Source of the DNA: a virus
Taxonomy: Duplodnaviria > Caudoviricetes
Direction: 5' to 3' (one strand)
Length of the DNA: 64,000 nucleotides
Virus record (IMG/VR): IMGVR_UViG_3300033072_000326
Coordinates: 1 to 64,000 of that record
Shown: positions 1-64,000 of the stretch, piece by piece
Position numbering within the stretch: the first letter of the stretch is position 1
Layout of the letters: each line of letters starts with the position of its first letter
The notes under the pieces: model-generated
Database searches by the model: none
The model's input: the letters and a program-made list of their open reading frames with translations, nothing else
What the model was told of the DNA's origin: nothing
Program-made: the position numbers and the translations under genes

Positions 1-277
1 TTGTCTGCTTGTATGCTTCAAAATAACACTCAAACTTCCTAAACTTATTGTAGATTTCACAAATACCCGTCTGAAATACTTTGTATCTTCCTCCAGCATA
101 AACGTGAACAACGATTTCTTCTTCTAGCTCGTCATTGCCAGTTTTCAATAGTCCACTAACACCTCTCCAGTGAATAGGAATTTTACACACAAACAATAGA
201 TTATCGTATTGTGTCGTATCTACACACCTAGCTTCATCACACGTCTCTTGCCACCATATTTTAATCTTCTCAAACAC
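1..277 (-). CDS. Hypothetical protein, 3' end runs off the window
   Basis: Manual translation from GTG at 277 (MFEKIKIWWQETCDEARC...), preceded by AGGAGAG; open to position 1. Confidence 0.5.
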   Translation of the reverse strand, partial: MFEKIKIWWQETCDEARCVDTTQYDNLLFVCKIPIHWRGVSGLLKTGNDELEEEIVVHVYAGGRYKVFQTGICEIYNKFRKFECYFEAYKQT

Positions 278-327
278 TTATTTCTCTCCTAAAATAATTA
301 CAAACAGCATGTTTTGTGTAAAAACAC

Positions 328-1375
328 TTATCTAATGTCGTCCCACATCTGAAACTCATATGTTAACGTCACAACTCCGTATTCTGACATGACATACACG
401 CTTGTGTCAACAACATCTGGCTCAGGGTCACGTAGACGAGCACGTAATGCTTTGTGTACACCATCCTCCCATGCGCCCTCTAGAATAACCCCAAGACAAA
501 TCCTGCTTCCGCTGATGATGTTCCAGAGAATGTAGCTGTCCTTGAAACACAGTGTCAGGTGGCCATCTCGTTTCAGTTCCATTGTTTGTTTCTTCCAACC
601 CCAACCCAACGATTGCATGGCCTCTACAAGAGGGAGAATGTCTCCTTTGTTTTTGTATGCAACAATACCAATACGCCCGTCAGCTTTGCCGCCGTCACGT
701 TTAGCTTTCTGCGTAATAAACGCTGCTTGATTTTTCATTCATTAATCTCCACAACAACAGAAACACCTGCTTTTGCAAGTTGTTCTTTCAGCCACCGAAT
801 AGCTTCTCGTTCACTCATCTCATGCACACCATCAGGTGCTGCATCCTCTTCATATTCTTGAGCGTAGACAGAAAGGTATGGCCCAACTTCCTCGTATTCA
901 GTTCCAAACCAACTGTGCCACTCAACTTCTTCCCCGTCAATTTCCAAACAATCAAAGTTGATGATATAGTTTCCACCACCAGAACAGCATCCATCACCAC
1001 ATGTCCACTCTTCTTCCCAATAGCCACTGAAATAATACGTTTTTATTGCTTCTCCTTCAACTTATTACACTTTTCAATAATATCTTCATCAACAGGTTCT
1101 GGAAATGTTAATATCTGTTTGAGCTTGTGTTCCACATCTGCGAAGTTGAGGGAAAAGATAATAACACCGTCTTTCAGCATAAGCATTTCCCACCATCTGA
1201 TGTCTTTACGCAATTCGTAGTACTTCGATCTGCCTTGTAGCTGGCATTGCCAAATGCTGTACTTCTCATGCTGGAACAACTTTGTCTCTGCGTAGTCTTT
1301 GTAGGTGTGTGTTTGCATAATATCTTTCATGTATTCGTCTACAATTTCATCACTCATATTTCCCCCTTTAAGCAA
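328..1375 (-). CDS. Three hypothetical early proteins (328-738, 735-947, 1043-1375)
   Basis: Tightly packed ORFs co-oriented with neighbours, with SD-like motifs; no recognisable domains. Confidence 0.6.
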
Positions 1376-1513
1376 ATGATGTCATAAGTATGATAACGGT
1401 GAGTGTAAATACCAACACCAGTCCCCCAGTCAAGAATAGCATCGCATAAATCGCAGCTCTGCCCAATTCATCTGCTCTTTCGTACTCTCGCTGCCAATAC
1501 TTGAAAAATGCAA

Positions 1514-1726
1514 TCATTTCTGCCTCTCCTCCTGCACTGCAAACAAGCCTCGGACAAGGTTTGCATTGTAATCCATATGACTCACTGTTTCAACCTCTGC
1601 TTTACAGTTGTTACAACGTAGACACATCAACCCTTCTGCAATCAATTGTACCCCTCGCACAACCAATGGTGCATCATAGTACACTTCCACCATGTAACCT
1701 GCACTACACCGTCTGCATTTCCTCAT
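1514..1726 (-). CDS. YgiT/MqsA-type zinc-finger protein (70 aa), stand-alone antitoxin N-domain-like
   Basis: ATG at 1726 after AAGGAGAGAAG. Sequence MRKCRRCSAGYMVEVYYDAPLVVRGVQLIAEGLMCLRCNNC has CxxC...CxxC spacing and G-x-MV, D-x-P, RG, G residues like the MqsA N-terminal domain. Confidence 0.7.
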   Translation of the reverse strand: MRKCRRCSAGYMVEVYYDAPLVVRGVQLIAEGLMCLRCNNCKAEVETVSHMDYNANLVRGLFAVQEERQK

Positions 1727-1892
1727 TTCTTCTCTCCTTGTAAAATACACATACAAAAGCATGTGCAAATAGCGATTGCTGGCACAGAAACACCCCTTAG
1801 AGCGACGATTGGCCTGTTTGGCTCCGGTTATGCGTCACAGCTTTAAATTGACGCGTTTAAACGCTGTTTCTGCGGCTTCTAAGATAGTGTGC

Positions 1893-1921
1893 ATATTAAC
1901 ACATGTGCTCTCTGTTGTCAA
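1893..1921 (-). promoter_or_regulatory. sigma70-type promoter
   Basis: TTGACA-17 nt-TAATAT on the minus strand, upstream of the MqsA-like gene. Confidence 0.7.
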
Positions 1922-1923
1922 CA

Positions 1924-2388
1924 CTAAAGTTGGTACACAACGGATTGGTAGTGGGTGGAGTTGTCCTCGATAATCGACGAGATGATGTTCCAATCACCAT
2001 TAGCCAGTCCAGCACCAATCATCGGCATCACCACCTCAAACTGTCTGCCATGTTTACCACATCTCTCATTCAGGTTTTTGAAGCACTTCTCAACAGCTTC
2101 ATAACTAACATACACAACATTCTTATCCCTTCCATAAAACTCTTGTGTGAGCATATTGCAAACGACAATGTTTCCACGTCTACTATACACAACATCTCCA
2201 AGAGAGAAATCGGACGAGAAGTATTTTTCTCGGTAGTCTTCGTAAGCCCAAGGAAATTGTTTCTTTATGTGTAGGGCAACACCACTGCCCATCACGCCCT
2301 GCATGTTACACCCGTGGGCAAAAATCTTCAAGCTGTTCTCTGGGAATTGATGGGTGAACATGTCACCTTTTCTATATTTGATTTTCAT
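1924..2388 (-). CDS. Macrodomain (Appr-1-p processing / ADP-ribosylhydrolase-like) protein
   Basis: KGDMF...AHGCNMQGVMGSGVALHIKKQFP...MPMIGAGLANGDW are macrodomain hallmark motifs. Likely start is ATG 2388. Confidence 0.9.
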   Translation of the reverse strand: MKIKYRKGDMFTHQFPENSLKIFAHGCNMQGVMGSGVALHIKKQFPWAYEDYREKYFSSDFSLGDVVYSRRGNIVVCNMLTQEFYGRDKNVVYVSYEAVEKCFKNLNERCGKHGRQFEVVMPMIGAGLANGDWNIISSIIEDNSTHYQSVVYQL

Positions 2389-2460
2389 TTTCTTCTCCTG
2401 TAAAGCAAAAAGACACACAACGCCAGTATAGGAGATGTGTGCCAATGTATCAACTAATTT

Positions 2461-2631
2461 TTACAGAAAAGTCTCTTCACCGAGAACATGTGTCCAGATG
2501 CGAGTGTCTTCATCCCAATTGCCTAGGAAACCTAGTGGATTGATTCGATAAACTTCGTCGTCATCCACACGGGCATATGGTTTGCCGTTCAGATAGATAA
2601 TATCACCTTGTTTTGTGTATTGATCTTTCAT
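2461..2631 (-). CDS. Hypothetical protein (56 aa)
   Basis: ATG 2631 with AGGAGAA SD, abutting the clpP stop. Confidence 0.55.
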   Translation of the reverse strand: MKDQYTKQGDIIYLNGKPYARVDDDEVYRINPLGFLGNWDEDTRIWTHVLGEETFL

Positions 2632-2632
2632 T

Positions 2633-3373
2633 TCATTCTCCTTGTTGTGCTTCTGGTTTCTTACGACTACGTTTTGCGTATGGGGGAGGAACGCTACGCT
2701 TATCTTCTTGTGGGGCAAGCGATGAGGCTTGTTGTTCTGCTTCTTCTTGCTGTTCGTCAACGTCACATTGCCCACACTCACAACCTTGTTCCATCTCAGC
2801 AGCAAGAAGCTCATTGCGTTTCACGAAACGATCTACAAACTCTTCACTGGTGAGCCAGAAGTCACGTCCATTGATTAGCTGCTCAATCTCTTCGTCAGAC
2901 AGGAATAGTCGGTAGTGTTTACGGAATGTATTCTCCATGTATTTAATACCGAACGTAGATGCTGCTCGGAATTCTGCAAGTGTACCGCTTTCACCCAAAC
3001 TGCCACAATGCAGCATCACCATTGCATCTTCACTCAGTTCAAAATAAGTGCCAGCAAGGAGGATTAGGCTTCCTGCAGAAGCAATCAATCCGCTGCCAAT
3101 TACACCCACTTCAACACCACGCTCTTGTGCCCGTTTGATTTCAAACAGAAGCGTATCTGTTGCCAACAAACTACCACCAACAGAGGATAGGTTGATGCGA
3201 ACAATGTCGTCCTGTTGTGCAGCATTCAGCACTTCAATAACACTCAAGAAATCATTGCTGTCCTCAATTGCACCGAAAAGATACGCAGTGTATTCGTTGA
3301 TGATGTGTTGTTTGTGTGTAACAGCAAACGGCATATTGTTTGGTTGTACGTCCATACCAGATTTGAATTTCAT
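2633..3373 (-). CDS. clpP: ClpP-like protease proteolytic subunit
   Basis: INLSSVGG, IASAGS (catalytic Ser), VMLH (His), GRDFWLT (Asp). Confidence 0.85.
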   Translation of the reverse strand: MKFKSGMDVQPNNMPFAVTHKQHIINEYTAYLFGAIEDSNDFLSVIEVLNAAQQDDIVRINLSSVGGSLLATDTLLFEIKRAQERGVEVGVIGSGLIASAGSLILLAGTYFELSEDAMVMLHCGSLGESGTLAEFRAASTFGIKYMENTFRKHYRLFLSDEEIEQLINGRDFWLTSEEFVDRFVKRNELLAAEMEQGCECGQCDVDEQQEEAEQQASSLAPQEDKRSVPPPYAKRSRKKPEAQQGE

Positions 3374-4357
3374 TTAGTTCTCCTTATTTGCATAGTTTAG
3401 CAGGTTTGTGTATACACGCTCATCCAAGAGGTGTTTGAACTTTTCTGCAATCTCAGATACACGTTCTTTCTTTGCTTTTGTATATGCCGCAACAGCTTCC
3501 TCAACAGTATCATATTGACCTAGGTACGACTGCTTTAATTTCCCACCTTTAGTCAACTCCCCTCGTTGTATTTGCGCGATATATTTGCACTTGTCTTTGC
3601 AGAAGTGTATACCAACAGGTAGGTCATTATCACTAAGAGACTTATTACTACCAGTAAACAGTGAATTGACTTCCACGGGTACTAAGGTACAAAAAGAAGG
3701 CCCATAAACCCTGTTACCTTCCACAAGAAGGTCTTTGTCAACATGTAGCCCCTTACCTACATGAGGTTGTGAGTAGTACCATTCGGCAAAAACCTGAAAA
3801 TTATGCCATGCGGAATCCACCGTACAATCTTTGTAGGAGGTGCTACCTTGCTTCTCTCGCCATCCAGTGTTGTAGCACCTTTTCATGATACCTAGCCACA
3901 CCTCGTAAGCCTCTGAGTTTTTGCCAGATGAGTCCCGCGAAGGGTATGGTCCAACACCAAAATAGCCTACACCAGATGCTTTTGGACTAAAAGGGTCACG
4001 AATCGAACCCAACCTTACTGACTTAAGATCAGTTGTTGTTTCGTAACCGGTTGCAGTAAACCTTACCTTTACGCGAACACTGGATATGTATTCTAGTACA
4101 GTAAAATCCCCACATTGAACACTTTGCATTGTGCTACCAACCAATTCCTTTCTGATGCGTACTGAATCGCAGCTCCCGCAAGACTTGGAGTTTCCACTTC
4201 GAAGATTGGCAACAGGTACAACAAGCTCATTGCCACAATCACAAACTACCTTCCATTGTCGGCCTTTACTTCTGCCATTTACAATAAGACTCCCAGCCGG
4301 CTCTACGACTAGGAGGCTACCGAACTTTTTACCAGTAAGGTTTACTACAGCCCCCAT
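3374..4357 (-). CDS. Free-standing HNH-type homing endonuclease (modular)
   Basis: N-terminal TGKKFGSLLV...CDCG...SKSCG module. C-terminal W..IMKRCY...WHNFQVFAEW...VDKDLL...CTLVP module followed by an AP2-like YLGQYDTVEEA. Confidence 0.8.
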   Translation of the reverse strand: MGAVVNLTGKKFGSLLVVEPAGSLIVNGRSKGRQWKVVCDCGNELVVPVANLRSGNSKSCGSCDSVRIRKELVGSTMQSVQCGDFTVLEYISSVRVKVRFTATGYETTTDLKSVRLGSIRDPFSPKASGVGYFGVGPYPSRDSSGKNSEAYEVWLGIMKRCYNTGWREKQGSTSYKDCTVDSAWHNFQVFAEWYYSQPHVGKGLHVDKDLLVEGNRVYGPSFCTLVPVEVNSLFTGSNKSLSDNDLPVGIHFCKDKCKYIAQIQRGELTKGGKLKQSYLGQYDTVEEAVAAYTKAKKERVSEIAEKFKHLLDERVYTNLLNYANKEN

Positions 4358-4365
4358 GCGTCCTC

Positions 4366-5205
4366 CTATTTGTGGTAATACAGTTTTGCCAAAGCACGAG
4401 TAATGTCGTCACGCTGAATGTCATCGAACGTAAATTCCACTACACCTACGTTATTGTACAGCTCAGACAAGTCCTGTTGATCGAGATATTCTGGTTGTTC
4501 TCGCACAGCATTCTCAAGCATCGTGATGGTTTTACGCAAGCCACTCTGTTCAGAGATGTGCGCTTGACGTTCATCACCTGTACTAATCAGGCAAGCATTT
4601 TGACCAACTCGTGTCAGCACCATCTCATACTGATCTTCAGTCAGACCTTGGCACTCTTCCAGAATTACGACACAGTTTTCAAAAGAATAGCCACGAAGGT
4701 ATTCAATACTTGCCAACTCGATAATCTTCTTGTCTAGACAATACTTAGTGAAACCCTTTCCCAGAAACTTCTCTAGGTGGCAGATTGTCTGTCCGAACAA
4801 AATCAGAAGCTTGGCGTGCAAATCCCCCGGTACAGCGCCATGACTCTTGCCACAAGACACGTTAGGACGTAGCAAAAACACTTTCTCTGTTTTACGTTCT
4901 TTAAGCATTTGTGCTGCATGATAGGCTGCAACGATCGATTTACCTGCCCCTACTGCGCCGATCCCCCAGATTAGTTTACGCCCTTCCCGCATGTAACGTA
5001 GGAAGCGTTTCTGATTATCAGATCGTGGATGGAACTCCATGCCTTTTTCCGGCATGTAGATTTCTTCTACAGCAAACTTCTCTTTGTGCGTAGCTGGAAT
5101 GCCGTTCTCCAGTTTAGCAGCTCGTGTCTTGCGAGCTTTACGTGCCTTACGTGGACGAACGATAGATTCGTCAATACCCATTTCAATCTCTTCTTCATAT
5201 GTCAT
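4366..5205 (-). CDS. phoH: PhoH-family ATPase
   Basis: Walker A GAVGAGKS, YLRGYSF, ILEECQ, GDERQ. Likely start is ATG 5205. Confidence 0.9.
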   Translation of the reverse strand: MTYEEEIEMGIDESIVRPRKARKARKTRAAKLENGIPATHKEKFAVEEIYMPEKGMEFHPRSDNQKRFLRYMREGRKLIWGIGAVGAGKSIVAAYHAAQMLKERKTEKVFLLRPNVSCGKSHGAVPGDLHAKLLILFGQTICHLEKFLGKGFTKYCLDKKIIELASIEYLRGYSFENCVVILEECQGLTEDQYEMVLTRVGQNACLISTGDERQAHISEQSGLRKTITMLENAVREQPEYLDQQDLSELYNNVGVVEFTFDDIQRDDITRALAKLYYHK

Positions 5206-5251
5206 TTGTTTCTCCTTTTGTTTTAGACAGCAAATAAGTGCCAACGTTTTG

Positions 5252-8200
5252 CTATTTACTTTCAATGTCATATTTGAAGTCAAAGTCAAAGACACCTGAT
5301 GCTTTCTCTACTGTTTCAGTATACGCCTTCTCGGCACACTTTTGTATTGCTGCGATATGTCTACAGAATAAATCCTGCTCGCTTTCAGGCCAGTCATAGA
5401 AACCTTTTGGTTTCTTTACTTCAACACTGATATAAGATTTAAAACTCATTCGTATTCTCCTTACTTCTTAACAGGCTTTGGCAAAAGTGGAACTTGTTTC
5501 ATATATTTCACCCCGCTATTTAGCATTTTTACTTGTCACTGGTAAGAGTGCAAATTCTACGTCAAAGTTTGGATTGAAAATATCAACTCTACCACACCCG
5601 TATTTACTGATTGCCCACACTAATTTATTCCTTGGGGCAGGGTTTTCAGGTGTGGGTTTGATGGTGTGGTACGGATGCTCTAGGTGTTTTGTTGTTGCAT
5701 GAAATACTTTAAATTCCATTTTCTTCTCCTCAAGAAATAGGCTGCCAATGAGACAGCCCTTGTTTTATGTTACATTAGGCATAACATACAGTTTAGCATC
5801 TTTGCCTGTATTCTCTTTAAATGCAGCCTTAAACGAAGGGATAAAAGCAATATCTTCGTCAGTTATTTCATTAAAAGTGTAATAGCCTTGGGCTACAACA
5901 AATCCAACCACACTATCAGAGTAGTCTGCATCGTAGTAAGGGCTGATACGGTCAAAAACACCTTCGTAGTTTTCGTAAAAGTCGCTACTGTCTTCACACA
6001 CCTCATCGAATGGCAAGCCGACAACAAGAACACCACTAATACTCATACCCATGTTATTTCTCCTCAGCAGCTTTACGACGTGGCGGAATACGTTTTGTTT
6101 GTTGTGCCTGCTCCAACACTTCTGGAGCAAACTCTGGTGTATTTGTATCTGGCTTCACAAGAGTCACAGCATACATATTACCGAAGTTATGTGCTGTGTG
6201 TGCTACATTTTCATTATCAAGCTCCCAGCCTTCTTTTGTCATACGGACAATTTCTTCTGTAAATTGTGCCAGAGAGGGTGTTGCAATTTGAAATGTTTGT
6301 TTCATATCAATTCTCCTTAGTCTGTTTCAGTGTTTGTGTATATTAACACATTTCCTATTTGTTGTCAATCAATTTATATGCATTTGCTTTAACATATTCT
6401 GACATGTGTTCTTTGAACAACACAACAGACATAGCTTTAGCAAATGTCATTGCGTGAATAATGGAATGCATTACAAGTCGTCCTCCGTTTCTAGTTGTTT
6501 ACGATAGGCTTCAAGCTGTTCCTCATATTCTTCAATGAATAAGATGTCTTGTTGAATATAATCTAGAATGTTCTGCATTGTCAACATGTGTTTATATGCA
6601 TGACTATCTTCTTCCAGCTCAAAATCATCAATAATGCTTTGTGTACTTGCAATACTTTCTTCCAAAGCCTCTGCATATTGTTTAAGCTGAGACAACGATG
6701 TGTTGATGTATTTAGTGGGCATTTATTTCTCCTTGTCTCTCACTGTATTCATAATCCACTCTTGAACGTCTGTATCATCAAAACATTTATCATACATCCA
6801 TTCAATGTGCGGTATCATACGTTCTAGCTTTTTCAAGCATCCGCCTTTACTCTTGTATGTACAACGTAAAAGTCGAGCCTCAGTCATAACTATATTACCA
6901 ATACCTTGAAAATTTACATTGACTTGATTAAATTTCTTTTTGGTTATAAACGCTTTTGTTATATAAAACCACCAATAACCTGTAACTGTATATTGAGGAG
7001 GGCAACAATTCAATATCCATCTTGTCTGTCCTTGCCTTACTTTCTTAGGCATTTTTCTCTCCTTTGTATATGAGTGTGACACCAAAAACTTCCACCTGAA
7101 TTCTACCACCCATCTTCACAAGATTACCATTTGTGTAAGGGAGCAGTGTTGGATGAGAGACAATTCCAACAAAATCTTTACGATTTAATACCACCTGATC
7201 TACACCTACTACAAACAAATCAATCAAATATGTTGGATAGGGATAACGCGTGTAATCATACATCACCTGTCCGGTGGAGCTGCTGATTGTTAAGTATTTT
7301 ACAGCCTCTTCGTTAGTCATGCTGTTCCTCCTCCAAAGAAAAATCCAATAGGTTTGTGGCATCGCCGTACATGGCACAAATCATCTCTTCATGACAAGAA
7401 CGAATGTTCTCAAGCCATTTAAGCATTTCTGTTTCTGTCTTTTGTTGTTTGTGCAGCTCTTTCAGACGACCTTTGACATATTCAACAAATTCCATACTCC
7501 TCTCATACGCGAACTTATCATTCTTGTTATAAGCTAATGTTGCATTGTCTTTACTCTTTTCCAGCAGATTTACATCCATTGAGATAAAACGCTTACGCTT
7601 CTCAATAGAGCTTTGCAGGTGGCGAATAAATTTCTCTACGTGTTTCATTACATAATCCTTTCAATCATTTTGACATTTTCAGAGCGGTCAGACAGAACAA
7701 ATTCTGTGGCTTCATAGCTTGTCTCAAAGAACACGAGCCACTGCTCAAATATTTCAACAGCATTTGAACTTGTGCGTCTTTCTTGGTCTTCAATATCAAC
7801 CCACCAATCTTCGTCCACTTGCTTTACAATGCGAAGTTCATTTTGCCAGTTTCGCCATACAAAATAGCTCATTATTTCTTTCTCCCTTTAATAGAAAACT
7901 TCTCAAGCTTACTTGAAAGTAGTATTGCAATGCCATTACCCATAGCTGAAATATTTAAGACAGGGATTAGTGCCAAAAGAATGAGATTGACAATTACATG
8001 TCCCGTAATATTCTCACCAATCCACCAATTCCCTACTAGAACGCCGACATTCCAAACCAAACACACTGCACATGAAACTAAATAGGCAATACCAAGGTTG
8101 TTGAGATATGTTGCAAATTCTTCCATTACGTCTCCTCCACAAATTTAGACAGGAATGCAATTATAGCAAAAGCTGCCTCTTTGTCAATATCAATTGTTTC

Positions 8201-8759
8201 ATCTGGGTAGTGATCGAACATATTAATCAGTTCACAATCTACCTTCCCATTCCAATGTGTAATTTCTAGCTTGCAACTGTGAGATAGCTCTAGTGTCTCG
8301 ACTTTTGGCGGTGTGTAGTTATTCATTTTCCTCTTCTTATTCAATAGTGTTGCACTGTTCCACACTCATATCCCTACGAGCACGGGCTACAACCATTTCA
8401 TCTCCTTGTTTAAAGCCAAAATTCTTTGCAGCTTCTCCAACAACAAGATTGATGTTGATAATTTCAGAATACACAGAATAGGCTATGGCAATTGTCCTAC
8501 CATCAGCGTTACGTGCTTTAGCCAACGACAGAATGTGATTTGTGTCGTTGTCTTTCCCTTTCAAATAAGCATCAAAGCCAAGCTGTGTTCCGTTAAGACA
8601 TTGCTGTTTTGTTGTAGGAGCATATAACATTTCTTTCTGTGTGTCAAGCTTTTCTTTAGCCTCTTGTAGTTGTGAATATAAAACACCACTGCCAATGATG
8701 GAGACACAAGACAGTGTAACACAACCAACAAGCAGTGTGTCAATTAGTTTCTTGTTCAT
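5252..8759 (-). CDS. Cluster of small hypothetical proteins (5252-5449, 5516-5719, 5765-6130, 6054-6305, 6471-6722, 6723-7109, 7045-7377, 7313-7648, 7648-7872, 7872-8126 membrane, 8126-8365, 8337-8759 N-terminal TM)
   Basis: Contiguous or overlapping minus-strand ORFs, most with AGGAG(A) SD; no recognisable catalytic motifs. Confidence 0.6.
6340..6368 (-). promoter_or_regulatory. sigma70-type promoter
   Basis: TTGACA-17 nt-TAATAT. Confidence 0.7.
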
Positions 8760-8770
8760 TTTTCAACCTC

Positions 8771-9397
8771 CTAAGCGTATGGGTCTACACTGATTTCAAC
8801 TTCTGCCCCAATTATAGCATTTTGCACAGATTCGTCAAATAGTTTTCTACCAGATCGTTTGTGAAACAAGAACTCGCCTGAACTGTCCTTGTACGAATAT
8901 GTCACAGACAACACTTTACCTTTTTCTGTAAGCTTACCACTGATCTTGAAATACACGCGTTTTGTACCGCAACTCACCAACAGTGTAAAACCATTCTCGT
9001 CGCACATCTTACGAATCTTACGGTAGAGCGTTGTAACCCTCTCGCACAACACCAAGTTGATAGCTTCTTTTGGGGCTATATCCACAACGCCTGTCAACTC
9101 ACCTTCTGGAATTGCCTTGTTCAAAACAGGTTTGTGCTTGTTAATCAACTGCAACTCATACAAGTCCATGTCAACACGTGAATTCATCACTTCAATCTTC
9201 ATGCTGTCAGCAAACAGCCACTTGTCAAGGTTTAGATGTGTGTTCAATCTTGTCCAAATGGAATTTGTTTTACCTACATATACAGGCACACCAGCACTGA
9301 AGAAAGTGTAAACACAAGGTGCATGTTTGTCAACACACTTGAGTTTGCACAGATCATTCCACGACGCATAATTGAGGATTGGAAAAGCTAGTTTCAT
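8771..9397 (-). CDS. GIY-YIG nuclease-family protein
   Basis: CVYTF...VYVGKT...RLNTH...E...INKHKPVLN pattern. Confidence 0.75.
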   Translation of the reverse strand: MKLAFPILNYASWNDLCKLKCVDKHAPCVYTFFSAGVPVYVGKTNSIWTRLNTHLNLDKWLFADSMKIEVMNSRVDMDLYELQLINKHKPVLNKAIPEGELTGVVDIAPKEAINLVLCERVTTLYRKIRKMCDENGFTLLVSCGTKRVYFKISGKLTEKGKVLSVTYSYKDSSGEFLFHKRSGRKLFDESVQNAIIGAEVEISVDPYA

Positions 9398-9405
9398 GTT
9401 GTCTC

Positions 9406-9888
9406 CTAAAATGGTAAATCTGGGTCTTCATCAAGGTTATATTGTGGTTTTGTCTCCACAACAGTTTTCTTTGTTTTGTGTTTACTCCTGTCCTCAACTT
9501 CTGACAGCATGAATTCAATGTGAGACTTTGGCATGTCCTTATTGAACACAAACTCAAACAAACTGTCGTCAGTTAAATCTAGCACTTCGTAAGAGTTACT
9601 TACAATAAAGCCTGTCATTTTCTTTTGTTTCTTAATCAAGATGCCAGCCTTGCTCAGCTTGGACACAAACTTTTCCACAGCCGACACAGAAACATCGCAA
9701 CGCATTGCAATATCTGCTTGATTATGGAAAAACTCGTTCCCTTGCTCTTTCAAGTGAGCATACTGCGAGTAGCACCAGTTGTAAAGTGCTTTGTCAACAA
9801 GAGATAGTGGTATGGTTTCACCTGTGCTCTTAACAATCACCGCTTGTGCTGCTGCCAGAGCGTAGCTGGCTCTCATGAATGGTTTCAT
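9406..9888 (-). CDS. Winged-HTH DNA-binding protein, replication-initiator-like
   Basis: FFHNQADIAMRCDVSVSAVEKFVSKLSKAGIL...SNSYEV resembles the HTH_36/DnaD/lambda-O-like N-terminal wHTH; acidic tail DEDPDLPF. Confidence 0.65.
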   Translation of the reverse strand: MKPFMRASYALAAAQAVIVKSTGETIPLSLVDKALYNWCYSQYAHLKEQGNEFFHNQADIAMRCDVSVSAVEKFVSKLSKAGILIKKQKKMTGFIVSNSYEVLDLTDDSLFEFVFNKDMPKSHIEFMLSEVEDRSKHKTKKTVVETKPQYNLDEDPDLPF

Positions 9889-10021
9889 TTACGTTTCCTG
9901 TAGTTTCTTTCAGTGTAAACAGTGCTTTCACAACAAAAGCCTCTCGGCTCCTGTCCCCACGTTGTTCATCTACCCATGCAAGTAGATGGCGTGGCAATAC
10001 AATCCGCATTCCGTTAGTCAT
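9830..10021 (-). CDS. Ribbon-helix-helix (CopG/Arc-like) protein
   Basis: MRIVLPRHLLAWVDEQRGDRSREAFVVKAL fits the beta-helix-helix RHH pattern. Confidence 0.6.
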   Translation of the reverse strand: MTNGMRIVLPRHLLAWVDEQRGDRSREAFVVKALFTLKETTGNVNETIHESQLRSGSSTSGDC

Positions 10022-10238
10022 TTTCTAGGTCACTCATTCGTTGTTGAACTTTCTCAAGTTTAACACACTCACGAGCCATGTCAATCTTTTTTACAACTTC
10101 TTTGTGTCCACGTTGTTTGTGGTATTGACGCATCCGGCTGATCTGCCCTGTTGGGCATTTCTTGACGTGCTCAATCATCTGCTCAAGTGAGCAATTGTTG
10201 TAATCAAACATGTGTTTCCTTTCATTCAGTTTGTACAT
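10014..10238 (-). CDS. Hypothetical protein
   Basis: First ORF after the 10241-10269 promoter. Confidence 0.55.
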   Translation of the reverse strand: MYKLNERKHMFDYNNCSLEQMIEHVKKCPTGQISRMRQYHKQRGHKEVVKKIDMARECVKLEKVQQRMSDLEND

Positions 10239-10240
10239 CC

Positions 10241-10269
10241 ATTATAGCATAGAAAGTACAGTTTGTCAA
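10241..10269 (-). promoter_or_regulatory. Consensus sigma70 promoter driving the left arm
   Basis: TTGACA-17 nt (ending TGC)-TATAAT. Confidence 0.9.
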
Positions 10270-10302
10270 GTAGTGCTATAATATTATATTATAGGTGAAC
10301 AT

Positions 10303-10605
10303 CATCCGTACTAGAAAAGGTGGTACATCCGTACGCTATATGGCGGTTACGTCCGTATGAGAAAAGGACAGCATCCGTATGGAGTATGGCCTAGAGAGAA
10401 CAACACATATATTAAAGAAGATAGAACAATACTTAGAAAGAACGCCCTCACTGACGTAAGGGCTAAGACACACAAAACCAAACGTCTGTTCTTTTTGTCT
10501 TTTATTTGTTTGTTGTGCAAAACAAGCGATAGCGCGTTAGCTTATTTTTGTGTGCAAAGCGAAGCTTAGACAGATACATGTAGCACCCGTATAGCGTACG
10601 GATGT
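10303..10605. repeat. Iteron-like CATCCGTA repeats; candidate replication origin
   Basis: CATCCGTAC 10303, CATCCGTACGCTA 10326, CGTCCGTAT 10350, CATCCGTAT 10372 and CACCCGTAT 10584. 10591-10605 is an exact 15-bp inverted copy of 10325-10339. AT-rich 10277-10293. Confidence 0.6.
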
Positions 10606-10689
10606 GTGTTCTTCATAGTACAACATGTCTGATGAGACGTGGCTAACATAACAAAGAAATTATATTTTCAACTACACCAATCAACTGTC

Positions 10690-10717
10690 TTTACTTTTTA
10701 AGAAAATGTGGTATAAT
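10690..10717 (+). promoter_or_regulatory. sigma70-type extended -10 promoter, start of right arm
   Basis: TTTACT-16 nt-TATAAT with TG extension. Confidence 0.7.
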
Positions 10718-10764
10718 AGAGGGTATGTTCTGTAAACATATATGCATAACACAAGGACAACATT

Positions 10765-11316
10765 ATGCCTATGTCTGACACACCTGTCTTCTGCCATTTG
10801 CTTGTAGATATGCAAAGCAAGGTGGAACGAACAACAGAATCCATTCTCAAACAAAACGGCTGGAAATTCCTACAAGATGGACGCTACACAGAAGCTTCAC
10901 CTCTTGTCATTTCTTCTGGTTCTAAAACAAAAATTACATTCGATCTGTCACAGCTTGCCTACCAAGATGGAAGCCTTCTTGACGTAGAATACAACCAAGC
11001 AACAAACAGATTTATGCCAACACAGCTGCGTGCTGCCTATTTACTTAATTTCCGATTGAAGGCAAAACCTTCCGCACAAAACGGCACTGCTGATGCAACA
11101 TTGGAAGTGCCTGCGGCAGCATTCAACCCTGTGCTTGCTGGTACGTTGTCTTTCAACAAAGCAGCCAACCAACAACACTTCTTCTCTCTGACAGACCCTG
11201 TGTTTGTCTCTCAAGACATGTTAACTAATGGGTTTGAAATTTATATCTCCACTCTTGGCACTAACTTGTCTGTTTACGATTATTCTCTCTTTATTCAGAA
11301 AACATTCATTCCCTAA
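10765..11316 (+). CDS. Hypothetical, possibly virion-associated beta-rich protein
   Basis: 183-aa ORF with AAGGA SD; beta-strand-rich composition; function not recognised. Confidence 0.6.
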   Translation: MPMSDTPVFCHLLVDMQSKVERTTESILKQNGWKFLQDGRYTEASPLVISSGSKTKITFDLSQLAYQDGSLLDVEYNQATNRFMPTQLRAAYLLNFRLKAKPSAQNGTADATLEVPAAAFNPVLAGTLSFNKAANQQHFFSLTDPVFVSQDMLTNGFEIYISTLGTNLSVYDYSLFIQKTFIP

Positions 11317-11322
11317 CACCTA

Positions 11323-11350
11323 TTGACATTTATAATTTCTGTGCTATAAT
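11323..11350 (+). promoter_or_regulatory. sigma70-type promoter
   Basis: TTGACA-16 nt-TATAAT with TG extension. Confidence 0.8.
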
Positions 11351-11379
11351 TTCTATAAGGAATTTAATAGGAATTTAAA

Positions 11380-11850
11380 ATGTCGTATGTAGACGAAGAA
11401 AACGAAGAAGACGCTGGCCTTCCGTCCTCCCCCTCTCAAAAACAATCCCTCTCTTTCATTCAAACACACAAACTCTCCCCTCTACAGAAACGTCTAAAAC
11501 GTATCAGTACAAAAGCTGTTGATGCATTGGAAGCCATTCTTGATGACAAAGAAAGCTCTCCAAAAGAGAAAATGGATGCTTCTGATAAGCTGCTTAAAAT
11601 GTACATTGATGTGACGAAAGAGTTGAACAATGACAGCTTGAAACGTACATTGCTACAGATTAAAGTAGATGGTGGGTTGGTGAATAAAGAGAAAGAAATT
11701 GAAGATGATGGAAGTCCCAGTGTAATGTTCATGCCTGATGTTATTGTTGATAGTGATAATGTTGCTAAAGGTGGCAGAAAAGCTATTACAACACTTGACG
11801 GTGGTGATGTAGAATTGGATTTGTCTAAGGCAGACTTATCTAACATTTAA
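11380..11850 (+). CDS. Hypothetical protein, possible terminase small subunit
   Basis: Helical core (KAVDALEAILDD...EKMDASDKLLK) and position upstream of terL; assignment is inference. Confidence 0.35.
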   Translation: MSYVDEENEEDAGLPSSPSQKQSLSFIQTHKLSPLQKRLKRISTKAVDALEAILDDKESSPKEKMDASDKLLKMYIDVTKELNNDSLKRTLLQIKVDGGLVNKEKEIEDDGSPSVMFMPDVIVDSDNVAKGGRKAITTLDGGDVELDLSKADLSNI

Positions 11851-11867
11851 ATACAAAGGAAAAATAA

Positions 11868-13334
11868 ATGTCTCAAACAGTGTGGCCGTTGAATGAAAAC
11901 GGTGAGATAGTTGTAACGGCAGGGACAGGTAGTAGCAATGTCACAGGTTATTTGAGTCAAGATGTACTCCCGTCTGCGGGAGACGGAATACCTTTTGCAA
12001 ACGTACTAACCTCCGACAAGTTTGCAAGTCAATGGAATGGTTTTGGTGGGAACGCAAATGGTGTAACAACTGTTTTTATCGGGGATTCCATTACAGCTAA
12101 CGGTTGGTTGTCCAACCTTGCAAGAGACACATCTTCACCTACAGGTATATTCTACTACGATGATGGTAGTGCATCTGGTGTTCGTTTTGCCCGTACAGAA
12201 GATTATGGGTTTTCCGCGTGGTGCCATTTCTTTTCTAATGGCGGTGTAGGGGAGTTTGTAAACTCTGGTATTGGTGGTAACACAACAACACAAATTCTTG
12301 CACGAGTAGATTCCGATGTTTTAGCGTACAACCCATTACTTATTGTTGATGAGTGCGGTACAAATGATGTTATTGCTGGCGCATCCTCAGCCGACATTAT
12401 TGCACGTAAAACAGCATTGATTGAGAAATACAGATCAATAGGTGCAAAAATCGTACTTGTTGATATTGCTCCTCGTTCTGGTTTTGACACGGCAATGAAA
12501 GCTGTCGCTGTTGCTGTCAACAAATGGATGTATTCACTACCTAGAAAAAATCGTGACATAACTGTTTTCTCCATGTCTTCTATCTTGGCAGATCATACAA
12601 GTTCGTCTGGTGCTGTTAGTACGACAAAAACATTTGATAGCACTCACCCAAATAACGTCGGTGCTGTTATGATTGGCAAGCAACTGGCCGCCCATATTGA
12701 TAAGTTTGTTTTTGCACAGTTTAACGAAACCATCTGGACGGCAGACGCCTTTGGTACAGACAGTGCAAATGCTACCATTCGTAACAGTAACCCAGCTATG
12801 TACTATAGTACAGGCGGAACAGCAAACACAGGTGTAAGTGGTAGTGTGGCTAATGGGTTCACATGCTCTCGTCTTGCAGGTACACCAACTGTTGTTGCAA
12901 GTGTGGCGGAACGACCTGACGGAAGAGGCTACACACAGAGGTTGGTGATTACATTCGGTGCTGCTGGAGATGCTGTTGAGTTCGGTATTCCGACAGGATC
13001 TTCGCGTTACCTTGCCGACGGTAGAAAAATATCAACATCATGTAATATCGACCTTGTTACTGGTAGTAATGATGTAGTCAACCGTCTTATTTTGTACACC
13101 AGTGCTGTTGTGTCTGGAGTCACTTATACGGCTACAGCAATGAATCAGCAGGATAGTACAGGCAGGGGCAACCTTCCAACTTCTTTGGGCATAAAAGGTA
13201 ATCTGTTAACACCTAAAATTCAAGTGCCAGCAGGTAGTGCAAGCGGGTTCAGTACACAGCTTCGTATTTATGCTAGCGCAGCTGGGACAGTGACTATTGA
13301 TCTATCTGAATATAAATTGATGCAGCATTTGTAA
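11868..13334 (+). CDS. SGNH/GDSL-hydrolase tailspike-like protein
   Basis: Blocks GDSIT (Ser), NSGIGG, GTND and DSTHP (Asp/His), plus a G/T/S/A-rich C-terminal beta-sandwich-like region. Confidence 0.8.
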   Translation: MSQTVWPLNENGEIVVTAGTGSSNVTGYLSQDVLPSAGDGIPFANVLTSDKFASQWNGFGGNANGVTTVFIGDSITANGWLSNLARDTSSPTGIFYYDDGSASGVRFARTEDYGFSAWCHFFSNGGVGEFVNSGIGGNTTTQILARVDSDVLAYNPLLIVDECGTNDVIAGASSADIIARKTALIEKYRSIGAKIVLVDIAPRSGFDTAMKAVAVAVNKWMYSLPRKNRDITVFSMSSILADHTSSSGAVSTTKTFDSTHPNNVGAVMIGKQLAAHIDKFVFAQFNETIWTADAFGTDSANATIRNSNPAMYYSTGGTANTGVSGSVANGFTCSRLAGTPTVVASVAERPDGRGYTQRLVITFGAAGDAVEFGIPTGSSRYLADGRKISTSCNIDLVTGSNDVVNRLILYTSAVVSGVTYTATAMNQQDSTGRGNLPTSLGIKGNLLTPKIQVPAGSASGFSTQLRIYASAAGTVTIDLSEYKLMQHL

Positions 13335-13338
13335 ACTC

Positions 13339-13366
13339 TTGACAAACTGAAATTCTGTGATACAAT
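13339..13366 (+). promoter_or_regulatory. sigma70-type promoter for the ncRNA/tRNA transcript
   Basis: TTGACA-16 nt-TACAAT with TG extension. Confidence 0.8.
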
Positions 13367-13374
13367 AGATTTAT

Positions 13375-13810
13375 GTAGAGAGGGAGAGACCACAACGCTG
13401 TCTGAAGCCATCGTTGTTTTCGATTTGCCTTCTTCTCTACTCATCACTTTGGATTGGGGGTTCTCGGTTGGGTGGTGGTATTGACCTTTGAGTCCTTTTA
13501 ACACGGTGAATGGCTCTGCGTGGCGACTGTACACGATATTCCAAACACCAACAGCACACATGCTGGCAGGACGCTGCAAAAATGTGAACGTGTGCTCTGA
13601 GATTCGTGAGGTGGAGGTGCTGGACATGATGTACGTTACCCAGAGCTACCTTCCTCTCGGAGACAAACGAAACGTGTTAGGTTGGGACTACCGAGTAGCT
13701 GCGCCAACAGTGAAAACGTAGTTGCACGAGTATGGCTTGAGTCTGAAAGTAACGGAAACAACTTAACATTCTTCTCCAAGCCCATCAGAAATGGTGGGTT
13801 TCAGGAAGAA
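13375..13810 (+). ncRNA. Candidate large structured non-coding RNA
   Basis: No credible ORF with an SD. Many nested helices, e.g. 13463-68/13690-95, 13491-13505/13673-89, 13508-16/13599-605, 13553-59/13590-96 and 13608-23/13640-56. Confidence 0.6.
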
Positions 13811-13817
13811 ACAATAA

Positions 13818-13893
13818 TCCGGTATAGCTCAGTTGGTAGAGCAGCTGATTTGTAATCAGAAGGTCGTGGGTTCAAGTCCTGTTACCGGAACCA
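13818..13893 (+). tRNA. tRNA-Thr(UGU)
   Basis: 76-nt cloverleaf, acceptor TCCGGTA/TACCGGA, anticodon loop TTTGTAA, T-loop TTCAAGT, encoded CCA. Confidence 0.95.
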
Positions 13894-13900
13894 GAACAAT

Positions 13901-13974
13901 AGCGGGTTCACAAGGTGTGACGCCAGTCTCATAAGCTGGTTTGGGAGAGGGTTCAATTCCCTCGCCCGCTACCA
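13901..13974 (+). tRNA. tRNA with CAU anticodon (Met or lysidine-Ile), short D-arm
   Basis: Acceptor AGCGGGT/GCCCGCT, anticodon loop CTCATAA, T-arm GAGGG-TTCAATT-CCCTC, encoded CCA. Confidence 0.85.
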
Positions 13975-13997
13975 AACAAAATACGGAGAACATAACA

Positions 13998-14249
13998 ATG
14001 AAACTGCTTAAAGTCGGTGGAGAATGGTGCTCTAGTTGTAAGGTACAAGAAGCCTTGCTGAAGCATCTGAATGTACTTGATAAATTTGAATACATCGACA
14101 TTGATGTAGATATGGAAACACCACTGAAATACGGTGTACGTTCCATTCCACAATTGCTTGCTGTTGACGAGAACGATAATGTAATTGCTTCGCTAGCTGG
14201 TGGTGCAACAAAAGAACAGATTCTCAATATGGTGGGTAAGTATGGCTGA
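13998..14249 (+). CDS. Thioredoxin
   Basis: WCSSC active site and YGVRSIP motif; ATG 13998 after GGAG. Confidence 0.9.
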   Translation: MKLLKVGGEWCSSCKVQEALLKHLNVLDKFEYIDIDVDMETPLKYGVRSIPQLLAVDENDNVIASLAGGATKEQILNMVGKYG

Positions 14250-14376
14250 TTTGATTAAATATCGTGTTGGCGCTACAATTATTCTGCTCTTCCTTTATGT
14301 GCTGATTTTCATCTTCCTTGTAGGAAGCATTCCTTTCTCTTTGTATTACACACTGTTTGAAGCAAAGCCAAAATAG
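14242..14376 (+). CDS. Small membrane protein (44 aa)
   Basis: Manual translation MADLIKYRVGATIILLFLYVLIFIFLVGSIPFSLYYTLFEAKPK; start overlaps the thioredoxin stop. Confidence 0.55.
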   Translation: MADLIKYRVGATIILLFLYVLIFIFLVGSIPFSLYYTLFEAKPK

Positions 14377-14390
14377 TTTTAGAATAAAAC

Positions 14391-14497
14391 AACTCCTCTC
14401 TCCTCTCAGACGTGTTCTCTCCTCCGTTGCCTCTCCTCAACGTGACACGTCTTTTCGCCCTCTGTCCTTCTCTCCGAGGGCAGGGGGCTTCTTTTCG
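14391..14497 (+). ncRNA. Candidate sRNA with four anti-SD CUCUCC(U) motifs
   Basis: Promoter TTGAAG(14357)-17 nt-TAGAAT(14380). Stems 14408-15/14445-52 and 14425-29/14438-42. 11-bp terminator stem 14457-67/14478-88 followed by a U-rich tail. Confidence 0.7.
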
Positions 14498-14518
14498 TTA
14501 TATTAACATGGAACATTT

Positions 14519-15065
14519 ATGAATAAAAAACAATTACGTCTTGTACGACAAGATGGCCTAACATCTCTACGTATTGTCCTCGTAGACAGTGAAGAGAATG
14601 TTGTACACATTGGTGATGAGCCATTCCAATTTACAGCTCCAGACATTGAAAAGCTAATGACATTGCATTCAGAAGCAGCTTTATGTTTTTCAAAGCCAAT
14701 TCTTACAATGCCAACAAAGCGTGGCACAAAAGGGAAGAGTTTGGAATGGACATGGCCTGAACAAGAAGAGGAAGAATATGAGTAATACATTCTTTGTCTC
14801 TGAAAGCTATGAGCAAGCGTATTATAGATATGTAGATGAAAGCAAGAAACATTTTGGTGCTAGAGGGTATATAGCTAATGCTTCTTCGCTGACATTCTCT
14901 GTGAATGAAGATAGGTATGTTTGTATTGACATGCAAGGGTTTATTAGTAGGCTACGAGCTGGTGAGATTGGTAAGGGTAGTTTGGTGGTGTTGACATTTA
15001 AGCCTGATGATGTTATAATGGCCTCTCTTAAGGAGTATAAGATTAATTTGATTGAGAGAGGATAG
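14519..15065 (+). CDS. Two hypothetical proteins (14519-14785, 14778-15065)
   Basis: Overlapping ORFs with SD-like motifs. Confidence 0.6.
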
Positions 15066-15067
15066 AT

Positions 15068-15820
15068 ATGCCAAAAGCTTTAGACATCACTGGTGAGAAG
15101 TACGGTCGCCTTACGGCAATAGAGCTGAGTCATAGAAAGAACTACATGACTTATTGGAAGTTCATATGCGACTGCGGTAAGGAATGTGTTGTGGCACTTG
15201 GTAAGGCACGAAGTGGTCATACACGCTCTTGTGGTTGCTTGATGCGCGAAACGACTATTAAGCGTAGTACAAAACACAACATGGCTGGTACACCTGAGTA
15301 TGAGGCTTGGATTGACGCCAAGAAGCGTGTAGGCAATAAAAGTAAACGCTATAAGTATGCAGAGCATGGCATCGACATGCAAGAAAGCTGGAAGAAAGAC
15401 TTCATGGCTTTCTATGAATATGTCGGGCCGAAGCCAAGTCCAAAGCATTCTCTAGGACGTATAGACAACTTCAAAGGTTATGAAGAGGGCAACGTCCGTT
15501 GGGAAACCGATGAACAACAAGCTCGCAATCACAGTAAGCAAGTGAACAACAAATCTGGTGTTGTAGGCGTTCACTTCTACGTACCAAAAGGTAATAAAGT
15601 TGGTGTATGGGTGGCTAAGGCTGTGGTTGGTGGTAAAGCGTGTGTAAAGCGGTTCTCTGTCAAACAACTAGGGGATGAGCTTGCGTTTTTCTTGGCCTGT
15701 GAACAACGAGATCAATGGATGTTAATTAACGAAATGTGCTTCGGAGTACGGTTTGCAGAAACACATGGATTGAGTAAAGAAGAATATGACAAAACAAAAG
15801 ATGGTGTTTGCACCATGTAG
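15068..15820 (+). CDS. Free-standing HNH homing endonuclease with AP2-like C-terminus
   Basis: ITGEKYGRLTAI, CDCG, SCGC, SLGRIDNFKGYEEGNVRWET, SGVVGV; overlaps the terL start. Confidence 0.85.
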   Translation: MPKALDITGEKYGRLTAIELSHRKNYMTYWKFICDCGKECVVALGKARSGHTRSCGCLMRETTIKRSTKHNMAGTPEYEAWIDAKKRVGNKSKRYKYAEHGIDMQESWKKDFMAFYEYVGPKPSPKHSLGRIDNFKGYEEGNVRWETDEQQARNHSKQVNNKSGVVGVHFYVPKGNKVGVWVAKAVVGGKACVKRFSVKQLGDELAFFLACEQRDQWMLINEMCFGVRFAETHGLSKEEYDKTKDGVCTM

Positions 15821-15981
15821 TGAAAAACAAAAACTAATCCTACAAGAGGCAGGCGTAAACTGCCTTTTGATAGGTGGCGGGGCCGGCAGCGGGAAGACCC
15901 GCATGTGTCTTACCAAATTTCTATCTGAAATCAACAATCCACACGCGAAAATCGTTATCTTTCGGAGAACGATTCCTGAGT
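15786..15981 (+). CDS. terL: Terminase large subunit, exon 1
   Basis: Walker A GGAGSGKT, IFRRTIPE; splices in frame to exon 2 as PE-L-KIAGGIVDES. Confidence 0.9.
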
Positions 15982-16236
15982 TAAACGGCTCCTTCTAGTA
16001 GTGATGCTAGTCGATAACTTCTCTAAGTCGGTGAACCTCTCCTAGTGAGACAATACCGAGCAAGGAATATACAATGTATTCCGTGTGTGACGGTCAGCCG
16101 AAAGGCGTAGTTGCAAGCGCAGCGAAACGAGAAGCCCTTGCATTCGTGCAAGGTGAAGATATGACCTGAACTCTATGGTGACATAGAGCAGCTTAATAAG
16201 CGGGAAGAGGCGTAGCGCCCTCTTCTGAACATATTG
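15982..16236 (+). mobile_element. ORF-less group I intron in terL (255 nt)
   Basis: Exon ends in U, intron ends in G. P1 GAGU/GCUC; P AAGTCGGTGAA, Q AATACCGAGC; P7 ACGGTCA/TGACCT; S AAGATATGACC. Confidence 0.9.
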
Positions 16237-17477
16237 TGAAAATCGCCGGTGGTATTGTCGATGAATCGCATAAAATCTACCCTCATTTTGGTGGCAGGTA
16301 TGGTAAACAGGAGATGAAGTGGACGTTCCCTAGCGGAGCGTTCATTCAATTCCGTGGCTTTCCAGATGACTATCAAACACTGCAATCCATGCAGGCAACG
16401 CACGTGCTTATAGATGAGGCTGCCACGAATTGGCAGGAGCATGAAGTGTTGTTCCTTTTCTCTCGTATGCGTTCTGGTGAATACAAGGGTAAGCAAATGC
16501 TTATCATGTCTTGTAACCCTGAGTATAGTTCATTTCTACGGCATTGGGTAGAGTTTTCTCTAGATCAAGACGGTGTTCCTCACAAAGGTACAGAACATAA
16601 AGTTCGTTACTTCGTCAACCTTAGCGGTAAGATGTTTTGGGCTGATAGCGAAGAAGAGCTTTATGAAATGTGTGGTAAAGGGTTGGAACGTGGTAAGGAT
16701 TTTGTTCCTAAATCTTTCAAGTTCATTCCTGCAACAATTGAAGATAACCCGATTCTAATTAAGAACAACCCAGAATACTATGCATCCCTTCTTGCCCAGC
16801 CACGCGTAAACCAACTTCGATATTTAAAAGGCAGCTGGATAGCCCGTGAAGATAGTGGTAGTTTCTTCAAACGAAGCATGATTAACTTTGTAGATTTGCC
16901 ACCAACTGACCCAGACTTGAAGATTGTACGTGCATGGGATTTGGCTTACACTGTTCCAACAGAGACAAACAAAGACCCAGATTATTCTTGTGGGGTAAAA
17001 CTTGCTAGAGACAGACACGGACGTTACTATGTAATGGACGTTGTGTGGGAACGTATGCTGCATGGGGATATTATCAACCTCATTGCAAAGATTGCCTACG
17101 AGGATGGTATTGATGATTGTAAGGTAGTTTTGCCGCGAGATGGAGGCGCTGGGGCCTTCGTACACGGGCATATGAAGCGTGAACTTGGTGAGATGGGTAT
17201 CTACACTTACTCAGATGTTATGTCTGGGCATAGAAGTAAAGTGCAACGGTTCCTGCCTTTCTGCGCAGTAGTAGACAGTGGTGTTGTCAATTTGGTTAAA
17301 GGTAGCTGGAATGAACGATTCCTCACTGAATTGGAGTATTTCACAGGTGAACGTGGACGCCACGACGATGCCGTGGACGGGGTCGGTAGTGCCTTTAAGT
17401 TTCTAGCTAATGAACGATCTCTCCCACAATTCACCTTCGCAGATATGTCCCGTTCTTCTGGACTCCCCTCCCTGTAA
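16237..17477 (+). CDS. terL: Terminase large subunit, exon 2 (spliced protein 478 aa)
   Basis: Walker B VLIDEA, MSCNP, RAWDLA, HDDAVDG nuclease motifs. Confidence 0.92.
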
Positions 17478-17533
17478 ATAGAAGCACGTGTACGTTTATT
17501 AAAAATTATTTTTAATAAATGTGCTCATGCCTA

Positions 17534-17562
17534 TTGACAAACACATTCATCAATGCTATAAT
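17534..17562 (+). promoter_or_regulatory. sigma70 promoter upstream of portal
   Basis: TTGACA-17 nt-TATAAT. Confidence 0.85.
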
Positions 17563-17618
17563 ATTACTATTGATAAAAACAAAACACATTAATTCAGTGT
17601 TTAAGCACAGGAGAATAT

Positions 17619-19085
17619 ATGCCTGAAACAACGGCTTTGTCTCCCGACGAAGATAATGTGTCTCAACGAATTCGTTTCACAGAAATTGGCTATCTAGGTT
17701 TAAAAATCTCTGGCAATCAGGTGATTGAAGAACCTAGTCCTAAACTCAGATACCCTGAATTCTATCGCGTCGTAGATGAAATGTCAAAAGATTCTGTTAT
17801 TGCAACAGGATTGGCATTTATGCGAATGATGATTGGCAGGGCTATGTGGAAGGTGAGGATTGATAGCTCTTATTCTGACAAAGCCAAACAACGTGCTAAA
17901 TTCCTTCATCAGAATATGCACGACATGGAACATTCTTGGGACAGCTTTATTTCTGAAGCCACAAGTTTTATTCCTTACGGACATTCTATCCATGAGAAGA
18001 GTTTTCGTAAACGCCTAAAGCGTGCAGGGAGTAAGTATAACGATGGCTTGGTTGGGATTAAATCTCTTTTCCCTCGTTCTCAAAGCAGCATTAAAGATTG
18101 GAAGTTTGACGGAGAAGGGCGAAAGCTTTTGTCTATTGTTCAAACAACAGCTAATGCTTCTCCAAATATTGTTCGTGCTTTCAAGCAAGCTGAAGTGGAA
18201 ATTCCTCGTGAGAAATTCCTCCTCTTCACATGCGATGGGCGCTTGAACAACCCTCTAGGCAATAGTCCTCTCAAATCTGTCTACCTGACGTGGCAAACAC
18301 GTAAGGCTGTTGAAGAGCAAGAACTTGTCGGCCTTAGCCGCGATCTTGGTGGTATTCCTGTTCTGGAAGCCCCAGCTGCCATAATGAATGACAGTGCTTC
18401 CGATGCTCAAAAGGCGCAATACGAATACCTGAAAGGTGTTGCACGAAACCTTCACGCAAACCGACAAGCTGGTTTGGTGCTGCCTTCTGATGTTGATAGT
18501 GAAACAAAAAACAAATTCTACAACATCAAGCTGCTGACAGCCGAGGGTGGCAAAAACTACGATGTAAACAAAGTGATTGAGCGTTTGAACAATCAAATCC
18601 TCACAGCCTTGTTTGCAGATGTGCTTACGATGGGTCAAAGCTCTACAGGTAGTTTCTCTCTTGCAGATAGTAAAGTAAGTCTCACTGAGTTCGCTCTACG
18701 CTATCGTCTGCAAGAAATCAAAGATGTTCTCAACCATGACCTCATCCCTTCCTTGTGGGAGTTGAACAAATGGGATATGGATGAATTGCCAGTCTTTGAT
18801 TTTGAACTTCCTGATGCTACCAGCCTTGAAGAGTTTAGTAAAGCTGTTCAACGTATTGCTGCTACATCCTCCATTGAGAAAGATAGAGCCTTCTTCAACC
18901 TCACTCGTGTTCGTCTTGGCCTAGAGCCTTATCCAGAAGATAAAGAAGTTGATTGGGACAATGTTGTTGTCGATATGGCTTCTCGTTCTGGAGACGGAAT
19001 GAGTTCTGGTTTGAACAACGGCGTCGGCGGTAGTGACGGCAGTAGTGGTAATAGCTCGGATATGAATGCCGACAATAAAGCATAA
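17619..19085 (+). CDS. Portal protein (DUF935-like)
   Basis: Position after terL, 488 aa, NPLGNSPLKSVY, RDLGGIP, QILTALFA...GSFSLA motifs. Confidence 0.88.
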   Translation: MPETTALSPDEDNVSQRIRFTEIGYLGLKISGNQVIEEPSPKLRYPEFYRVVDEMSKDSVIATGLAFMRMMIGRAMWKVRIDSSYSDKAKQRAKFLHQNMHDMEHSWDSFISEATSFIPYGHSIHEKSFRKRLKRAGSKYNDGLVGIKSLFPRSQSSIKDWKFDGEGRKLLSIVQTTANASPNIVRAFKQAEVEIPREKFLLFTCDGRLNNPLGNSPLKSVYLTWQTRKAVEEQELVGLSRDLGGIPVLEAPAAIMNDSASDAQKAQYEYLKGVARNLHANRQAGLVLPSDVDSETKNKFYNIKLLTAEGGKNYDVNKVIERLNNQILTALFADVLTMGQSSTGSFSLADSKVSLTEFALRYRLQEIKDVLNHDLIPSLWELNKWDMDELPVFDFELPDATSLEEFSKAVQRIAATSSIEKDRAFFNLTRVRLGLEPYPEDKEVDWDNVVVDMASRSGDGMSSGLNNGVGGSDGSSGNSSDMNADNKA

Positions 19086-19093
19086 GGAAAATA

Positions 19094-20443
19094 ATGGCAC
19101 ATAGCGCACTTCGTATTAAAGAGAAGCTGTGCAACACACCTCACCTTATTTCTCCTGCATCGTTTGACACCATTCTTTCTTACATTGATTCCAGAGAACT
19201 CTCTAATGAGAAAATGGATAATGGTGGGGAGGTTGATGAAGCCTCCTACTCGTACAGTGAGAATGGTGTCGGGTTTATTGAGATTAATGGTGCATTAACT
19301 TACAAGCCTACAGGCATGGAAATGCTTTGTGGTGGTACAAGTTATATGAGTATTCTAGAAGCCATGCATGAGCTTATAGAAGAGGAATGTCACACTGTTG
19401 TTCTGTCTATTGACAGTGGCGGTGGTGAAGCCTACTCAATGATTCAGACAGCAACAGAGCTGCGACAGCTTGCAGATGCAGAGGGTATTAAACTCCTTGC
19501 ATATGTAGACGGTATGGCTGCTTCTGCTGCTTATGGATTGGCTTGTTCTGCACATGAAATTATTCTCAACCCTGATGCAGAGGCTGGGTCTATTGGTGTT
19601 GTTGTTCGTCTGATGAATGACAGCAAGCACTTGGAACAAGAAGGATTTGAGCGTTCGTTTGTTTATGCTGGGAATAATAAAATTCCTTATGCAGCAGATG
19701 GAAGTTTTAGAAAAGAATTCTTGGATGATATTCAGTATCGTGTTGATGCTATGTATGAGCAGTTTACAGGCTTTGTAGCTGAGTATCGGAATATGTCGCT
19801 AGAGTCTGTTGTTGCTACACAAGCATCTGTCTTTATGGCTAAAGATGCTGTGTCACTAGGCTTGGCAGATAGTATTAAAACACGAGAACAATTCTTCAAC
19901 TACCTCGCGGATATTAGCGAGGAACAGAAATATAACGGAGGAACAATGCTTCCAAAACTTTTTAACATGTCCAACAAACAGAAGGAAAAAGCTGAGATGG
20001 CCGATTACGCCACGCTGCAAGCACAACTGGCTGAATTTGAAACAGCACAGATTGCTATGGCAGAAAAAGTAGCAGCTTATGAAGCCTCCCTCACTGATCT
20101 GACTGCTAAGGTTGAAGCTGTCACTCAAGAGCGTGATGCTGTTAAAGCTATTTTGCAACAAAAACAAGATGACGAAGCTGCTGCTCAAAAAGCTGCTGCT
20201 GAAGCAAAACAACAAGCCCGTCTTGATGCTCTGAAAGAAGCTGTTGGTGATGTAGAAGCCGAAGCCGCCTTTGACGACATTAAAGAGCTGTCCGATGAAG
20301 CTTTCTCCCGCACTGTAGCACGTATGGCTGCTGCTGTCGATAAGACAAATGAAGTGCTGGGTGATAAAGGTTTCACCGTTGAGCAAGAGGCACAAGCTGC
20401 TGACGTTGTACCGTTCTCTAAATATCTGAAAACCTCCAAATAA
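19094..20443 (+). CDS. S49 prohead protease with C-terminal scaffold domain
   Basis: IDSGGG, MAASAAY, GSIGVV; Ala/Glu/Lys coiled-coil C-terminal part. Confidence 0.9.
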   Translation: MAHSALRIKEKLCNTPHLISPASFDTILSYIDSRELSNEKMDNGGEVDEASYSYSENGVGFIEINGALTYKPTGMEMLCGGTSYMSILEAMHELIEEECHTVVLSIDSGGGEAYSMIQTATELRQLADAEGIKLLAYVDGMAASAAYGLACSAHEIILNPDAEAGSIGVVVRLMNDSKHLEQEGFERSFVYAGNNKIPYAADGSFRKEFLDDIQYRVDAMYEQFTGFVAEYRNMSLESVVATQASVFMAKDAVSLGLADSIKTREQFFNYLADISEEQKYNGGTMLPKLFNMSNKQKEKAEMADYATLQAQLAEFETAQIAMAEKVAAYEASLTDLTAKVEAVTQERDAVKAILQQKQDDEAAAQKAAAEAKQQARLDALKEAVGDVEAEAAFDDIKELSDEAFSRTVARMAAAVDKTNEVLGDKGFTVEQEAQAADVVPFSKYLKTSK

Positions 20444-20452
20444 GGAAACAAA

Positions 20453-20851
20453 ATGACTAAAATTGCAACCCGTGGCGCTAAACTGACTGGCGTTCTGGCT
20501 TGGGAAATGGAACCGGAAGTTGGCTACAGCCGCTCCACTGCAACTGTAACTGTTGAAGCAGGTATGGATGTTGGTAGTGTTGTTGTTCTGGCTGCTGGTA
20601 AATATAAATGGGTAGCTGCTGCCGATGTGGCAACTCTGGCTGCTGATGTACGTGTTGTTATCGACCCAACCATCACCGAAGTTGGCACTGGTGACAAATC
20701 TCTGACCCTGCTGGGTAATGAGTTGGCTGTAGCCCCTGCTATGGTTGTTCGTGCTGGTCTGAAATTCAAAGATGCTCTCTCTGCTGGTCAAATCGACACC
20801 GTTATCACTAAACTGAACGCCAAAGGCATTCGTGCCGTTGCTCGCGTATAA
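20453..20851 (+). CDS. Head decoration protein
   Basis: Position between protease and MCP; YSRSTATVT...GSVV pattern. Confidence 0.75.
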   Translation: MTKIATRGAKLTGVLAWEMEPEVGYSRSTATVTVEAGMDVGSVVVLAAGKYKWVAAADVATLAADVRVVIDPTITEVGTGDKSLTLLGNELAVAPAMVVRAGLKFKDALSAGQIDTVITKLNAKGIRAVARV

Positions 20852-20868
20852 TCGAAGGAAAATAATAA

Positions 20869-21909
20869 ATGCTGATTCGCGATTACGTAAATTCTTTTAA
20901 AACGACCGAGTGGACTGACCAGATCAACCGTGTTGAAAACCAATATGGTTATATCAACTCCCGTGACTATTTCGGCCCTGTACGTTCCACCTCCACTAAC
21001 GCAATCGTGTTTGATGTTAACAAGCATAACATCACCCTGCTGCCTCAAGTGAATCGTGGCGATCATTCGTTTACCGACGGTAAAGAACGTGACGTTGAAA
21101 CCTTCGCTCTGAAACTGGCCTACTTCAAACACCACGACCGTCTGACCGTCGAGGATATTCAAGATTGGCGTCAGCCGGGCAGCATGGAACAAGAAACCTA
21201 TGCTCGCTCCTTCGCTGAAAAAGTGACCGACATGCGTATGGCTGCTGACCAAACTAAAGAATACATGAAGCTGCAAGCTTTCAAGGGCGTGTTCAAAACC
21301 CCTGATGGTAAAGTAGTGGCTGATATGTTCAACGAGTTTGGTGTTACTCAGAAAACCATTGACTTCGCTCTCGGCACCGCCTCCACCAACATTGATGGTA
21401 AGATTGCTGAACTGAAACGCTACATCGCTTCCAACATCAAACAAGGTGGTAGCATCAACGGTGTTGAAGTGTTGGTTGACCCGTCGTTCTACGACAAACT
21501 GATTAACCACCCATCCATCAAAACCGCGTACCAATACTACCTGAACTCTGGCGCTCAACGTCTGCGTGATGATCTGGCACAATACATGAGCTGGGGCGTA
21601 ATGGACTTCTTCGAGCATCGTGGTATTCGCTTCATCTCCTACGACGCCACTTTCAACCTGCCGAACGGTACTACCGAAGCCGGTGTTGCAGCTGATACTG
21701 GTCATGCGTTTGGTCTGGGTGCTCGTGACCTATTCCGTTCGTATGCTGGCCCTTCCAACAAACTGTCGGAAGCTAATCAGCCGGGTCAAGAGATGTTTGT
21801 TCGTACCTATCTGGATGAGCGTGATGAGTATGTAGATTTCGAGCTGGAAATGGCTCCTCTGTACTTCTGCACCTCGCCTGCATCGCTGGTTCGTCTAACA
21901 ACAAACTAA
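20869..21909 (+). CDS. Major capsid protein (lambda E-like family)
   Basis: 346 aa, strong codon bias, DMFNEFGV, VLVDPSFYDKLINHP, PLYFCTSP. Confidence 0.92.
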   Translation: MLIRDYVNSFKTTEWTDQINRVENQYGYINSRDYFGPVRSTSTNAIVFDVNKHNITLLPQVNRGDHSFTDGKERDVETFALKLAYFKHHDRLTVEDIQDWRQPGSMEQETYARSFAEKVTDMRMAADQTKEYMKLQAFKGVFKTPDGKVVADMFNEFGVTQKTIDFALGTASTNIDGKIAELKRYIASNIKQGGSINGVEVLVDPSFYDKLINHPSIKTAYQYYLNSGAQRLRDDLAQYMSWGVMDFFEHRGIRFISYDATFNLPNGTTEAGVAADTGHAFGLGARDLFRSYAGPSNKLSEANQPGQEMFVRTYLDERDEYVDFELEMAPLYFCTSPASLVRLTTN

Positions 21910-21917
21910 GCAAGAAT

Positions 21918-21935
21918 GCCCCGAAAGGGGCTTCT
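21918..21935 (+). terminator. Hairpin/terminator after MCP
   Basis: GCCCC-GAAA-GGGGC followed by TTCT. Confidence 0.6.
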
Positions 21936-21983
21936 CCTGCACAATGGCCTTTCATTCGAGAGGCTATTCTATAGGAGAATTCA

Positions 21984-22406
21984 ATGGCATTAGACTTTAC
22001 AAAAGCTGTTGATAGGGTGAGACTGACTGTAGGTGATACAACTGAATTACCTATTTTCCCTGATGCGCTCTATCAACAAGTATTGGATAAAAACTCTGGA
22101 GATGAAAAAGCAACATCACTGGAGATGGCTCAATACATTTTTGGCTATATCAGCCAGCATGGCTTCCGTGAAAGATCGGGACAGTATGAAGTTTATGGTA
22201 GAGAGTGGCTTCAGAGCTACATGGACTTCCTGAAAACATTCTTGCTGTCTGCCGGTAATGCAAATGTTCTTGGTGCTAAGACATACGCTGGTGGTATTAG
22301 CATTTCTGACATGGATGCCAATGACCTCAACCCAGATGTTAACGGTGTTCCAACAACATCTTATGATGCCATTTTAGGTGTCAACTATGACTATCTTCGT
22401 TTCTAA
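21984..22406 (+). CDS. Head-tail adaptor
   Basis: VRLTVGDT motif, YAGGIS; synteny after MCP. Confidence 0.7.
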   Translation: MALDFTKAVDRVRLTVGDTTELPIFPDALYQQVLDKNSGDEKATSLEMAQYIFGYISQHGFRERSGQYEVYGREWLQSYMDFLKTFLLSAGNANVLGAKTYAGGISISDMDANDLNPDVNGVPTTSYDAILGVNYDYLRF

Positions 22407-22845
22407 ATTCAAAGCTGATACAAAGGCTTTAGATAAATTGGTGGAACGTGTAGCGTTGCTGAAAAGAACACAGCTTGGTGTGGGCTTCTTTGATGGAGAC
22501 ATTCACGAGCCTTCTGGTGAAACAGCAGCTTACATTGCAGCCATTAACAATGAAGGTAGCCCCTCTGATAATATCCCCCCTCGTCCATTCTTGACAGAAG
22601 CTCTTTCTATGTCTTTTAAAGGCAAAGCAGCTTTACGTCCAATTAAAGACATTTTGAATTACAAAATCCCTCTGAAAAAGACGTTAAGCTTAATTGGCGA
22701 GCAAGCTGTTATTATGGTGAAGTGGAATATAGAGAATGGTGCTTGGGTAGATAATGCCCGTAAGACAATTGAAATAAAAGGATTTAACAACCCTCTTGTT
22801 CATACGTCTACACTACCATCTCTAGCAAAATACAAAATCTTTTGA
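22387..22845 (+). CDS. Neck/tail completion protein
   Basis: IAAINNEG...IPPRPFL...KGFNNPLVHT motifs. Confidence 0.7.
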   Translation: MTIFVSKFKADTKALDKLVERVALLKRTQLGVGFFDGDIHEPSGETAAYIAAINNEGSPSDNIPPRPFLTEALSMSFKGKAALRPIKDILNYKIPLKKTLSLIGEQAVIMVKWNIENGAWVDNARKTIEIKGFNNPLVHTSTLPSLAKYKIF

Positions 22846-22855
22846 AAGGGAATAA

Positions 22856-23215
22856 ATGTCAAACGCCCTTTTCAGACTTGTAGGTACAGATGATATTGTA
22901 TTGAAACGACGTGGCCTCCCCACTGTCGTAAAAGGAAAACCTGTCCCAGCTGTAGCAACAGATGTTCCAATTAAAGCTAACATTCAACCGGCAGGATATG
23001 CAGAATTAATGCAACTTCCCGAAGGTGACAGAAGCTCTCAACATATTACAATTATGTCTGTCTCTGAAATTAGAGAATTTCGCGAAGGCAGTTGGGAAGC
23101 TGATGAATTTACATGGGATGGACATTTGTATACAGTGGTGAAGGTTAGGAAATATACAATGCGTGTTCGTAACCACTATCAGGCTATTTGTGCCAGAAAG
23201 CAATTGGTGAAATAG
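22856..23215 (+). CDS. Head closure protein
   Basis: ANIQPA...LPEGDR...D...WDGHLYTV; synteny. Confidence 0.7.
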   Translation: MSNALFRLVGTDDIVLKRRGLPTVVKGKPVPAVATDVPIKANIQPAGYAELMQLPEGDRSSQHITIMSVSEIREFREGSWEADEFTWDGHLYTVVKVRKYTMRVRNHYQAICARKQLVK

Positions 23216-23216
23216 A

Positions 23217-23747
23217 ATGCTAATGGATGATTTGGAGAATGCTCTTTGGGATGCTGTGAAAGCAGTTACACAACTTCCTGACGATCATATCCTTTATGAC
23301 AGAACAAACGCCCCTGAGCCGAATGCAACACACATTGTTATTCGTCCCATTCATCTCAACCCTGTTGGCGGTGTTTCTCGTTCCACATTGTTGCAAACAG
23401 ACGGTACACAGCGTTCAACCCTCAATCATGAATACTACGTTCAATTCACAACTGTTGGTGATAATGCAGGCAATTTGGCTGCTGAATTCATGTCTGCTTT
23501 TGACAATGAATATACGTGCGAAGAGTTCACTAAACGTAAGATTAGTTTCCTACGCAAGACATATGCACGTAGAGTTCCTAAGCTTCGTGAAGATGAGTGG
23601 GTGAGTGCTTATAATTTTGAATGCTTCTTCATTGTCAATATTGAAACGAAGACAAACACTCCTGCCATCGACTACATCAAATACACATCCACCTACAAGC
23701 CTGACAATATTAGTAATACAACATGGCTTCCATCCACACCTCCCTGA
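23217..23747 (+). CDS. Tail terminator protein
   Basis: Position immediately before the sheath; synteny. Confidence 0.6.
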   Translation: MLMDDLENALWDAVKAVTQLPDDHILYDRTNAPEPNATHIVIRPIHLNPVGGVSRSTLLQTDGTQRSTLNHEYYVQFTTVGDNAGNLAAEFMSAFDNEYTCEEFTKRKISFLRKTYARRVPKLREDEWVSAYNFECFFIVNIETKTNTPAIDYIKYTSTYKPDNISNTTWLPSTPP

Positions 23748-23770
23748 AAAACCTCCCTAAAGGAAATTAA

Positions 23771-25060
23771 ATGAGCAAGGTTTCTGATTTTATCAGTATT
23801 CAAATCAGCCGTCAGACACAAGCTGTTGCTCGTGCAGCCTTCAACATCCCGATGTATCTGGGTACACACGCAGCCTTCACTGAACGTGCTCGTGTATTCT
23901 CCAGCTTGGATGGTGTTGCAGAGTTGTTCGACAGTGCCTCTCCTGTTTACAAAGCAGCAGAGAAAATGTTTGGTCAAGAGTTGGTTCCACAACAAATCGT
24001 TATTGGTAAACGCGCTGTACAAGGTGCAACCATCTCTGTTAGTTCTGTTCTAGCCTCTTACGCTTACAAGTTCACAATCAACGGTCAAGAGCTGACATTC
24101 ACCTCCGATAGTACACCAACTGGTGCTGAAATTGCAACTGGCTTGAAAGCAGCTTTTGATGCAGCCTCTCCTGCTATTGTTGGTGTAACAGCTACAGTAG
24201 CTGGTGCAACACTTGTTCTGGCTGCTGCTAGTAGTTGGAGTGTTAAAGTTGGCACCAATCTGTCCCTGACCTACGATGTTGCAACTGAAACTTGGACTGA
24301 CGCTCTGAATGCTGTTGGTGCTGCTAACAACAACTGGTATGCATTTGCCGCCAACACCCACCTGAAAGCTGACCAGCTGGCTCTTGCTGCTGCTGTAGAA
24401 GCTCGCAAACAACTCTACTTCACTTCCAGCTCTGACAGTACAGCCAAGGCAACCACCACCACTGATATTGGTCAAGCACTGAAAGACCTTGATCGTGATC
24501 GTACTCTTGTAATTTGGTCGTCTGTTGCAGACACTGAAGAACCAGAAGTGGCAGTGATGAGCAAGTTCCTGCAATACACTCCCGGCTCTGCTGATCTGTG
24601 CTACAAGCAATTCTCTGGCGTCACTGTTCAGTCTCTCACTGATAATGAAGTGGCTAACCTGAAAGCCAAGAATTACAACGTATACGAAACTGTTGGCGGT
24701 GTCAACATGTTCTCTGACGGTAATATGGCATCTTCGGAACCATGCGACAACATGATTGTATCCGACTGGTGTGAGAGCCGTATGCGTGAGCGTGTGTTCT
24801 TCAAGCTGGTTAATCTGCTGAAACTTGGTTACACCCGTTCTGGTGCCGCAATCATTGAGAATGAAATTCGTGCTGTACACCAAGAAGGTGTGTTGTCCGG
24901 TGCATTTAGCCCCGATGTTCCTCCGATTATCTCTGTGCCAGACCCTGTAACTATTGACCCTAATCTGCGTGCTCAACGTAAGCTGGAGAACATCCAATTT
25001 GAGTTCCGCTTGGGCTCGGCCATCCGTCGCATTGGGATTAAGGGCACACTCACCGTATAA
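23771..25060 (+). CDS. Tail sheath protein (DUF3383-like)
   Basis: 429 aa, NNWYAF, YKQFSGV, DWCESRM, FEFRLGSAI. Confidence 0.88.
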   Translation: MSKVSDFISIQISRQTQAVARAAFNIPMYLGTHAAFTERARVFSSLDGVAELFDSASPVYKAAEKMFGQELVPQQIVIGKRAVQGATISVSSVLASYAYKFTINGQELTFTSDSTPTGAEIATGLKAAFDAASPAIVGVTATVAGATLVLAAASSWSVKVGTNLSLTYDVATETWTDALNAVGAANNNWYAFAANTHLKADQLALAAAVEARKQLYFTSSSDSTAKATTTTDIGQALKDLDRDRTLVIWSSVADTEEPEVAVMSKFLQYTPGSADLCYKQFSGVTVQSLTDNEVANLKAKNYNVYETVGGVNMFSDGNMASSEPCDNMIVSDWCESRMRERVFFKLVNLLKLGYTRSGAAIIENEIRAVHQEGVLSGAFSPDVPPIISVPDPVTIDPNLRAQRKLENIQFEFRLGSAIRRIGIKGTLTV

Positions 25061-25072
25061 TAGGAGAATAAT

Positions 25073-25597
25073 ATGGCAACACAAACTCTAGCTACATTTG
25101 CCCCAGAAGACGTAAAGGTGATTGTTAGTCGTGGCGATTTCACCCACGTAATTTCTGGCTACTCGGAAGATGCAATGGTGGGGATTGCCCGTAACTCCCC
25201 TACTTTTGAAATGTTTGTCTCGGCTGATAACCAATCTACCCGTGTATACAAAGCAAACACATCCGCCACTGTAACACTGACACTGAATCAAACCTCTGTG
25301 TCGAATGATGTTCTGTCTCAGCTTTATCTGAATGACAAAGCCTCTCGTAACAGCTCCGGTTTGTTTGAAGTGCAAATCTTGGATATGTCGGGTCGTTCCC
25401 GTTACACTTCCAAGCAAGCATTCATTGCTGTTGTTCCAGACAGCTCGTTCTCCAACTCTGTTCAAACTCGTGAATGGCAAATCTTCTGCGACAGCCTTGA
25501 CACCATCATTGGCGGTAATGCTCTGATTGGTGAAGATGATGCTGCCACCCTGACAGCTCTTGGTGCAACAGTAGATGCTAAATGGCGTAGCAATTAA
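25073..25597 (+). CDS. Tail tube protein (DUF3277-like)
   Basis: TFAPEDV...TLTLNQTS.SND.L...REWQI. Confidence 0.8.
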   Translation: MATQTLATFAPEDVKVIVSRGDFTHVISGYSEDAMVGIARNSPTFEMFVSADNQSTRVYKANTSATVTLTLNQTSVSNDVLSQLYLNDKASRNSSGLFEVQILDMSGRSRYTSKQAFIAVVPDSSFSNSVQTREWQIFCDSLDTIIGGNALIGEDDAATLTALGATVDAKWRSN

Positions 25598-25609
25598 TAT
25601 TTAGCTGTA

Positions 25610-25649
25610 AAGGTGAGGAAGAGGACATTGTTCCACTTCCTCCTTTTCT
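25610..25649 (+). terminator. Terminator after tail tube
   Basis: GAGGAAG/CTTCCTC stem followed by CTTTTCT. Confidence 0.55.
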
Positions 25650-25669
25650 GTTATAACGTAAGCGTTCTA

Positions 25670-25697
25670 TTGACAAATAGAATTTTCATGCTATAAT
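25670..25697 (+). promoter_or_regulatory. sigma70-type promoter
   Basis: TTGACA-16 nt-TATAAT with TG extension. Confidence 0.8.
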
Positions 25698-25722
25698 AGA
25701 AAGAAAAGAAGGGACACAAAAC

Positions 25723-26238
25723 GTGTATACATATTCTCCTTCTGACGTTTCGATTCTAATTGCCGGACATGAAATCAGTGGACTGGCAGATGGAACATTC
25801 GTCACGATTGAACCAGAAGAGAAATTCTTCAAATCTAAACGTAATGCTGATGGCTCTATTTCTAGGACATTGCAACGTACACAACCACATAAACTAACAC
25901 TGTCTATTACACAAACTTCTCCCTCAAACGACTATCTCAACCTTCTACTTAATCTAGATAAGACATTTGCTGATGCTATTGTTCCAGCTTACATTAAAGA
26001 CTGGAGTAGCGGGACAAGCATTCTTATTGCTCAAATCTGGATTGACAGCTTACCACAGATTGTCTACGCAAATGGGATGGAGATGCGTGAATGGGAGTTG
26101 TGCTTCACATCTGAAATCATTAGCTTGTCTGGTGAAAACCAAGATGGACTATATCAGACATTCCTCAAAACTGTAAGTAGTGGGTTGCCATCTTTTGACA
26201 ATCTTCGCACTTATGCTTCTTCCTTGATTGGTGGCTAA
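25723..26238 (+). CDS. Tail-tube paralog 2
   Basis: TYSPSDV...LSITQTSPSNDYL...REWEL, parallel to 25073-25597. Confidence 0.7.
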   Translation: MYTYSPSDVSILIAGHEISGLADGTFVTIEPEEKFFKSKRNADGSISRTLQRTQPHKLTLSITQTSPSNDYLNLLLNLDKTFADAIVPAYIKDWSSGTSILIAQIWIDSLPQIVYANGMEMREWELCFTSEIISLSGENQDGLYQTFLKTVSSGLPSFDNLRTYASSLIGG

Positions 26239-26806
26239 TATGGGATACGTTCGTACATACTCCCCAGAAGACCTCATCATTCAGGTGGGAGGTAATGAGG
26301 TTGTGGGATGGAACAGTGTTAAGGTGGAGCGCACAACACCTGTTTTCAAACAGATTGAAGGCATTAGAGGTAGTGTAGCTCGCGCACAAACACTACGTTC
26401 TTCGGCAACAATTACACTGTCTATCGACCAAAATTCAACATCTAATTTGATGCTAAATACGTTGTTGAAATTAGATGAACGTGGGCAAGGTAAATTGCTC
26501 AATGTGTTCATCAAAGATAGCACAATGCCTGCAACAGTTGGTGGAATGTTGGTTGATGGCGGTACAACAATTCAAAGCTTGAGCTGCTACATTGACGGCT
26601 ATCCAGATGTTGAATTCACAGATGAAAGTGTGGACAGAGTTTGGACAATTAGAGCATTGTCTGTAACAACAATGAACATTGGTCAAGGGTATTCCATGCG
26701 TGAATACTTGATTGAGCAAGGATTGGCTGTTCTCTCTCCATACATTAATTCTGCAACGTCTGCAATTTCTGAAAGCCTTCCAAGCATTACACGACTATTT
26801 AAATAA
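26228..26806 (+). CDS. Tail-tube paralog 3
   Basis: TYSPEDL...LSIDQNSTSN...RVWTI. Confidence 0.7.
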   Translation: MVANMGYVRTYSPEDLIIQVGGNEVVGWNSVKVERTTPVFKQIEGIRGSVARAQTLRSSATITLSIDQNSTSNLMLNTLLKLDERGQGKLLNVFIKDSTMPATVGGMLVDGGTTIQSLSCYIDGYPDVEFTDESVDRVWTIRALSVTTMNIGQGYSMREYLIEQGLAVLSPYINSATSAISESLPSITRLFK

Positions 26807-26824
26807 TTCAAGGAGCAAAGAATA

Positions 26825-27247
26825 ATGAACGAACTTCCTCAAACAGAAGTGGTGGTAAAAGGTAAAACCTATCTGATTACAGCATTTGGTGGTGTAACAT
26901 CTGCCAACTATTACAAACGATTGATGCGTCTTGTTGGCCCTGCGTTCGTAGCAATGCAAGGCGAAGGTGATGTGCTAGAGGGTAAGAGTGCAGCACAAGT
27001 GGCTATGGAAGTGCTGATGGATTCTACAGATAAAGTAGAAGTGGAGCCACTACTAATCGACTTGATTAAAGGTGCAACTTTTGCAGGTAAAACCATTGAC
27101 GCTGAAACTCATTTTGCTGGTAATCTAGGCGGTCTTTTCACTCTTGTACTTGAAATTGTCAAGTTCAACTTTGAAGATGTTTTTACCGATCTCGTTACCG
27201 CCGTGGGTGGGGTGGTAGCGGGCAAGATGCTCAACTCCCAAGAGTAA
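26825..27247 (+). CDS. Tail assembly chaperone (G-like)
   Basis: Position before TMP; VVKGKTYLI, FNFEDVF. Confidence 0.75.
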   Translation: MNELPQTEVVVKGKTYLITAFGGVTSANYYKRLMRLVGPAFVAMQGEGDVLEGKSAAQVAMEVLMDSTDKVEVEPLLIDLIKGATFAGKTIDAETHFAGNLGGLFTLVLEIVKFNFEDVFTDLVTAVGGVVAGKMLNSQE

Positions 27248-27462
27248 GTAAGAAGATAAAAGAAGTAGAAGATAATTTGTCCGTTGACCCGATTGTTTTC
27301 ACAATAGTTACATCAGAGAAACCTCTTGCAACTTATTGGGAACTACACAATCGGTATACATTCAGCCAAATGCTTGATCTGTACGAGATGATGGAGGCAA
27401 GAGCCACTATTGCAGATGAGGCGCACAAAGAGGCTGAACGAAACAGCGGAGGTGGTAGTTAA
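27181..27462 (+). CDS. Tail assembly chaperone -1 frameshift extension (T-like)
   Basis: The -1 frame is open from 27175 to 27462, starting at GTTTTTA (27179-85), with a 12-bp hairpin at 27191-27222. Confidence 0.6.
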   Translation, partial: FYRSRYRRGWGGSGQDAQLPRVSKKIKEVEDNLSVDPIVFTIVTSEKPLATYWELHNRYTFSQMLDLYEMMEARATIADEAHKEAERNSGGGS

Positions 27463-27466
27463 AATT

Positions 27467-27499
27467 GCCCTTGCCTTTATGGCAGGGGCTTTTACTTTT
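27467..27499 (+). terminator. Rho-independent terminator before TMP
   Basis: GCCCTTGCC-TTTAT-GGCAGGGGC followed by TTTTACTTTT. Confidence 0.75.
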
Positions 27500-27509
27500 A
27501 AGGAATATA

Positions 27510-28952
27510 ATGGCTGAAAAAATAGCTGATTATTTTGGGCAGCTTGGGTTTAGAGTTGATGATAAAGGGTTAAAGGAATTTGTCGCTAAACTTGATGCCT
27601 TGGCTAAACAGATGAAGGGTCTGACGAAAGCAGCTGGCACTACCAATGCAATACAAAAAGTTGCAGACGGAATGAAGTCTATTGGTGACAAGGCTAAGGT
27701 TGCTGGTGATGCTGTTGATAAAGCAGCAGATAAGATGGTGAGGGCTAATAAGAAGGTTACGCAAGCTCAAATAAAAGAGCAACAAAAACTGGATAAAGCT
27801 CTCAGCAGAGGTAACGCATCTAACCCATTAACAGAATTACAAAATAGAATTAAGGCAAACACAGCTAAACGAGCCGGTATGCAAGGTGGCGCAAGTGCTG
27901 CCGAACAAGCCCGTCTCGATGCTTGGTTTGCCGCAGCCGCTAAAAAAGAACAAGCGTTAATGCGAAGTAGCAGTGCTGCATACAGACGATCTTCTCTGCT
28001 TGGCAGTAGGCAAGTTGCGGGTATTGTTGGTGGTGCTAGTCGAAGTGTTGCTGCCAGAAGCGCAGCAGATGCCGCAGAGCTTGCACGTTATGAAGCTTGG
28101 TTTGGTAAGGCAGAAAGTAGAGACGCTGCATTAGGTATTGCTGGTGGTAAAGACTACCGTCGTTCTGTAAATGCAGGTCAAGCAAACATCCGTAGTGTAA
28201 TGGCAGACATTCGTGCTGCAAAAGTACAACGAGAGAAAGCCAGTGCTGTTCGTGTTGACAGAGATGCCCTACGGGTACAACGTCGTGCAGAAACAGCTGC
28301 TCGTGAAGATGAACGTCGTTTCCAAAACCGCGTATCACGTACATACTCTCCCACCACATCTAAGCTGATGCGTCAGCAAGCTGACTTCACTAAAGTGCAA
28401 GAGCGGTATAACACAGCCGTAGCAACAGGTAATAAGTTGGAGGCAGAACGCTACCGCCATGCAATGAAATACCTTCGTTCAAACATTCGTGATTTGAACA
28501 GAGAGCGTTTCGAGAAGAACTTAGGTGTGTTCGGAAGAGCCGGTAGAGCAATGGGGTACGGCAGAGGTGCTACAGGTGCTCTCGCAATGCTTCAACCTTC
28601 TCTTGGTATGGTGGCAGCTGGTGGTGCCGCTGGTGCTGGCTATTTCCTGACAGATGCTTTCCGTCAGACGATGGATATTCAATCGTACAAGCAGCAGTTT
28701 CAAGCGTTGTATGGTACGGAAGACTCTGGTAAAGCAGGTATGCAATCCTATCTGGATTATAGCAATAAGATGGGTACGAATGCAAGTAAGAACATGCAAG
28801 AATACCTACGTTTCATGTTTGCATCTAAAGATACAGTTGGTTTGGATACAGGTAGAGGTATTTACGAATCCTTCTCTGTTCTTGCTAAAACCCGTGGTGT
28901 AAAAGGTGATGCGTATAGCCGCTCCCTCACTTCCCTCTCACAAATGTTGAGT
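27510..28952 (+). CDS. Tape measure protein, exon 1
   Basis: ATG 27510 after AAGGA; Ala/Lys/Gln-rich helical; ends SLSQMLS and continues in frame to KGSLMSEEVK after splicing. Confidence 0.88.
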
Positions 28953-29024
28953 TAACCCTTGGCTCAACTAAAACCTTATTAATTGCTGGAACACCCTAAA
29001 GACCCAGATACTCTTAGTCAGATG

Positions 29025-29053
29025 TTGACAGAGTGACAATTCTGTGGTATAAT
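29025..29053 (+). promoter_or_regulatory. Consensus sigma70 promoter inside the intron
   Basis: TTGACA-17 nt-TATAAT, 33 nt upstream of the HNH ATG. Confidence 0.8.
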
Positions 29054-29086
29054 ATGTTTTTAACATAGAAATGGGCAATCAGCAGC

Positions 29087-29746
29087 ATGAAACCACATCC
29101 GATTTATACAAAATACCTTATTACGCAAGATGGTCGAGTTGTAAACTCTATAACTGGAAAAGAGTGTAAACAACGAGAAAACGACTTTGGCTACATGCTA
29201 GTGTCTGTCGAAAAGAGTTCCAAAAGGGTTCACAGGCTTGTTGCAGAAACTTATTTAGAAAATCCTCAAAACAAGAGAGAAGTCAATCACAAAGATTGTG
29301 ATAAGAAAAACAATCATGTTGACAATCTTGAATGGGTGTCTAGTAAAGAGAACAAAGCACACGCTTGGGAACACAACCTCTATTCAGACATAGCAGAAGA
29401 CCATTATGCGGCTATCTGGTCTAACGACGAAATCCATCAAATATGTAAAATGCTTGAAGATGGTGTAAGTAATAAAGTAATTTCAGAAATAACGGGTATG
29501 CACAAAGATCAAGTGGCACACATAAAACGTGGCGACTTGTGGGCAAGTATTTCATCACAGTACAATATCATCAGAAAGTCAAAAGAACGTTGGTCTGATG
29601 ATTTGATTGAGACTGTGTGTAGAATGTTATCTGAAGGTGTTCATTACGCGGAAATAGCAAGAACTCTGTCACTACCGGACAGAAGCGTAAATAGGATACA
29701 AAACAGAAAACTACATACTCGTATATCGGATAAATATAAGTGGTGA
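29087..29746 (+). CDS. Intron-encoded HNH homing endonuclease
   Basis: VHRLVAETYL...VNHKDCDKKNNHVDNLEWVS; two C-terminal HTH-like repeats. Confidence 0.92.
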   Translation: MKPHPIYTKYLITQDGRVVNSITGKECKQRENDFGYMLVSVEKSSKRVHRLVAETYLENPQNKREVNHKDCDKKNNHVDNLEWVSSKENKAHAWEHNLYSDIAEDHYAAIWSNDEIHQICKMLEDGVSNKVISEITGMHKDQVAHIKRGDLWASISSQYNIIRKSKERWSDDLIETVCRMLSEGVHYAEIARTLSLPDRSVNRIQNRKLHTRISDKYKW

Positions 29747-29916
29747 TGTTCAACGACTATCGAAAACACGTAGAAATACGGAAGTGAGTAGAGTACACTC
29801 AAGCGAGTGGAAACATAAGGCACCGAAAGGTGAAGATATAGTCTGATCTTGTGTGAAAGCACAAGCTGCACGTAGTGGTGCGGGGGAGGTGTAGCGAGCC
29901 TCCTTGAACAACAATG

Positions 29917-31011
29917 AAAGGCAGCCTGATGAGCGAAGAAGTTAAGTCACAGTTTAGCGAACATATGGGAGGAGGTTTGTCCATCTTTGCTGAAGCAATT
30001 ACAGGTAAGAAAGGTGTAGAAGCAACAAAAACCTTCATGGATGGTATGAAGAAGGGTTTGTACGACAGTGCTAAATGGCTGCCAATTGTAGCTGAACGCA
30101 TGAAGAAAATGGCGTATGAAAGTGGTGTTGTTGACAAGAGTACAAAGAACCTTGAGTCTTCTGTCAACCGCTTGAGCAATGCTTGGTTTGAATTGATGTC
30201 CAACAGCGAAGAGAATGGATTGGGTGGTGTGATGGCTCGTGTCATTGACTACACAACAGAGAAACTTCGTGACTTGGATAAATGGCTACAGAACAACAAA
30301 GAGACGATTGACACGATTGGTGCTGCATTTGATGTTGCATTCGCAGCAGCTAAGTTGTTGTTCAACTATCTCGTAAGCGACACAGGTGTTCTCATCCTTC
30401 TCATCACATTGGCAAGTAAAGCCGGTAAGATATTGAAAGGGATGTTGCCTATGGCACGTCTACTTCCATTCTTCATTCTGGCAGGTTTGTTCACCGAGAT
30501 TAAGAGTACAATTGAAGGTGCAGACACCATCTTTACGCGGATGGGTATTACAGCTAAGCAGATGGCTGACCACTTCGATAAGTATGGGAAGATGTACGGC
30601 ATTGTTGGTGGTGCTGTAGTCGGTGCAAATACAGGCAAGGTGGGCGGTGCATACGGGGCAGCTGGTGGTGCAATTATTGGCGGTGTTCTTGGTGCTAACA
30701 TTATGTCTGATGAGCAGGCACGCCGTCGCACTATCATCCGCGAAGCATTCAAAGAGAAAGGTGCAGCACTTTGGAACAATGCTAAGGTGATTAACAATGC
30801 ACTTGGTGCAGGTATGACACCTGAAGAACTTCAAAGCATGGGTGCAACCCCTTATCAAATGAAGGCAGCCACAGGGGATATTCCACGCCCTGCAACAAAA
30901 GGCGGTGTTGTTATCAACGGGAATGTGAACGTAACAGCTGATAATGTCGAAGCGTTCCAGAAATCTTTGGAAGCGGAAGCAGCAAAAGCAGGAGCAAAAG
31001 GTAAACAATAA
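29917..31011 (+). CDS. Tape measure protein, exon 2 (spliced ~845 aa)
   Basis: NRLSNAWFEL, hydrophobic segments, Gly-rich GGAIIGG. Confidence 0.88.
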   Translation, partial: KGSLMSEEVKSQFSEHMGGGLSIFAEAITGKKGVEATKTFMDGMKKGLYDSAKWLPIVAERMKKMAYESGVVDKSTKNLESSVNRLSNAWFELMSNSEENGLGGVMARVIDYTTEKLRDLDKWLQNNKETIDTIGAAFDVAFAAAKLLFNYLVSDTGVLILLITLASKAGKILKGMLPMARLLPFFILAGLFTEIKSTIEGADTIFTRMGITAKQMADHFDKYGKMYGIVGGAVVGANTGKVGGAYGAAGGAIIGGVLGANIMSDEQARRRTIIREAFKEKGAALWNNAKVINNALGAGMTPEELQSMGATPYQMKAATGDIPRPATKGGVVINGNVNVTADNVEAFQKSLEAEAAKAGAKGKQ

Positions 31012-31760
31012 TGAGTGCCATAAGTATTAAAAGGAAAAACGGCGACATTATCCATTTAACAGAGGTTGTGCGTTATGGGAAGGATTTTATCAATTCTGTA
31101 ACAAACAACCCTGTCGAGAATGGTAGCAAGATTGCCGATCACGTTCAAAGCGAAAATGCCCGTTTTTCAATTAACGGGTATATTGCTTGGATAGATATTA
31201 CAAATCAAACAGGTATTACAGCAGGAAGAAATGTTCAATCACAGACAGAGGATGTAACAATTCTTGGTCAAAAGGCTCCTACGTTGTTTGGTGGTGGTGA
31301 GGTGTATAGAGCACTCAAGGCTATCAGAGACAATAAAGAGCTTGTAGATATTATTGAAACATCTGTACGCTCCAGTGCCTTATATAGTCAATCTGGAACA
31401 GAGGGATTCACTCTTCACAAAAATTGTATACTTACTTCTCTGTCTTTTGACGAGGATAGTGAAACAGGTGATGGTACTAATGTTTCTCTTAGTTTTGAAC
31501 AAATTCGTCTTGTAACACTTCGTGAAGTTGTGGTGAAAGTGCCAGTACAGTCTAAAGGGAACGGGGACAAGGGTACAAACAAGGGAAATAAAACGAGTTC
31601 CAACAAACCCTCCACTAACCCAGCAGCACAGGGTTCAAAAACACAGGATAAAGGTGAGCTGGCCGGTGGTGGAGATGATTTTGGAAATCTACAAAATACT
31701 GTAAAAGTGCTTGGTGACAAGCTTAAATTCAATACCAAAAAAGACACCTATTTTGAGTAG
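31011..31760 (+). CDS. Distal tail / tube-initiator-like protein
   Basis: NNPVENGSKIADHV...LSFEQIRLV; follows TMP. Confidence 0.7.
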   Translation: MSAISIKRKNGDIIHLTEVVRYGKDFINSVTNNPVENGSKIADHVQSENARFSINGYIAWIDITNQTGITAGRNVQSQTEDVTILGQKAPTLFGGGEVYRALKAIRDNKELVDIIETSVRSSALYSQSGTEGFTLHKNCILTSLSFDEDSETGDGTNVSLSFEQIRLVTLREVVVKVPVQSKGNGDKGTNKGNKTSSNKPSTNPAAQGSKTQDKGELAGGGDDFGNLQNTVKVLGDKLKFNTKKDTYFE

Positions 31761-31764
31761 TATA

Positions 31765-31792
31765 TTGACTTATTTGAAATATGTGGTATAAT
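31765..31792 (+). promoter_or_regulatory. sigma70-type promoter
   Basis: TTGACT-16 nt-TATAAT with TG extension. Confidence 0.75.
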
Positions 31793-31803
31793 AGAGGATA
31801 TAC

Positions 31804-32172
31804 ATGGCTTATAATGATTTAAAAGATTTGGACACCTCTTTATTGTCCATTCAACCTCTTTATTTGTTCCCCGATGTTTCGTATTCTTATACTACAACAC
31901 TGGAACAAAAAACATACAAAATATCTATTCTATGGACAGCGTTTAGTGAGTCATGGTCTTTCTCTCTTTATGATGAAGACGAAGAACCAATCCTGCTAAA
32001 TCAAGCTCTTGTCCCCTCGTTTCCAATTGATGTTCCAATACTAGCAGGGTTGGCAGGGTATTTCACTCTTGTACCCGTTGCAGATAATTCAGATGGGAAG
32101 TGGGACAATTTAAAATGGGATTTACATAAAAACTACAATCTTGTCTATGTAACTAAGACAGAATTAATTTAA
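31804..32172 (+). CDS. Baseplate-associated small protein
   Basis: YSYTTTLEQKTY...W...W..SLYD pattern; synteny. Confidence 0.6.
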   Translation: MAYNDLKDLDTSLLSIQPLYLFPDVSYSYTTTLEQKTYKISILWTAFSESWSFSLYDEDEEPILLNQALVPSFPIDVPILAGLAGYFTLVPVADNSDGKWDNLKWDLHKNYNLVYVTKTELI

Positions 32173-32181
32173 GGAGATAGG

Positions 32182-33234
32182 ATGTCTGCAAACGAAGAAT
32201 TTATCTATCTCGCAGAGGATGGTAGTAAGACAGAAGTGCCAGAGAATAGCACTTTGAATTTAGAGTACGCAGACTACTATCCTGAAGATACAACAGCATA
32301 CCAATTCATGCGGATATATGAGTTGGTTATTGCTGATGGTTACGAAAGTAAGGGCGTTGCCATTCAAGATTTACAAGTGAACTTCACCGTAAAGAAAGTG
32401 AGCAACGATGCTGAAACACCAAGTGAAGCTACTATCTCCATCACCAACCTTGCCGAAGACACTATCAAAATACTGTCTAAGAAGTGGCCTGTTGTTAGCC
32501 TCAAGGTAGGTTATTTGAAAACGGGACTCAACTCCTTGTTTGTCGGGGAGGTGTATGATCTTGAAACTAAACGACAAGGAACAGATAGGATTACAACATT
32601 CAAAGCTGTTCCGTTGAAGAGCAAGGTGGATTATGAGTATGTCTCTAGTTTTGTACCTGCCGGTGGTACACTTGCAGATGCGTTAGAGAGTATTAGAAAA
32701 GTGTTAGGTGCTGCTAAAGGTATTTGGCGGAGCGATAAATTAAACTACTCTGCACCGTTTGGTTGGTCTGTGGCTGGAAGTCCTAAACAAGAACTTCAGC
32801 GCCTATGTGATGCCTACAATTTAGAATATCGCATAGAGAAGAATGCTTTGTACGTTAATGATATTGCCGTCTCCTCTGATAGCACACTTTCTCAAGCTCC
32901 ATTGCTTACATACGAAACAGGATTGCTTGAAGGGCCGTATGACAGTACAACACGAATTAAACGCGGAAAACTCGACCCTCTTCGCAAGAAATCCTTCTAC
33001 GTGAAAGCACTCCTCAACCCTTCAGTTAAAGCTGGTTGGATGGTGAAGATTAGCGGTACAGGGGATGACGATGGTGTCTACAAAGTAGAGAGTGCAAACT
33101 TCCGTGGAGATTATCGGGGCGGGGATTGGATAATGGAGCTTGATCTTGTAACCACTGACGAGTTTGCAAAACTACGTGCAGAGGATGCACGCAAACAAGA
33201 GAAGAAAAAAGATAAGAAAGAAGAGGTGAAGTAA
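32182..33234 (+). CDS. Baseplate hub protein
   Basis: ATISITNL, GLLEGP, ALLNPSVKAG...GDYRGGDW. Confidence 0.75.
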   Translation: MSANEEFIYLAEDGSKTEVPENSTLNLEYADYYPEDTTAYQFMRIYELVIADGYESKGVAIQDLQVNFTVKKVSNDAETPSEATISITNLAEDTIKILSKKWPVVSLKVGYLKTGLNSLFVGEVYDLETKRQGTDRITTFKAVPLKSKVDYEYVSSFVPAGGTLADALESIRKVLGAAKGIWRSDKLNYSAPFGWSVAGSPKQELQRLCDAYNLEYRIEKNALYVNDIAVSSDSTLSQAPLLTYETGLLEGPYDSTTRIKRGKLDPLRKKSFYVKALLNPSVKAGWMVKISGTGDDDGVYKVESANFRGDYRGGDWIMELDLVTTDEFAKLRAEDARKQEKKKDKKEEVK

Positions 33235-33956
33235 TGTCCTACCTGCATTCAATTGCCGCTGGTTGGATGGTGAATAAATACACGTCTATGCCTGCAAAGG
33301 TGGTGAGATTTGATTTTGAGAACCAGTGTGTAGATATCATCCCTTGGATTAATGTAGTCGATACAGGCACTAATGATGAACTACAGCGACCTATGGTGGC
33401 AGCTGTGCCTATCTTGTTTCCTTGCTCCAGTACCAGCGCAATTACTTTCCCAATTAAAGAGGGTGACTTTGTTTTAGCTGTTTGGTCAATGCGTGCTGTT
33501 GATTTGTGGAAACAAAATGGCTCTTCTTCTCCAACAGACTTTCGAATGTTTGACATTCAAGATGCATTTGCAATCCCTTGTACATTCCCGCGTGACCGAG
33601 CAAAGACGAGACACGGACAATCTCCTGACGATTTAGTGTTGGTGCATAATATCGGTGGTAGTCAGAATGAAATTCATCTGAAAGCCAATGGAGACATTGT
33701 AGCAAGGAGCCCTACAACATTCAAGGTGGAATGCTCTGAGTTTGTTGTAGATGCTTCTAACGCAACAATCAATGCTCCAACAGCCGTGAATGGAACAGCA
33801 TCAATTAGCGGCAAGACAACAATGTCTGCTGGCTTTGACAGCAATGCGGCTTCCACTGTAACTGGTGGTATTGGTATTGACGGAATCCAATTTGGTGATC
33901 ACAGACACCATTACGACGATGATGGTAATGATGAAATTACGGGAGTACCTGTTTAA
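33234..33956 (+). CDS. Baseplate central spike (gpV/Gp138-like)
   Basis: PILFP...FPIKEGD...RMFDIQDAFAIP; C-terminal HRH metal-binding motif. Confidence 0.85.
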   Translation: MSYLHSIAAGWMVNKYTSMPAKVVRFDFENQCVDIIPWINVVDTGTNDELQRPMVAAVPILFPCSSTSAITFPIKEGDFVLAVWSMRAVDLWKQNGSSSPTDFRMFDIQDAFAIPCTFPRDRAKTRHGQSPDDLVLVHNIGGSQNEIHLKANGDIVARSPTTFKVECSEFVVDASNATINAPTAVNGTASISGKTTMSAGFDSNAASTVTGGIGIDGIQFGDHRHHYDDDGNDEITGVPV

Positions 33957-34321
33957 TGGACATTCTACTGATTAAAGAAACAGGTGATGCTGCCTTCCAG
34001 AATGGAGCAATTCCAGTAACAGATGAAGCAAGACAGAGTGTTGCACAGCGATTGACAATTCTTTTGTCTACATTCAAAGCTGAGTGGTTTATAGATCAAG
34101 ACTACGGCATCGACTACATTGGTCAAGTAATGGGACGTAAGCGCAGTAAGAGTGCAATTGATACATTGTTCCAATCTGCTATCCTCTCTGAACCACTCGT
34201 TAAATCCATTGCTTCATTCTCTTCTGATATTGGCAGCGATAGAAAATATTCTGTTACATTCACAGCTATTACAGACACAGGTGAAATAACAGAGCCTATA
34301 ACAATTAACTTAGGACTCTAA
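33956..34321 (+). CDS. Baseplate wedge (gp25-like/DUF2634)
   Basis: VAQRL...FKAEWFIDQDYGIDY. Confidence 0.8.
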   Translation: MDILLIKETGDAAFQNGAIPVTDEARQSVAQRLTILLSTFKAEWFIDQDYGIDYIGQVMGRKRSKSAIDTLFQSAILSEPLVKSIASFSSDIGSDRKYSVTFTAITDTGEITEPITINLGL

Positions 34322-34322
34322 T

Positions 34323-35768
34323 ATGGCAGGAATCACAGAGCAAGGGTTTGACATTAAACGCCTTGACACTCTGCTAGCAGAAAGACGAGCGCAAGCTGTA
34401 GCTCTGTTCCAAGAGCTTGTTCCAGAGGGTGAGGTGGTGGATACATCCAACTCTTCTCTTCTAGGACGATTGATTGCTCTCGTCACTCCTTCTGAAGCAG
34501 ACCTGTGGGAAGCAATGCTTTCTACATACCAATCTTTTGACCCTGAACAAGCCTTTGGTGTTTCTCTGGATAACATTGTAACACTGTCTGGTTTGACACG
34601 ATTTGCAGCTAAGGCAACAACAGCTCAATGTCTGTTTGAAATTGCTCCAGCAACAACGCTGACAACAGCACAGCAAGTGAGTAGTAGTGTTAGTGGGAAA
34701 CGCTTTGCTCTTACAGAAACTGTTACATTCTCTCTTGCAGCAGCTAGTTCTGTCAAGATTGTTGTTCCAACAATTAGCAATTCCACAACATACAGCGTTG
34801 CATATAAAGCTTCCGGTACAACAGATTCCCCAACTGTACGTTCTTATACATCCGATAGTTCTGCAACACAAGACGAGGTGTTGAATGGCATTGTAGCCGC
34901 TTTTGCTTCAGATGCATCCTTTACGGCTACGCGAGATGGTACAACCATTTACATTAAAGCCAACGACCCTCTGTTGCGCCGTGACTTTACGCTTACCAAC
35001 ACAGCAGCTTCATTCGTATTCCGCGTAGCCACTGTTGAGTGTACAGAAACTGGCATTGTAGAGCAAGCTCCAAACACCATTGCAACGATTGATACACCTG
35101 TTATTGGTTGGGCAAGCGTAAACAACCCAGTTGCAGCTGTTGTTGGTAATGATTTAGAAACAGACGAAGAGTTGCGTCTACGCTTCAAACAGAACAAAGC
35201 ACGTAGTTCTACAGGCACTGTAACAGCTCTTTATTCTGCTTTGACAGCTCTTGACAGCGTAGCAGAAGTTAAGGTGGTAGAGAACGATACAAACGCAACA
35301 GACAGTAATGGTCTGCCTGCTAAATCGTTTATGTGTATTGTGGATGGCGGTAATAGCTCCGACATTGCTAATGCAATCTGGCAGAAGAAACCAGCTGGCG
35401 TGTTGGCTTATGGGAATACATCTGTTTCTGTCGTAGACAGCCAAGGCTTTAGCCATAACATCAGCTTCCAACGTGCAGCTGATGTGAACGTGTATATTGA
35501 TCTGAACATCTCCACATACACTGGCGCTCCACCAACAGCTGTTGCAGACATCAAGGCTGCTCTTGTTGCTTATATTGATGCGCTGAAGATTGGTGATGAT
35601 GTTGTTTACTCACGCCTATTCACACCTATCAACACTGTTGCTGGCGTTCAAGTGAACAGCATGTTCATTGGTACAAGTGCAAGTCCAACAGGTACGGCAA
35701 ACATTCCTGTGTCTCTGACACAAAAAGCATTCACACAAAATACATTCATCACCATCACTGTTGTGTAA
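34323..35768 (+). CDS. Baseplate J-like protein
   Basis: GNDLETDEELRLR, IWQKKPAGV, IGDDVVYSRL. Confidence 0.88.
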   Translation: MAGITEQGFDIKRLDTLLAERRAQAVALFQELVPEGEVVDTSNSSLLGRLIALVTPSEADLWEAMLSTYQSFDPEQAFGVSLDNIVTLSGLTRFAAKATTAQCLFEIAPATTLTTAQQVSSSVSGKRFALTETVTFSLAAASSVKIVVPTISNSTTYSVAYKASGTTDSPTVRSYTSDSSATQDEVLNGIVAAFASDASFTATRDGTTIYIKANDPLLRRDFTLTNTAASFVFRVATVECTETGIVEQAPNTIATIDTPVIGWASVNNPVAAVVGNDLETDEELRLRFKQNKARSSTGTVTALYSALTALDSVAEVKVVENDTNATDSNGLPAKSFMCIVDGGNSSDIANAIWQKKPAGVLAYGNTSVSVVDSQGFSHNISFQRAADVNVYIDLNISTYTGAPPTAVADIKAALVAYIDALKIGDDVVYSRLFTPINTVAGVQVNSMFIGTSASPTGTANIPVSLTQKAFTQNTFITITVV

Positions 35769-35777
35769 GGAGAGAAT

Positions 35778-36500
35778 ATGGCTCTGAACACATTTAACAA
35801 GGTGGAATACTATGATGAAGCCAAAACACGGTATACAGATTTCCTAACAGATAAGCCCGTCTTTGATAAGTATGTACAGCTGATGTTGAACGAGAAAATC
35901 AACATTCAAAAAGCTATGCAAGACTTGATGCAACTGAGAAGCTTGGACACAGCCAAAGGTGTTCATCTTGACAATATCGGTAACATTGTTGGACAAGAAC
36001 GCATTCTAGTTGACACTGGACTGTACATATATTTCGGTTGGGAAGAAGACCCTACAGCTGGTACTTGGGCTGATGATAATGTTCCCTCTTCTGGTTATCA
36101 ATGGATTAGTGAAGATACAGCAGAAAATCTCACAGACTTTGTTTACATTGATGATGATACATATCGTTTGTTCATTCGCAGTAAAATATTGAAGAACATC
36201 TCAGGTATTAGTCCAGAAGAAATTATTCAATTCTTCAATTTCCTCTTCAACACCACATCTACAAAACTGACAGAACTTTACCCTAACACCTGCATTATTG
36301 GTATTGGTAAAGAGTTGTCATTCCAAGAAAAACAATTCCTCAATTACAGCGTTGCCAATCCATCCTATTCAGATAAGTTGTTCCCAAAACCTGCCGGTGT
36401 TAGCTTTCAATTCCTAGAGCTACAAACTCCGTTCTTCGGTTTTGCAGGGACGACAGGTGCTGCTGGGTTTGGTGTTGGTAAGCTTTCGGGAGCTATTTAA
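35778..36500 (+). CDS. Baseplate wedge (DUF2612-like)
   Basis: LDTAKGVHLDNIGNIVGQER, DDDTYRLFIRSKI, PKPAGV. Confidence 0.8.
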   Translation: MALNTFNKVEYYDEAKTRYTDFLTDKPVFDKYVQLMLNEKINIQKAMQDLMQLRSLDTAKGVHLDNIGNIVGQERILVDTGLYIYFGWEEDPTAGTWADDNVPSSGYQWISEDTAENLTDFVYIDDDTYRLFIRSKILKNISGISPEEIIQFFNFLFNTTSTKLTELYPNTCIIGIGKELSFQEKQFLNYSVANPSYSDKLFPKPAGVSFQFLELQTPFFGFAGTTGAAGFGVGKLSGAI

Positions 36501-37351
36501 TGGCAGAGACAAGTAAGCCAAGTTATGCATACACATGGGCGTCTGGTGGTGATAAACAGACGCTTACACAAACAATCATACAACAAGGTTGGACAGTAGC
36601 AAAACCTTCTTTCCAACGCGCAAATGCTGTCGAGAGTCGTCAAGACTTGATGCTCCAACACATCGACCAACATGGTGTTCCGGTTTGGAGCAGTGACACA
36701 GAGTATTTTGCAAATAAGAGTTGGGTGACAGGCAGTAATGGTGAACTATATCGGGCTGTAGCCGACTCCGTAGGCGTAAACCCTGTTGGGGATACAAGCA
36801 ATAAATGGTATCGTGTACTAGATGAATTCTTCACTAAGACACAATCCGACGCCCGTTATCTGGGGTTAGCTGTCCCTAGTGGTGCAGTATTTCACTTCGC
36901 TATGCAGACAGCTCCGGCTGGCTATTTGGTATGTAACGGCGCTGCCGTGTCTCGTGCAGCCTTCCCAGCTCTGTTTGCTGCTATTGGTACATTGTACGGC
37001 AACGGTGATGGTAGTACAACATTCAATCTCCCTGATTTACGCGGGGAGTTTATTCGTGGTGTTGACCTTGGGAAAGGTATAGACAGCGGTCGAGTGTTTG
37101 GTAGCAAGCAAAAAGGCAGTTTGGTGGGAGGTTATGACGACAACAGCACTGCCTCCGATATTGCACCTCTTCCTAACAAAGCAACAAACGATTACGGCAC
37201 AGATACTTTCCTACCCTCCGATTACGGTATCACTGCTGTTGGGTACGGTAGTGTAGTTGGGGGAGGTACTTATCCTGTTACACAAGCAAACAGCTGGTAT
37301 GGTGTTACTAGACCAACCAACGTGGCGCTACTTCCGTGTATTAAGGTGTAA
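36500..37351 (+). CDS. Tail fibre 1 with collar domain
   Basis: PAGYLVCNGAAVSRAAFPALFAAIGTLYGNGDGSTTFNLPDLRGEFIRG collar motif; TRPTNVALLPCIK terminus. Confidence 0.9.
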   Translation: MAETSKPSYAYTWASGGDKQTLTQTIIQQGWTVAKPSFQRANAVESRQDLMLQHIDQHGVPVWSSDTEYFANKSWVTGSNGELYRAVADSVGVNPVGDTSNKWYRVLDEFFTKTQSDARYLGLAVPSGAVFHFAMQTAPAGYLVCNGAAVSRAAFPALFAAIGTLYGNGDGSTTFNLPDLRGEFIRGVDLGKGIDSGRVFGSKQKGSLVGGYDDNSTASDIAPLPNKATNDYGTDTFLPSDYGITAVGYGSVVGGGTYPVTQANSWYGVTRPTNVALLPCIKV

Positions 37352-37357
37352 AGCAAT

Positions 37358-37795
37358 ATGGATGCACTACTGGCAACTCTAACACCAGAAACACTGGATG
37401 TTGTATTTAAATACGGTGGTGCATCACTGTTTCTTCTGATTATCTTCTACTGGCTTGCAAACAACTTGAAAATGAGTATGTTTGAGCAGGGGATGAAACA
37501 GGATGCATATACAGCTTTAACAAAACAGCTTACAGATTTACGGGAAGATTTTGATAAAGAGCGGGACAAGCTCGAAGAAGCTTATAAGCAACGTAATGAA
37601 GCCATTTCAGAGCTGAAGAAATGGCAAATGCTTGCCGAACGAATGGAAGTGGAGATGCAAGAGATGAAGGAAGAGCTTCGCGCTAATAACGAGTTTATTC
37701 GTGAAGTGTTGAACTCCATATATGTATTTGCAGCAACGCACCCCCAAGAGGCATCTCTTTTACATATCCCTGTGCTTCCACAGAAAAACAAATAA
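37358..37795 (+). CDS. Single-TM coiled-coil protein
   Basis: One hydrophobic helix (GGASLFLLIIFYWLA) followed by a long heptad-like region. Confidence 0.65.
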   Translation: MDALLATLTPETLDVVFKYGGASLFLLIIFYWLANNLKMSMFEQGMKQDAYTALTKQLTDLREDFDKERDKLEEAYKQRNEAISELKKWQMLAERMEVEMQEMKEELRANNEFIREVLNSIYVFAATHPQEASLLHIPVLPQKNK

Positions 37796-37804
37796 GGAAT
37801 AAAT

Positions 37805-39064
37805 ATGGCAGACATTCAAAAACCTGACATGGCAAAGACATGGGCAAATGCGGGAGATAAAACACCGCCTGCTGATAGCTTAATCAATACTGGTTGGAAT
37901 AGTGGAGATATTCCGGCAAATACTGATTTTAACTTTATTGATGCACGCCAAGATCAGGGTGTTGCATATATGTTGCAAAAAGGTATTCCCGAGTGGGATA
38001 GTGCAACTGAATATCAGGCAAATAAAAGTTGGGTGCAATATGGTGGTAAAATTTATAAGGCAATCCAAACAGGTGTAAACAAGCAACCAAATACACAGAC
38101 AGCTTACTGGCAGGATGCCACTTTCAGCAACGTCACCGCCCCTGATGTTGACCCGTCTAGGAAGCTCCGAGTGGTTGCCGGTGTACTTAGGAATACTGGT
38201 ACTGGCTGGGATTGGATTAATAATAGCGGACATACACCCGTAGGTTTTGGTGCCGTATCTGTCGTTGGTAATGCTATACGTGTAAATTACACATTTACTG
38301 CTAATAAAGTAGTGTCCTTGGTTGTATGTCCTGATGAGACATTTGCTCTCCAAGGATTATCTTGTGGTGCCAGTGTAGGTACGACTTATTCCGACATCTT
38401 CTTGGCTGCTCCTCTGAAATTTACAGTGGACTGTGCTACCAATGCAGTAATATCGCCAGATATTTTCTCCGGTCTAGTAACCTCAAGCAATGCATCTGGT
38501 GTCACTACCATCTCCCACCCTTCGTGTACAGCAAACTATGCACCATCTTCATCGCAACTTCGGAAGACAAACGGGGATATGGGGCTGTACCCAACATTTG
38601 GTTATGCTAGTAATGCCACATATATAGAGCACAATACTGGCTTGTCAGGCTTATATCAATATAGCAGTGGTTGGGCACTTTTTACAGATATAGACACAAC
38701 AAGACATCCATTTACTGCAACATGGAATGCGGTAGCAGGTGCTCTGGATATAACCCACCCAGCATGTGGTAATAATTACGATATCCAATTAACATCTCGT
38801 GGCACGCTTATCCCAGTCATCTCCTCCACAGCAGGTACTTTTGATAAGACAAAGTTTCGTGTTGAGTTTTACGACTACGCCGGTGTTAAAGTTACAGCAC
38901 AATCTTCTGCTATGAATTTTTCATTCGCAAGACAAGCAGTTTGTCGTTCTCTAACTGTGTCAAATGGCCTTTACTCTATAGATAGAGGTTATGCAACATT
39001 AGACCCATCGCAATTGGTATCCAGCACAGGAAACCTGTGGGTGTACGGTATTATGGAGGTATGA
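37805..39064 (+). CDS. Tail fibre/spike 2
   Basis: N-terminus (KPDMAKTWANAGDK...GIPEWDSATEYQANKSWV) parallels fibre 1; distinct C-terminal domain. Confidence 0.8.
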   Translation: MADIQKPDMAKTWANAGDKTPPADSLINTGWNSGDIPANTDFNFIDARQDQGVAYMLQKGIPEWDSATEYQANKSWVQYGGKIYKAIQTGVNKQPNTQTAYWQDATFSNVTAPDVDPSRKLRVVAGVLRNTGTGWDWINNSGHTPVGFGAVSVVGNAIRVNYTFTANKVVSLVVCPDETFALQGLSCGASVGTTYSDIFLAAPLKFTVDCATNAVISPDIFSGLVTSSNASGVTTISHPSCTANYAPSSSQLRKTNGDMGLYPTFGYASNATYIEHNTGLSGLYQYSSGWALFTDIDTTRHPFTATWNAVAGALDITHPACGNNYDIQLTSRGTLIPVISSTAGTFDKTKFRVEFYDYAGVKVTAQSSAMNFSFARQAVCRSLTVSNGLYSIDRGYATLDPSQLVSSTGNLWVYGIMEV

Positions 39065-39065
39065 T

Positions 39066-39500
39066 ATGACAACTAAAAAACAATTCACCCTATCTGAGCG
39101 TTCTATCAAATCCTTGACGGGTGTAGACAAACGCCTTCAAGATGTTGTAAAACTGGCTCTATCTTATAGCACAGAAGACTTCTTTGTCAACGAAGGGAAG
39201 CGTTCTGTCGAACGGCAACGTCTCCTTGTCTCTCAAGGTGCAAGTAAGACAATGAACAGCAAACACATTACAGGCCATGCTGTCGATTTGGTTCCTGTTG
39301 CTGTCAAAGGTGTTATTCCTTGGAACGACAGTAAGAAGTTTGACGCCATTGGTAAGGCGATGTTCAAAGCGGCAGCAGAACTTGGTGTTAAGATTCGCTG
39401 GGGTAAGGATTGGAATGGGAACGGTATTGCGGACGAGAAGTTTGTAGACTCTCCTCATTTCGAGTTGCTTGACACAGCAACATTCCAGAAGGGATTTTGA
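39066..39500 (+). CDS. Endolysin, M15 L-Ala-D-Glu peptidase
   Basis: EGKRSVERQ, SKHITGHAVDLVP, RWGKDW, DSPHFEL. Confidence 0.92.
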   Translation: MTTKKQFTLSERSIKSLTGVDKRLQDVVKLALSYSTEDFFVNEGKRSVERQRLLVSQGASKTMNSKHITGHAVDLVPVAVKGVIPWNDSKKFDAIGKAMFKAAAELGVKIRWGKDWNGNGIADEKFVDSPHFELLDTATFQKGF

Positions 39501-39503
39501 ACG

Positions 39504-39695
39504 ATGACTAAGTTACAGCGAATGAAGCAGCATTGTATTGACTTGCTTGCTGAAGCCAGTACATGGCGTTCTCTGATGTTCTTTGCTGCTTTGGCTTGTG
39601 GACATAACCTAGATTGGCCTGAAGAACAGCAACTATTTGTTGCAACATCAGCTGCCTATGCTATTGGTTTGTTCTTCAAGGACAAGACAAAATGA
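39504..39695 (+). CDS. Holin candidate
   Basis: 63 aa with two short hydrophobic segments, between endolysin and spanins. Confidence 0.6.
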   Translation: MTKLQRMKQHCIDLLAEASTWRSLMFFAALACGHNLDWPEEQQLFVATSAAYAIGLFFKDKTK

Positions 39696-40027
39696 ACTTC
39701 ATGACGGAGGGTTTGTACAAGGCTGTACCTGCCCTTCTCATTGTCATTGCTCTGTTTGCTTCAGGGTGGATGGTGAGAGGGTGGAGTGATGCTGAAGAGA
39801 ATAGGCAGCAAGAACAGGCTATTGCAGAGAAACGCATTGCTATTGAAACAATGTCTAAAGATGTTCTTGTGCAGCTTAAAGATACGTTGTCTAACATTGA
39901 AAAGCAAGGTGTTAAAGAGCGTACAATTATTCAGAAGGAAACAGAGAAGCCAGTTTACAAACAACAATGCATTGAACAAAGCGGTATGGACATGGTGAAT
40001 AACATGGCGAAAGGAACGGGCAAATGA
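39692..40027 (+). CDS. i-spanin (Rz-like)
   Basis: N-terminal TM, coiled coil, C-terminal EKPVYKQQC. Confidence 0.8.
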   Translation: MNFMTEGLYKAVPALLIVIALFASGWMVRGWSDAEENRQQEQAIAEKRIAIETMSKDVLVQLKDTLSNIEKQGVKERTIIQKETEKPVYKQQCIEQSGMDMVNNMAKGTGK

Positions 40028-40302
40028 AACAACTTCTTCTTGTGTTCTCCATGCTGCTGTTGTCTGCATGTGCTACACAACGCGTTGTTCTTCCCCCTGA
40101 AGTGTTTAAGCAAGAAATGACGCAAATGTGTGAGCCACAACTTGCACAGCTTCAAGGGAAAGATGGAAAGGCTGTTATGGTGACATTTCAGCTTTGGCAC
40201 GAAAGCTACAGGCAATGTGAGGCTTTGAACAATAGCAAAGCTCAATACATGCTCAAGCTGCAAGAGATTTTTAAACAAAACAACAAGCTGTTTGAATATT
40301 AA
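40024..40302 (+). CDS. o-spanin (Rz1-like lipoprotein)
   Basis: Lipobox LLSAC, with two further Cys. Confidence 0.8.
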   Translation: MKQLLLVFSMLLLSACATQRVVLPPEVFKQEMTQMCEPQLAQLQGKDGKAVMVTFQLWHESYRQCEALNNSKAQYMLKLQEIFKQNNKLFEY

Positions 40303-40336
40303 ACAAAGCCCCTCCGTAATTGGAGGGGCATTTTCC
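40301..40336. terminator. Bidirectional terminator at convergence of arms
   Basis: GCCCCTCC-GTAATT-GGAGGGGC flanked by A-rich (left) and T-rich (right) tracts. Confidence 0.8.
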
Positions 40337-40349
40337 TATTGTTTAAATT

Positions 40350-41174
40350 TTAAAAGGACAGGTACACAAGAAGCCAACCAAGTGTCAGGGCGAGCGGAAC
40401 TTGCCCTGTGGTCTGAATTGCCTCTTCACCTGACAACTCACCTTTAACCTTTTGCCAGATATTGTACAAACTCATGTGATGATGAACAAACAGCATTTGG
40501 AAAAGAGACAGAAGGCCAAACATTTCCCAGAATGTAGGGACATACCATCCAAACTTCGCTGCTGCAATTGCATAAGCTTTCAGTGTAATCCACGGGTTGT
40601 AAAAGATTGAGCCAATGAAAATTGACAATACAATAAGTGCTACTACGATATTTGCCTTGTTTTCTTTCATTCTTCTCTCCTTACAGACCAGCCAGTGTAG
40701 CGGCTTCGTTAATCAGCGCCTGTTGCGTCTTAGCTTGAGACTTGGCGTACAAACTTAGAGATTTCTTCAGTGCCTTAATTTGATTCTTATGTTCCTTCTT
40801 GTCCCAACCCAATGTTTCAATAAGTGACTCAACCTCGTCCTTCTGGAGTTGCTTAGTTTTGTCAATATCTCGTTGACTCTGGTTATATGCAGCTCGTGCT
40901 GCTTTGTACAGTTCCAGTTGATGCGGATTCAGCATTACAGCAAAGTTCAGTTCGTTCATTGTGTTTCTCCTTCTTAGTTGTTAATAATTTGTTTCAGACG
41001 AGCTGCAATATCGAGGGCTTTGAAATCGTCACCTACAGACATACCCATCTCAAAAGCATCATCGTAATTACCACTGTCCCAATACTGAAGTTCACCGTTC
41101 TCGTATTGTTCCAGCATTTCATCGTCAACACCGTTAAGTAGTTCATCAATCAGGGCTTGGATTTGGTCTTTCAT
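40350..41174 (-). CDS. Three small proteins (40350-40670 membrane; 40681-40959 helical, DsbA/GapR-like?; 40974-41174 acidic)
   Basis: ORFs with AGGAG SD; functions not established. Confidence 0.6.
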
Positions 41175-41176
41175 GA

Positions 41177-41341
41177 CTATTTCTCCTCTATATTAAAAGT
41201 AAAACTACCAGTAGCATTCTTACGAGCATTGTACGCTTTGTAAACTTCTACAACATGCTCATTAGGCGCTGGTGGATTATCAATCAACTCCTGCACGAAG
41301 TCAACATCTTCTTGCGTTAGTTTCAAGTTAATATCTTCCAC
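41177..41341 (-). CDS. 54-aa peptide resembling TacA/DUF1778 antitoxin C-terminal domain
   Basis: Manual translation MEDINLKLTQEDVDFVQELIDNPPAPNEHVVEVYKAYNARK..., GTG start after AAAGGAGAG; below the ORF-track cut-off. Confidence 0.65.
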   Translation of the reverse strand: MEDINLKLTQEDVDFVQELIDNPPAPNEHVVEVYKAYNARKNATGSFTFNIEEK

Positions 41342-41394
41342 AATCTCTCCTTTAATTTGGAAGCCACACCATGTGGCCTCCCGTCATGTTTTAC

Positions 41395-41423
41395 ATCTTA
41401 CTCGGTGTAGCTTCAGTTGTCAA
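41395..41423 (-). promoter_or_regulatory. sigma70-type promoter
   Basis: TTGACA-17 nt-TAAGAT. Confidence 0.7.
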
Positions 41424-41438
41424 GGATTTCTTTACAAC

Positions 41439-43160
41439 TCATTGGCAAGCCAAGCATTCACCAGAGCTACTACTCACAACACCACGACTGCTGTAGATGT
41501 AATAGAGCGATAGAATGTCTTCGTTTTCAAAAGCCTCTTGATGCACTTCAGCAATCTGCTCTTCAGAGGCATTACCTGCAAAGAACAAGTTGAGTGACTG
41601 ACCTTGGCAAACGCGACGTTGACGAGCTGCTGCCATACGCACAATTGCTTTCTGGTCAATCTCAAAAGCTGTCTTGAACACAAGCTTCTCTTCTGGAGTG
41701 AGCCAATCAACATGCTGTACACTGCCCTGACCAACAACAGTATCGCTGATACACTTCTCTACGTCAAGACCTTTCTTCTTAATCAGTTCAAGAAGCACAG
41801 GGTTAATACGATCTACTTCACCAGCAGACGTGAGCTGTGTGAACGACATAGCCATATCTGGGTTAATGCCTTCGCTAATGCCGCCATAAATCAGTGCTGT
41901 ACTCTTCGTAGGCGCAATTGCTGTGCGATGTGTAAACCGCACACCGTAACCTTCGCACCACTCAGGTTCCCCAAGAACAGACGCAAGCCACTTAGATGCT
42001 TCTAGAGACTGTTTATCAATCTGCCCCGCAATCTGATTGGAGAGCATGTGAGCTTCCAAACCTTCAAACGGAATCATCTTCTTCTGGAACAGAGTGTGTA
42101 GCCCACCTTGCCCCAAACCAATTGCTCGACCTTTAATAGTAGAAGCAATGGCTTTCTCCAGACCTTTCACTTTGCTGCCATTTTCAATGAAATCGCTGAC
42201 AACACAATCTAAGAAAACAGTGGCAATAAACACAGCATCTGTATCTTTCCATTCATCCCATTTGCTGTCATTCATCCAAGACAGCACGCAAGTGTAGGTG
42301 TAGTCTTTGGAGGAGTGCAGGAAGATTTCAGAACAAAGTTGACTTGCTTTTACATCCAACCCTTTGTCAATGTACATTTGTGGCCGTTGACGATTTGCTT
42401 TGTCTACGAACATGAAGTAGCCACGCCCAAAAATCATCTTCAGCTTCAGAGCTTTCTTGAAACGACGATGTGCTTCTTTATCACCAGCATTCAGTTTGTC
42501 AATAAACTTGTCACGGATAATCCAACCAATATTACGACCATCAGGCTCTTTCTCAATAACACCAACAAGCTCATCAAAGTCACCATGTTCGATGTCAACA
42601 TAGCCAGCCCATCCACCTCGACGGTTAGCCCCTTGGCTCACATCTTCCATGTCCTGAACAAAGTGATTGTATACAGGAACCAGACCAGCTGCCGTACCAC
42701 CACGAGAGATGATACTACCACGAGGCCGAATACTGCTCAAATCAGTTGCAGTACCAAAACCTTCCTTGGTGAGCATAGCAACTTCACGATAGGCGTCGTA
42801 GAAACCTAACACACTATCTTCGATAACGCTGCCTGCACAACTGACAGAACAACCACGATCAGTCCCCATGTTGGCAAGGATTGGTGTACTACCTGCCATC
42901 CAGCCCTTCCACATAATCTCGAAGAAGGCAGACTCCCAAGTACGACCTACAGGCCAGTTTGGAGGATAGACAGATGGGGCATGTTTTGCTGCTGTCTTTG
43001 CAATCCGCTCAAATTGTTCTCGGACGTTAGTTGCTTTGTAGAGGTATTTGTTCTTGAACATCTGCCAACCTGCTGTAGCCATCCAGTCCGGAATCAAACC
43101 CTCTTGCTGCATCACCTTACGTTCCATGCTTAGTGCTTCATACGCATTCACTACAGTCAT
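41439..43160 (-). CDS. nrdA: Ribonucleotide reductase alpha subunit (class Ia, short, no ATP cone)
   Basis: STPILAN, VSC, SQLCSE (radical Cys), AIAPT, CQGQSLNLF, C-terminal CLAC. Confidence 0.92.
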   Translation of the reverse strand: MTVVNAYEALSMERKVMQQEGLIPDWMATAGWQMFKNKYLYKATNVREQFERIAKTAAKHAPSVYPPNWPVGRTWESAFFEIMWKGWMAGSTPILANMGTDRGCSVSCAGSVIEDSVLGFYDAYREVAMLTKEGFGTATDLSSIRPRGSIISRGGTAAGLVPVYNHFVQDMEDVSQGANRRGGWAGYVDIEHGDFDELVGVIEKEPDGRNIGWIIRDKFIDKLNAGDKEAHRRFKKALKLKMIFGRGYFMFVDKANRQRPQMYIDKGLDVKASQLCSEIFLHSSKDYTYTCVLSWMNDSKWDEWKDTDAVFIATVFLDCVVSDFIENGSKVKGLEKAIASTIKGRAIGLGQGGLHTLFQKKMIPFEGLEAHMLSNQIAGQIDKQSLEASKWLASVLGEPEWCEGYGVRFTHRTAIAPTKSTALIYGGISEGINPDMAMSFTQLTSAGEVDRINPVLLELIKKKGLDVEKCISDTVVGQGSVQHVDWLTPEEKLVFKTAFEIDQKAIVRMAAARQRRVCQGQSLNLFFAGNASEEQIAEVHQEAFENEDILSLYYIYSSRGVVSSSSGECLACQ

Positions 43161-44167
43161 TACATCCCTCCTTTAGCTTTCCACACAAAGCCTTCTTCAT
43201 TCCAACCACGTTGATATTCACGACCAACGCCAGAAGTGAAGAAGTCAATCATTTGAATTTTTTGTACACCACTGTAAAACCATTTAGCAATCGGATTATC
43301 GCCTACTTGGAACATTGCGTCAATACCTACATCACTCAGGCAAATGTTGAGGCGACTACGAACAAACTCTTTCAACTGATGCGCGTTTGTTCCGCGAGGG
43401 TCGCCTTTGGCACACAACATGTCACAGATACGTTCTTCATGTTCCAGAATAACGATAGCGGCTTGTTTAATCTTATCTTGAATCTCAGCCACTTTCTCTG
43501 CTGGCAGCTGCAATTCCTGCATCGCAATGTTGTACAGCAAAGCTCCAGCTGTTTGGTGCAAACCCTCATCAATGGCAGATTGGTTAATGCCCCGCACAGT
43601 GTTGGAAATCAGGTTGTTACCGTTACTCTGGAAGTTCTTGAACAAAGCAAAGCTACTGAACAACACAGCGCCCTCTACAAGAGAGAAAACAGCCAAGTCA
43701 ACCAAGTCGTCAGAAGTATCTACAAGCTGGTCAAGGAAGTCCATTCGTGCTTTCAACACAGGGTCTTCGATGTAGCTTTCGTAGAAAGAGTCAACATTCA
43801 ATCCCAACACTTGGTTTAGCTTGTCATAAAAAACTGCATGTATACCCTCTTCCACCATACCAAACACGGAACAAAGACGCTGCACTTCTGGGCGAGGAAA
43901 CATCTTACGAACACGACCATTCCAGTGCTCCCCGCCGACAAACAGCTCATATTTAACAAACAGTTTTAGTGCCGTAGACACAGCATGCTTCTCTGCCTCT
44001 GTCATATTGACTAGAAGGTCTTGCTTATCCTTCTCAACATCCATCTCTGTTGCTGTCCAGAAACAATCTACAAGCTGTTTATCTGCCAACTCCACAATGG
44101 CAGGATAATAGGTTACATAACTTTCTGTTGGTGTAAAAATACGGCTGTTGTATTTAGTCGTGGTCAT
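43160..44167 (-). CDS. nrdB: Ribonucleotide reductase beta subunit
   Basis: FWTATE, EEGIHAVFY, EGAVLFSSF, DEGLH, DFF...REY. Confidence 0.93.
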   Translation of the reverse strand: MTTTKYNSRIFTPTESYVTYYPAIVELADKQLVDCFWTATEMDVEKDKQDLLVNMTEAEKHAVSTALKLFVKYELFVGGEHWNGRVRKMFPRPEVQRLCSVFGMVEEGIHAVFYDKLNQVLGLNVDSFYESYIEDPVLKARMDFLDQLVDTSDDLVDLAVFSLVEGAVLFSSFALFKNFQSNGNNLISNTVRGINQSAIDEGLHQTAGALLYNIAMQELQLPAEKVAEIQDKIKQAAIVILEHEERICDMLCAKGDPRGTNAHQLKEFVRSRLNICLSDVGIDAMFQVGDNPIAKWFYSGVQKIQMIDFFTSGVGREYQRGWNEEGFVWKAKGGM

Positions 44168-45348
44168 ATTCTTCCTCATCTCGTACATCAATAATCATTT
44201 GTTTCATTGCATTCAGCATTACAACTGTCTGCTCATAATCATCTTCTTGTCCTACACTCTTACTACTTTTCATTACCTTATCAGCTGAATATGTGCGTAG
44301 AGCAAAAGCCATCAAATCTCTGTCACCAACACCTTCAGAGCTAGCACGAAGCAAATCACTCTTCAGTTCATTATCACTCTGAGAAGCAATGAGAGCTTGC
44401 ATTGTACTGTATTTGCTTTCAATCCAAGGAGCATCTGTTCGTTCACTACCAACAATGGAGAAATCAATTACAACATCTCCATCAAAATTACGATGCTTGT
44501 TAGCTTGATAGCCATATTGCTTGTTAATATCCAGTCCTAGATCATGGAGAAAAGGGACAAGAGATTCATCTGTTTCTCGTGACAACAGCTTAACGCTAGG
44601 CCATTTAAAGAAATGTGGAATCTTCTTCAAATCTGAGAAGCTAATTCGTCGTACAGCATGTGCTTGGTATTTGTCCATCAGTGTTTCTCCGCGTTTTTCA
44701 GATACTCGATAGCCATCAGAACAATATCGTGCATGTGCTCCACATCAACTTGCACCTTCGCGTGTCCCATTTCTTTGTAAATACACATCAGACCAAACAT
44801 GTCGCCAAGATCAGCTTCGCTCCAACGTTCAAGCAGGTTTAGGGCTTCTTGTGTTTTCATTGTGTCATTTCCTTCATCATCTGTTTAGCACGTTTAACAG
44901 CCTCTTCCCATTCTGTCTTTGTACACTGCTCACTACTTTGCAGAATGTATTTCATTGAATTGTCGTATTCTCGCTTCTGAAGAACAACAGAAGATTCTAC
45001 AGGAGATTCAAATTGTCGCTCTTCAATACAATAAACACACTCCTCAACATTGTCTCCAATGACAAATTTGAAATAGCTGTTAATACAGCTGCCTAGTTGT
45101 TTTCGATAGAGGGTTTGCATTTAATTCTCCTCCCATTTCCAAAGAGGAAGAAGACAAGCCTCGGTGATACTTAGCGCCTTGTTACCGTGGTATAGTTCAT
45201 CTAACAGCACGATATAGTGATGTGGTGCTGGATGCAGGTGGTGGCAAGGAAGACCAATAATCTCCCCATGTTTACCATTCAAATTCCCATCCCCTGTGCT
45301 ATAGAACACTATACTATCATACAGTTGGAAGTTTTGTGATTGGTACAT
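44154..45348 (-). CDS. Hypothetical proteins (44154-44678, 44678-44860, 44857-45120, 45121-45348)
   Basis: Overlapping start/stop ORFs. Confidence 0.6.
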
Positions 45349-45863
45349 TATACAGCCTCCTTCGGAAGAAATTGGTCAAGAACAACACTCTTGTAGCCTT
45401 TTGGTTTGAGTAATTTGAAATCGCTCTTACGAACAACAGCAAACACATCATACTCCTCATTGTAACGAATGTCAACAGCAATGTTCTGCTCTTCGTACAT
45501 TACAGCAGTTTCATTTGCTTCTTCAATTGTTTTTACAAATTTGCTGTCGTTGTTCTTACATACAGCTTCTAGAGCACCAAACACGTCGTAGCCGAGTTGT
45601 TCAGCAATTTGCATCAGACCAAATAGTGTATAAGCAACGTCTACAACACCGTCTAGAAGTTCTTTACTGTTTACGTCAATGTCCTCTGGTGAGATAACGC
45701 GATTGCCACAACACTCCTCCCATGCTCCCAGAGAGTCGAACGCTTCCCTTACCTCCTCGTCAACACGTTCAAGTTTCTGTACCAATGTTTCGTAAGACAC
45801 ATCAGAGCCAACAATAGTGTTGAATTTGTATGCCATTTCTTTTGCTTGTTCCAACTTGTTCAT
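45348..45863 (-). CDS. MazG-like NTP pyrophosphohydrolase
   Basis: EEVREA...ELLDGVVDVAY...VCKNNDSKF pattern. Confidence 0.85.
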   Translation of the reverse strand: MNKLEQAKEMAYKFNTIVGSDVSYETLVQKLERVDEEVREAFDSLGAWEECCGNRVISPEDIDVNSKELLDGVVDVAYTLFGLMQIAEQLGYDVFGALEAVCKNNDSKFVKTIEEANETAVMYEEQNIAVDIRYNEEYDVFAVVRKSDFKLLKPKGYKSVVLDQFLPKEAV

Positions 45864-46761
45864 TTCTTCTCCTTGTTATCCAGCTTCTTCATCAGTTCAA
45901 TAAGAAGTTCTGTACCTTTATCACTGTCTTCAATATAGGCAGCAATTTCGGCATTAATTTTCTCAGACATAAATCGCTCTCCCCACTCCTTGAGAAACGC
46001 TACAAACTTAGATTCTTTTTCATCAGTTTCAAAACCATCGTTCATACGAGCTTCAAGAACAACAGCCAAGCTGCACTTCAAGATGTACAGTTCTGCACCT
46101 GTGAGTTTCAATGTCTTCATTATTTCTTCTCCTTGTTCAATTTAACTAGTGTATCAACAAACAGCTTCAACATCTGTTCATCTGTCTCATATTCTACAAG
46201 AGCTTCCACATTCTTGTCAAGCAATTTGTCACACATTTGTTTCTGTTCTTCCGACAACATGTGAGGACGTGTTTCAAGCCATTCAGCGATGTTGTTCAAC
46301 AGTCCAAGAGAAATAACAGCTTTCTCTGTTGGTGTTATAGTGTAACGTTTGTTCTTCATTTCTTAACGCACTCACTAACACGAATACGAGAACTTACTTC
46401 CAACTTACCAACCATCTGTTTTGCAGCAGCAACACAGTTTTCCTTGGTTGTAAATTCTTGCGTAATGGCAGCTGCACTGTCACCACCAGCGAACGTAGCG
46501 AATACAATCAAAACCCACATAATTCTCTCCTTCTTGTTTTCCAGCGACAGATGAATATTATACCACAGATATTCAACTTGTCAACACACGTTATAAAGAA
46601 ATATAAACAACAGATGCAACAAACAACACAAGAAGAATGCACAAGAAAGTTGCTTGTAAGACATTTAGCTGCCGCTCTTCCAGGTGTTTTGTATTTCCAT
46701 TATCCATTGTTTTCCTGATGTTGTCAACAATTTCCATTGCTTTCTTTTGACTCTCGTTCAT
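45860..46761 (-). CDS. Small hypothetical proteins (45860-46120, 46120-46359, ~46356-46520 signal-peptide/2-Cys, ~46591-46761 C-terminal TM)
   Basis: Track ORFs plus two manually translated ORFs of about 55 aa with SDs. Confidence 0.55.
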
Positions 46762-46811
46762 TGTTCTCTCCTTACGTTTAAATGAGCCACCCCGAAAGGT
46801 GGCTCAAATAG

Positions 46812-47768
46812 CTACATTACATTTGTCAACGTCGCTTGCATCTCTTCTTTGCTACGCACATTATGTCGTGTACGCATCACTTTCCCACAACACTTACAAC
46901 GCATTGTATGGAAGGATGATAGCGCAGTGTGAGATAGTTTGTCAAGATTTTCTAGCTTATCACTGGCACAAACAACACAACGAGGGAGAACGCTTCCCTT
47001 ATACAAAGCCATGTTAGGGGCAAACTTATCCCAGCTACGCAGCTTCTCATACACTTTCTCAAGCACAAGAATGTCTTGGATGTTGTATTCTTCCATTTCA
47101 TTCCATGCCTCTTCATCCATCTGCATTACACGTTTCCACAAGCCGAAGCCAGAATGTTTCATCTTCTGCTCATTCAGGCCAAGATAGGCAGCAATGGATT
47201 CAAGAGAATTGGAAGGGAAACGGAATTGCTGTTTCGCAATCTTCAATGTGTCCACCACTTTATGGGGAGCAAATGGCGTCATACCATGAAACAACATACG
47301 TGTTGCAATTGTCGGCATGTCGAATTTAACAGCGTTGTGCGCAACAACAATGTCAGCTTGGTCAATAAGAGTTTTCATCTCCTTGACGATTTCAAAGTCG
47401 CTCTCTGGCTCTTGCACACGAGAGAAAATGATGTTGTCGTCACCAAACCACTTAGCAGCATAGCACAGAATATAGCCTTCTTTCTCTACATTCTCTTGTC
47501 CAATATTTGCTTTCCAACGACGGAATGTATAGGCAAGAAATGGAGCTGTCTCAATGTCGATGATGAGGATACGTGCTGGTGGTTTTTCCTTCTGCTCTGT
47601 GGCGTATTTAACACCCTCCAACACCTCTTGCCCAGTATTACGTTGTGCAGCAAGGAAATCGTTTACAGTGGATTTGCCAATGTTCAAGACACGGCCAATG
47701 CTCCGCGAGGAGTATCCTTGTGCCTTCATTGTTAGAATAGCATCTTTTGTCGATTGTGTCAGTTTCAT
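46812..47768 (-). CDS. HTH + DEDD (RNase H-like) exonuclease with C-terminal Zn ribbon
   Basis: IIDIET, VAHNAVKFD, YNIQD; N-terminal HTH; CVVC...CKCC. Confidence 0.8.
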   Translation of the reverse strand: MKLTQSTKDAILTMKAQGYSSRSIGRVLNIGKSTVNDFLAAQRNTGQEVLEGVKYATEQKEKPPARILIIDIETAPFLAYTFRRWKANIGQENVEKEGYILCYAAKWFGDDNIIFSRVQEPESDFEIVKEMKTLIDQADIVVAHNAVKFDMPTIATRMLFHGMTPFAPHKVVDTLKIAKQQFRFPSNSLESIAAYLGLNEQKMKHSGFGLWKRVMQMDEEAWNEMEEYNIQDILVLEKVYEKLRSWDKFAPNMALYKGSVLPRCVVCASDKLENLDKLSHTALSSFHTMRCKCCGKVMRTRHNVRSKEEMQATLTNVM

Positions 47769-48127
47769 TCTCGTACCTCGCTCACTTTAATATGTGCCAA
47801 ACCAGCTTTCCAAGCCTCTTCAAATGTCATATCTACGCACGCCATCAATGCACGATTCAGGTTCTTCTCGGCAGCTTCGTAAGATGCAAAGATGTAGTCA
47901 TTAATACCCAAATCCCATTCAGCCCAGATAGTGTAAACTTTCATTATTTCTCCTCACATTCCCATATCAACAATGGCAGTATCATCACAACCTTCGGAAT
48001 ACCCTGCATCGTAAATAGCTTCTACGACATCTTCAAACTCGTTCAACCATTCATAAGCATCTTGCAAATGCCAACCTTTACGACAAAGCAAAGTGGCAAT
48101 TTCGTGATACCGTTCACATTTAAGCAT

Positions 48128-48700
48128 TTATTTCTCTCCTTTAAGAATATCTCTCAACAACGCTCTACGTTTCGCTTCACTATTGATAGCAACACCAGTA
48201 TACCCTTTTTCTTGAAGGTAGGCAAGTGTTTTTGACTTATTTTTTAACATGTCAATAACGGTTGCCTCAATCTTAGCTTCCTCAAAGGATACACCAAGAC
48301 GCTGCCCAAGACTTACAATTCTGTGGCACCCTTTACACAAAATCCTCAAATCACTATCAGCTACCACAAGTAGCTTCTCTACACAAGATCGTACATCATC
48401 CAGAGATGTAAGGGAAGCTGTTTCTTCAAGAATGTGGTCAACCTCCACTTCGTTCTGCTTAAACACTTGCTGACAAATTTCGCACTTATACGCATTGACA
48501 AAGGGGAAGCGTTTCATTGAGCGAGGGTTTGTGTTTGGAACACGCATTGCTCTCTTCTTCAAATGCTTCAGACGTACAGGGGATTTAGACCACCCTTTCC
48601 TGATAATCCCCTTGAGCCACGAGAAGAATGCAGAACGTGTTTTCCAAACATCTTGGTTTTCTGCAACGATGATGTCGATTTTGTCAGTCATATTCAACAC
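48128..48700 (-). CDS. HNH/NinG-like endonuclease
   Basis: CEIC...VEVDHI...LRILCKGCH. Confidence 0.75.
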   Translation of the reverse strand: MLNMTDKIDIIVAENQDVWKTRSAFFSWLKGIIRKGWSKSPVRLKHLKKRAMRVPNTNPRSMKRFPFVNAYKCEICQQVFKQNEVEVDHILEETASLTSLDDVRSCVEKLLVVADSDLRILCKGCHRIVSLGQRLGVSFEEAKIEATVIDMLKNKSKTLAYLQEKGYTGVAINSEAKRRALLRDILKGEK

Positions 48701-49673
48701 CCAACTCTTTCAGATAGCTGTCCAAATCAAACATCTGTCCTTCCCATCTGCGCATCCACAAAAAGAAACACATCTCCTTCATACGCTCATAACCATCTTC
48801 AGGCCAAGCAAGTTGATATGCCTCTAGAACACGTTCAGCAGCTTCTTTCTCTGTTGTACAACCATCAAGAATAGTATCTGCTGTCTTGCCACCAACACCT
48901 TTTGTCTTGATGCTGTATTTGTCTTTTGTTTCTTGTGCAAGATGGACAATGCCGTCAATGTTATCACCACTATCCCCACAAAGAGTTTGCCACCAATATT
49001 TCTTCCAGCGTTGCTCGTCTGTCCAGACAAACACGCCATCTTCAGGCTTCATGTAATTATAAAACAAACCATAAGAGTTGGCAAACACATCTTTATCGCA
49101 CGCGCTTACAATGTTACCTGCCAGTGCAGCACGCACAACATAGTCATCCGTTTCTTCGCCATCTACAACAACACAACGATGTTTATACTTCACTTTCACC
49201 CAGTCGTAAAGTTCTTTGAATAGGATGGGTTTCTCTCCTCTTTGTGCCTTATATTGTACATACTTGGCTGGGCAGGTCTTACGGAAATTACCTTCACCTT
49301 GGATGCAAACGAAGTAATCTTTCGCACCAACAGCTTCAACAATACTTGCTACCTTTTGCTTAAAAGAGTAACAGGCGTTTGCTATTCGGCTGACAGGTTT
49401 TGTGTAAGTCTGGATATTACCTTCTTCGTCCTCTTCTTCCCAAGTCTCGTAGTCTGGTTTAAGCTCTTTTACGACAGTGAATTCAAAGTCTTCTTTGTTC
49501 CACTTGGTGTTTGCTTTTAGCCATGTGTTGAATTCTGTCTTGCTTTCAAACAGCTTCTCGCGACCTGTTGGAACATGTTTTGCAAGACATTTATTAACTT
49601 CCTCTTTCGCTGCACTTGAAAAAAGCAAAGTGTCAGCGTCGATCATTAAAAGTTTATCAGAGCAGTCTATCAT
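48684..49673 (-). CDS. 5'-3' exonuclease (T7 gp6-like)
   Basis: IDADTL, YKAQR, EETDD, DKD, GDSGDNIDG. Confidence 0.9.
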   Translation of the reverse strand: MIDCSDKLLMIDADTLLFSSAAKEEVNKCLAKHVPTGREKLFESKTEFNTWLKANTKWNKEDFEFTVVKELKPDYETWEEEDEEGNIQTYTKPVSRIANACYSFKQKVASIVEAVGAKDYFVCIQGEGNFRKTCPAKYVQYKAQRGEKPILFKELYDWVKVKYKHRCVVVDGEETDDYVVRAALAGNIVSACDKDVFANSYGLFYNYMKPEDGVFVWTDEQRWKKYWWQTLCGDSGDNIDGIVHLAQETKDKYSIKTKGVGGKTADTILDGCTTEKEAAERVLEAYQLAWPEDGYERMKEMCFFLWMRRWEGQMFDLDSYLKELGVEYD

Positions 49674-50358
49674 TTAGTTTCTCCTTGTGGTATTTATTCT
49701 CAGCAGATTTTCTGGCGCAAACAGCATCAAACCAGTCTGAAAAACGCCCTAAGTATCTATTCTTATACTCGTCACCTATCTGCGCTACCCACTTACCTTT
49801 GTAGAAAGTAATCCCTTTCACCCCGCTTGTGTTGTTACGACTTAAACCCCTATTCAACACAGATGTTGTATCTGTTACCCATCTACAATTGCTCTTGCAG
49901 TAACCTCTTGTGTTGTCAACTCTGTCTAGTTTTGCTGCTCTATCGGGCTTAACACCCATATCTTCAGTGAAGTTGCTAAAACCCTGTGAGAATGGTAACA
50001 ACCACCGCTCATCTTCGACTCTTATTTCAGAACCTCCATATTGCTGGTAAGAGTCATGATTTTCTTCGTAGCACCGCTGAATCATCATACTCCAAGTATT
50101 ATAGTTGGGATGTTCCCTATCACACCCAACACGAAGATTTGCAAATAAACGACTTTCCCTGTCATGGTATTGTGTACAACCGCAAGACACCACTGTCTCT
50201 GCATATAGGCTTGGAGAATGCAGCAGTTTTATGTTACCACAATCACATTGACACAAGTACATTCTCACCTTTGCTTTTCCAGACGCAGATGTTGCCATTT
50301 TATCTTTAGATAGTACAACCAACTTTCCAACTCGTTTACCCAGTAACGAGTTCCCCAT
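49657..50358 (-). CDS. Free-standing HNH homing endonuclease with AP2-like domain
   Basis: CQCDCG, SCGC, LDRVDNTRGYCKSNCRW, NNTSGVKG, YLGRF. Confidence 0.85.
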   Translation of the reverse strand: MGNSLLGKRVGKLVVLSKDKMATSASGKAKVRMYLCQCDCGNIKLLHSPSLYAETVVSCGCTQYHDRESRLFANLRVGCDREHPNYNTWSMMIQRCYEENHDSYQQYGGSEIRVEDERWLLPFSQGFSNFTEDMGVKPDRAAKLDRVDNTRGYCKSNCRWVTDTTSVLNRGLSRNNTSGVKGITFYKGKWVAQIGDEYKNRYLGRFSDWFDAVCARKSAENKYHKEKLNDRLL

Positions 50359-50424
50359 ACTAACCTCCTTGCAAAGAAAAAACCCTTGCCACAAGGACAA
50401 GGGCTTCTTAGTTGTCACATCAGC

Positions 50425-51072
50425 TTAAAACGGTGTATCTTCCATGTCATCTTCTTGAGCAGCTTGTCGAGCTTCATTACGACTACGTTTTGCTTCACCT
50501 TCCTCGTTTGCTTTCTTACGATCAGCAATCACGGCAGGGTTGGTTGGAGCAACACCGGCAGAAGGGACGCCAAACACATTGTTGTTCTGACTAGCAGGAA
50601 CATATTCAATGAAGTGCTCGACCAAGATCGAGTGCAGGTATGGGTGAGCACCGTTCTTGCCTTCTGTGGCTTTATAAGCCAGTTTACCTTTACTGCCATT
50701 TGCTACCAGCTTTGCAGTGGTAATGTCAAGGCTAGTGCCATCTTCTTGCATCAGCATCACTTTAGGACGGAACTTAGTGTTTACAACACCGTTCTTCTCA
50801 GCTGGTTGTTTGAAGGTCAGAACAAACTGATTCTTCTGGTCTGGGCAAGGAGCGTCAATCTTATACTTGTCTTTGAAATCGACAGTTTTGATCTTCTTAA
50901 CGCTTAGTTTCTGGAACTTGTCGCACAGATCATCAGCGGTGTCCTCGTCAACAATAACGGAGGTGGTGTATTCAGTACCGTCTTTGTTGAAGTTAGGGGA
51001 CGGTTCTGCCATCTTCACAAATACGAAAGTGACGTTGTTCAGAACTTCGATGGTTGCTTTTGCGTTTGCCAT
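50425..51072 (-). CDS. Single-stranded DNA-binding protein (T7 gp2.5-like)
   Basis: OB-like core, VANGSKG, acidic tail ending in Phe (DDMEDTPF). Confidence 0.75.
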   Translation of the reverse strand: MANAKATIEVLNNVTFVFVKMAEPSPNFNKDGTEYTTSVIVDEDTADDLCDKFQKLSVKKIKTVDFKDKYKIDAPCPDQKNQFVLTFKQPAEKNGVVNTKFRPKVMLMQEDGTSLDITTAKLVANGSKGKLAYKATEGKNGAHPYLHSILVEHFIEYVPASQNNNVFGVPSAGVAPTNPAVIADRKKANEEGEAKRSRNEARQAAQEDDMEDTPF

Positions 51073-51185
51073 TTGTTTTATTTCCTTTTGGTTAGATTTT
51101 CAATGAGGAGACCATCTCCCCGCTGAGAGGTGTAGACATTTCTGTCTACATAATACACGTCCTGTTCATTCAGTGTATGGTGAGC

Positions 51186-51214
51186 ATTATAACACAAATC
51201 GTCTTACATGTCAA
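51186..51214 (-). promoter_or_regulatory. Consensus sigma70 promoter
   Basis: TTGACA-17 nt-TATAAT. Confidence 0.85.
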
Positions 51215-51831
51215 GCATTATCGTCATCTTTACTCTCCTTCTGTTTAATTTGATTGGAAATGAAATTCTCCACTTCCGTCTCATCTCCGTATGTTAAAAC
51301 AAATTGCGTGTGTTCATCAAGCTCTGTTTCATCCAAAGCTGCCTCAAAATCTGTATACCATTTCTCAACAATGCCGATTTGTCTACGCAACATCGAGCTG
51401 TTATATCCACTATACCCAGATTCGTAACAGAAGTCAAGCAACTTACAAGCATTAATTCGGAACAACAACGTAAGGACAGTGGGGACATCAATCAATGTTC
51501 CAACAGGAAACCCTTTACACACTTTCCTGTAGTTGAAAGGGAGGAGGACATTGATTGTAGCTCTATCTGTTCTATGTGTATTGTTCTTTTTAACAATAGC
51601 TTCCGTACACGCCATCACTATAGCATTCCAGTCTTTACGTGTCAATGGCTTTGTTTGACTTTCAATCCACCGAGAAAGCCTCCCAGCTCCACGAACATCT
51701 GTAGCAGCTAGAACAAGCTCTCTTGGTGTTTTACAGCCTTCACGCCAGCTTGTATCTGTGAAGCTGTCGATGATTCGTTGATCGCGTGGTGTTATTTTGA
51801 GAGGGCGTATGCGTCGTTTAGCCTTTGCCAT
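51211..51831 (-). CDS. Hypothetical protein
   Basis: About 206-aa ORF; not recognised. Confidence 0.6.
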   Translation of the reverse strand: MAKAKRRIRPLKITPRDQRIIDSFTDTSWREGCKTPRELVLAATDVRGAGRLSRWIESQTKPLTRKDWNAIVMACTEAIVKKNNTHRTDRATINVLLPFNYRKVCKGFPVGTLIDVPTVLTLLFRINACKLLDFCYESGYSGYNSSMLRRQIGIVEKWYTDFEAALDETELDEHTQFVLTYGDETEVENFISNQIKQKESKDDDNA

Positions 51832-52450
51832 ACCATTCCTCATACGAGTAACGTTTCTTTAATGCCTCCACAACACGAGGGTCTGTTTCGAGTTCAGCAA
51901 CAAGTTGAGCATACTCGTGCTTGCGCTTACGCCAAGCTTCGTGTGCTTCTTCTGGCGTATCGAAATAGGCTATGTAAGTAGGCTTCATACCAAACGGGTG
52001 ACGGCAGCCTGCCTTGAACCTACCACTGTTTTTATCTCTACTTACTCCCAGAGGCCACTCACCCCTTGACGCATCAGATGCCGTTAGGAATGTGTTTGTT
52101 ATAGGATTAACAAACACACAAAAGTCTGGGGCATACATCTTATTGGCTGGGAAGAGAATATCCTTGTCTAAATGCTTCCCTTCCCACTCCTGTTGTTCCA
52201 TCCAACGTTTGAAGTTGGACAAATATTTCCATTCATCACAACATGTCACATCTTTGTAGGTAGGAAACCGTTCTTTAAGTGTACGAGAAAAAGAACGTTG
52301 AATAATGCCAGTCCATGCAGAGTAGTATGGACAAGTCCATATAACCTTTCTCCTTCGTACCCCTCCGTTATCTGTGACATACGCAGTGTGCCTTGTCAGG
52401 TACTCCACGTCATCGTAAGCAACATCAAACAATTTTTTAGTTTGTCTCAT
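51818..52450 (-). CDS. Free-standing HNH-type endonuclease
   Basis: YKDVTCCDEWKYLSNFKRW...LDKDIL...CVFV, GVS, YFDTPEEAHEA. Confidence 0.8.
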   Translation of the reverse strand: MRQTKKLFDVAYDDVEYLTRHTAYVTDNGGVRRRKVIWTCPYYSAWTGIIQRSFSRTLKERFPTYKDVTCCDEWKYLSNFKRWMEQQEWEGKHLDKDILFPANKMYAPDFCVFVNPITNTFLTASDASRGEWPLGVSRDKNSGRFKAGCRHPFGMKPTYIAYFDTPEEAHEAWRKRKHEYAQLVAELETDPRVVEALKKRYSYEEWYGKG

Positions 52451-52462
52451 AAAATACTCCCC

Positions 52463-54871
52463 TCAATGGCAGCTTGCCCAATCCAAACCTAGCTGTGGGT
52501 CAATACCCAATTGTACATTCAGTTTGTAAGCTTTGGAAGTGAGTGCTACGCTTTCACGGCAAATAGCAAAAACCTCACTGTAAGCTGCAAACCAACCTTT
52601 TTCTGTATGCAACACCAACCACTCATCTTGTTGCTGACTTATCCATTCTTTGCAAGATGCTTCATCTTCAAAGCGTTTGTATGTTAGCAGTTTATGCTTC
52701 ATTTCAAACTGAGCTTCGTCATGGTATGCTATCATTTGCTGAATATAAGGTTTATTCTTCCAATCTTCAGTCCAGAAGTTGACAGAAATGTCCCGTTCAC
52801 GGAAAGCAATGTCCTGATAAACCATACTACGCTTGGCACAAATAACACCCGCACTTTGGAACAATGCATTCACCAGCGAGTGTTTGGAACGAGTCATAAT
52901 CTTACGCCCGTCCAAACCTAAGATGAATTTCTTACCCCCACGAGTTTCCCAATAACGTGTCAAGGCTTCTTTCAAAGCAGCGAGAGGTGCAGCAGCATCC
53001 CAATATGCAGTGAAGATACGTTCACCTAGCACAACTGAACAACCAACCGTCTTAGCCACCTTCGGCGCTTGTGCACCATATGCACATGCGTATTTTACCG
53101 ATTTTGCGTTGCCACGACTGAAAGCTTGCCCAATCATCTCAGAAATCTTCTCCGAGGTTTTGGTGTGTACATCATTCGGTTTCTCTTGAATAAGGGAGTT
53201 GCAATACTCCTTGCCTTCAGATTCATCATAACGCCAGCAATAGTGACTCTCAATCATAGCCTCCAGAGAAGCAAAGTCAAATGCAAATTGCACATATTCC
53301 TTGCCATCACCAACACCAAACAACTTACGAATTGGCTCACCGTACAAACTAGTTACTCGTGCAATATTGCAAATGAGTTTGTGTTTCATTCGCCCTGTTG
53401 CAGCACCATTAGTGTCTGCCGGTGTAGGAACCCGCCCGTCTCGACGCATGTTAGGCAGGAAACCAGTTTCTGCTTCTTCCTCGTCTTCAACATCAAACCC
53501 ACCGCCAAGAATACTATTCCGTCGGTGACTGTATGTCAGATACTCAACAATGTTCTGCACATACGGAAAACTGCCATTCAACTTCTCAAGTTCAGGGTCG
53601 ATCTGCTTCTCTTGACCTACAGTGAATGTCGGGTTGGTTAGCACTTTCAACGGCTTACTCAAATCATGCTTTAGCAGCTTGTCTCTCAAAGTGGTGCGTG
53701 TTGCATTGACACGTTCCAAACGAATATCACAGAAAGGGGATGACAATGTTTGTTCCACATACCGATCAACAGTCTCTGCAAACTTCTCCTTGGACAACTT
53801 CTTTTTCTTGCTATCTAGTGTAAGGTCTTTTTCCTTGGTGTTAGAAGGATTCCAACCTTGTTCTACCAGAAAGCCTTTGATGAATGTGCTATCCGAAATA
53901 GAAGCTGGCTCGTGTGTTTTGACAGGCTCTGTGATAGGAAGTTTCCAATCTTTGCCATATAAACCAATAGCCCACCAACCATCTTCCCGTTGTTCAAGAG
54001 TTGCACCATGCTTTTCTGCCCACTTACCAATGTTGGCACTTGTTTCTCCGTTCTTTTTGAATTGAATGGAAGGTGGTGTAAACTCCTTCAGCTTGGTTTT
54101 GCCCATAGGTTTAGGTGGTAGATGTGGCTCCACGATAGCACGATGATGCGCCATCAAACCATCAAGTTCTTCTACGTTCTTAATTGCCAACTCTTTATCA
54201 AACCAAAAACCTCGATGTGACTGACGGGCAATTACCCAAGCAACGTATTGCTCCAACTCAAATGCCCCACTCCAATCCCAATCTCCCCATTCTTTCATGA
54301 GGTAGTTGTAGGCACGAATATTCACCGTCACATCTCGACGGTTGTACACCAACATCTCTGGATGATAGACAGCAAACTCTGCACCTTTAGGAGCATTCCA
54401 CTCAATCAAACCAAGTTCAACAGCCTTAGCACGCCAATCAATTTTCTCTTCACCCAAGATAGAGCCGAAGTATTCAATACTGTGTGCAGGGCGATCAGGC
54501 CACAATACTTTGCTCAGAACGAATGTGTCACAGATGGTGACAGGCTTACCGTCCCATGTGGAAGGCTTATCTTCAAAACCAAGCGTATATTCCATCCCAA
54601 GAACAGCCTGCAACACCATCAAGTCGAAGTTGATTTGGTTGTGTGCAACAATTGTAGATACGTTCTCTTTTACCCAAGGACGGAACTTGGTGTAGCACTC
54701 TTCCTGCACCCACTCAAATACTTCCTTGGTGTCTAGGTCTATTGCCACAATACAGTGAATCTTGTAGCCATCTCGCATCTTCCAAGGAGACGCTGTGTAG
54801 TCAACAGTGCTGTCATCTAGAAGCCCTGTCGTCTCAATATCGAAGCAATATCTGCCCTTGCTTTGTTCCAT
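52463..54871 (-). CDS. DNA polymerase, family A, with 3'-5' exonuclease
   Basis: FDIET, AHNQINFD, TGRMKH, DFASLE, KSVKYACAYG (Tyr at the 762-equivalent position, T7-like), YHDE. Confidence 0.95.
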   Translation of the reverse strand: MEQSKGRYCFDIETTGLLDDSTVDYTASPWKMRDGYKIHCIVAIDLDTKEVFEWVQEECYTKFRPWVKENVSTIVAHNQINFDLMVLQAVLGMEYTLGFEDKPSTWDGKPVTICDTFVLSKVLWPDRPAHSIEYFGSILGEEKIDWRAKAVELGLIEWNAPKGAEFAVYHPEMLVYNRRDVTVNIRAYNYLMKEWGDWDWSGAFELEQYVAWVIARQSHRGFWFDKELAIKNVEELDGLMAHHRAIVEPHLPPKPMGKTKLKEFTPPSIQFKKNGETSANIGKWAEKHGATLEQREDGWWAIGLYGKDWKLPITEPVKTHEPASISDSTFIKGFLVEQGWNPSNTKEKDLTLDSKKKKLSKEKFAETVDRYVEQTLSSPFCDIRLERVNATRTTLRDKLLKHDLSKPLKVLTNPTFTVGQEKQIDPELEKLNGSFPYVQNIVEYLTYSHRRNSILGGGFDVEDEEEAETGFLPNMRRDGRVPTPADTNGAATGRMKHKLICNIARVTSLYGEPIRKLFGVGDGKEYVQFAFDFASLEAMIESHYCWRYDESEGKEYCNSLIQEKPNDVHTKTSEKISEMIGQAFSRGNAKSVKYACAYGAQAPKVAKTVGCSVVLGERIFTAYWDAAAPLAALKEALTRYWETRGGKKFILGLDGRKIMTRSKHSLVNALFQSAGVICAKRSMVYQDIAFRERDISVNFWTEDWKNKPYIQQMIAYHDEAQFEMKHKLLTYKRFEDEASCKEWISQQQDEWLVLHTEKGWFAAYSEVFAICRESVALTSKAYKLNVQLGIDPQLGLDWASCH

Positions 54872-54973
54872 ATCTTCTCCTTTGTACATAAACACTTACA
54901 ACAAAAGAGCAATCACGGGTTGCGATTGCCCTTTTCCAATAACCATTCACGTTATCACAGAAACGTCTATTTG

Positions 54974-57900
54974 TCAACCACCTTTACGGTATTTCTCCGT
55001 GACTTCGGCCACACTCTTCTTCAACTCAGACATGTTCCGCTTGTGTGCATGATAGCGACGTTCACTGTCTTTCTCTGCCTCTTCTTTTGTAGCAAACAAG
55101 AAACGCTCTTCAATTGTGTCAAAATAATTGTCAATGTGCGTAAACACTTTAACAACGTAATGCACATGCTCAGAAACGTCATTGTCAAAGAATGGTGTTA
55201 CGACAACAACGTCATAGGCTTCTTGGGGTTTGCTAGGCCACAGCTTCATAGCACCGGCTGTACGCCACATTCTATCACCTGCTTTATATTTTGGATTCAT
55301 TCTTCATCTCCAATAATACCAGATGGCAAAAGTTCTTCCGTGAATGCCAACAGGGCTGGCTCCTCTTCTTCAAACACAGCAATCGACTCTGGCAGCATCA
55401 TACCTGTGTAACGTACACCACTGCTGTCATGAGGATGCTCATTTTCTTTCTTCCCAAAAATATCTTCCCAACCTTTAGCATATTTCTCTTGACCAGAAAC
55501 TTTTGTCTTAATCAAATCCCCTGTGCTGTCATTAATAGCTGTTGTAAATCGTTCGTGTTTAGACATTTTGTTTCTCCTTGTAATAATCAGCAATAGCAAT
55601 GATGCCATTCTCAAGATGATAGTCACGTTCATCTTCTTCAAGAAAACAATAACCCTCTGTGTGAGAAACAAGTACCAACTCTCCATCTCTTGCGTAAGCC
55701 TTAAAAACCTTACTGCCTACCCTGAAGTGTCCGACATACTCCCCAGTCAAGTTACGTACTTCATGAACTTCTGGACAAAAACTTTGTAATTTTAAAATAT
55801 AGTCGCCAATTCTCATCTTGTCCATTATACAAAAGTCCTACCAAGAAATTTATTTACAAACCATTTCTGACAGATTTCTTCCACTGTTTCAGTCCAATCC
55901 ACAACACGTTGAAACACAACATCATCTTGCCATGTGATTGTCAAGACATTGTGGTAGTCGTCGCCCCATTTGTTCGAATATAGAACATCCTCCTCGTACA
56001 CAATTACAAAACCGAGGGCTTTTAGCACATCAGTGCTAGATAGTTCAATTTGCATTTCACTTCTCCTTAAAAGGTAGGCCACCAAAACTGCCAATGGCAA
56101 TCTCTTGCTTTTCCTTACAAGCATCTTGTTGCACAGTCCACCAGTCCCAGCTTATGTCCCAACTAGCTTTCCCAGCAGCCTGTGCTGCCTCTTGTGAGTC
56201 AAACACATATCTCACTGTCTTCTTGAGGACAAACTTCTCATCACCCTCTACCACCTCTCCTCGTGACGTAAGACGGTTTGCCTCTTTCAAGTATACTCGT
56301 TTACCTTTTACATCTGTCACTAGCCAAGGGTGTTTGTTACAAATAGAGCCTATACTGTTTGCTTCAAGTAACACCCACTTACCAATCAAGCTCTCATCCA
56401 TTTTATCCCTTTCTGTTGTTGGAGCAGCCATAAAGGCTGCGACAGCACATTCGCGTAAGCGTTGTGCTACTCCTTTGTTTTTACAATATGCAGGTGACAA
56501 TAAGCTAGGCTTCGCTCTGCCTCCATTCCTTTGTGCATTATTACATATTCTGGAAGAGCTTTGCAAACAAATTTTGCTACACGTTCATAAGGACACTCAT
56601 CTTTTGTTATGTGCGCTTTAATCGTTTGTGGTGTGTCAATAACACGCTCCACAGGTTCATCAACACTTGGGTTGTCGAATGTGACAATGGACAACTTGTA
56701 ATGCACCTCACCTACTGTCCTCTTCACAAATTCCAGCTTAAATATCAACCCTCCCAAATGCATTGCAAGAAAATTGTTCCCATCTCCAATCGAAGGGAGG
56801 AGATAGCGTAGAAGCTTTTCTGGTTGGCTAGAAATCATTTCATTCCTTTCTATCGAGTTTCAACAGCTTCGTCAGCAAGCTTCTTCAACAGCTTATCTGC
56901 TATGTTACGATTTGCTTCGCAGTCGAACATCTGCCAACGCAAAGCAGAAAGCTCAAGACGAGCATTTTCCATTCTCAAATCAAACAATTGCTGCTCATAT
57001 TGTTTGTTGATTTCAATAGCCCCTTCAAGCTGCTCTTTCAGGCGTTTGTTTTCATTGTCAGCAAAAGGATGACGCTCTTCAACACGTTCCAAATAAACTA
57101 GAATTGCTTCACGCAGAGCAGGCTTCACTGTGTTAAACAGTAATGCACTCTTCTCTGGACAATTATCAAGAAAAGCCCAACCTGCGTCGTTCAATGCATT
57201 GCCCCATTCTTGGGCATCTTTTGCGTAGTTCATTTCTATTCCTTTCAGTGTGGTTGGATGTTTGCTAGCAATGTAACGACAGTGTAATTGCCCTCTTTCA
57301 AGAAGTCAAGAGCTGCTTGTCGTGATGTTGCAATTTCTTCTTCGTCGGGACACCCTTGGGTGGACATACCGTCGTTCATTTTGATGGCTCCACCATCTTT
57401 CAATTTCCCATGCCATGTAATTTTAGAGGGAATCATTTGTTTGGCTCCTGTGGCAGTGGCATCCAGTGGGTTGCGTCATAAAAATGTGTCACAGGGCCGC
57501 CGCCAACTATCACATCAAACCACTCTGCACCCTCTTCATTTTCACGATAGAACCTAGCCTCCCTAGCGCCGCGCCTCTCTGAAAATATTATAATTCGCGT
57601 GCCATCCTTCGGTGCTGTCTTAATCGGCTGCCACGACAACTTGTTGTCCTCCTGCGCTGCAATGGCTGCTTGCCATGAGTCCCAGTCACTTTGAACGTTG
57701 TTCAGCGCATAGCGGTTGTCTTTTTCACTGTACACAAGGTACATTGGGTCAGTACGACCAGAATCTAGTTGCCAAGTCTCAAACATCTCTCGTTGAGTGT
57801 TCATTATTCATCTCCTTCTTTAATATTAAAAACACGCATTAATGCTTCTTGAATGCTGTTGAATACATTATACATCAATTCTGTAAATTGTGTCAGCATC

Positions 57901-58022
57901 TTGTTGTCCTTCTTGTTTGTTGATGTACGTATCATAGCCCATTTGAGCGAGCTTGTCAAGACATTTCTACCTTGAAGTTGTACAGCGCGTTGTAAGCAAC
58001 ATCTGTCAGCTTGTGCTTCCAC
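54974..58022 (-). CDS. Cluster of small early proteins incl. DUF551-like (57433-57804)
   Basis: ORFs 54974-55300, 55297-~55566, 55559-55825, 55825-~56054, 56057-~56401, 56467-56838, 56850-57233, 57245-57436, 57433-57804 (WQPIKTAPKDG...HWMPLP), 57804-~57900. Confidence 0.6.
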
Positions 58023-59242
58023 CGTTCAGCCAACACCTTGGCATGAGCTTCTTTGCATTGTTTGTACGCCTCAAAAGCTTGCTCCGGTGTTGGATAGAAA
58101 CCGAGGTATTTACGCTCACCGTCCACATTACACCTTGCTATATAACCTACAGTCTCGTTTGGTGTTTTCGGTGTAATCTCGTGAACACCCTTCGGATACT
58201 TTCCGCTCCGTTTATCTACAAGAAACACGTTAATCTCCGCAGGTAAGAAACAACACGTCGATTCGCTGTACACATCATTACCTTTCACCAGAAGGTCTTT
58301 ATCAAGCTCAAAACCCTCTTCATCCCAGTTCGGTTGACTCAACGCCCACTCTGCAAAATTCTGGAAGTTGTGCCAGTGCTCATGAACATACTTATCTGCA
58401 TAGCTTCTACCTGTACTCTTCCGGAGTTCAAATTCGTTGTAACACCGACTAAACATCCGCACCCAATACCCATACACTTTTTCGGGAGCCACCTCACCTT
58501 TTGCATACGAGTTAGGAACAAAACGGCCTATCCCAAAGTAACCAATGCCCTCTACACTAGGTTGCATTGGGGGCTTTACAGAACCACACAGTAAGTTAGA
58601 GGCACTGTGCCAACTCTCACTACCATCTTGCCAACGTACAAGTACATTGTGTGCGTCCTTATACTCAATAGCCACACCCTTCCAGCCACTGTTTGTTACA
58701 TACTCTTTTCCGAGTCGTATTTTTCTTGTTGGGTGTGCAACATTCCCCAAACCAAGGCTGCTTACAGTGGTGATAACCTCTGTGCCATCGTCAAAAGCAA
58801 CACGAACATTTGTTGCGTTTTTGAACTCCTTAACAACAACGTCTCCGTGATTGTTTGTCTTAAAAACTTGCCCAACTTTCGGTACATTCTTGGTTGGATG
58901 ACGATTGTGTCCTTCTTTCAGTGCTGGAAGAGTTCTGTATGTCTCTGTGCCATCACTCAACCATTTCACCTTGATTCTTGAGGTGGACTCTATCTCCACA
59001 ATCTCAACAACGTCCCCATCGTGGCAAGAAAACTGCTGTCCGATAAAGGGCTTATCTAATGTTGGGTGCATCGGAAGACCCTTCTTGATATAGGCTCCGG
59101 TTGTTACCTTACGAGCGCCGTCCGTCTTGAACTCTACAGTGATGTCTTTCCGACCACGGTACTCCACAACCTCTACGTCCAATCCTTGTTTGTTGACGTA
59201 CTTATATCCTACGTAGAATGTAGGTGTTTTAGTTCCACTCAT
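57956..59242 (-). CDS. Free-standing HNH-type endonuclease with four N-terminal tandem repeats
   Basis: Four ~50-aa repeats ending G..(H/P)P; then WVRMFSRCY...WHNFQNFAEW...LDKDLL...CCFLP, YLGFYPTPEQA. Confidence 0.82.
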   Translation of the reverse strand: MSGTKTPTFYVGYKYVNKQGLDVEVVEYRGRKDITVEFKTDGARKVTTGAYIKKGLPMHPTLDKPFIGQQFSCHDGDVVEIVEIESTSRIKVKWLSDGTETYRTLPALKEGHNRHPTKNVPKVGQVFKTNNHGDVVVKEFKNATNVRVAFDDGTEVITTVSSLGLGNVAHPTRKIRLGKEYVTNSGWKGVAIEYKDAHNVLVRWQDGSESWHSASNLLCGSVKPPMQPSVEGIGYFGIGRFVPNSYAKGEVAPEKVYGYWVRMFSRCYNEFELRKSTGRSYADKYVHEHWHNFQNFAEWALSQPNWDEEGFELDKDLLVKGNDVYSESTCCFLPAEINVFLVDKRSGKYPKGVHEITPKTPNETVGYIARCNVDGERKYLGFYPTPEQAFEAYKQCKEAHAKVLAERWKHKLTDVAYNALYNFKVEMS

Positions 59243-59266
59243 ATCTTCCTCCATTAGTAATATTCT

Positions 59267-59295
59267 ATTTTACCACATAAATACGTATTTGTCAA
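59267..59295 (-). promoter_or_regulatory. sigma70 promoter dedicated to the HEG
   Basis: TTGACA-17 nt-TAAAAT. Confidence 0.8.
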
Positions 59296-59333
59296 TATAC
59301 TCAGGACATATTTTCGTAATCCGCGATAGCCAT

Positions 59334-59359
59334 AAAAAGAAGCCAGCACAAAGGCTGGC
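59334..59359 (-). terminator. Terminator after primase-helicase
   Basis: GCCAGC-6 nt-GCTGGC followed by TTCTTTTT on the minus strand. Confidence 0.75.
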
Positions 59360-59365
59360 ATTCTC

Positions 59366-61105
59366 TTAGAAGCTAACGTCTTGCTTACCTACCCAATCAT
59401 CAAAATCGTGAAGAGTGTGTGTCTGTCCATCATAAAACAGCTTTCCACATTCACCTGTTGTACCAGCTCCACGGTTTTTAGGCATGAACAGATTGGTTGT
59501 ATTTCGAATTATCGGGTCTTCGTTCATCTTGTCACGACTGGCAATAACAATCCATGCAGCAGACTTAACGAGCGTACTACTACCCTGTACGCCGCTTTCT
59601 GTACCAATACCGCCTTGACTACCGTCCTTTTCACCGCTACCAACCTTACGTTGATGTGCAATCAGAACAAAGCTAACTGGGTAGTTAGTCACCATCCCTT
59701 TCATCCACATCATGAACTGTGCCTGTTCATCAATCGTCAGCATATCAAAACTGTCAGAGATGGTGTCCCATACAATAATCTGACACTCACACTGGATGAT
59801 TAGTTGCTCAACCCGCTGCTTCATTATGTCAATGTGACAATCACGGTCATCAATAACAAACCAACGATCAGAACCATCTGGTGTGCGGAACAGCTCATTT
59901 GCCTTGTCAATCACCCACTGTTCTTCAAGAAGTTTTATCTTCTCTTGCTGGGTCAGTGCACCAAGCTTAACACCAATATGACGAGAGAGAACAAGTTCAC
60001 CGTATTGTCCGAGATTCTGCTCAGTCGAAATGACGCCAACGCGGAGTTGGCCGTTCATCAGCCAGTGGTAGCAGCTCTCATTCACGATAGTTGACTTAGC
60101 TGCACCTGTAAATGCAGAGATTAGGCCAATTGTACCAAGAGCAGGGCCACCGGCAGTCATGGCATTAAACTTCTTCATGAACGGTGGAAACTCAATACGT
60201 GGTGCATGTGCCTCCTTAATCACTGCATCAAGGAAGCTACTACTACCTGCGATACCTTGTGGAACATAAGGTTTAGCTTTCAAATACGCATTGAGAAAGT
60301 GCTTATCTCGCCCTTGCACCAACATCTCATTTGCATCCTTCAGGTCAATGCTCATCACAAACATCTTGCCTTTCGGGATTACATCAACAAGCTTCCTGAT
60401 TGCCTCTTGTCCAGCCTTGTCATTGTCGTAACAAACGATGATTTGCTCAAAACGATTTAGCCATTCGTAGTGGTTTTTGAGTTGCTTGTAGCTAGCCGTC
60501 TCCCCAACAACAGCTGATACAACAGGTGTTGGCTCATACTCACTGTCAGGCTTGTTCAACATAGCGTATGCAGACATAGCATCCACTTCACCAGCCGTAA
60601 TCAGAAGTTTCTTGCTGTTGCTGTTACGGAACTTATATTGACCAAACAAATCACTTTCGCTGCTCATGCTGCCAACAGTGAAGAATGTCTTCGGTAGTTG
60701 CCTTACTTTGAAACCTGTCAGTTGGTGGTCTTTAAAGATTGGATAGTATTGCTCTACAGGCTCACCTGTTGCTGTGTCCACTTTGTGCCGTACAAAATAA
60801 GCGGAATACGCCCAATCTGGAATGCTACGCAGCTTAAAACCAGATGGTGTCGTATACCCCTTGATCTTGTCAATCTCTTCTTTAGTTAGTGGTTCTTTAC
60901 TGCTCACCTCTTCCTCCATTTCATCTGTCCAATTGAATACATTAAGTCCACGACGTTCTGCTTCCTCATCAGAGAGGACGGAATAGCCACAAGAGAAACA
61001 ATGACCACCCCGCCCTTCCCCGTACCAATGGAAGTTGTCCCCTTTTGCGTCATTACCTTCTTCACGACAACGGGGACATGGATTAGCTCCAACCTTGTAT
61101 TCCAT
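59366..61105 (-). CDS. Primase-helicase (T7 gp4-like)
   Basis: N-terminal Zn finger CPRC...HCFSC; TOPRIM AGEVDA, YDND; Walker A AFTGAAKS; QGSS, KNR. Confidence 0.93.
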   Translation of the reverse strand: MEYKVGANPCPRCREEGNDAKGDNFHWYGEGRGGHCFSCGYSVLSDEEAERRGLNVFNWTDEMEEEVSSKEPLTKEEIDKIKGYTTPSGFKLRSIPDWAYSAYFVRHKVDTATGEPVEQYYPIFKDHQLTGFKVRQLPKTFFTVGSMSSESDLFGQYKFRNSNSKKLLITAGEVDAMSAYAMLNKPDSEYEPTPVVSAVVGETASYKQLKNHYEWLNRFEQIIVCYDNDKAGQEAIRKLVDVIPKGKMFVMSIDLKDANEMLVQGRDKHFLNAYLKAKPYVPQGIAGSSSFLDAVIKEAHAPRIEFPPFMKKFNAMTAGGPALGTIGLISAFTGAAKSTIVNESCYHWLMNGQLRVGVISTEQNLGQYGELVLSRHIGVKLGALTQQEKIKLLEEQWVIDKANELFRTPDGSDRWFVIDDRDCHIDIMKQRVEQLIIQCECQIIVWDTISDSFDMLTIDEQAQFMMWMKGMVTNYPVSFVLIAHQRKVGSGEKDGSQGGIGTESGVQGSSTLVKSAAWIVIASRDKMNEDPIIRNTTNLFMPKNRGAGTTGECGKLFYDGQTHTLHDFDDWVGKQDVSF

Positions 61106-61917
61106 TAAATCTCCTCAGCCCTGTAAAACCGATCAAGAATTACATCACGCTCTTTCAATTCACGACGTAATCGAACAATTTCAGCAAGAATGCGTTTGTC
61201 TAGTTTTTGTTGCCCAACTGCGTGCCAAAAGTAATGATTGTAGATTTGGGCACGTTCAAACAAAGCCAGAGCATTTTGTCGTTTCGCTATACGGCTTTGC
61301 AGAATAGAAATTACGTCTTTCATTGCTTCTCTCCTTTGTACGTTGCTTTGATGTAATAAGTTGGTGTAACAGGTTTCCCCATGTATTTGCGGTTGTTTTC
61401 TTCAACAGCAGCCAATGCCTGAGCCTCGGAGCTGTATTCAGTTGTCCATGTCTCACTGCCCCAACCAGCCTCACTCTCGTAATATTCTACAACATATTTC
61501 TTAGACATTATTTCTTCTCCTCTTGTTTAGCTTGTTCATTATCACCTGTCTTACCTTGCTTGTCGAGCCAATTTTCAATAACACTAACACTCTTAGAAGC
61601 AAGACGTTGTGCTGTCTCACTCTTCACAGCTTCTGTAATACCAACACCTGCTGCAATGAAATAAGCATCTTCTTTGGAAGGCAGCAAAGCTTTTGCTGTA
61701 GAGAACAACAGGGCAAGGAGTATGAAGATTACGCCCCATCGTTTGCTTGTCTTCAGTGTGCTTTGATTAGGTTTACTATAAATACTACCAGCCTCACAAC
61801 CATAAACCACTGCACAACCAAAAGCTCCGAAGGCAAACACAGTAGCAAGAAACACAAACAAGGTGCCAAGGCTGTCAAGACGTGTAATCCAATATAAAGT
61901 CCAGAAAGAGTCCATGT
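61105..61917 (-). CDS. Hypothetical proteins (61105-61323, 61320-61508, 61508-~61916 membrane)
   Basis: Overlapping ORFs with SDs. Confidence 0.6.
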
Positions 61918-61977
61918 TTAATTCTCCTTTGATTAGCAGCCTAAATGGCTGCGAAAGCACATAAGCGTAGCGTTGTG

Positions 61978-62451
61978 CTACTCCTTCAATTTATAAAATG
62001 TATGTCCAGATTGCTTGCTAACTCTTTGGAGTTTGCTGTAGTCCCAGCTTGGCTTCACATTGTTAGCATGAAAGTATTGTACATTGTTGTATGTGCTTTG
62101 TCTACCCTTTAAGCTGTTTGCAAGGACATTCAGCACAACAGCCAAGCTGTCTTTATGTAAAGCTTGCTTGTTCCAATTGTAGCCAGCTTTGTAGAAAGAA
62201 AACTGTGCTTTCTGTTTCAGAACAGAGCATACGTGCATATTGTTGGCAACAGCCCTATTGAGGATGGATATAAGCACAAGTTCCTTGTCCATTCTATCCT
62301 CCAAATTAGCCTCAGAGAACACAGCAGATGTAAGACAAGCTATTGCTCCATTCTGCGTCATAGCGTGAACGTATGCGTTGTTGCTGTGTGCCACATTGCT
62401 AACGAAGAACAACATAACACACAGCAGAAGATTTGTCAAGCTTTTATTCAT
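61978..62451 (-). CDS. SleB-like cell wall hydrolase
   Basis: Signal peptide; CLTSAVFSEA, QFSF, YFHANNVKPSW, GHTFY. Confidence 0.8.
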   Translation of the reverse strand: MNKSLTNLLLCVMLFFVSNVAHSNNAYVHAMTQNGAIACLTSAVFSEANLEDRMDKELVLISILNRAVANNMHVCSVLKQKAQFSFYKAGYNWNKQALHKDSLAVVLNVLANSLKGRQSTYNNVQYFHANNVKPSWDYSKLQRVSKQSGHTFYKLKE

Positions 62452-64000
62452 CTGTCCATCGCCCACGTTTTACTGCCTGCACCGCATCCCACACAGCTTC
62501 TAGGCCGTATTTGCCCACCAGCTCGTACATGGTGGACGTTGCTTGTGTTTTTCGTTCTGCCTCTTTCTCTGCTTCTTCTACAGCTTTACGTGCTGCATCT
62601 ACACGCGGTTGAATAGCTTCTGCACAACCTTCCCACTTGCTGTCATACAACGCTGCCTGTCGCATATTATTTTGTGCAAGCGTCATGTCAATAAGAAGCT
62701 CTTTCAGAGCACTCAGCAGTTTTTGATTTACATCACTCATAATCAATCTCCTTTAGATATTCTTTGACAATATCATAATACAACTTACTCAAACTCCACT
62801 TATCTGTCACACCATATTCTTCCATATCTGACACAGAAGGGCAAATGTCTGTCCCATCGAACACACATTCATTGACATAAATTTCAATGTCTCCTTCGTA
62901 GATTTCGTAGGCAATAATGATGCCTGTATTATCGTCGTACAAACGTGAAATGTTCTTAGCCATGTTCATCCTCCTTTGGTTTCCTAGCAGCCTCAACGGC
63001 TGCGTCAGCGTATAAGCGCAGCGTTACGCTCTCTACGACGTCAAACGTATTATACACAAACAACACAGAGTGTGCAACACCTGTCCGTAATGTTGCCTCT
63101 TTTGCCACAGCTTCTGCCTCTTCTTTTGTTGTGTAGCATTTGCTGTGAAATGTCTTGAAAGAAATAGAGGATGTGTCAGCAGAATAATTTAAACGTGCAA
63201 TAATGTACATTTTCTCTCCTTACATGATGATGATTTGCACACGTTTGCTATGTGCTGCTTTGAATAATTTCATTGTACGTTCTGGCATTGCTTTTGTAAA
63301 GCGTTTTCCAACAATGGGACGTATGTCCATGTAAGCTGTTGTGTATTTCACTGTTCACCTTTCATGCAGTGGATTTGTTGACGATAGGCTTTGCTATCTC
63401 CGCCAAGTTTGTCTATATAGTTACACATACCGATCATGGTGAGCAGCATGTCAGACTGCACCTTCTCGGCTTCGGTAACGACTTCCTTAGCATTCTCGAT
63501 GCAATACTTCTCAGCCAACATTACAGCACGATGTACAGCGTCTTCCTTGCTGGTATCCCAAGCCAACACTTGTCGGTCATTCACACAATTCATCCATTGT
63601 GTGTCGTATAAACCAAGTTTCATTATTTCTCTCCTGTTAAGTGCTAGCAGCCTTTGAGCTGCTAGAGTACATAAGCGTTAGCGTTGTACTACTTCAAATA
63701 TAGCACTCTTTTGTTTGGCTTGCAACTGGATGATGAAATTATCCGCTTCTACTTTCGTCTCACGATAGCCACACAACATACGACGTGGCGTTAGTTGCCA
63801 AATTATATACATCAATGTTCTCCTGTTTACGGGAGCAGCATAAAAGCTGCGAAAGCGTATAAACAAAGTGTTACGCTACTCCTCCGATGTGTAAAATGTC
63901 TTCACATAAATATTGTCAACAACAGCATTATACTCGTTGTCAAACTCCGTGTCAATGTTGTCTAGCTCGTCTTGTGCTAGCAGAGTGTCAATTGATTCTT
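62444..64000 (-). CDS. Small hypothetical early proteins (62444-~62738, 62733-~62966, 62956-63210, ~63220-63351, 63348-63623, 63678-~63812, partial 63870-64000)
   Basis: Packed ORFs with AGGAGA(G) SDs. Confidence 0.55.

Follow-up and report, generated by a model that had tools for sequence, protein, structure and literature searches.

The DNA analyzed here (the window) is a 64,000-nucleotide stretch, positions 1 to 64,000 of the 88,042-bp virus record IMGVR_UViG_3300033072_000326, which is classed as linear, is estimated to be 71% complete, and has a GC content of 42.8%. We found no near relative of this phage among 50,697 deposited phage genomes when its first 6 kb were searched by megablast, and its PhoH protein reached at best 45% identity, to the PhoH of Pseudomonas phage vB_PsaM_M1. 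Close to the start of the window lies the gene for a small zinc-finger protein, here called P0001, together with two neighboring genes and two short upstream signals (Table 1). The frame is intact over 70 codons and opens with ATG. A sequence-only reading of this DNA had proposed the same open reading frame, and we recovered it as claimed; the first 59 residues quoted there were correct as well.

Table 1. Features at the zinc-finger locus, in window coordinates
Feature	Position	Strand	Basis or remark
CDS, stand-alone MqsA N-terminal zinc domain (P0001, 70 aa)	1514..1726, including stop codon	minus	ORF call, homology, fold model, predicted toxin interface
Shine-Dalgarno sequence AGGAG	1734..1738	minus	7 nt 5' of the zinc-finger-gene ATG; read from the sequence
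Sigma70-type promoter-like site, TTGACA-17-TAATAT with extended TG	1893..1921	minus	10/12 consensus positions
Macro-domain gene, DarG-like, 154 aa	1924..2388	minus	Pfam Macro 30.7 bits; NCBIfam DarG E 3e-11; PADLOC DarG E 2e-13; PHROG 335
ORF of 49 aa, one hydrophobic helix	1368..1517	minus	Start overlaps the zinc-finger stop (ATGA)

The promoter-like site that the same reading had placed upstream of the gene is present, directly 3' of the macro-domain-gene stop and ~165 nt before the zinc-finger ATG. We treat it as a consensus match only; the 3.5-kb region holds 12 sigma70-like sites, compared with 7.1 expected from shuffles. No toxin gene is adjacent, as had also been stated, the neighbors being the macro-domain gene upstream and the membrane-type ORF downstream, and neither the MqsR profile (PF15723) nor the SecB profile (PF02556) matched anything in the 88-kb record.

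The upstream gene corresponds to the macro portion of the antitoxin DarG, and macro genes resembling it are present in 2403 deposited phages. By its sequence it looks like a second active antitoxin domain without a toxin, and it is a candidate AdfM-like anti-DarT factor (cf. PMC13309987). Farther along the window, a 54-aa ORF with a GTG start (41177-41341, minus strand) gave a Pfam TacA1 (DUF1778 antitoxin) score under the family cut-off (E 0.023, 15.1 bits against 21), with residues 6-36 on profile positions 47-77 of 80, colinear with the toxin-neutralizing tail; this weak match may represent a third antitoxin fragment in the phage. A 327-aa ORF of no clear family (3374-4357, minus strand) lies between the PhoH and ClpP-like genes. 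In the sister phage described below, a 238-aa ORF upstream of PhoH (L003:543-1259) carries an AP2 domain. Whether homologous or not, both of these last two ORFs could be free-standing homing-endonuclease-type genes.

A word-indexed search returned a single close relative of P0001, the 73-aa protein P0002, which is 77% identical over the aligned part and is encoded on a 91-kb metagenomic phage contig; we refer to the two proteins as the phage pair and to the second genome as the sister phage. Its locus (L003:3650-5222) holds the same small genes as window positions 735-1726, including the membrane protein (114 aa there and 49 aa here) and an acidic "EVEWHSWF" protein. In the sister phage the zinc-finger gene stands at the opposite end of this block, is coupled to another gene upstream, and has no macro gene before it; it therefore moves as a unit of one gene and has no constant partner. 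The 114-aa homolog of the membrane-type ORF lies two genes upstream of the sister zinc-finger gene, and because the two are not adjacent, we regard the 49-aa ORF as a co-transcribed neighbor and not as a conserved partner. We also considered whether the 107-aa gene that overlaps the sister zinc-finger gene from upstream could be an MqsR-like toxin. This candidate was rejected, as it is a homolog of the window ORF 735-947, which encodes an acidic protein with no Pfam match and lies downstream of the zinc-finger gene in the window.

Direct comparison of P0001 with the curated MqsA families gave scores under the whole-protein cut-off of both. Against Pfam MqsA_antitoxin (PF15731, cut-off 30 bits) it scored 13.7 bits (E 0.067; residues 3-56 on profile positions 2-55 of 131), and against NCBIfam TIGR03830 (cut-off 61.8 bits) it scored 18.1 bits (E 0.0018; profile positions 1-55 of 127), values that are low because only the first ~55 of the 127-131 profile positions can match. 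When a HMMER profile of the phage pair was run against the whole PDB, only E. coli MqsA chains were retrieved (3ga8, 3hi2, 3gn5, and 2kz8; E 0.002-0.008). These alignments were free of gaps, reproducing with a profile what the sequence-only reading had aligned by eye, and they placed the zinc ligands Cys4, Cys7, Cys38, and Cys41 of P0001 on Cys3, -6, -37, and -40 of MqsA.

The relationship became much stronger through intermediate sequences. An exhaustive HMM search of 1.84 billion representatives yielded 14 proteins, the best of them 206-225 aa long (E 1.5e-10 to 5e-4). Eight of the 14 are full-length proteins of 206-225 aa that were matched at their N terminus, and a ninth, P0015 (199 aa), is cut N-terminally. 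All seven long relatives scanned with Pfam passed the MqsA_antitoxin cut-off (45-60 bits against 30), and their architecture consists of the zinc domain, a helix-turn-helix (HTH) domain, and ~70 further residues. A second search seeded with the long relatives returned 419 proteins, nearly all of 180-230 aa, and those with names are called MqsA-family antitoxins. In hhalign, the phage pair aligned with 15 long members at 98.8% probability (E 6.9e-17) over 66 gap-free columns with 38% identity, and a profile of the long MqsA proteins matched the 88-kb record once, at 1514-1726 (profile positions 4-74 of 221, E 2.8e-19). The homology of P0001 to the N-terminal zinc domain of MqsA is thereby secure at the sequence level. 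The expected profile match to the MqsA/YgiT family holds strongly by way of the relatives; the direct Pfam and NCBIfam matches are weak and lie below the cut-offs.

The same alignments support the proposed domain boundary, with P0001 stopping where the linker and HTH of the full-length relatives begin. No frame of the 88-kb record matched the HTH or the C-terminal tail in the long-MqsA profile, which led us to reject the idea of a full-length MqsA split by a frameshift, with this gene as its first part. A second weak match in the record (83701-83817, E 0.007, with an internal stop) runs antisense inside a 180-aa gene and was treated as chance. P0001 descends from MqsA but falls short of full membership in the curated family, since it has neither an HTH nor a toxin neighbor and scores below the cut-off.

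The fold is in agreement with this assignment. An AlphaFold2 model built from a 52-sequence alignment had a pLDDT of 95.8 (a 2-sequence alignment had given a useless model, with a pLDDT of 46) and consists of a β-hairpin (11-23/26-38), a short strand at ~44-46 (AEVET), and a helix (48-69). The top five Foldseek matches of this model in the PDB were all E. coli MqsA N-domain entries (E ~1e-4, probability 1.00, TM 0.56, 26% identity), and nothing besides MqsA-N fell below E 0.2. The next neighbor was ZifS (TTHA0897; E 0.26), a free-standing small zinc-finger protein of Thermus for which we found no literature.

The N-domain of E. coli MqsA is known to bind MqsR by adding a third strand (Ser43-Met45) to the toxin sheet, with further contacts from the helix residues Lys47, Ser50, Phe53, Met54, and Arg61 and from a small second site at Lys2-His7 (PMC2791442). 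The N-domain alone restores the growth of MqsR-expressing cells and forms a 1:1 complex with the toxin (PMC2791442), so that the statement of the sequence-only reading that this domain binds and neutralizes MqsR is backed by published work. The MqsR active site is not occluded in the MqsR:MqsA-N crystal, and the mechanism of neutralization by the N-domain only is accordingly unsettled (PMC2791442).

We co-folded P0001 with the MqsR-like toxin encoded beside one of its long relatives (locus L004, described below), both with alignments. The ipSAE was 0.89 in three runs, compared with 0.00 for the best of three controls, contact agreement between runs was 100%, and the pLDDT of each partner was at least 91; the ipSAE mark used is reached by 58 of 80 solved complexes and by 2 of 110 mismatched pairs. 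The predicted contacts of P0001 (residues 5-6, 19, 21-23, 30, 33, 35, 43-48, 51-52, 54-56, 58-59, and 62) correspond, at an offset of +1, to the primary and secondary interfaces of 3HI2 (Pro4, Val5, Ser43-Met45, Lys47, Ser50, Phe53, Met54, and Arg61). An MqsR-type interface of the kind previously suggested was thus predicted, with the L004 toxin as the partner, and it matches the solved one. This pass indicates likeness and not proven binding, and it may partly reflect model memory because a like complex (3HI2) has been solved.

To place P0001 within the family, we examined the loci of its long relatives. All four that were checked share one arrangement in prophage-like DNA, in which a toxin-sized gene is followed by MqsA and then by a gene of ~145-165 aa with overlapping stops and starts; by content, the order is MqsR-like toxin, MqsA, and SecB-like protein, an MqsR-MqsA-SecB module of the toxin-antitoxin-chaperone (TAC) class and of the MqsRAC type. 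In L004, the locus of the long MqsA P0005, the leading gene scores 36.2 bits with Pfam MqsR_toxin, above the cut-off of 26.2 bits, and the third matches SecB (E 0.0018) as well as PADLOC PD-T4-9_C (CmdC, the chaperone of CmdTAC; E 5e-6). The corresponding values for L007 and L008 were E 9e-5 and 0.076 for MqsR and E 9.5e-5 and 2.7e-5 for SecB. The module of P0003 lies between gpD and Ogr of a P2-like prophage, beside an Abi gene.

A maximum-likelihood tree of the N-domains, unrooted and built on 65 columns with many forks open, placed the phage pair within a clade (support 95/96) that holds all four verified TAC antitoxins. The pair sits there on a long branch, with 1.79 changes per column, and P0001 is only 36-42% identical to the N-domain of any TAC MqsA. 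In the TAC-antitoxin clade, forms lacking the HTH have originated independently at least three times. The nesting in this clade suggests that P0001 was captured from the MqsA lineage that serves MqsR-MqsA-SecB modules and not from classical MqsA.

Several relatives deserve mention in their own right. P0008 (96 aa; L009:1211-1501, L010, and L011) is another HTH-less MqsA N-domain, found on six metagenomic contigs, where its neighbors are small ORFs and a fragment of a Rha-like phage regulator and include no toxin gene. Its N-domain is separated by a branch length of 0 from that of the 221-aa MqsA P0020, and it retains a few residues that align with the far C terminus, which suggests a recent internal deletion. 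Another metagenomic protein, P0022 (142 aa), has an N-domain identical to that of P0020 and is listed by Pfam with HNH_3 (PF13392) and MqsA_antitoxin, an unusual pairing. In the alignment of the long MqsA antitoxins, six of nine end in -AA or -VA, endings reminiscent of ssrA-type ClpXP degrons, which would fit the reported ClpXP dependence of TAC antitoxin turnover (bioRxiv 10.1101/2024.02.24.581848).

P0001 itself is very rare. A tblastn search of the 50,697 phage genomes found nothing but one chance match, PHROGs and PADLOC hold no family for it, and a scan of IMG/VR with the phage pair gave no further copies. A single further copy of the zinc-finger family came from 5.8 billion clusters, and IMG/VR and INPHARED added no others. 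Among deposited phages, MqsA-like matches to the long P0005 occur in only six, and every one of these matches reaches into the HTH region. The temperate Pseudomonas phage Hali carries an unannotated block (PQ533658.1, 23445-24771) directly after its integrase, with genes for 108 aa, a 205-aa MqsA-like protein, and 129 aa, all labeled hypothetical. It has the same gene order and sizes as the TAC modules and looks like one, the flanking genes being known by order and size only. Among named genomes, the only N-domains that phmmer still links to P0001 belong to TAC loci of Gallionella, Gallionellaceae, and Rhodocyclaceae MAGs, which gives a lead on the host of the phage that is only a hint.

We then assessed sequence constraint by comparing the two phage copies. 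The two phages are 18% diverged at the DNA level, and in both the gene is cut at the domain boundary. The dN/dS was 0.27 for codons 1-47, on a small count of 8.5 non-synonymous changes, and ~1.2 for codons 48-67, where 16.5 non-synonymous changes fall on few sites. The core of P0001 is under purifying selection. The C-terminal helix, which forms part of the predicted interface, differs strongly between the copies, indicating either relaxed constraint or adaptation that tracks different toxins. The most conserved stretch of the TAC clade is the toxin-contacting strand A-Q-V-E-T, followed by an invariant Asp and Asn, and P0001 retains A-E-V-E-T, Asp-52, and Asn-54. Overall, it agrees with the clade consensus at 14 of the 23 positions predicted to make contact, compared with 13 of 42 others.

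Together, the sequence comparisons and structural models make it fairly probable that P0001 acts as a chaperone-independent orphan antitoxin that neutralizes MqsR-type toxins. The stand-alone DarG-like macro gene next to it also speaks for this reading. The scenario would run as follows. The gene would have lost the HTH, and with it DNA binding, dimerization, and autoregulation, along with the C-terminal tail that makes a TAC antitoxin chaperone-dependent and prone to proteolysis. Its promoter-like site would let host RNA polymerase transcribe it. Where the host carries a TA or TAC system of the MqsR type, the resident antitoxin would be destabilized by infection, in TAC hosts because a structural protein of the phage competes for the SecB-like chaperone. 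P0001 would then bind the freed RNase toxin 1:1, using β-strand addition (AEVET) and the helix behind it in the manner of the MqsR:MqsA-N crystal, and would keep it inactive, so that translation shut-off and abortive infection would be prevented. Several points weigh against this scenario: a type II antitoxin usually acts only on its cognate toxin, whereas P0001 shows the 36-42% identity and the long branch noted above; the helix of the interface differs strongly between the two phage copies; the active site stays open in the crystal; the direct family scores are below the cut-offs; the promoter is a consensus match; and the family is very rare.

The most serious alternative is that an MqsA-N-fold zinc ribbon was recruited to another task in infection, acting on a different host or phage protein or on nucleic acid, with toxin neutralization no longer its role. 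Small zinc ribbons are widespread in phages and serve varied tasks. The long branch of the phage pair, the 9 of 23 predicted contacts at which it departs from the clade consensus, the fast-evolving helix, and the free-standing nature of ZifS, the next structural neighbor, also speak for recruitment. The retention of the toxin-contacting strand (A-Q/E-V-E-T) with Asp-52 and Asn-54 argues against it, as does a predicted complex that is confident and specific relative to the controls, and we know of no other function for an MqsA-N domain. We regard recruitment as unlikely, with a chance large enough to be taken seriously.

Far less credible is the idea that P0001 is a decaying, functionless leftover of a TAC or TA module that ancestors of the phage carried, as temperate phages do. 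Full MqsR-MqsA-SecB modules are indeed typical prophage cargo, as in Hali and the P2-like prophages, and truncated forms arose repeatedly, with P0008 standing at no distance from the 221-aa protein. Decay is difficult to reconcile, however, with an intact frame behind a good ribosome-binding site, a cut exactly at the domain boundary in two diverged phages, and the low dN/dS of the core. The 88-kb record also contains no toxin, HTH, or chaperone pseudogene debris anywhere, and no tyrosine integrase was found in it. Finally, that P0001 is the antitoxin half of a phage-borne two-gene module, with the 49-aa membrane-type peptide as its toxin, is highly improbable: the 4-bp start/stop overlap, the hydrophobic helix, and the homolog in the same sister-phage neighborhood speak for it, but the two genes are not adjacent in the sister phage, where the zinc-finger gene is coupled to another upstream gene and the membrane protein has 114 aa, all checked relatives pair with MqsR-like RNases, and we know of no MqsA-family member that pairs with a membrane toxin.

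Returning to the orphan-antitoxin interpretation, sequence and structural modeling point to the disarming of MqsR-MqsA-SecB defense during infection as the most likely role of P0001, and we infer from them that the protein would bind and neutralize the toxin of an actual host, at the point in infection when the toxin is freed and to the benefit of the phage. The idea of a counter-defense decoy had already been put forward in the sequence-only reading, and its premise that MqsR-containing TAC modules act in anti-phage defense is backed by the MqsRAC system of E. coli C496_10, which gives E. coli protection against T2 (PMC9519451). TAC systems are triggered by competition for the SecB-like chaperone: a structural protein of the phage contends with the C-terminal element of the antitoxin, and degradation of the antitoxin follows (bioRxiv 10.1101/2024.02.24.581848). 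That the phage kept the neutralizing domain only, as the reading proposed, is supported at the sequence level, and the nesting of the gene in the TAC-module clade, the class with demonstrated anti-phage activity, goes beyond the earlier idea.

Comparison with known systems makes clear both what P0001 shares and what it lacks. With the N-domain of E. coli MqsA (YgiT; 3GA8/3HI2) it has the fold and the four-Cys zinc site in common, aligning without gaps over ~50-66 residues at 25-26% identity, and the toxin interface of MqsA-N uses a strand and a helix equivalent to those predicted for P0001. Unlike that domain, P0001 is a complete phage gene product, without an HTH and without an adjacent mqsR, and in sequence it is much closer to the long TAC-type MqsA clade than to K-12 MqsA. 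The MqsA proteins of that clade (P0005 in L004, P0003, P0017, and P0025) share the A-Q/E-V-E-T strand and the D..N motif with P0001, which differs from them in having no HTH, no ~70-aa C-terminal extension (the presumed chaperone-addiction element), and no adjacent toxin and chaperone genes. The MqsRAC of E. coli C496_10 is likened to this clade by description and not by sequence (PMC9519451).

Viral orphan antitoxins form the other point of comparison: proteins that are related to antitoxins or mimic them, that are encoded, like P0001, by a virus without the toxin, and that counter a host TA defense. This role is proven for SMV1 gp44, AdfN, and AdfM; Dmd of T4 also belongs here. P0001 fits this group in that the virus encodes a homolog of the neutralizing part of an antitoxin and no cognate toxin in the 88-kb record. 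Closest to it in logic is gp44, which SMV1, a virus of archaea, encodes: this homolog of the type II protein antitoxin Phd binds and neutralizes the host Doc toxin (PMC11065993). AdfN (NADAR) of T4-like phages (PMC11825919) and AdfM (macro) of PhiKZ (PMC13309987) are enzymes that reverse the product of the toxin and are not toxin binders, unlike the role proposed for P0001. What sets P0001 apart from the other members is its TA family, MqsR/MqsA, and the retention of a single antitoxin domain.

A bolder version of our interpretation, which we offer tentatively and think possible, would make P0001 the first TAC inhibitor: having neither tail nor HTH, it would escape removal by the TAC sensor, in which the chaperone is hijacked and proteolysis ensues. 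P0001 would then be one of several neutralizing-domain-only genes of this phage, next to the DarG-like macro gene and the TacA-tail-like ORF 41177-41341, and would reflect a general strategy of collecting the neutralizing modules of TA systems.

In the literature searched, we found no description of a phage-encoded MqsA N-domain or of any inhibitor of a TAC system. The computational evidence supports placing P0001 among the phage orphan antitoxins, aimed at a defense class for which that literature describes no counter-measure. TAC systems (MqsRAC, CmdTAC, and HigBAC) are a recently recognized class of phage defense. If our interpretation is true, a stable copy of the neutralizing part would defeat a sensor built on the instability of the antitoxin, and the orphan-antitoxin idea, so far proven with AdfN, AdfM, and the viral Phd, would come to include a family of bacterial type II RNase toxins. 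A search rule for anti-TA genes would be gained as well, namely to look in phage genomes for single antitoxin domains that are cut at domain boundaries.

Follow-up and report, generated by a model that had tools for sequence, protein, structure and literature searches.

Several phage-encoded factors are known to neutralize the toxins of toxin-antitoxin (TA) systems that are freed during infection, including T4 Dmd, TifA, ICP1 Gp145/AdfB, and the pseudo-ToxI RNA. Dmd, TifA, and Gp145/AdfB are proteins without recognizable descent from the cognate antitoxin; the RNA pseudo-ToxI, in contrast, acts as a mimic of the antitoxin ToxI. In AdfN (T4 gp30.3), a NADAR orphan antitoxin directed against DarTG1, the phage keeps only the neutralizing part of a host antitoxin, and the macrodomain proteins T4 Tk.4 and PhiKZ gp104 (AdfM) have been shown by experiment to be anti-DarTG2 factors (PMC13716836; PMC13309987). 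To date, counter-defence by orphan antitoxins has been demonstrated with such enzymatic antitoxins (AdfN and AdfM) and with unrelated mimics, and phage-borne type II antitoxin fragments are not among the phage countermeasures listed in a November 2026 review. On the host side, the toxin-antitoxin-chaperone module MqsRAC is a validated anti-phage system (PMC9519451).

Here, we describe a window of 64,000 nucleotides (positions 1 to 64,000 of the 88-kb virus record IMGVR_UViG_3300033072_000326) in which each of three genes copies only the toxin-disarming part of a different TA system, so that these early genes of a lytic phage are probably decoys that keep infected cells from shutting down. We consider it reasonably likely that the three orphan antitoxin-like genes, which carry host-type promoters, neutralize TA-based defences. 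The first-pass annotation had placed all three genes correctly, and its assignments to MqsA, a DarG-like macrodomain, and TacA are borne out by sequence profiles and, for ORF-A, also by fold. The relevant features are as follows.

1..5709, no strand: arm A of an assembly bubble, collinear with record positions 84560-88042 (arm B), defined by exact 76- and 77-nt identities at two boundaries
740..1722, minus strand: ORF-A cassette (ORF-A, a 49-aa membrane protein, a 110-aa protein, and a 70-aa acidic protein), missing from arm B
1514..1726, minus strand: ORF-A, stand-alone MqsA N-terminal zinc-ribbon domain by sequence and fold, 70 aa
1727..1892, minus strand: leader with ribosome-binding site (RBS), 166 nt, upstream of ORF-A
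1893..1921, minus strand: sigma70-like promoter motif TTGACA-17-TAATAT (with TG), heading the ORF-A unit
1922..2398, minus strand: macrodomain gene cassette (RBS and ORF), missing from arm B
1924..2388, minus strand: ORF-B, macrodomain of the T4 Tk.4/AdfM type (PHROG 335) by Pfam, PADLOC, NCBIfam, and PHROG, 154 aa
2425..2453, minus strand: sigma70-like promoter motif TTGATA-17-TATACT, heading ORF-B
40308..40329, no strand: bidirectional terminator-like hairpin, ending the four-gene unit headed by ORF-C
41177..41341, minus strand: ORF-C, 54 aa with a GTG start, assigned by profile searches to the betaB-alphaC-PPAP-alphaD segment of TacA/KacA/AtaR (DUF1778), without the ribbon-helix-helix (RHH)
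41395..41423, minus strand: sigma70-like promoter motif TTGACA-17-TAAGAT, upstream of ORF-C

By sequence and modelled structure, ORF-A is the MqsA N-terminal zinc-ribbon domain without the helix-turn-helix (HTH). MqsA chains were the sole matches in a PDB search (E 0.008; 0.002 with a profile), and a profile of ORF-A and its phage orthologue, run against 1.84 billion proteins, retrieved full-length Pfam MqsA_antitoxin proteins of 199-225 aa (E 1.5e-10 to 5e-4), aligned over their residues ~5-70. The single sequence remains below the curated whole-protein cut-offs of NCBIfam TIGR03830 (E 0.0018; 18.1 bits, cut-off 61.8) and Pfam PF15731 (13.7 bits, cut-off 30), as expected because only half of each model is covered. 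The AF2 model (pLDDT 96.1) adopts the MqsA N-domain fold seen in 3GA8 and 3HI2, including the chain crystallized with MqsR, and all five of its top Foldseek matches are MqsA (best E 8e-5). In the family alignment (A5), the zinc ligands C4, C7, C38, and C41 vary little or not at all, and the core residues are invariant. The protein ends at residue 70, at the linker that leads into the HTH in full-length MqsA; the alignment shows that its full-length relatives go on into this XRE-type HTH, which ORF-A lacks, as it lacks the chaperone-addiction extension present in the relatives P0004 and P0006.

The full-length proteins closest to ORF-A serve as antitoxins in MqsR-MqsA-SecB (MqsRAC) operons, which lie in the variable regions of P2-like prophages. 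Both relatives whose neighbourhoods were looked up (P0004 and P0006) lie in MqsR_toxin-MqsA-SecB-like operons of such prophages, with a chaperone that matches PADLOC PD-T4-9_C and, in one case, an adjoining Abi_alpha gene. ORF-A thus shares the N-domain fold and sequence with the MqsA of MqsRA/MqsRAC (E. coli C496_10), but it is encoded by a lytic phage and adjoins a macrodomain gene and a 49-aa membrane protein rather than an MqsR or SecB-like gene. Judging from this homology, ORF-A would bind MqsR-type RNase toxins released when an MqsRAC-type system is triggered, and it would not depend on the chaperone because it has no chaperone-addiction element. If it works in this way, it would provide a simple bypass of toxin-antitoxin-chaperone immunity, being a phage toxin binder without the element that is degraded for firing. 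Among type II antitoxins, specificity for the cognate toxin is the usual case; this speaks against ORF-A as an MqsR neutralizer, as do its identity of just 31-41% to the closest full-length MqsA relatives and the GC content of their contigs (~53-55% vs 42% in the phage).

A different account, which we regard as rather unlikely, is that the three proteins are generic domains with other jobs, ORF-A being a zinc-ribbon adaptor or regulator, ORF-B a housekeeping enzyme acting on ADP-ribose or ADP-ribose-1''-phosphate or an eraser directed against other ADP-ribosylating systems (CmdTAC-like mRNA modification), and ORF-C a helical motif for a non-toxin partner. For ORF-A, the next structural match after MqsA is indeed ZifS, a small zinc-finger protein, but the resemblance to MqsA is specific, with VIA Z-scores of 9.6 and 7.5 for MqsA against 5.2 and then 3.6 for the first non-MqsA matches, and its sequence relatives are MqsA-family antitoxins throughout.

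The same account has more to draw on in the case of ORF-B. This protein passes the Pfam Macro cut-off (30.7 bits, cut-off 22) and matches the DarG models of PADLOC (2.3e-13) and NCBIfam (3.2e-11) in their macrodomain part only; it covers positions 1-139 of the 338-position NCBIfam model, so that the C-terminal DarT-binding domain of DarG2 is absent. It is an ordinary member of PHROG 335 (6e-46, compared with 1.3e-65 for T4 Tk.4 and 8e-43 for PhiKZ gp104), a family found in ~5% of sequenced phages and annotated as 'phosphatase', and it is closer to T4 Tk.4 (BLASTP 35% identity, 4e-18) and BT1257 than to DarG. Among proteins of solved structure, BT1257 and SCO6735 rather than DarG match it best, and the catalytic Lys (TaqDarG K80/PhiKZ K78) is replaced by Q82/E83 in a 'TQ' motif. 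These features would suit a generic enzyme; however, two members of the family have proven anti-DarTG2 activity, and one of them, T4 Tk.4, has the same TQ. ORF-B is only 22% identical to PhiKZ AdfM, but it is a full-length homologue of the AdfM proteins, likewise made up of one macrodomain with no DarT-binding domain attached, and its N28 aligns with the active-site Asn (PhiKZ N23, TaqDarG N22). By analogy with AdfM, ORF-B may strip ADP-ribose put on phage nucleic acid by DarT2-like toxins. Since its family is common in phages and it is 35% identical to a proven anti-DarTG2 factor, this part of the locus is already known: macrodomain-type counter-defence has been proven in other phages. The context of these neighbouring genes fits counter-defence, in that relatives of ORF-A occur in a validated defence system and homologues of ORF-B are proven anti-DarT factors.

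As far as profile comparisons indicate, ORF-C represents no more of a TacA/DUF1778 antitoxin than its toxin-wrapping C-terminal segment. Alone, it scores below the gathering cut-off of Pfam TacA1 (PF08681; 15.1 bits, cut-off 21), aligning to model positions 47-77 of 80 and to KacA 53-85; there is no match to positions 1-46, which form the N-terminal RHH, and ORF-C begins at the betaB equivalent. Two phage homologues, P0017 (21.8 bits) and P0018 (26.3 bits), pass the same cut-off. A family profile matched only C-termini of DUF1778 antitoxins, both in the PDB (2.8e-8) and among 5.8 billion proteins (5.9e-7), and its best PDB matches include antitoxin C-terminal peptide chains of 36 and 46 aa (7ak9_C and 6gtq_C), which were crystallized in complex with their toxins. 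ORF-C keeps the hydrophobic alphaC face (V13, V16, L19, and I20) as well as the PPAP linker, which contacts KacT, and has the motif DNPPAPNE in common with Salmonella TacA3. Unlike TacA, KacA, and AtaR, it has no RHH and no adjacent GNAT gene, and it carries 17 extra C-terminal residues that are conserved among phage orthologues. Short orphans of this kind (46-69 aa) are present in other phages, such as Yersinia phage GN1 (62 aa) and Burkholderia phages BcepSauron and BcepSaruman (48 aa), the GN1 and BcepSauron homologues scoring above the Pfam TacA1 cut-off. A TacA-like motif also lies inside a 445-aa membrane protein of another phage (L006) and may therefore have other uses, as the generic-domain account would have it; against this, every significant relative of ORF-C is a DUF1778 antitoxin, and the alignment falls on the segment that contacts the toxin.

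From this homology, ORF-C is predicted to wrap GNAT (TacT/KacT/AtaT-type) aminoacyl-tRNA acetyltransferase toxins as the C-terminal peptide module of a DUF1778 antitoxin. The natural role of GNAT-DUF1778 modules is still debated, and our literature search found no phage-defence role for them; the recurrence of TacA-C-only forms among a number of unrelated lytic phages would mean that these modules act against phages in nature. If ORF-C works as proposed, it would offer the first direct handle on phage defence by GNAT-type tRNA-acetylating toxins, as well as a natural minimal inhibitory peptide.

Taken more broadly, we propose, tentatively, that lytic phages may make anti-TA weapons by trimming type II antitoxins to the toxin-binding module: the MqsA N-domain without the HTH and without the degradable chaperone-dependent tail that serves as the MqsRAC trigger, and the TacA C-peptide without the RHH. 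The first-pass annotation had likewise suggested that captured antitoxin genes lost their autoregulatory domains and became decoys. The loss itself is seen in the MqsA-like and TacA-like genes, but not in the macrodomain gene, as DarG has no DNA-binding autoregulatory domain to delete; an origin by capture and deletion, like the decoy function, is an inference. In contrast to AdfN, which reverses damage enzymatically, ORF-A and ORF-C would act by binding toxin stoichiometrically, as derivatives of type II antitoxins, and in contrast to Dmd, TifA, and Gp145/AdfB, they are clear homologues of protein antitoxin domains. The MqsA-type and TacA-type orphan fragments are thus new, whereas the macrodomain type is known.

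No match to DarT, MqsR, GNAT, or NADAR was found anywhere in the 88-kb record, in agreement with the earlier claim that the cognate toxins are missing. For GNAT (PF00583 and PF13508), the control searches were positive in 14/14 genomes; for MqsR (PF15723), the control search missed E. coli, and its sensitivity is therefore imperfect. Another reading is that the three genes are decaying, functionless remnants of TA modules that formerly served the phage in addiction or superinfection exclusion and have lost their toxins and DNA-binding domains. Full TacA-GNAT pairs do occur on the viral contigs L029 and L031, and ORF-A shows relaxed constraint in its C-terminal tail (overall dN/dS 0.53, from a single pair). 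This explanation is nevertheless very improbable: in related phages (at least two or three, at 74-77% identity) the reading frames are unbroken and both starts and RBSs are conserved; dN/dS is 0.37-0.53, from single pairs of short genes; the zinc ligands and core of ORF-A do not vary; each gene has a strong predicted promoter and an RBS; truncations coincide with domain boundaries rather than random breaks; and TacA-C-only short forms recur in unrelated lytic phages. Pseudogenization, named beforehand as an outcome that would overturn the original idea, is therefore not what the genes show. The suggestion that other small ORFs might be further mimics gained no support, since none of 43 other small ORFs matched an antitoxin family in Pfam at E <= 0.01.

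Sigma70 promoters had been claimed at the head of two of the genes; promoter-like sites in fact lie upstream of all three. The leader between the first of these and ORF-A had no match in Rfam; its counterpart in the alternative arm (record 85309-85507; 91% identity) drives another gene.

This alternative arm arises because the 88-kb record holds both arms of an assembly bubble, with ORF-A and ORF-B in arm A and ORF-C in the common part. Positions 84560-84635 repeat the first 76 nt of the record exactly, the last 77 nt are identical to 5633-5709, and the arms are collinear, with 89-92% identity in parts. With two strains merged in the record, the three genes might belong to different genomes; the 'arsenal' pattern would then be overstated, their co-occurrence being partly an assembly artefact. 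We consider this quite improbable, as arm A runs contiguously with the common part in the record, ORF-A adjoins ORF-B on the same arm regardless, and a related phage very probably carries orthologues of both ORF-A and ORF-C, because both orthologous proteins were traced to an ENA contig of this one length (91,263 bp).

What is missing from arm B is exactly the macrodomain gene together with the ORF-A cassette, which are therefore accessory cassettes, present as precise indels between two co-assembled haplotypes. The junction of the ORF-A cassette falls exactly at the start codon, and where the macrodomain cassette is missing, the two promoters are 14 nt apart in arm B. The two co-occurring haplotypes, with their presence/absence polymorphism, form a natural comparison pair. 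In a relative (L009), ORF-A is accompanied by a NADAR gene in place of the macrodomain gene, and the resulting pattern of presence and absence of the macrodomain gene, the ORF-A cassette, and NADAR is a flux typical of anti-defence genes.

The early and DNA-metabolism genes, including those for PhoH, a Clp-protease-like protein and ribonucleotide reductase, are carried on the minus strand on either side of the structural and lysis block, which occupies the plus strand; the window makes up the first 64 kb of an IMG/VR virus record of 88,042 bp. The reductase gene alone is similar to sequenced phages (63-66% nucleotide identity, with the best matches mostly to Vibrio phages of 110-137 kb), and window positions 1-6000 gave no match in a nucleotide search against GenBank phages. 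The observation of three antitoxin-like genes is confirmed, and these genes and the promoter-like sites preceding them are as follows.

1514-1726, minus strand: ORF-A, MqsA N-domain-like, 70 aa
1921-1893, minus strand: sigma70-like promoter of ORF-A, TTGACA-17-TAATAT (consensus match only)
1924-2388, minus strand: ORF-B, macrodomain, 154 aa
2453-2425, minus strand: sigma70-like promoter of ORF-B, TTGATA-17-TATACT (consensus match only)
41177-41341, minus strand: ORF-C, TacA C-domain-like, 54 aa, GTG start
41423-41395, minus strand: sigma70-like promoter of ORF-C, TTGACA-17-TAAGAT (consensus match only)

The first-pass annotation had placed two of these genes at the head of their own sigma70 units; the strong promoter-like sites are there, before all three rather than two. 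A good Shine-Dalgarno sequence also precedes each gene, and all three look real and expressed, as judged from such signals. Pairwise comparison gave a dN/dS of 0.53 for ORF-A, whose changes fall mainly in its C-terminal tail, and of 0.37 for ORF-C, compared with 0.09-0.11 for neighbouring control genes. Both genes are thus constrained but faster-evolving, with intact frames, and are unlikely to be the pseudogenised remnants with dN/dS near 1 that had been named as the alternative.

ORF-B passes the Pfam Macro cut-off (30.7 against 22) and matches PHROG 335 (6e-46), whereas DarG models cover it with their macrodomain part only (PADLOC, 2.3e-13; NCBIfam, 3.2e-11). The nearest solved structures are, in order, BT1257 (2e-15), SCO6735 (5e-11), Poa1p (6e-8), TARG1 (1e-6) and DarG (2e-4). 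Homologues were found by tblastn in 2,621 of 50,697 phage records, and PHROG 335 is common to ORF-B, T4 Tk.4 (35% identity over the full length, E 4e-18) and PhiKZ gp104 (22% identity), both of which have recently been demonstrated to be anti-DarTG2 factors, named AdfM (PMC13716836; PMC13309987). The active-site asparagine of DarG2 is present in ORF-B as N28, and the catalytic lysine (K80 in T. aquaticus, K78 in PhiKZ) is replaced at the aligned positions Q82/E83; T4 Tk.4 likewise has the same 'TQ' where DarG2 has the catalytic lysine. ORF-B belongs to the common AdfM-type phage macrodomains, a family for which orphan-antitoxin activity has been proven, and the macrodomain part of the finding is biology already known. 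The earlier description of a DarG-like macrodomain holds as regards the fold; true DarG orthology was rejected, since the catalytic lysine and the C-terminal domain are absent and BT1257 and SCO6735 are closer.

For ORF-A alone, the Pfam MqsA_antitoxin model remains under its cut-off (E 0.067), NCBIfam TIGR03830 matches over model positions 1-55 of 127 (E 0.0018), and the only PDB matches are MqsA chains (E 0.008). No match at E <= 1 was obtained by tblastn against 50,697 phage records, and single-sequence word-indexed searches returned near-identical proteins only. One close homologue, P0003, a 73-aa protein from a related 91-kb phage contig, shows 77% identity over 61 BLASTP-aligned residues, and a profile built from this pair, when run against 1.84 billion representatives, recovered 13 further proteins (E 1.5e-10 to 5e-4). 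Nine of the 13 are 199-225 aa long and align with ORF-A over their first ~70 residues; all seven of the nine that were scanned with Pfam belong to MqsA_antitoxin (46-60 bits, cut-off 30) and consist of a zinc ribbon, an HTH and a C-terminal extension of ~70 aa. Four cysteines and a number of core residues never vary in the family alignment, in which ORF-A ends exactly at the inter-domain linker. AlphaFold gave a pLDDT of 96.1 from the 14-sequence alignment, as against 46 from two sequences. The five best Foldseek matches of this model in the PDB are MqsA entries (E 7.8e-5 to 0.011, the next being E 0.3), and a second, independent structural search against representatives ranked MqsA first (Z 9.6 and 7.5), followed by ZifS (5.2) and the rest (<= 3.6); the matches include the N-domain chain crystallised with the toxin MqsR (3HI2). 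The proposed likeness to the MqsA N-domain is thus borne out by profile, PDB and structure matches. Another truncated MqsA-N-like form, the 65-aa stand-alone protein P0010 (L019:1544-1741 / L020:745-942; E 5e-6 to the ORF-A profile), adjoins a YqeY-like gene on short metagenome contigs.

Gene neighbourhoods were examined for two full-length relatives of ORF-A, P0004 and P0006, each of which comes second in an operon of three genes with an MqsR_toxin gene upstream and a SecB-like gene downstream. The toxin match passes the cut-off at locus L017 (36.2 bits, with 26.2 required) and is weak at L015 (14.3 bits, E 0.057), whereas the SecB-like match passes at L015 (27.5 bits against 26) and is weaker at L017. 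The PADLOC chaperone model PD-T4-9_C matches the SecB-like proteins of both operons; neither ORF-A nor ORF-C is matched by any PADLOC model, and nor are the toxin and antitoxin of MqsRAC. The P0004 operon is bounded by the P2-type tail genes GpU and GpD and by an Ogr-type gene and adjoins an Abi_alpha gene, and that of P0006 has other P2-type phage genes (Phage_CP76, S24 peptidase) around it. These operons are MqsRAC-type toxin-antitoxin-chaperone systems. MqsRAC protects E. coli against T2, a protection abolished by extra chaperone (Vassallo et al., PMC9519451). The antitoxin of such systems carries a C-terminal chaperone-addiction element that leaves it unstable unless held by the chaperone. 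Unlike these antitoxins, ORF-A has neither the addiction element nor the HTH, and for this reason it would be a chaperone-independent binder of the toxin with no operator binding. Among P0004-P0016 (alignment A5), most antitoxins of the MqsRAC type have -AA or -VA as their last residues, recalling ssrA-like ClpXP degrons; such ends would agree with reports that chaperone-addicted antitoxins depend on ClpXP.

ORF-C alone scores 15.1 bits with Pfam TacA1 (cut-off 21) over model positions 47-77 of 80, and its PDB matches are the 36-aa TacA3 peptide 7ak9_C (2.3e-4) and full TacA3 (7zg5_C), with DNPPAPNE in common. Related phages carry 54-aa orthologues (74% identity). More remote homologues that likewise stand alone are a 62-aa protein of Yersinia phage vB_Yru_GN1 and 48-aa proteins of two Burkholderia jumbo phages, BcepSauron and BcepSaruman; with a match confined to model positions 44-79, those of GN1 and BcepSauron exceed the TacA1 cut-off. 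In the PDB, a five-sequence profile matched only DUF1778 antitoxins, at their C-termini every time (2.8e-8, 5.4e-8, then AtaR, KacA and 1Y9B at 5e-4 to 5e-3). Against a 5.8-billion-protein database, it recovered full-length PF08681 proteins of 88-107 aa (best E 5.9e-7); most of the 91 profile matches carry PF08681, and their sequences agree. This restriction to DUF1778 C-termini upholds the earlier comparison with the TacA C-domain. In the KacA-KacT structure, KacA residues 52-86 (betaB, alphaC, the linker PPAP and alphaD) wrap the toxin; W61, V64, A67 and I68 make hydrophobic contacts, and P72 forms a hydrogen bond (PMC6698736). ORF-C aligns with KacA 55-83 and places V13, V16, L19, I20 and P24 at contact positions. 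Because of this alignment to the toxin-wrapping segment, ORF-C contains the entire toxin-binding module of a DUF1778 antitoxin and none of the RHH.

A scan of genome contigs with the ORF-C profile found a single degenerate DUF1778 remnant, in Hephaestia caeni, and an ESM Atlas look-up indicated clusters of 45-66-aa TacA1-like proteins (score 0.82), a lead only. Unlike ORF-C, the antitoxins on two IMG/VR viral contigs (L029:2320-3141 and L031:2309-3126) are canonical and full-length, and their genes overlap those of GNAT toxins in complete modules; DUF1778-GNAT pairs therefore travel on (pro)viral DNA. In a 445-aa phage protein (L006:2140-3477) with N-terminal membrane helices and a coiled coil, a TacA-like segment containing DNPPAPNE is embedded (TacA1 19.5 bits at residues 281-317), and shorter metagenome versions have 51-106 aa (P0025-P0028). 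Directly downstream of ORF-C, window 40974-41174 encodes a very acidic 66-aa protein of no family (~16 Asp/Glu against 4 Lys/Arg), and in the relative L005 a different 52-aa acidic protein occupies this slot, which may be another variable counter-defence slot, e.g. for a DNA mimic.

Searches for DarT, MqsR, Acetyltransf_1, Acetyltransf_7 and NADAR gave no match at E <= 1 in the whole 88-kb record, and the immediate neighbours of the three genes are not toxin-like. For GNAT, controls succeeded in 14 of 14 genomes; the search for MqsR is less reliable, its control having not flagged E. coli. With that reservation, the reported lack of a cognate toxin extends to the entire record. The suggestion that other small ORFs might be further mimics found no support at the sensitivity of a Pfam scan (E <= 0.01), in which none of 43 such ORFs from the early and middle regions matched an antitoxin family and only DUF6945, DUF551, DnaD_N, winged-helix and similar families appeared.

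Orphan antitoxin-like counter-defence is established for the NADAR-fold anti-DarTG1 factor AdfN and for AdfM (PMC13309987; PMC13716836). The AdfN paper regards type II orphan antitoxins as hard to find and expects narrow specificity, and a November 2026 review of phage countermeasures includes no type II antitoxin fragment among those it covers. Our literature searches returned no evidence of phage defence by GNAT-DUF1778 systems. The MqsA-N and TacA-C orphans are new forms of a known strategy; they are well supported as homologues and plausible as decoys, and we consider it moderately likely that the orphan antitoxin genes would serve in counter-defence.

The left end of the window (1-5,709, arm A) is collinear with the rightmost part of the record (84,560-88,042, arm B), with diverged alleles of the Clp-like and PhoH genes, and the matching stretches are as follows.

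1-739 (arm A) = 84,560-85,313 (arm B): 89% identity
1723-1921 (arm A) = 85,309-85,507 (arm B): 91% identity
2399-2463 (arm A) = 85,522-85,590 (arm B): matching stretch
5453-5709 (arm A) = 87,786-88,042 (arm B): matching stretch

Exact identity links the first 76 nt of the record to 84,560-84,635 and the last 77 nt to 5,633-5,709, as is characteristic of a de Bruijn-graph bubble that has been unrolled into a single contig. The record probably represents two co-occurring haplotypes of an ~82-85-kb genome, circular in the assembly graph. A terminal repeat was rejected as the origin of the repeated 200-bp stretch, since its copies share no more than 89-92% identity and exact overlaps of k-mer length are confined to the two ends. 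The CheckV label '71% complete, linear' may mislead, because the record holds both arms.

Arm B lacks exactly the macrodomain cassette (1922-2398) and the 983-bp ORF-A cassette (740-1722), and in it the shared promoter, leader, RBS and ATG lead directly into the paralogue of a 136-aa gene; ORF-A and ORF-B are thus cassettes. In a third relative, the related 91-kb phage contig L009, ORF-A lies in another neighbourhood with no macrodomain within the 20 kb examined and with a NADAR gene (3223-3642), absent from the present record, whose 139-aa product has the fold of AdfN. Counter-defence cargo would be expected to come and go in this way at promoter-proximal slots. Since arm A is a bubble arm, the linkage of ORF-A and ORF-B to ORF-C rests on assembly; both ORF-A and ORF-C very probably have orthologues on a related ENA contig of 91,263 bp.

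The 166-nt leader shared by the arms (window 1727-1892 = record 85313-85478) is 91% conserved and drives different genes; it lies behind a consensus promoter, has a fold of ~-44 kcal/mol that includes a strong hairpin immediately ahead of the RBS, and gave no match in an Rfam search. The hexamers of this promoter are found again at 6368-6340. In the variable arm, a homing-endonuclease-type gene separates the PhoH and Clp-like genes (window 3374-4357, record 86327-86920): the arm B slot encodes HNH_3 and AP2 domains, and the arm A slot holds a different gene of 327 aa. This gene may be the cause of the strong divergence in the flanking alleles.

Follow-up and report, generated by a model that had tools for sequence, protein, structure and literature searches.

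Positions 13373-13817 of the window (the whole stretch of DNA analyzed, 64,000 nucleotides taken from the start of an IMG/VR virus record of 88 kb) are the transcribed, noncoding, plus-strand leader of a small autonomous transcription unit in a phage. The order of this unit is σ70 promoter, leader, optional tRNAs, thioredoxin-like gene (trx), small membrane open reading frame (ORF), and terminator; the leader itself is a chain of independently folding hairpin modules between two universal hairpins, H1 and H3. We are highly confident of this anatomy taken alone. The whole statement, in which the anatomy is joined to a mechanism of transcript stabilization and processing, we hold with modest confidence. 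Structured phage leaders, or 5′ untranslated regions (UTRs), are a known kind of element; this set of leaders is without an Rfam family.

The large terminase encoded in the window shares ~40% identity with its counterparts in Pseudomonas and Acinetobacter myoviruses of ~95 kb, which makes the window phage an uncultivated, distant relative of these. The leader is flanked on its 5′ side by a gene encoding a GDSL-hydrolase domain (11868-13334) and on its 3′ side by two tRNAs. Consensus σ70 promoters are scattered throughout the genome; the one that precedes the leader (13339-13366, plus strand), which the first-pass annotation had called strong, has the form TTGACA-16 nt-TG-extended TACAAT and matches the consensus at 11 of 12 positions. 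Its −35 element, TG extension, and TAnnAT are retained in all nine variants of the locus (the window and eight relatives, described below). Transcription is predicted to start at ~13373-13375. A candidate internal promoter in the module s1 was rejected for its wrong spacing.

Downstream of the leader, both ARAGORN and Rfam identify a tRNA-Thr (UGU) at 13818-13893 (plus strand). ARAGORN also calls a tRNA-Met-type (CAU) gene at 13901-13974 (plus strand), to which Rfam gives no tRNA match, just an 18.2-bit match to tmRNA, a family of the same clan; the L004 homolog of this tRNA scores 28.6 bits against a tRNA gathering score of 29. The CAU tRNA is atypical, and its CCA is encoded. The first protein gene of the unit is trx (13998-14249, plus strand; PF00085, E = 3e-7), which encodes an 83-residue protein with a WCSSC motif and with homologs of 79 to 93% identity. 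A small membrane ORF lies between trx and an intrinsic-terminator-like hairpin with a U-tract (14457-14497, plus strand), which closes the unit and is conserved in L008. We also noted a CU-rich stretch that, with this strong terminator hairpin, occupies 14380-14497, 3′ of the small membrane ORF, and is likewise conserved in L008. The 88-kb genome contains no further copy of the leader.

Relatives of the locus were collected by three routes: via the neighboring trx gene (one IMG/VR locus, a protein search, and contig look-ups), via a metagenome scan using the H3 pattern, and via searches with the spurious minus-strand ORF “proteins” that have been called over the leader. Together these yielded eight further distinct, metagenome-derived versions of the locus (L002, L004, L006, L008, L009, L010, L017, and L018). 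L010 is the same as L011 and L012, so that, including the window, we count nine leader variants. Measured from the predicted start through H3, they span 165 to 438 nt, the window being the longest. Other searches returned little. Rfam cmscan found nothing in 13375-13810 at the gathering threshold or at E ≤ 10, nor in the leaders of five relatives at E ≤ 1. A blastn search of 50,697 phage records matched tRNA alone and left the leader without a match. Scans of IMG/VR with the GDSL protein, trx, and terL, and with H2-s1, H3, M, and W patterns, gave one related contig or none, and GTDB genomes scanned for H2 were without a match. In the literature we found no direct precedent for the leader. The leader family is restricted to one small uncultivated phage lineage.

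H1 carries the strongest structural evidence. It is an extended hairpin of 24 pairs in two helices (13375-13440, plus strand), is present in all nine variants, and begins no more than 2 nt from the predicted 5′ end of the RNA; its onset lies 8 to 9 nt past the −10 hexamer in the window and 6 to 7 nt past it in the L002 group, the start site being a predicted one. The 5′ hairpin of the first-pass annotation is thus real and shows strong covariation: 10 of its 24 pairs have changed on both sides, and none of 500 shuffles did as well. In the nine-sequence alignment 97.7% of cells are paired (∼50% in slid controls), although this alignment was fitted to a covariance model and so somewhat favors the structure. 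In L018 the entire apical stem has been exchanged for other complementary sequence, while the 8-nt loop has been retained. The loop reads UCUGAAGC in the window and has the consensus UYUGAAGC. The H1 covariance model scores 61 to 101 bits on the plus strand versus 15 to 31 bits on the minus strand; this strand bias, together with the many G-U pairs, shows that the hairpin belongs to a plus-strand RNA. We also considered an 8-bp pairing between the H1 loop (CUGAAGCC) and H3 (GGUUUCAG) and rejected it: it occurs at about chance level and shows no covariation, and a local C-UGAA-G apex accounts equally well for the change seen in L004.

At the other end of the leader, H3 (13769-13810, plus strand; nine of nine variants) consists of 17 pairs with a 2×2 internal loop and a GNRA tetraloop, which is GAAA in the window and L002 and GAGA in the other seven variants. 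The hairpin proposed earlier at 13778-13801 turned out to be its upper stem. H3 always lies directly 5′ of either the first tRNA or the trx Shine-Dalgarno sequence (SD). It is near-invariant and more conserved than the neighboring coding DNA, with a mean pairwise identity of 96.7% versus 87.4% for trx. No double compensatory changes are found; since H3 hardly varies, its fold is argued from conservation, not covariation.

H1 and H3 alone are universal in the nine variants; inner modules and tRNAs come and go from one relative to another. The optional inner modules are H2, s1, M, X, a small hairpin with a UAGC loop, and W, the last found in the window only. H2 (13442-13477, plus strand), present in eight of nine variants, forms a G-U-rich hairpin in which G-U or U-G accounts for 7 of the 15 pairs; 97.5% of its cells are paired, and across H2 and H3 pairing is retained in 97.5 to 98.5%. 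Three one-sided changes in H2 all keep the pairing, and there is no double change; its G-U content means that it pairs on the plus strand only. H2 is followed by s1 (13478-13504, plus strand), a predicted single-stranded, U-rich linker that is near-invariant in the window, L002, L017, and L018. It contains a boxA-like sequence, UCCUUUUAACAC, which we rejected as a conserved antitermination box: it agrees with the rrn boxA at 8 of 13 positions and is missing from five of nine variants. Module M (13505-13586, plus strand; five of nine variants) comprises three local hairpins (13505-49, 13552-65, and 13566-77). Only 4 of its 82 columns vary; there is one G-C to G-U change and one broken terminal pair, with no covariation and no double compensatory changes. 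The predicted folds of H2, H3, and M are therefore drawn entirely from conservation and one-sided changes. Recent phage-to-phage exchange, rather than functional constraint, could underlie the high identity seen in M and similar modules.

Module X is missing from the window; it lies at 2705-2822 in L006, 12317-12436 in L009, and 446-565 in L010. It is a self-contained, multibranch structure of ~120 nt in which a stem of 14 bp closes around four inner hairpins, and it shows one compensatory G-C to A-U change. The stem of the small UAGC-loop hairpin is entirely different in L009 and L010. W (13587-13768, plus strand) is an insert of the window alone, missing from all eight relatives and not found in IMG/VR. 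Modules and tRNAs are parted by AACAA-type spacers such as that at 13806-13817 (plus strand). In the window the motif occurs at 13757, 13810, 13895, and 13975 (4 observed versus 0.69 expected; P = 0.008), in all four cases at module junctions, and the pattern is repeated in the relatives.

L008 and L009 have no tRNAs, and in both the trx SD follows 9 to 10 nt past H3; among the remaining variants, tRNA sets differ in almost all. From the tRNA-less loci and the variable tRNA sets it follows that the leader is the 5′ UTR of a cassette running from promoter to terminator, into which tRNAs and inner modules alike have been inserted as cargo. The locus provides a clear example of phage tRNA genes carried within the structured 5′ UTR of a small transcription unit. 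The leader has no fixed tie to tRNAs. No tRNA-like module was found inside the leader by ARAGORN or by Rfam (E ≤ 10), just the two tRNAs 3′ of 13817. As a separate observation, tRNA-like sequences lie in L004 (3562-3644) and L010 (~744-846) between the called tRNAs and a ~75-nt module, Y, that these two loci share directly after H3. They have an acceptor-like stem, a T-arm-like GGTTCGA, and a CCA-like end, go uncalled by ARAGORN and Rfam, and may be degenerate or unusual tRNAs.

The first-pass annotation had described a structured, noncoding, promoter-driven RNA ahead of the tRNAs, which our analysis bears out, and had folded it into a single ornate RNA of ~400 nt with nested long-range helices and a pseudoknot, which it does not. 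The complementary segments listed for that fold all exist where they were placed, and the minimum-free-energy (MFE) structure of the window variant includes one of the proposed helices (13491-505/13673-89). However, the 3′ partners of all four long-range helices fall in W (13587-13768), the insert absent from the eight relatives; the hairpin at 13697-13723 and the G-U-rich helix fall there too. The 5′ strands, which belong to H2, s1, and M, are highly conserved even in relatives where no partner for them exists. One helix (13463-68/13690-95) uses nucleotides of the conserved H2, and the pseudoknot (13473-77/13546-50) also clashes with H2, while its 3′ strand is already engaged in the local fold of M. 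With its 3′ strands in W, its conserved 5′ strands unpartnered elsewhere, and the conflict with H2, the single ornate fold is not supported. Taken whole, the leader (441 nt) is no more stably folded than shuffled sequence (MFE z-score −1.51), and the central domain (13479-13769) has a z-score of −0.84. Complementarity of W to the modules upstream of it exceeds that of shuffled W only weakly (p ~0.04), and the ornate fold may form in the window variant alone; it is not the conserved feature. Covariation, sought as support for the structure, is present in H1 and lacking in H2, H3, and M, where no pair has changed on both sides. No Rfam family accounts for the region: cmscan matched neither GOLLD nor ROOL, and the models for RNase P RNA, tmRNA, and group I and II introns had no match inside 13375-13810. 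We consider it very unlikely that one large GOLLD/ROOL-like RNA is the functional fold here. The giant ornate RNA, an attractive reading, is not supported; what is left is an uncatalogued leader motif set, backed by covariation and made up of H1, whose loop is conserved, and the invariant H3.

A protein-coding role for the region is extremely unlikely. Three frames were considered: a 77-amino-acid ORF with a TTG start (13488-13721), a 25-amino-acid ORF (13510-87), and a minus-strand ORF (13268-13627). The last has some appeal, because the minus frame is fully open over the leader in three of seven variants and gene callers report it as a protein of 120 to 202 amino acids. But that frame is broken in the window, L004, L006, and L009 and traverses the plus-strand promoter, and the G-U pairs of the leader are compatible with plus-strand RNA only. 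The 25-amino-acid ORF is stopped early in L006 (TAT to TAA) and L017 (CGA to TGA); the 77-amino-acid ORF ends differently in every variant, and all four variable sites of M are nonsynonymous in its frame. None of the frames has a Pfam match. With their frames broken or not conserved among the variants, we rejected all three, in line with the first reading of the region as lacking a credible ORF. The open minus-strand frame is a side effect of the G/U-rich plus strand. The 120- to 202-residue “protein” placed over the leader by public gene calls (L008, L009, L010/L011/L012, L017, L018, and window 13268-13627, minus strand) is a wrong gene call in public data.

What might such a leader do? We infer the ends, processing, and stability of its transcript, and our proposal for its mechanism is a tentative one, to which we give somewhat less than even weight. 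A stable hairpin at the extreme 5′ end of an RNA is a classic shield against RppH/RNase E-dependent decay, and the roles of 5′-terminal hairpins, of RNase P, and of 3′ hairpins are established in E. coli RNA decay. By analogy, H1 would serve as a 5′-terminal stem-loop that shields the transcript from 5′-end-dependent decay (RppH/RNase E) in the manner of ompA. Where tRNAs lie downstream, the leader would be freed by RNase P cleavage at the 5′ end of the first tRNA; H3 would then protect its 3′ end, once trimmed, from exonucleases, and the leader would accumulate as a stable by-product RNA with its optional modules (~440 nt in the window and 165 to 420 nt elsewhere). In tRNA-less variants, H1 and H3 would together form a two-hairpin, ompA-like stabilizing 5′ UTR for trx. 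A pure stabilizer role leaves the conserved loop of H1 and the invariant strands and loops of H3 unexplained; to judge from their sequence conservation, these features suggest an additional sequence-specific partner, a protein or an RNase.

Other explanations can be weighed against this one. The first is that the leader regulates in cis, either because H1 modifies RNA polymerase as put RNAs do, to allow read-through of the terminator, or because H3 controls trx translation, its 5′ strand (UUCUCC) being able to pair either with GGAAGAA, the 3′ strand of the same hairpin, or with GGAGA, the SD of trx. H1 does lie directly past the promoter and has a conserved loop sequence, and the genes at 14519-15065, beyond the terminator at 14457-97, lack a strong promoter of their own; in the tRNA-less variants H3 stands only 9 to 10 nt from an SD to which its 5′ strand is complementary. 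Yet H1 is one extended hairpin rather than the two-stem architecture of put. In seven of nine variants the gap from H3 to the SD holds one to four tRNAs (~100 to 510 nt), and in two of those seven other RNA modules as well; sequestration of the SD across a tRNA-filled gap is unlikely, H3 is invariant nonetheless, and neither alternative H3 pairing shows covariation. We regard cis regulation as unlikely. Equally improbable, in our view, is that the modules (s1-M, H2, X, and W) are the payload, small RNAs that a polycistronic precursor would release to act in trans as riboregulators, sponges, or decoys, with H1 and H3 a mere scaffold for their expression. The identity of M and s1 (95 to 100%, where the trx genes are ~87% identical), the predicted single-stranded and seed-like character of s1, the AACAA spacers that recur between modules as between tRNAs, and the self-contained X, with its closing stem and compensatory change, are all consistent with that idea. 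Against it, no inner module is universal (L004 and L008 are without most of them), no complementary target was found within the phage genome, and recent recombination may by itself produce the high identity.

A bolder version of the payload idea, which we think quite unlikely, would make the span from H1 to H3 an expression-and-processing landing pad: related phages would exchange AACAA-bounded small-RNA cassettes (H2, s1-M, X, and W) and tRNAs, and these would be freed as individual RNAs acting in trans (such as decoys or riboregulators), with the H1 loop and H3 bound by a specific phage or host factor. If the modules were indeed released small RNAs, the locus would show phage shuffling and expression of noncoding RNA cargo. 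Finally, conservation could reflect recognition of DNA by protein at a DNA-level element of the terminase region, such as a pac site or a recombination hotspot. The site does have terL on one side and a putative small-terminase-like gene on the other, both strands of H3 are invariant, and the locus is clearly an insertion hotspot; but the RNA-type covariation of H1, its many G-U pairs and strong strand bias, the G-U character of about half of the H2 pairs, and a consensus promoter directly upstream in every variant leave a DNA-level element highly improbable. 

Several known systems invite comparison with the leader. The 5′ UTR of E. coli ompA has a two-hairpin stabilizer layout, which the phage leader would share if transcription starts as predicted: H1 would then begin no more than 2 nt from the 5′ end, and the shortest variants (165 nt) have another hairpin beside the ribosome-binding site. 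The sequences are unrelated, however, H1, at 24 pairs, is much longer and the sequence of its loop is conserved, and the phage leader takes large optional inserts and tRNA genes. The tRNA cluster of phage T4 encodes species 1 and 2 (rnaC/rnaD), stable structured non-tRNA RNAs. These likewise are structured RNAs from a phage tRNA precursor, presumably freed by tRNA-processing enzymes, but they are distal in their cluster, whereas the RNA described here is a 5′ leader that is also present without tRNAs. GOLLD (RF01998) and ROOL (RF03087) are similarly phage-borne, noncoding, and tRNA adjacent; the leader matches neither covariance model, is much shorter, and lacks a conserved multidomain fold, being instead modular and variable in content. 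In E. coli, 3′ETS-leuZ is a transcribed spacer of a tRNA operon that acts as a sponge, and the leader resembles it as a tRNA-precursor by-product that could persist and act in trans, although it lies 5′ and the leuZ spacer 3′. The put antiterminator RNAs of phage HK022, two adjacent stem-loops, act in cis on RNA polymerase; like the leader, they are promoter-proximal structured RNAs in a phage operon with a terminator downstream, but the two helices of H1 are coaxial and make up one extended hairpin rather than two stem-loops.

Other insertions and rearrangements were seen in the window and its relatives. The large terminase gene of the window is split (15786-17477) into a 70-amino-acid N-terminal piece with the Walker A motif (15786-15998) and a 413-amino-acid remainder (16236-17477). 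The gap is ~237 nt and has no Rfam group I match; an ORF resembling an AP2-domain endonuclease (15068-15820) overlaps the terminase start. In L004, terL encodes 843 amino acids with a LAGLIDADG insertion. Sub-threshold Intron_gpI matches lie 3′ of trx in L008 (262-514; 41 bits) and L002 (5550-5911; 24.5 bits). In L006 (3164-4252), trx is broken after ~11 codons by a 280-amino-acid ORF (3193-4035) and resumes at ~4001-4252; this looks like a mobile endonuclease-type insertion. The ends of the virus record share diverged repeats of 90 to 94% identity (1-739/84560-85313, 1723-1903/85309-85489, and 5455-5709/87788-88042). The repeats, which lie within window 1-5709 and genome 84560-88042, do not amount to an exact terminal repeat and could stem from a diverged duplication or a chimeric assembly. 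Upstream of the leader, the 488-amino-acid gene with the GDSL-hydrolase domain is missing from L002, L004, and L017, and in L009 a remnant of ~30 codons (12113-12210) ends at the promoter; the promoter-proximal side of the leader is thus also a hotspot of insertion and deletion.

Follow-up and report, generated by a model that had tools for sequence, protein, structure and literature searches.

A conserved CU-rich structured RNA predicted at the 3′ end of a phage tRNA-thioredoxin operon, with a possible anti-Shine-Dalgarno role

Little is known about the regulatory RNAs of virulent phages. Among bacterial small RNAs (sRNAs), those processed from 3′ untranslated regions (UTRs) share the terminator of their parent mRNA (CpxQ and SroC of enterobacteria are examples), and the Cuckoo/alpha-r14 sRNAs (CcsR1-4 and NfeR1) carry CCUCCUCCC loops. 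LhrC of Listeria monocytogenes has three redundant CU motifs, located in loop A, in a single-stranded segment, and in the terminator loop, each of which binds to a Shine-Dalgarno (SD) region (PMC4132741). A C/U-rich anti-SD motif is also present in the 3′ UTR of the icaR mRNA of Staphylococcus aureus (PMC3868564). The Hfq-binding module of sRNAs consists of a U-rich stretch in front of the terminator hairpin and at least seven U residues after it (PMC5558911). In phage PAK_P3, two abundant RNAs of ∼100 nucleotides (nt) arise from the tRNA region late in infection (PMC4933390). Here, we analyze a CU-rich element of a metagenomic phage (positions 14391 to 14497, plus strand) that had been predicted from its sequence to be a self-contained sRNA gene displaying four anti-SD loops.

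The window analyzed is the first 64 kb of the 88-kb IMG/VR viral contig IMGVR_UViG_3300033072_000326. The phage is myovirus-like; its portal protein shares 42% identity with the portal of Pseudomonas Pakpunavirus phages, and a closer isolate is not known; near and distant searches of GenBank phages gave matches that were tRNAs or noise only. Genes from ∼10.7 kb to 40 kb are oriented rightward and comprise tRNAs and the packaging, head, and tail genes, and the remaining genes are oriented leftward. Upstream of the element lies a strong σ70-type promoter (13339 to 13366, plus strand; TTGACA, a 16-nt spacer, and a TG-extended TACAAT, matching 11 of 12 consensus positions), which is separated from the first tRNA gene by a stretch of ∼440 nt that is free of open reading frames (ORFs). 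The genes that follow, all on the plus strand, encode tRNA-Thr(UGU) and tRNA-Met(CAU) (13818 to 13974; detected by ARAGORN and as Rfam tRNA), a thioredoxin-like protein of 83 amino acids (aa) (13998 to 14249; Pfam PF00085, E value of 3e-7; phrog_22), and a hydrophobic (membrane) peptide of 44 aa, whose listed ORF (14242 to 14376) is the last gene before the element. Downstream, the next ORF on the plus strand is an 88-aa gene without a clear SD sequence (14519 to 14785; also seen at the homologous loci), which starts 21 nt past the U tract of the element and is followed by a 95-aa gene, a consensus promoter at 14991, an HNH endonuclease gene, and the large terminase gene. Since no promoter fits between 14497 and 14519, the 88-aa gene would be reached by terminator read-through only.

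The element begins with a 17-nt CU-rich segment that is unpaired in the minimum-energy fold and holds the first copy of the motif CUCUCC (14391 to 14407, plus strand, as are all parts that follow). Hairpin 1 (14408 to 14452) consists of an outer stem of 8 bp (14408-15/14445-52) and an inner hairpin of 5 bp (14425-29/14438-42); it carries the second motif copy in a 9-nt all-pyrimidine bulge (14416-24) and the third in the 8-nt all-pyrimidine inner loop (14430-37). A U-rich linker of 4 nt (14453 to 14456), which differs in length by 1 nt in one relative (L097), leads to a GC-rich terminator hairpin of 11 to 13 bp with G·U pairs (14457 to 14488), whose loop contains the fourth motif copy (14470-75), and a U-rich tract, the expected 3′ end of the RNA, closes the element (14489 to 14497; 6 of 8 positions are U, interrupted by a C). 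RNAfold lengthens the 11-bp terminator stem (14457-67/14478-88) to 13 bp including 8 G-C pairs and leaves exactly CUCUCC as the loop. With the U-rich tract behind it, this hairpin has the features of an intrinsic terminator, and it ranks first among those found between positions 9500 and 20500. The minimum free energy of 14391-14497 on the plus strand is −38.1 kcal/mol (z score of −6.9); one structure dominates, and the centroid is identical to the minimum-energy structure. Both hairpins with their stems, bulge, and loops, the terminator, and the G·U pairs are thus as originally predicted.

The DNA motif CTCTCC occurs at 14398, 14417, 14431, and 14470, i.e., four times within 80 nt, and all four copies are unpaired in the minimum-energy fold, which again agrees with the original prediction. 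When the window was shuffled 200 times with its dinucleotides preserved, no cluster of four per 100 nt arose; at most three copies were reached, in a single instance. The ∼50 unpaired positions are all C or U apart from two A residues at the 5′ end, and because every unpaired base from 14393 to 14496 is a pyrimidine, the exposed segments cannot pair with each other. The clustering of the motif and the structure thus exceed chance expectation. Neither a second copy of the element nor a similar CU cluster was found elsewhere in the 88-kb genome, where the remaining pyrimidine-rich peaks lie on the antisense strand of coding regions, and an Rfam scan of positions 12000 to 17000 with E values of up to 10 returned, apart from the tRNAs, noise and no relevant family.

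The choice of the plus strand, also part of the original prediction, rests on the G·U pairs, the U tract, and the folding energy, which is only −30.3 kcal/mol (z score of −2.7) for the minus strand of the element. A transcript of that strand would show GGAGAG in the same loops and might act as a sponge for CsrA/RsmA. We consider this extremely unlikely: the G·U pairs become C-A mismatches on the minus strand, which weakens the fold, and in each of five homologs that were folded the plus strand was better by 7 to 11 kcal/mol. U tracts occur on the plus strand only, so that no hairpin of the minus strand is followed by one, and the neighboring genes are all on the plus strand. These differences of 7 to 11 kcal/mol and the missing terminator on the minus strand disfavor both the minus-strand reading and the alternative, raised with the original prediction, of a sponge for CsrB/RsmZ-type RNAs.

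Homologous loci were collected by searches with the neighboring proteins and come from independent metagenomic assemblies (L002/L096, L097/L098, L099, L254/L255, L256, L260, L262, L266, L263, and L264); homologous copies of the element were present in nine other independent metagenomic phage contigs. Samples from which the contigs derive include SRR20822967, SRR21473947, ERR10509559, SRR34340265, SRR31200903, ERR14149700, and the IMG samples 3300033072 and 3300005076. Pattern scans for the CU motifs in viral, metagenome, and genome collections gave low-complexity noise only, and BLAST searches of all fetched loci uncovered no further true copy. The 44-aa ORF upstream is conserved in L002, L097, L254, L260, L262, and L266, and a homolog of the 88-aa gene always follows the element, at a distance of 12 to 60 nt. 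A core of ∼98 nt that spans the first CU motif through the U tract shows 94 to 100% identity to the window in L002, L097, L254, L099, L260, and L256, whereas the thioredoxin, peptide, and 88-aa genes on either side show 66 to 90% in L002, L099, L256, and L260; the values for L262 are 88% for the core and 59 to 69% for the flanks. A coding reading of this conservation (a 49-aa ORF at 14357-14506) was ruled out by 1-nt indels between homologs.

More diverged copies show which parts were changed and how. In L256, L262, and L266, a U-A pair of the inner hairpin is replaced by C-G. In L263, where the background identity is 65%, a simple hairpin of 6 to 7 bp takes the place of the bulged hairpin, the changes in its stem are compensatory, and the terminator stem is rebuilt; its loop retains the exact 8-nt CU motif of the window, and its 5′ strand is a CU run of 12 nt. 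The most distant locus, L264 (88-aa protein 38% identical), has only a CU-rich strand with CCUCC followed by a terminator. The 5′ CU segment varies in detail and stays CU-rich in the homologs, L263 and L264 included. The motif in the terminator loop has changed in L266 and is missing from L263, which makes it the least constrained of the four copies. A covariance model that was built without L263 detects that locus with 39 bits (E value of 5e-10). The same model detects neither L264 nor a CU-rich hairpin of Pakpunavirus, and we therefore do not claim homology of the element with either.

The original prediction had named covariation across related phages as a check, and the relatives bear the fold out. 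In an alignment of nine sequences, 98.7% of the cells are paired and 7 pairs are changed on both sides versus 1.2 expected, a count to be read with the facts that the alignment was fitted to the model and that L256, L262, and L263 carry most of the compensatory changes. Seven double-changed pairs were reached by none of 500 shuffles, and slid controls gave at most one. Compensatory changes are located in the outer and inner stems of hairpin 1, and four pairs of the terminator show double changes. Since the element is conserved above its flanks, its stems change in a compensatory manner, and the G·U pairs and U tract exist on the plus strand only, these comparative data indicate that it is a selected, plus-strand, noncoding structured RNA.

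Such a block could also be a purely cis-acting one, that is, an insulating terminator with a hairpin that protects against exonucleases and lets a low level of read-through into the 88-aa and 95-aa genes, whose identity is kept by its use as a recombination linker between modules and whose CU richness has no function in trans. The mosaic structure of the flanks speaks for this explanation. Directly upstream of the block, L099 and L260 carry an inserted DUF5856 gene; in L002 and L260, a different allele starts right after the U tract; and each of two upstream flank types is found with each of two downstream types, with sharp breaks exactly at the edges of the block. Because all four combinations exist, the block is also a recombination joint, and the near-identity of its stems and loops among close relatives could in part reflect recombination. 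The top-ranked terminator of the region, a downstream gene that lacks its own promoter and begins 21 nt past the U tract, and the dispensability of the terminator-loop motif in L263 and L266 would all be expected of such a cis element. Hairpin 1, however, is superfluous for a plain terminator, and the explanation accounts neither for the ∼50 all-pyrimidine unpaired positions nor for the persistence of the CU strand and the exact 8-nt loop in L263 and of the CCUCC strand in L264 despite identities of 38 to 65%. We therefore regard this explanation, the main rival to the one we prefer, as somewhat unlikely.

The tight linkage to the 88-aa gene would also fit a regulated attenuator or leader of the packaging genes, with a protein or RNA antiterminator that permits conditional read-through and so switches on the 88-aa and 95-aa genes. 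A homolog of the 88-aa gene always lies 12 to 60 nt downstream without a promoter of its own, and the location just before the terminase module is reminiscent of the terminated leaders of late operons. Against this stand the strong promoter at 14991, which already serves the HNH and terminase genes, the lack of a match to any known antitermination RNA family in Rfam, and the lack of an antiterminator fold: the minimum-energy structure equals the centroid, and the upstream segments are G-poor and thus cannot compete for the 5′ arm of the terminator. An attenuator is in our view improbable.

Whether the element is transcribed from a promoter of its own bears on the claim of a self-contained gene. 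The hexamers of the originally predicted promoter, TTGAAG (14357-62) and TAGAAT (14380-85), are present on the plus strand with the 17-nt spacing, but the candidate (14357 to 14385) matches the consensus at 9 of 12 positions without a TG extension, compared with 11 to 12 of 12 with TG for the clear promoters of this phage, and it is conserved neither in sequence nor in position. TAGAAT is found in L002 and L097 as well, which would be in line with a stand-alone sRNA gene that is transcribed from this σ70 promoter with a start near 14391. In L002, however, the spacing of the hexamers collapses, and in L254 the invariant T of the −10 hexamer is lost. In five of the nine homologs, the best promoter match is ≤7 of 12 and its position is not fixed; L099, L260, and L262 have no σ70-like site above 7 of 12 at a comparable place, and the candidates in L263 and L264 are located at other positions. 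In relatives, the A-rich sequence around the candidate matches the last part of the upstream ORF, and 0 to 25 nt separate the end of the upstream coding sequence from the CU strand in L099, L260, L262, L263, and L264. A stand-alone gene is, with these data, an unlikely explanation, and the description of the element as self-contained is not supported, the promoter being weak and missing from most homologs. TAGAAT together with the A-rich stretch was also considered as a phage-specific late promoter motif and was rejected, with 44 matches in the window versus 43 expected.

The operon promoter at 13339 and the 5′ leader behind it are, in contrast, conserved in L096, L097, L254, L260, and L263, i.e., wherever sequence is available. 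Because the promoter at 14357 is not conserved, the upstream ORF abuts the element, and the promoter at 13339 is conserved, the conserved unit is an operon 3′ end. The best explanation of the locus includes that the RNA module is the 3′ end of the operon that starts at 13339 and runs through tRNA-Thr, tRNA-Met, and the thioredoxin and 44-aa genes. Pairing of the element with a GA-rich part of the 5′ leader (13377-89) was tried as a further possibility and rejected, since the leader varies and the element does not, with no covariation between them.

For complementarity to ribosome-binding sites, 91 plausible genes were called, and the sites of 53 leftward and 38 rightward genes were compared. 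The original prediction held that the exact complement of the motif, AGGAGAG, is used by many leftward genes. This was overstated, as GGAGAG occurs in 8 of 53 leftward sites (1 of 38 rightward); the shorter AGGAGA occurs in 28 of 53 leftward sites (5 of 38 rightward). Best duplex energies with the four motifs average −11.0 kcal/mol for leftward versus −7.9 kcal/mol for rightward genes (Mann-Whitney P value of 4e-5). The difference fits a preferential effect on messages with strong SD sequences, but it may only reflect the stronger SD sequences of the leftward genes. The predicted complementarity of the motifs to these stronger sites is borne out, and complementarity to SD sequences is generic for any CU-rich RNA. 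Loop 1 has a perfect 10-nt complement in the ribosome-binding site of the ORF at 1368-1517, for which no relatives were found, and this match is possibly due to chance.

A 3′ UTR with anti-SD-like motifs could also act on its own message, as the precedent of icaR suggests (PMC3868564), and here the CU motifs would pair with the SD sequence of the thioredoxin gene or the 44-aa ORF on the same mRNA. Duplex energies with the initiation regions of the operon are, however, −10 to −16 kcal/mol and lie inside the range of other phage genes, and these regions do not covary with the element in relatives. Regulation in cis of this type is very unlikely.

The constrained parts of the element are its exposed CU motifs, those of the 5′ strand and of hairpin 1 being conserved in the relatives. 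This constraint points to base pairing or protein binding rather than to mere termination. As a binding platform or decoy, the pyrimidine tracts would titrate or recruit S1, Rho (through YC dinucleotides), cold-shock proteins, or Hfq. Such a role is suggested by the four regularly exposed pyrimidine tracts and by the invariance of the stems as well as the loops in close relatives, which goes beyond the needs of pairing seeds. Rho prefers a long unstructured stretch of RNA, however, and the hairpins leave tracts of 6 to 15 nt; a match to a known protein-binding RNA family is also missing in Rfam. In its U-rich linker and tail, the element partly resembles the Hfq-binding module (PMC5558911). 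Taken together, we rate a protein platform or decoy as quite unlikely.

Base pairing in trans is the role that we favor. Transcription of the plus strand would end at the strong intrinsic terminator (14457-14497), and in the predicted fold the CU-rich single strand and the bulged hairpin upstream of it hold the CUCUCC-type motifs unpaired. We propose that the module accumulates as a stable small RNA, which would be released for the most part when the operon transcript is processed in the A/U-rich sequence immediately before the element, with a possible contribution from a weak internal promoter in some genomes. The redundant CU motifs could pair with purine-rich SD sequences (GGAGAG and AGGAGA) and block the binding of the 30S subunit. 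Because leftward SD sequences are stronger and match better than those of the structural genes, messages with strong SD sequences, namely, those of the host and of the leftward, presumably early, phage genes, would be damped preferentially, and the terminator might in addition limit read-through into the 88-aa and 95-aa genes. We assign a probability of roughly 0.45 to the combined explanation that the element is a ∼100-nt RNA from the 3′ end of the operon and plausibly acts in trans as an anti-SD RNA. A bolder version, which we put forward as a speculation and consider doubtful, is that a very stable, multivalent anti-SD RNA from the 3′ end of the highly expressed tRNA operon of a lytic phage accumulates, occludes the strong GGAGAG/AGGAGA-type sites of host and leftward (early) messages, and spares the structural genes with their weak SD sequences, and would thus be an RNA-only counterpart of the early-to-late switch by RegA/RegB of T4.

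If the trans role is true, ∼100 nt of RNA on a strongly transcribed operon could be enough for a phage to keep early and late translation apart or to stop translation of the host. The family is small and clearly under selection, and with its simple, mutable design of two hairpins and four CU motifs it is well suited as a test case for CU-loop RNAs. If it is a terminator or linker only, the block nonetheless shows precisely where recombination joins the tRNA/accessory module to the packaging module in this phage group.

Several of the known systems share single features with the element. GGA motifs like those of the CsrB/RsmZ sponges are present only on its minus strand, which has no U tract and a weaker fold. 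Like the Cuckoo/alpha-r14 sRNAs, the element repeats one pyrimidine anti-SD-like motif in the loops of more than one hairpin, but its motif and fold are different, and no family of this type was matched in Rfam at E values of up to 10. PAK_P3 belongs to a related lineage and has the same synteny, with the tRNA cluster just before the terminase gene; its published RNAs sRNA1 and sRNA2, unlike the element, are not CU-rich and show no homology to it, and sRNA2 looks tRNA-like (PMC4933390). With icaR, the element has in common the placement of a C/U-rich anti-SD-like motif in a 3′ UTR, and it differs in that the match to the SD sequences of its own operon is no better than that to other genes and is not accompanied by covariation. 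The Hfq-binding module is matched only in part: the U-rich linker is present (14453-56), and the U-rich tail (14489-97) is broken by a C, unlike the run of at least seven U residues typical of Hfq-dependent sRNAs (PMC5558911).

The closest architecture is that of the LhrC family of L. monocytogenes and the UCCC/CU-loop sRNAs of Firmicutes (RsaE/RoxS, the RNAIII hairpins, and FsrA). Like LhrC, the element is ∼100 nt long and G-poor, folds into two hairpins with the terminator as the second, and contains an SD-complementary motif (PMC4132741); its redundant CU motifs are accessible in a hairpin loop, in single-stranded RNA, and in the loop of the terminator. Unlike these sRNAs, it has no sequence or Rfam similarity to them, and its motif is CUCUCC/CCUCC, with no UCCC in the unpaired regions. 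It further differs from LhrC in being phage borne, in having four motif copies including one in a bulge, and in its location at the 3′ end of a tRNA-thioredoxin operon without a conserved promoter of its own. By these differences, the element is not a member of the LhrC or UCCC families. Its relation to the 3′-UTR-derived sRNAs is one of position: it follows directly after a stop codon, ends at the terminator of the operon, is more conserved than the coding sequence upstream, and is preceded by an A/U-rich stretch that could be an RNase E site. Its interrupted U tail sets it apart from sRNAs of the CpxQ and SroC type, and by its position and its pattern of conservation the element appears to fit the class of 3′-UTR-derived sRNAs.

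The layout of the HNH endonuclease and terminase genes was compared across window positions 15068-17477. The HNH endonuclease gene of the window (15068-15820) is an insertion. In the homologous metagenomic loci L254 and L255, a 70-aa ORF that looks like terminase exon 1 comes immediately after the 95-aa gene, and a gap of ∼240 nt separates this ORF from the 413-aa terminase part (L254, 3001-4977). Two further relatives carry a different gene at the place of the HNH endonuclease gene, encoding a DUF723 protein of 391 to 392 aa (L260, 3288-4463; L263, 2829-4007). The terminase part of the window (16236-17477) matches phrog_979 only at positions 211-615, as would be consistent with a split (intron-containing) gene.

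In two relatives, L099 (30-464) and L260 (2164-2604), a DUF5856 gene (144 to 146 aa) separates the 44-aa peptide ORF from the CU-rich element. It is inserted precisely at this junction, and its stop codon adjoins the element. For the 88-aa protein encoded downstream of the element (window 14519-14785), an exhaustive phmmer search matched two giant proteins of 3,295 and 1,849 aa, each of which contains 14 to 15 repeats resembling the N-terminal 34 residues (10-43) of the 88-aa protein.

At the 5′ end of the operon, the leader (13367-13817) provides ∼440 nt without an ORF ahead of the tRNAs and has a conserved GA-rich 5′ end at 13377-89. L097 and L254 share the promoter and the leader start with the window, but their thioredoxin gene is not preceded by tRNAs. 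Several TG-extended sigma70 promoters with a perfect or near-perfect match to the consensus were found within the rightward structural module and the leftward module alike (11323-50, 13339-66, 14991-15019, and 17534-62, and 10269-41 on the minus strand); their presence in the rightward structural module would be unusual if the structural genes are expressed late.

The hairpin-1 loop of the CU-rich element, together with its closing bases, has a perfect 10-nt complement in the ribosome-binding site (1518-1535, minus strand) of a 49-aa ORF at 1368-1517, with a predicted duplex energy of −22.5 kcal/mol. Because both sequences share a composition bias, this match may be due to chance.

Pseudomonas phage PA10 (NC_041903, 5262-5333) also has a CU-rich stretch, which contains two UUUCCUCCUC-type runs; one of these runs forms part of a nested hairpin's loop. 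This Pakpunavirus stretch is located just 5′ of the final tRNA (Thr-UGU) and of the terminase gene, is ≥93% identical across 123 GenBank records, and is annotated in some of them as a hypothetical protein. Since the covariance model of the window's CU-rich element did not detect it, the Pakpunavirus stretch is at best analogous to that element.

Follow-up and report, generated by a model that had tools for sequence, protein, structure and literature searches.

The locus analysed here raises a simple question: what would a phage do with a 54-codon gene of which the product resembles the tail of a TacA/AtaR (DUF1778) antitoxin, when neither the DNA-binding domain of that antitoxin nor a toxin gene accompanies it? 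The gene lies in the window, which is the whole 64-kb stretch of DNA that was analysed and forms the first part of an IMG/VR virus record of 88,042 bp with an estimated completeness of 71%. Besides ribonucleotide reductase (RNR) and a PolA-type replication module, the genome encodes structural and lysis modules. The RNR large subunit shares no more than 58% identity with its counterparts in Curvibacter, Limnohabitans, Shewanella and Vibrio phages, and megablast with the region found no matching GenBank phage.

The 54-codon gene and its expression signals

The original prediction described a GTG-start ORF for a 54-aa peptide at 41177–41341. The frame was present as described, running on the minus strand from 41341 to 41177 and closed by TAG, and its translation agreed as well. 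The Shine-Dalgarno sequence and the promoter attributed to it were also found: AAAGGAGAG is present at 41353–41345 (minus strand) with its GGAG core 5 nt ahead of the GTG, and TTGACA-17-TAAGAT at 41423–41395 (minus strand) matches 10 of the 12 consensus positions. The promoter-like site is preceded by the stop codon of nrdA, the gene for the RNR large subunit. The features of the transcription unit are as follows.

41395–41423, minus strand: putative σ70-like promoter, with TTGACA at 41423–41418, a 17-nt spacer and TAAGAT at 41400–41395, directly past the nrdA stop
41360–41380, minus strand: predicted 5′ leader hairpin read from the sequence, with a 9-bp stem including one G-U pair and a 3-nt loop
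41345–41353, minus strand: Shine-Dalgarno sequence AAAGGAGAG, identical in all orthologues
41177–41341, minus strand: 54-aa CDS with GTG start and TAG stop, predicted to encode an orphan DUF1778/TacA C-terminal neutralisation module

Conservation of the ORF in related phages was a check on which the prediction could have failed, and orthologues were present in three contigs (L004, L005 and L007), at the same place directly after nrdA and with 69% (L004 and L005) or 74% (L007) identity to the window peptide. Both promoter hexamers are invariant in these contigs, and so is the GCCAC/GTGGC core of the hairpin stem; the hairpin may be a leader stability element or a weak nrdA terminator. Three contigs have a GTG start, and L007 has ATG at the same codon, which supports the GTG start in the window; the upstream in-frame ATG of some relatives is absent or out of frame in the window and in L004/L005. 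Across the three diverged orthologues there were no indels or stops in the ORF. The dN/dS ratio (Nei-Gojobori) was 0.26–0.34 for the whole ORF, and differed between codons 2–33 (0.12–0.22) and codons 34–54 (0.63–0.93), which shows that the toxin-binding core is under purifying selection and that the distal extension is fast-evolving.

The promoter had also been read as a sign of early expression, and this part of the prediction was not upheld. A search for TTGAC[AT]-N16-18-TAnnnT gave 51 matches across the 88-kb record, located before replication and structural genes alike and many with an extended TGTG-n-TATAAT −10 region, and since σ70-like sites occur all over the genome, the site behind nrdA does not date expression of the peptide. 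The phage appears to use host σ70-type promoters throughout. Two further promoter-like sites, at 1893–1921 of the window (minus strand) and at genome position 85479–85507 (minus strand, beyond the window), are near-identical, lie ~83.6 kb apart and are each followed by ~60 nt of closely similar sequence; this pair is either a repeat or a small transcription unit that has been duplicated.

Homology and predicted structure of the antitoxin tail

The prediction was built on the likeness of the motif L-T-x2-D-x5-E-[LI][LI]-DNPPAPNE to the C-terminal region of TacA/AtaR antitoxins, and this likeness was confirmed by PDB and profile matches; the Salmonella TacA sequence given for comparison was nearly exact, with one residue off. 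In a PDB sequence search, the 36-residue TacA3 C-terminal peptide (7ak9_C) aligned to residues 8–33 with an E-value of 2.3e-4, and full-length TacA3 (7zg5_C) had an E-value of 7.5e-4, with KacA and AtaR being weaker. Searching the PDB with a profile from six phage sequences gave TacA3 (4.4e-8), TacA (1e-7) and AtaR (8e-4 to 2e-3), with weaker matches to 1y9b (5e-3) and KacA (0.01), and no match outside DUF1778 below an E-value of 0.1.

The sole Pfam family matching the window protein was TacA1 (PF08681; E-value 0.023, 15.1 bits, profile positions 47–77 of 80). Against this DUF1778 profile, the window protein with 15.1 bits did not reach the TacA1 gathering threshold of 21 bits, and neither did its orthologue P0004 with 16.7 bits, but four phage relatives did, these being P0005 (30.7 bits), P0007 (29.4 bits), BcepSauron gp198 (26.3 bits) and Yersinia GN1 ORF73 (21.8 bits). 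The shortfall of the window protein is due to the presence of only ~35 of the 80 profile positions, and the four passing relatives match only profile positions ~43–80. The ribbon-helix-helix (RHH) domain is absent, as predicted, with the Pfam match limited to positions 47–77 and the alignment starting just past the RHH domain; in the joint alignment, the start of every phage peptide lies a few residues at most from where that domain ends.

The closest bacterial sequences found were DUF1778 antitoxins of Methylomonas, Methyloglobulus and Methylumidiphilus metagenome-assembled genomes (MAGs) and of a betaproteobacterial MAG. The tails of these antitoxins are unusually long, and the long-tailed Methylococcales members share the distal extension with the window peptide; in BLASTP the Methylomonas antitoxin was 36% identical over residues 6–54, including the distal T-G-S-[FI] motif. 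Because the peptide is collinear with the long-tailed antitoxins over residues 6–54 and its relatives pass the TacA1 threshold, we regard it as a homologue by descent, and the resemblance as true homology to DUF1778/TacA antitoxins on the strength of these alignments. The idea of an antitoxin mimic was thus right in that the peptide corresponds to the toxin-binding tail, but not in the sense of a convergent mimic. A second DUF1778-tail match in the Methylomonas MAG (G007:C193:2061-2195) is broken by an in-frame TAA and is probably a decaying paralogue. Pattern-based genome scans for the host-lineage antitoxins nearest to the BcepSaruman and Yersinia phage peptides found none.

In the KacA antitoxin the tail consists of strand βB (52–56), helix αC (57–70), a linker (71-PPAP-74) and helix αD (75–86), and it wraps the toxin, pairs with toxin strand β3, and disturbs both the binding of acetyl-CoA and the dimerisation of the toxin (PMC6698736). 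The window peptide was divided accordingly.

41317–41332, minus strand: residues 4–8 (I-N-L-K-L), probable βB equivalent by alignment to KacA/TacA; the KacA strand pairs with toxin β3 (PMC6698736)
41279–41314, minus strand: residues 10–21, helix αC, an AF2 helix with block pLDDT of 90–93
41261–41278, minus strand: residues 22–27 (N-P-P-A-P-N), linker equal to KacA 71-PPAP-74 plus N75, non-helical in AF2
41222–41260, minus strand: residues 28–40, helix αD, an AF2 helix; the KacA counterpart competes with acetyl-CoA binding (PMC6698736)
41180–41221, minus strand: residues 41–54, fast-evolving distal extension with the T-G-S-F motif, which is common to the long-tailed Methylococcales antitoxins

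With the family alignment as input, AF2 predicted the helices 10–21 and 28–40 on either side of the proline linker, with a mean pLDDT of 83. Residues 4–8 were unstructured in the free peptide, which is expected if the strand forms on binding. When the model was compared with 350,542 chains using Foldseek, eight of the nine top rows were toxin-bound tails of TacA3, AtaR or KacA, the best of these being 7ak9_C with an rmsd of 2.1 Å over 30 columns; no match reached significance for such a short model (best E-value 1.6), and the ranking alone was used. The hydrophobic face of αC (V13/V16/L19/I20) aligns with KacA W61/V64/A67/I68, and V30/Y37 of αD with KacA L78/L85. In the linker, KacA P72 maps to P24 and N75 to N27 in the PDB-search alignment; when 15 sequences from phages and bacteria were aligned, P23 did not vary and P26 hardly did. 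The position of KacA R77 is occupied by H29, and is variable in bacterial antitoxins too. Judged by alignment, the KacA contact positions retain their chemical character in the window peptide.

Compared with TacA, AtaR and KacA (PDB 7ak9, 7zg5, 6ajm, 6gtq and 5zgn), the window peptide therefore shares the βB-αC-PPAP-αD region, its predicted secondary structure and its contact positions, but has about half the length and lacks the RHH DNA-binding and dimerisation domain and an adjacent GNAT toxin gene, and is found in a lytic-phage context with its own promoter-like site. That an antitoxin tail can bind without the RHH domain follows from PDB entries 7ak9 and 6gtq, which according to their titles contain toxins crystallised with the C-terminal peptide alone.

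Tail-only genes in phages and antitoxin-toxin pairs in bacteria

When 1.84 billion representatives were searched exhaustively with phmmer, three true relatives were identified: the 54-aa orthologue P0004 (69% identity), P0007 (53 aa) and P0005 (79 aa). A fourth phmmer hit, P0006 (1260 aa), was spurious and is a surface protein with G5/MucBP repeats. A word-indexed search of a 5.8-billion-protein set with the single peptide as query gave no match beyond the peptide itself. P0005 (L006:6001-6240, plus strand) contains two tandem copies of the tail motif, its TacA1 match of 30.7 bits falling in two stretches, and is encoded within a replication module with PolA, HNH, ligase and Nmad5 genes; with two heads, such a protein would be suited to a toxin dimer.

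Tblastn searches of GenBank phages added gp198 of BcepSauron and gp199 of BcepSaruman, both Burkholderia jumbo phages (48 aa each), and ORF73 (62 aa) of Yersinia phage vB_Yru_GN1. These phages belong to different lineages and have different hosts, yet their proteins are likewise tail-only and toxin-less, are encoded amid small genes without an assigned function and cover the same Pfam positions. They differ from the window peptide in having only 33–35% identity with it, and in being without the distal T-G-S-F extension. The three are 'hypothetical' in GenBank and 'DUF1778 domain-containing' in UniRef, so that the description of the window peptide as unannotated is correct for its own clade but not for the BcepSaruman and Yersinia GN1 homologues. 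In the PHROGs database, full-length DUF1778 proteins make up one family, and the tail forms the end of three more families of unknown function; there is no family for the clade of the window peptide.

Scanning IMG/VR for the exact motif identified a gene for a 59-aa tail-only protein in L026, which is a complete genome of 54 kb, as well as a 123-aa protein with a TacA1 score of 27.4 bits (L023:8137-8508, minus strand) and a 445-aa protein with N-terminal transmembrane segments and the tail at ~281–317 (L025:6815-8152, plus strand). A further 121-aa protein, P0011, has N-terminal 71 residues matching phrog_32148, joined to the tail. The module thus recurs in unrelated phages in tail-only, tandem-double (P0005) and grafted forms. 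The same scan also detected the exact DNPPAPNE octapeptide near the N-terminus of a 593-aa phage structural protein (L022:3481-5262, plus strand; L024:8661-10442, minus strand). These were considered chance matches, with the motif outside the tail context and no match to the tail profile, and as this protein has the octapeptide without the other features of the tail, DNPPAPNE alone is not diagnostic.

The absence of a GNAT gene near the peptide had been noted in the original prediction, and none was found in the whole 88-kb record (~71% complete) with PF00583, PF13508 or a profile of 11 TacT-type toxins. The latter profile also had no match in the L007 fragment or in four phage genomes, namely those of Yersinia phage GN1 and BcepSauron, which are complete, and two from IMG/VR with a completeness of 100% and 97%. 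Three bacterial genomes served as the positive control, and each yielded two to four strong paralogues. Within the class to which the Methylomonas MAG belongs, a profile of the window's clade had matches in 14 of 400 sampled genomes, all in frames of 96–143 aa except for one of 352 aa. A TacT-type GNAT gene was located directly downstream of the tail in 12/12 sampled bacterial loci, versus 0/10 phage loci, using local hmmsearch. On the Hephaestia caeni chromosome a tail match was detected in a 42-aa stop-to-stop frame (L009:2483-2608, plus strand) with no adjacent GNAT gene, and four strong TacT-type paralogues are present elsewhere in that genome; the match may represent a pseudogene, or else an orphan tail fragment in a bacterium.

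A candidate antidote to GNAT toxins and its alternatives

The reading that we favour, with a probability of roughly 60%, is that the peptide would be an orphan antidote which only neutralises, and that its targets would be GNAT toxins encoded by the host or its mobile elements. The phage would have captured the toxin-neutralising module of a DUF1778/TacA-type antitoxin (βB, αC, PPAP linker, αD and distal extension), leaving out the RHH DNA-binding and dimerisation domain as well as the toxin gene. Made during infection from a promoter presumed to be read by the host RNA polymerase, the peptide would bind TacT/AtaT/KacT-type GNAT toxins of the host, its prophages or plasmids in the manner of the cognate antitoxin tail. 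By covering the acetyl-CoA and substrate side of the toxin it would prevent acetylation of aminoacyl-tRNAs, and might so avert the translation arrest that would otherwise be due once phage-induced shut-off depletes the labile cognate antitoxin. Binding, neutralisation, timing and an abortive anti-phage role of the toxin-antitoxin (TA) module are all inferred. Against this antidote function count the Pfam score of the window protein below the cut-off, H29 at the position of KacA R77, and the ~71% completeness of the record, the missing part of which could contain a toxin gene. TacA-TacT pairing is reportedly specific, to judge by the title of Grabe et al. 2021, so that the range of toxins neutralised by a captured tail may be narrow.

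A different use for the same tail, which we regard as unlikely though worth serious consideration, is that it has been repurposed to aid phage takeover by binding a partner other than a TacT-type toxin, such as a different GNAT enzyme of host or phage, or a protein of another kind. Its grafting onto unrelated bodies, as in the 445-aa protein (L025), the 123-aa protein (L023) and the phrog_32148-type protein (P0011), does suggest a portable binding peptide, and both the fast evolution of the distal third and the histidine at position 29, where the solved antitoxins have Arg or Lys, would fit a changed partner. However, the tail is coupled to a TacT-type GNAT in all 12 bacterial loci, the hydrophobic toxin-contact positions are kept, and none of the searches suggested an alternative partner. 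The peptide could also modulate a host TA module, by shifting the toxin:antitoxin ratio of conditional cooperativity, de-repressing or rewiring the operon, or displacing the host antitoxin. Transcription of KacAT and AtaRT is governed by toxin:antitoxin stoichiometry via the same tail (PMC6698736; PMC10135005), and a tail without the RHH domain cannot join in operator binding; since such modulation offers no clear gain for the phage, and the simpler model of neutralisation explains the same data, we consider it improbable.

We give very little credence to a decaying remnant of a captured TA module or a chance ORF, either of them without function. In its favour are the shortness of the ORF, its GTG start and its Pfam score below the cut-off, as well as the toxin-less 42-aa tail fragment on the H. 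caeni chromosome, but a functionless frame is difficult to reconcile with a dN/dS of 0.26–0.34 without indels or stops in three diverged orthologues, with the conserved Shine-Dalgarno sequence, promoter and start position, with the confident AF2 model, and with independent phage lineages holding the same module boundaries. It is equally hard to see the peptide as the antitoxin of a phage-borne TA pair, with its toxin being either a non-GNAT protein encoded by one of the small downstream genes or located in the unsequenced part of the genome. The next gene does follow within 2 nt of the stop codon, as in operon-like coupling, and the record is only ~71% complete; the downstream 66-aa protein is however strongly acidic and matches no toxin family, its gene is swapped for an unrelated one in L007 while the peptide is kept, and the complete phage genomes carrying the module are without a TacT-type toxin.

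Returning to the antidote function, its closest parallels are phage proteins that act on other TA systems, such as T4 Dmd, which acts against RnlA/LsoA. Orphan antitoxins of phages are known for DarTG, as DarG-like proteins of T4-like phages and as an antitoxin mimic of ICP1 (PMC11257639; 10.1101/2023.12.14.571748). The likeness lies in a lytic phage having an antidote without the toxin to survive TA-based abortive defence, as we propose here, and the window phage does combine an antitoxin-derived gene with the absence of a toxin in a genome of putatively virulent type. Unlike the DarG-like proteins, which are enzymes that reverse a modification, the window module would bind stoichiometrically; the target toxin family is also different from the DarTG case, and is here only a putative phage defence. 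A TacA annotation without a toxin has been reported for ORF106 of cyanophage S-CREM1, for which a counter-TA role was speculated and of which the host is without TacAT according to Table 2 of that study (PMC9964418). The S-CREM1 case is an annotation-level suggestion in a T4-like cyanophage. With this speculation (PMC9964418) and the UniRef DUF1778 labels on the BcepSaruman and Yersinia proteins, the observation is not wholly new; what it adds is a clade that had carried no label, the finding that its peptide is collinear with antitoxins of the long-tailed kind, an analysis of selection, and the clear difference between the loci of bacteria and those of phages.

The role of GNAT/DUF1778 modules is debated, with persistence and plasmid maintenance being the usual proposals. 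A literature search found no paper showing that these modules restrict phages; in a 2026 paper on a T7 kinase, Salmonella TacAT was cloned for tests with T7. PADLOC v2 has no model for a GNAT toxin or a DUF1778 antitoxin. Since lytic phages of several lineages keep the tail under purifying selection, and never the toxin, its distribution is an indirect but pointed sign that GNAT toxins threaten phages, and that the modules function in defence. A wider, more tentative reading, to which we would give slightly less than even chances, is that TacAT-type modules are widespread abortive-infection defences, from which unrelated lytic phages have repeatedly captured only the ~35–50-residue neutralising tail as a portable antidote, in stand-alone (window phage, BcepSauron and BcepSaruman, L026), tandem (P0005) and grafted forms (L023, L025, P0011). 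If so, the long-tailed version in the window would have been captured recently from a host module like those of Methylococcales, and would define the minimal natural inhibitor of tRNA-acetylating toxins. More generally, these ~50-residue peptides are predicted to be natural minimal inhibitors and may become tools to switch off tRNA-acetylating toxins, while the proposed stoichiometric, truncated antitoxin would add a variant to the anti-TA strategies of phages.

When searched in PADLOC, neither the 54-aa peptide and the products of the three genes downstream of it nor the toxin and antitoxin from bacteria had a meaningful match. The next gene (40974–41174, minus strand) starts 2 nt past the stop codon of the peptide and encodes a 66-aa protein with 16 Asp/Glu versus 4 Lys/Arg, which matches phrog_38114 (unknown function) with an E-value of 1.8e-14. 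Compared with L004 this gene is very conserved, with a dN/dS of 0.057, but L007 has an unrelated 52-aa gene in its place; it could have a further accessory or anti-defence function. The leftward operon ends with a gene for a 106-aa predicted membrane protein (40350–40670, minus strand), just before a bidirectional terminator at 40308–40329, and as this gene is missing from the orthologous contigs L004 and L007, the convergent junction of the replication and lysis modules is a variable spot for accessory genes.
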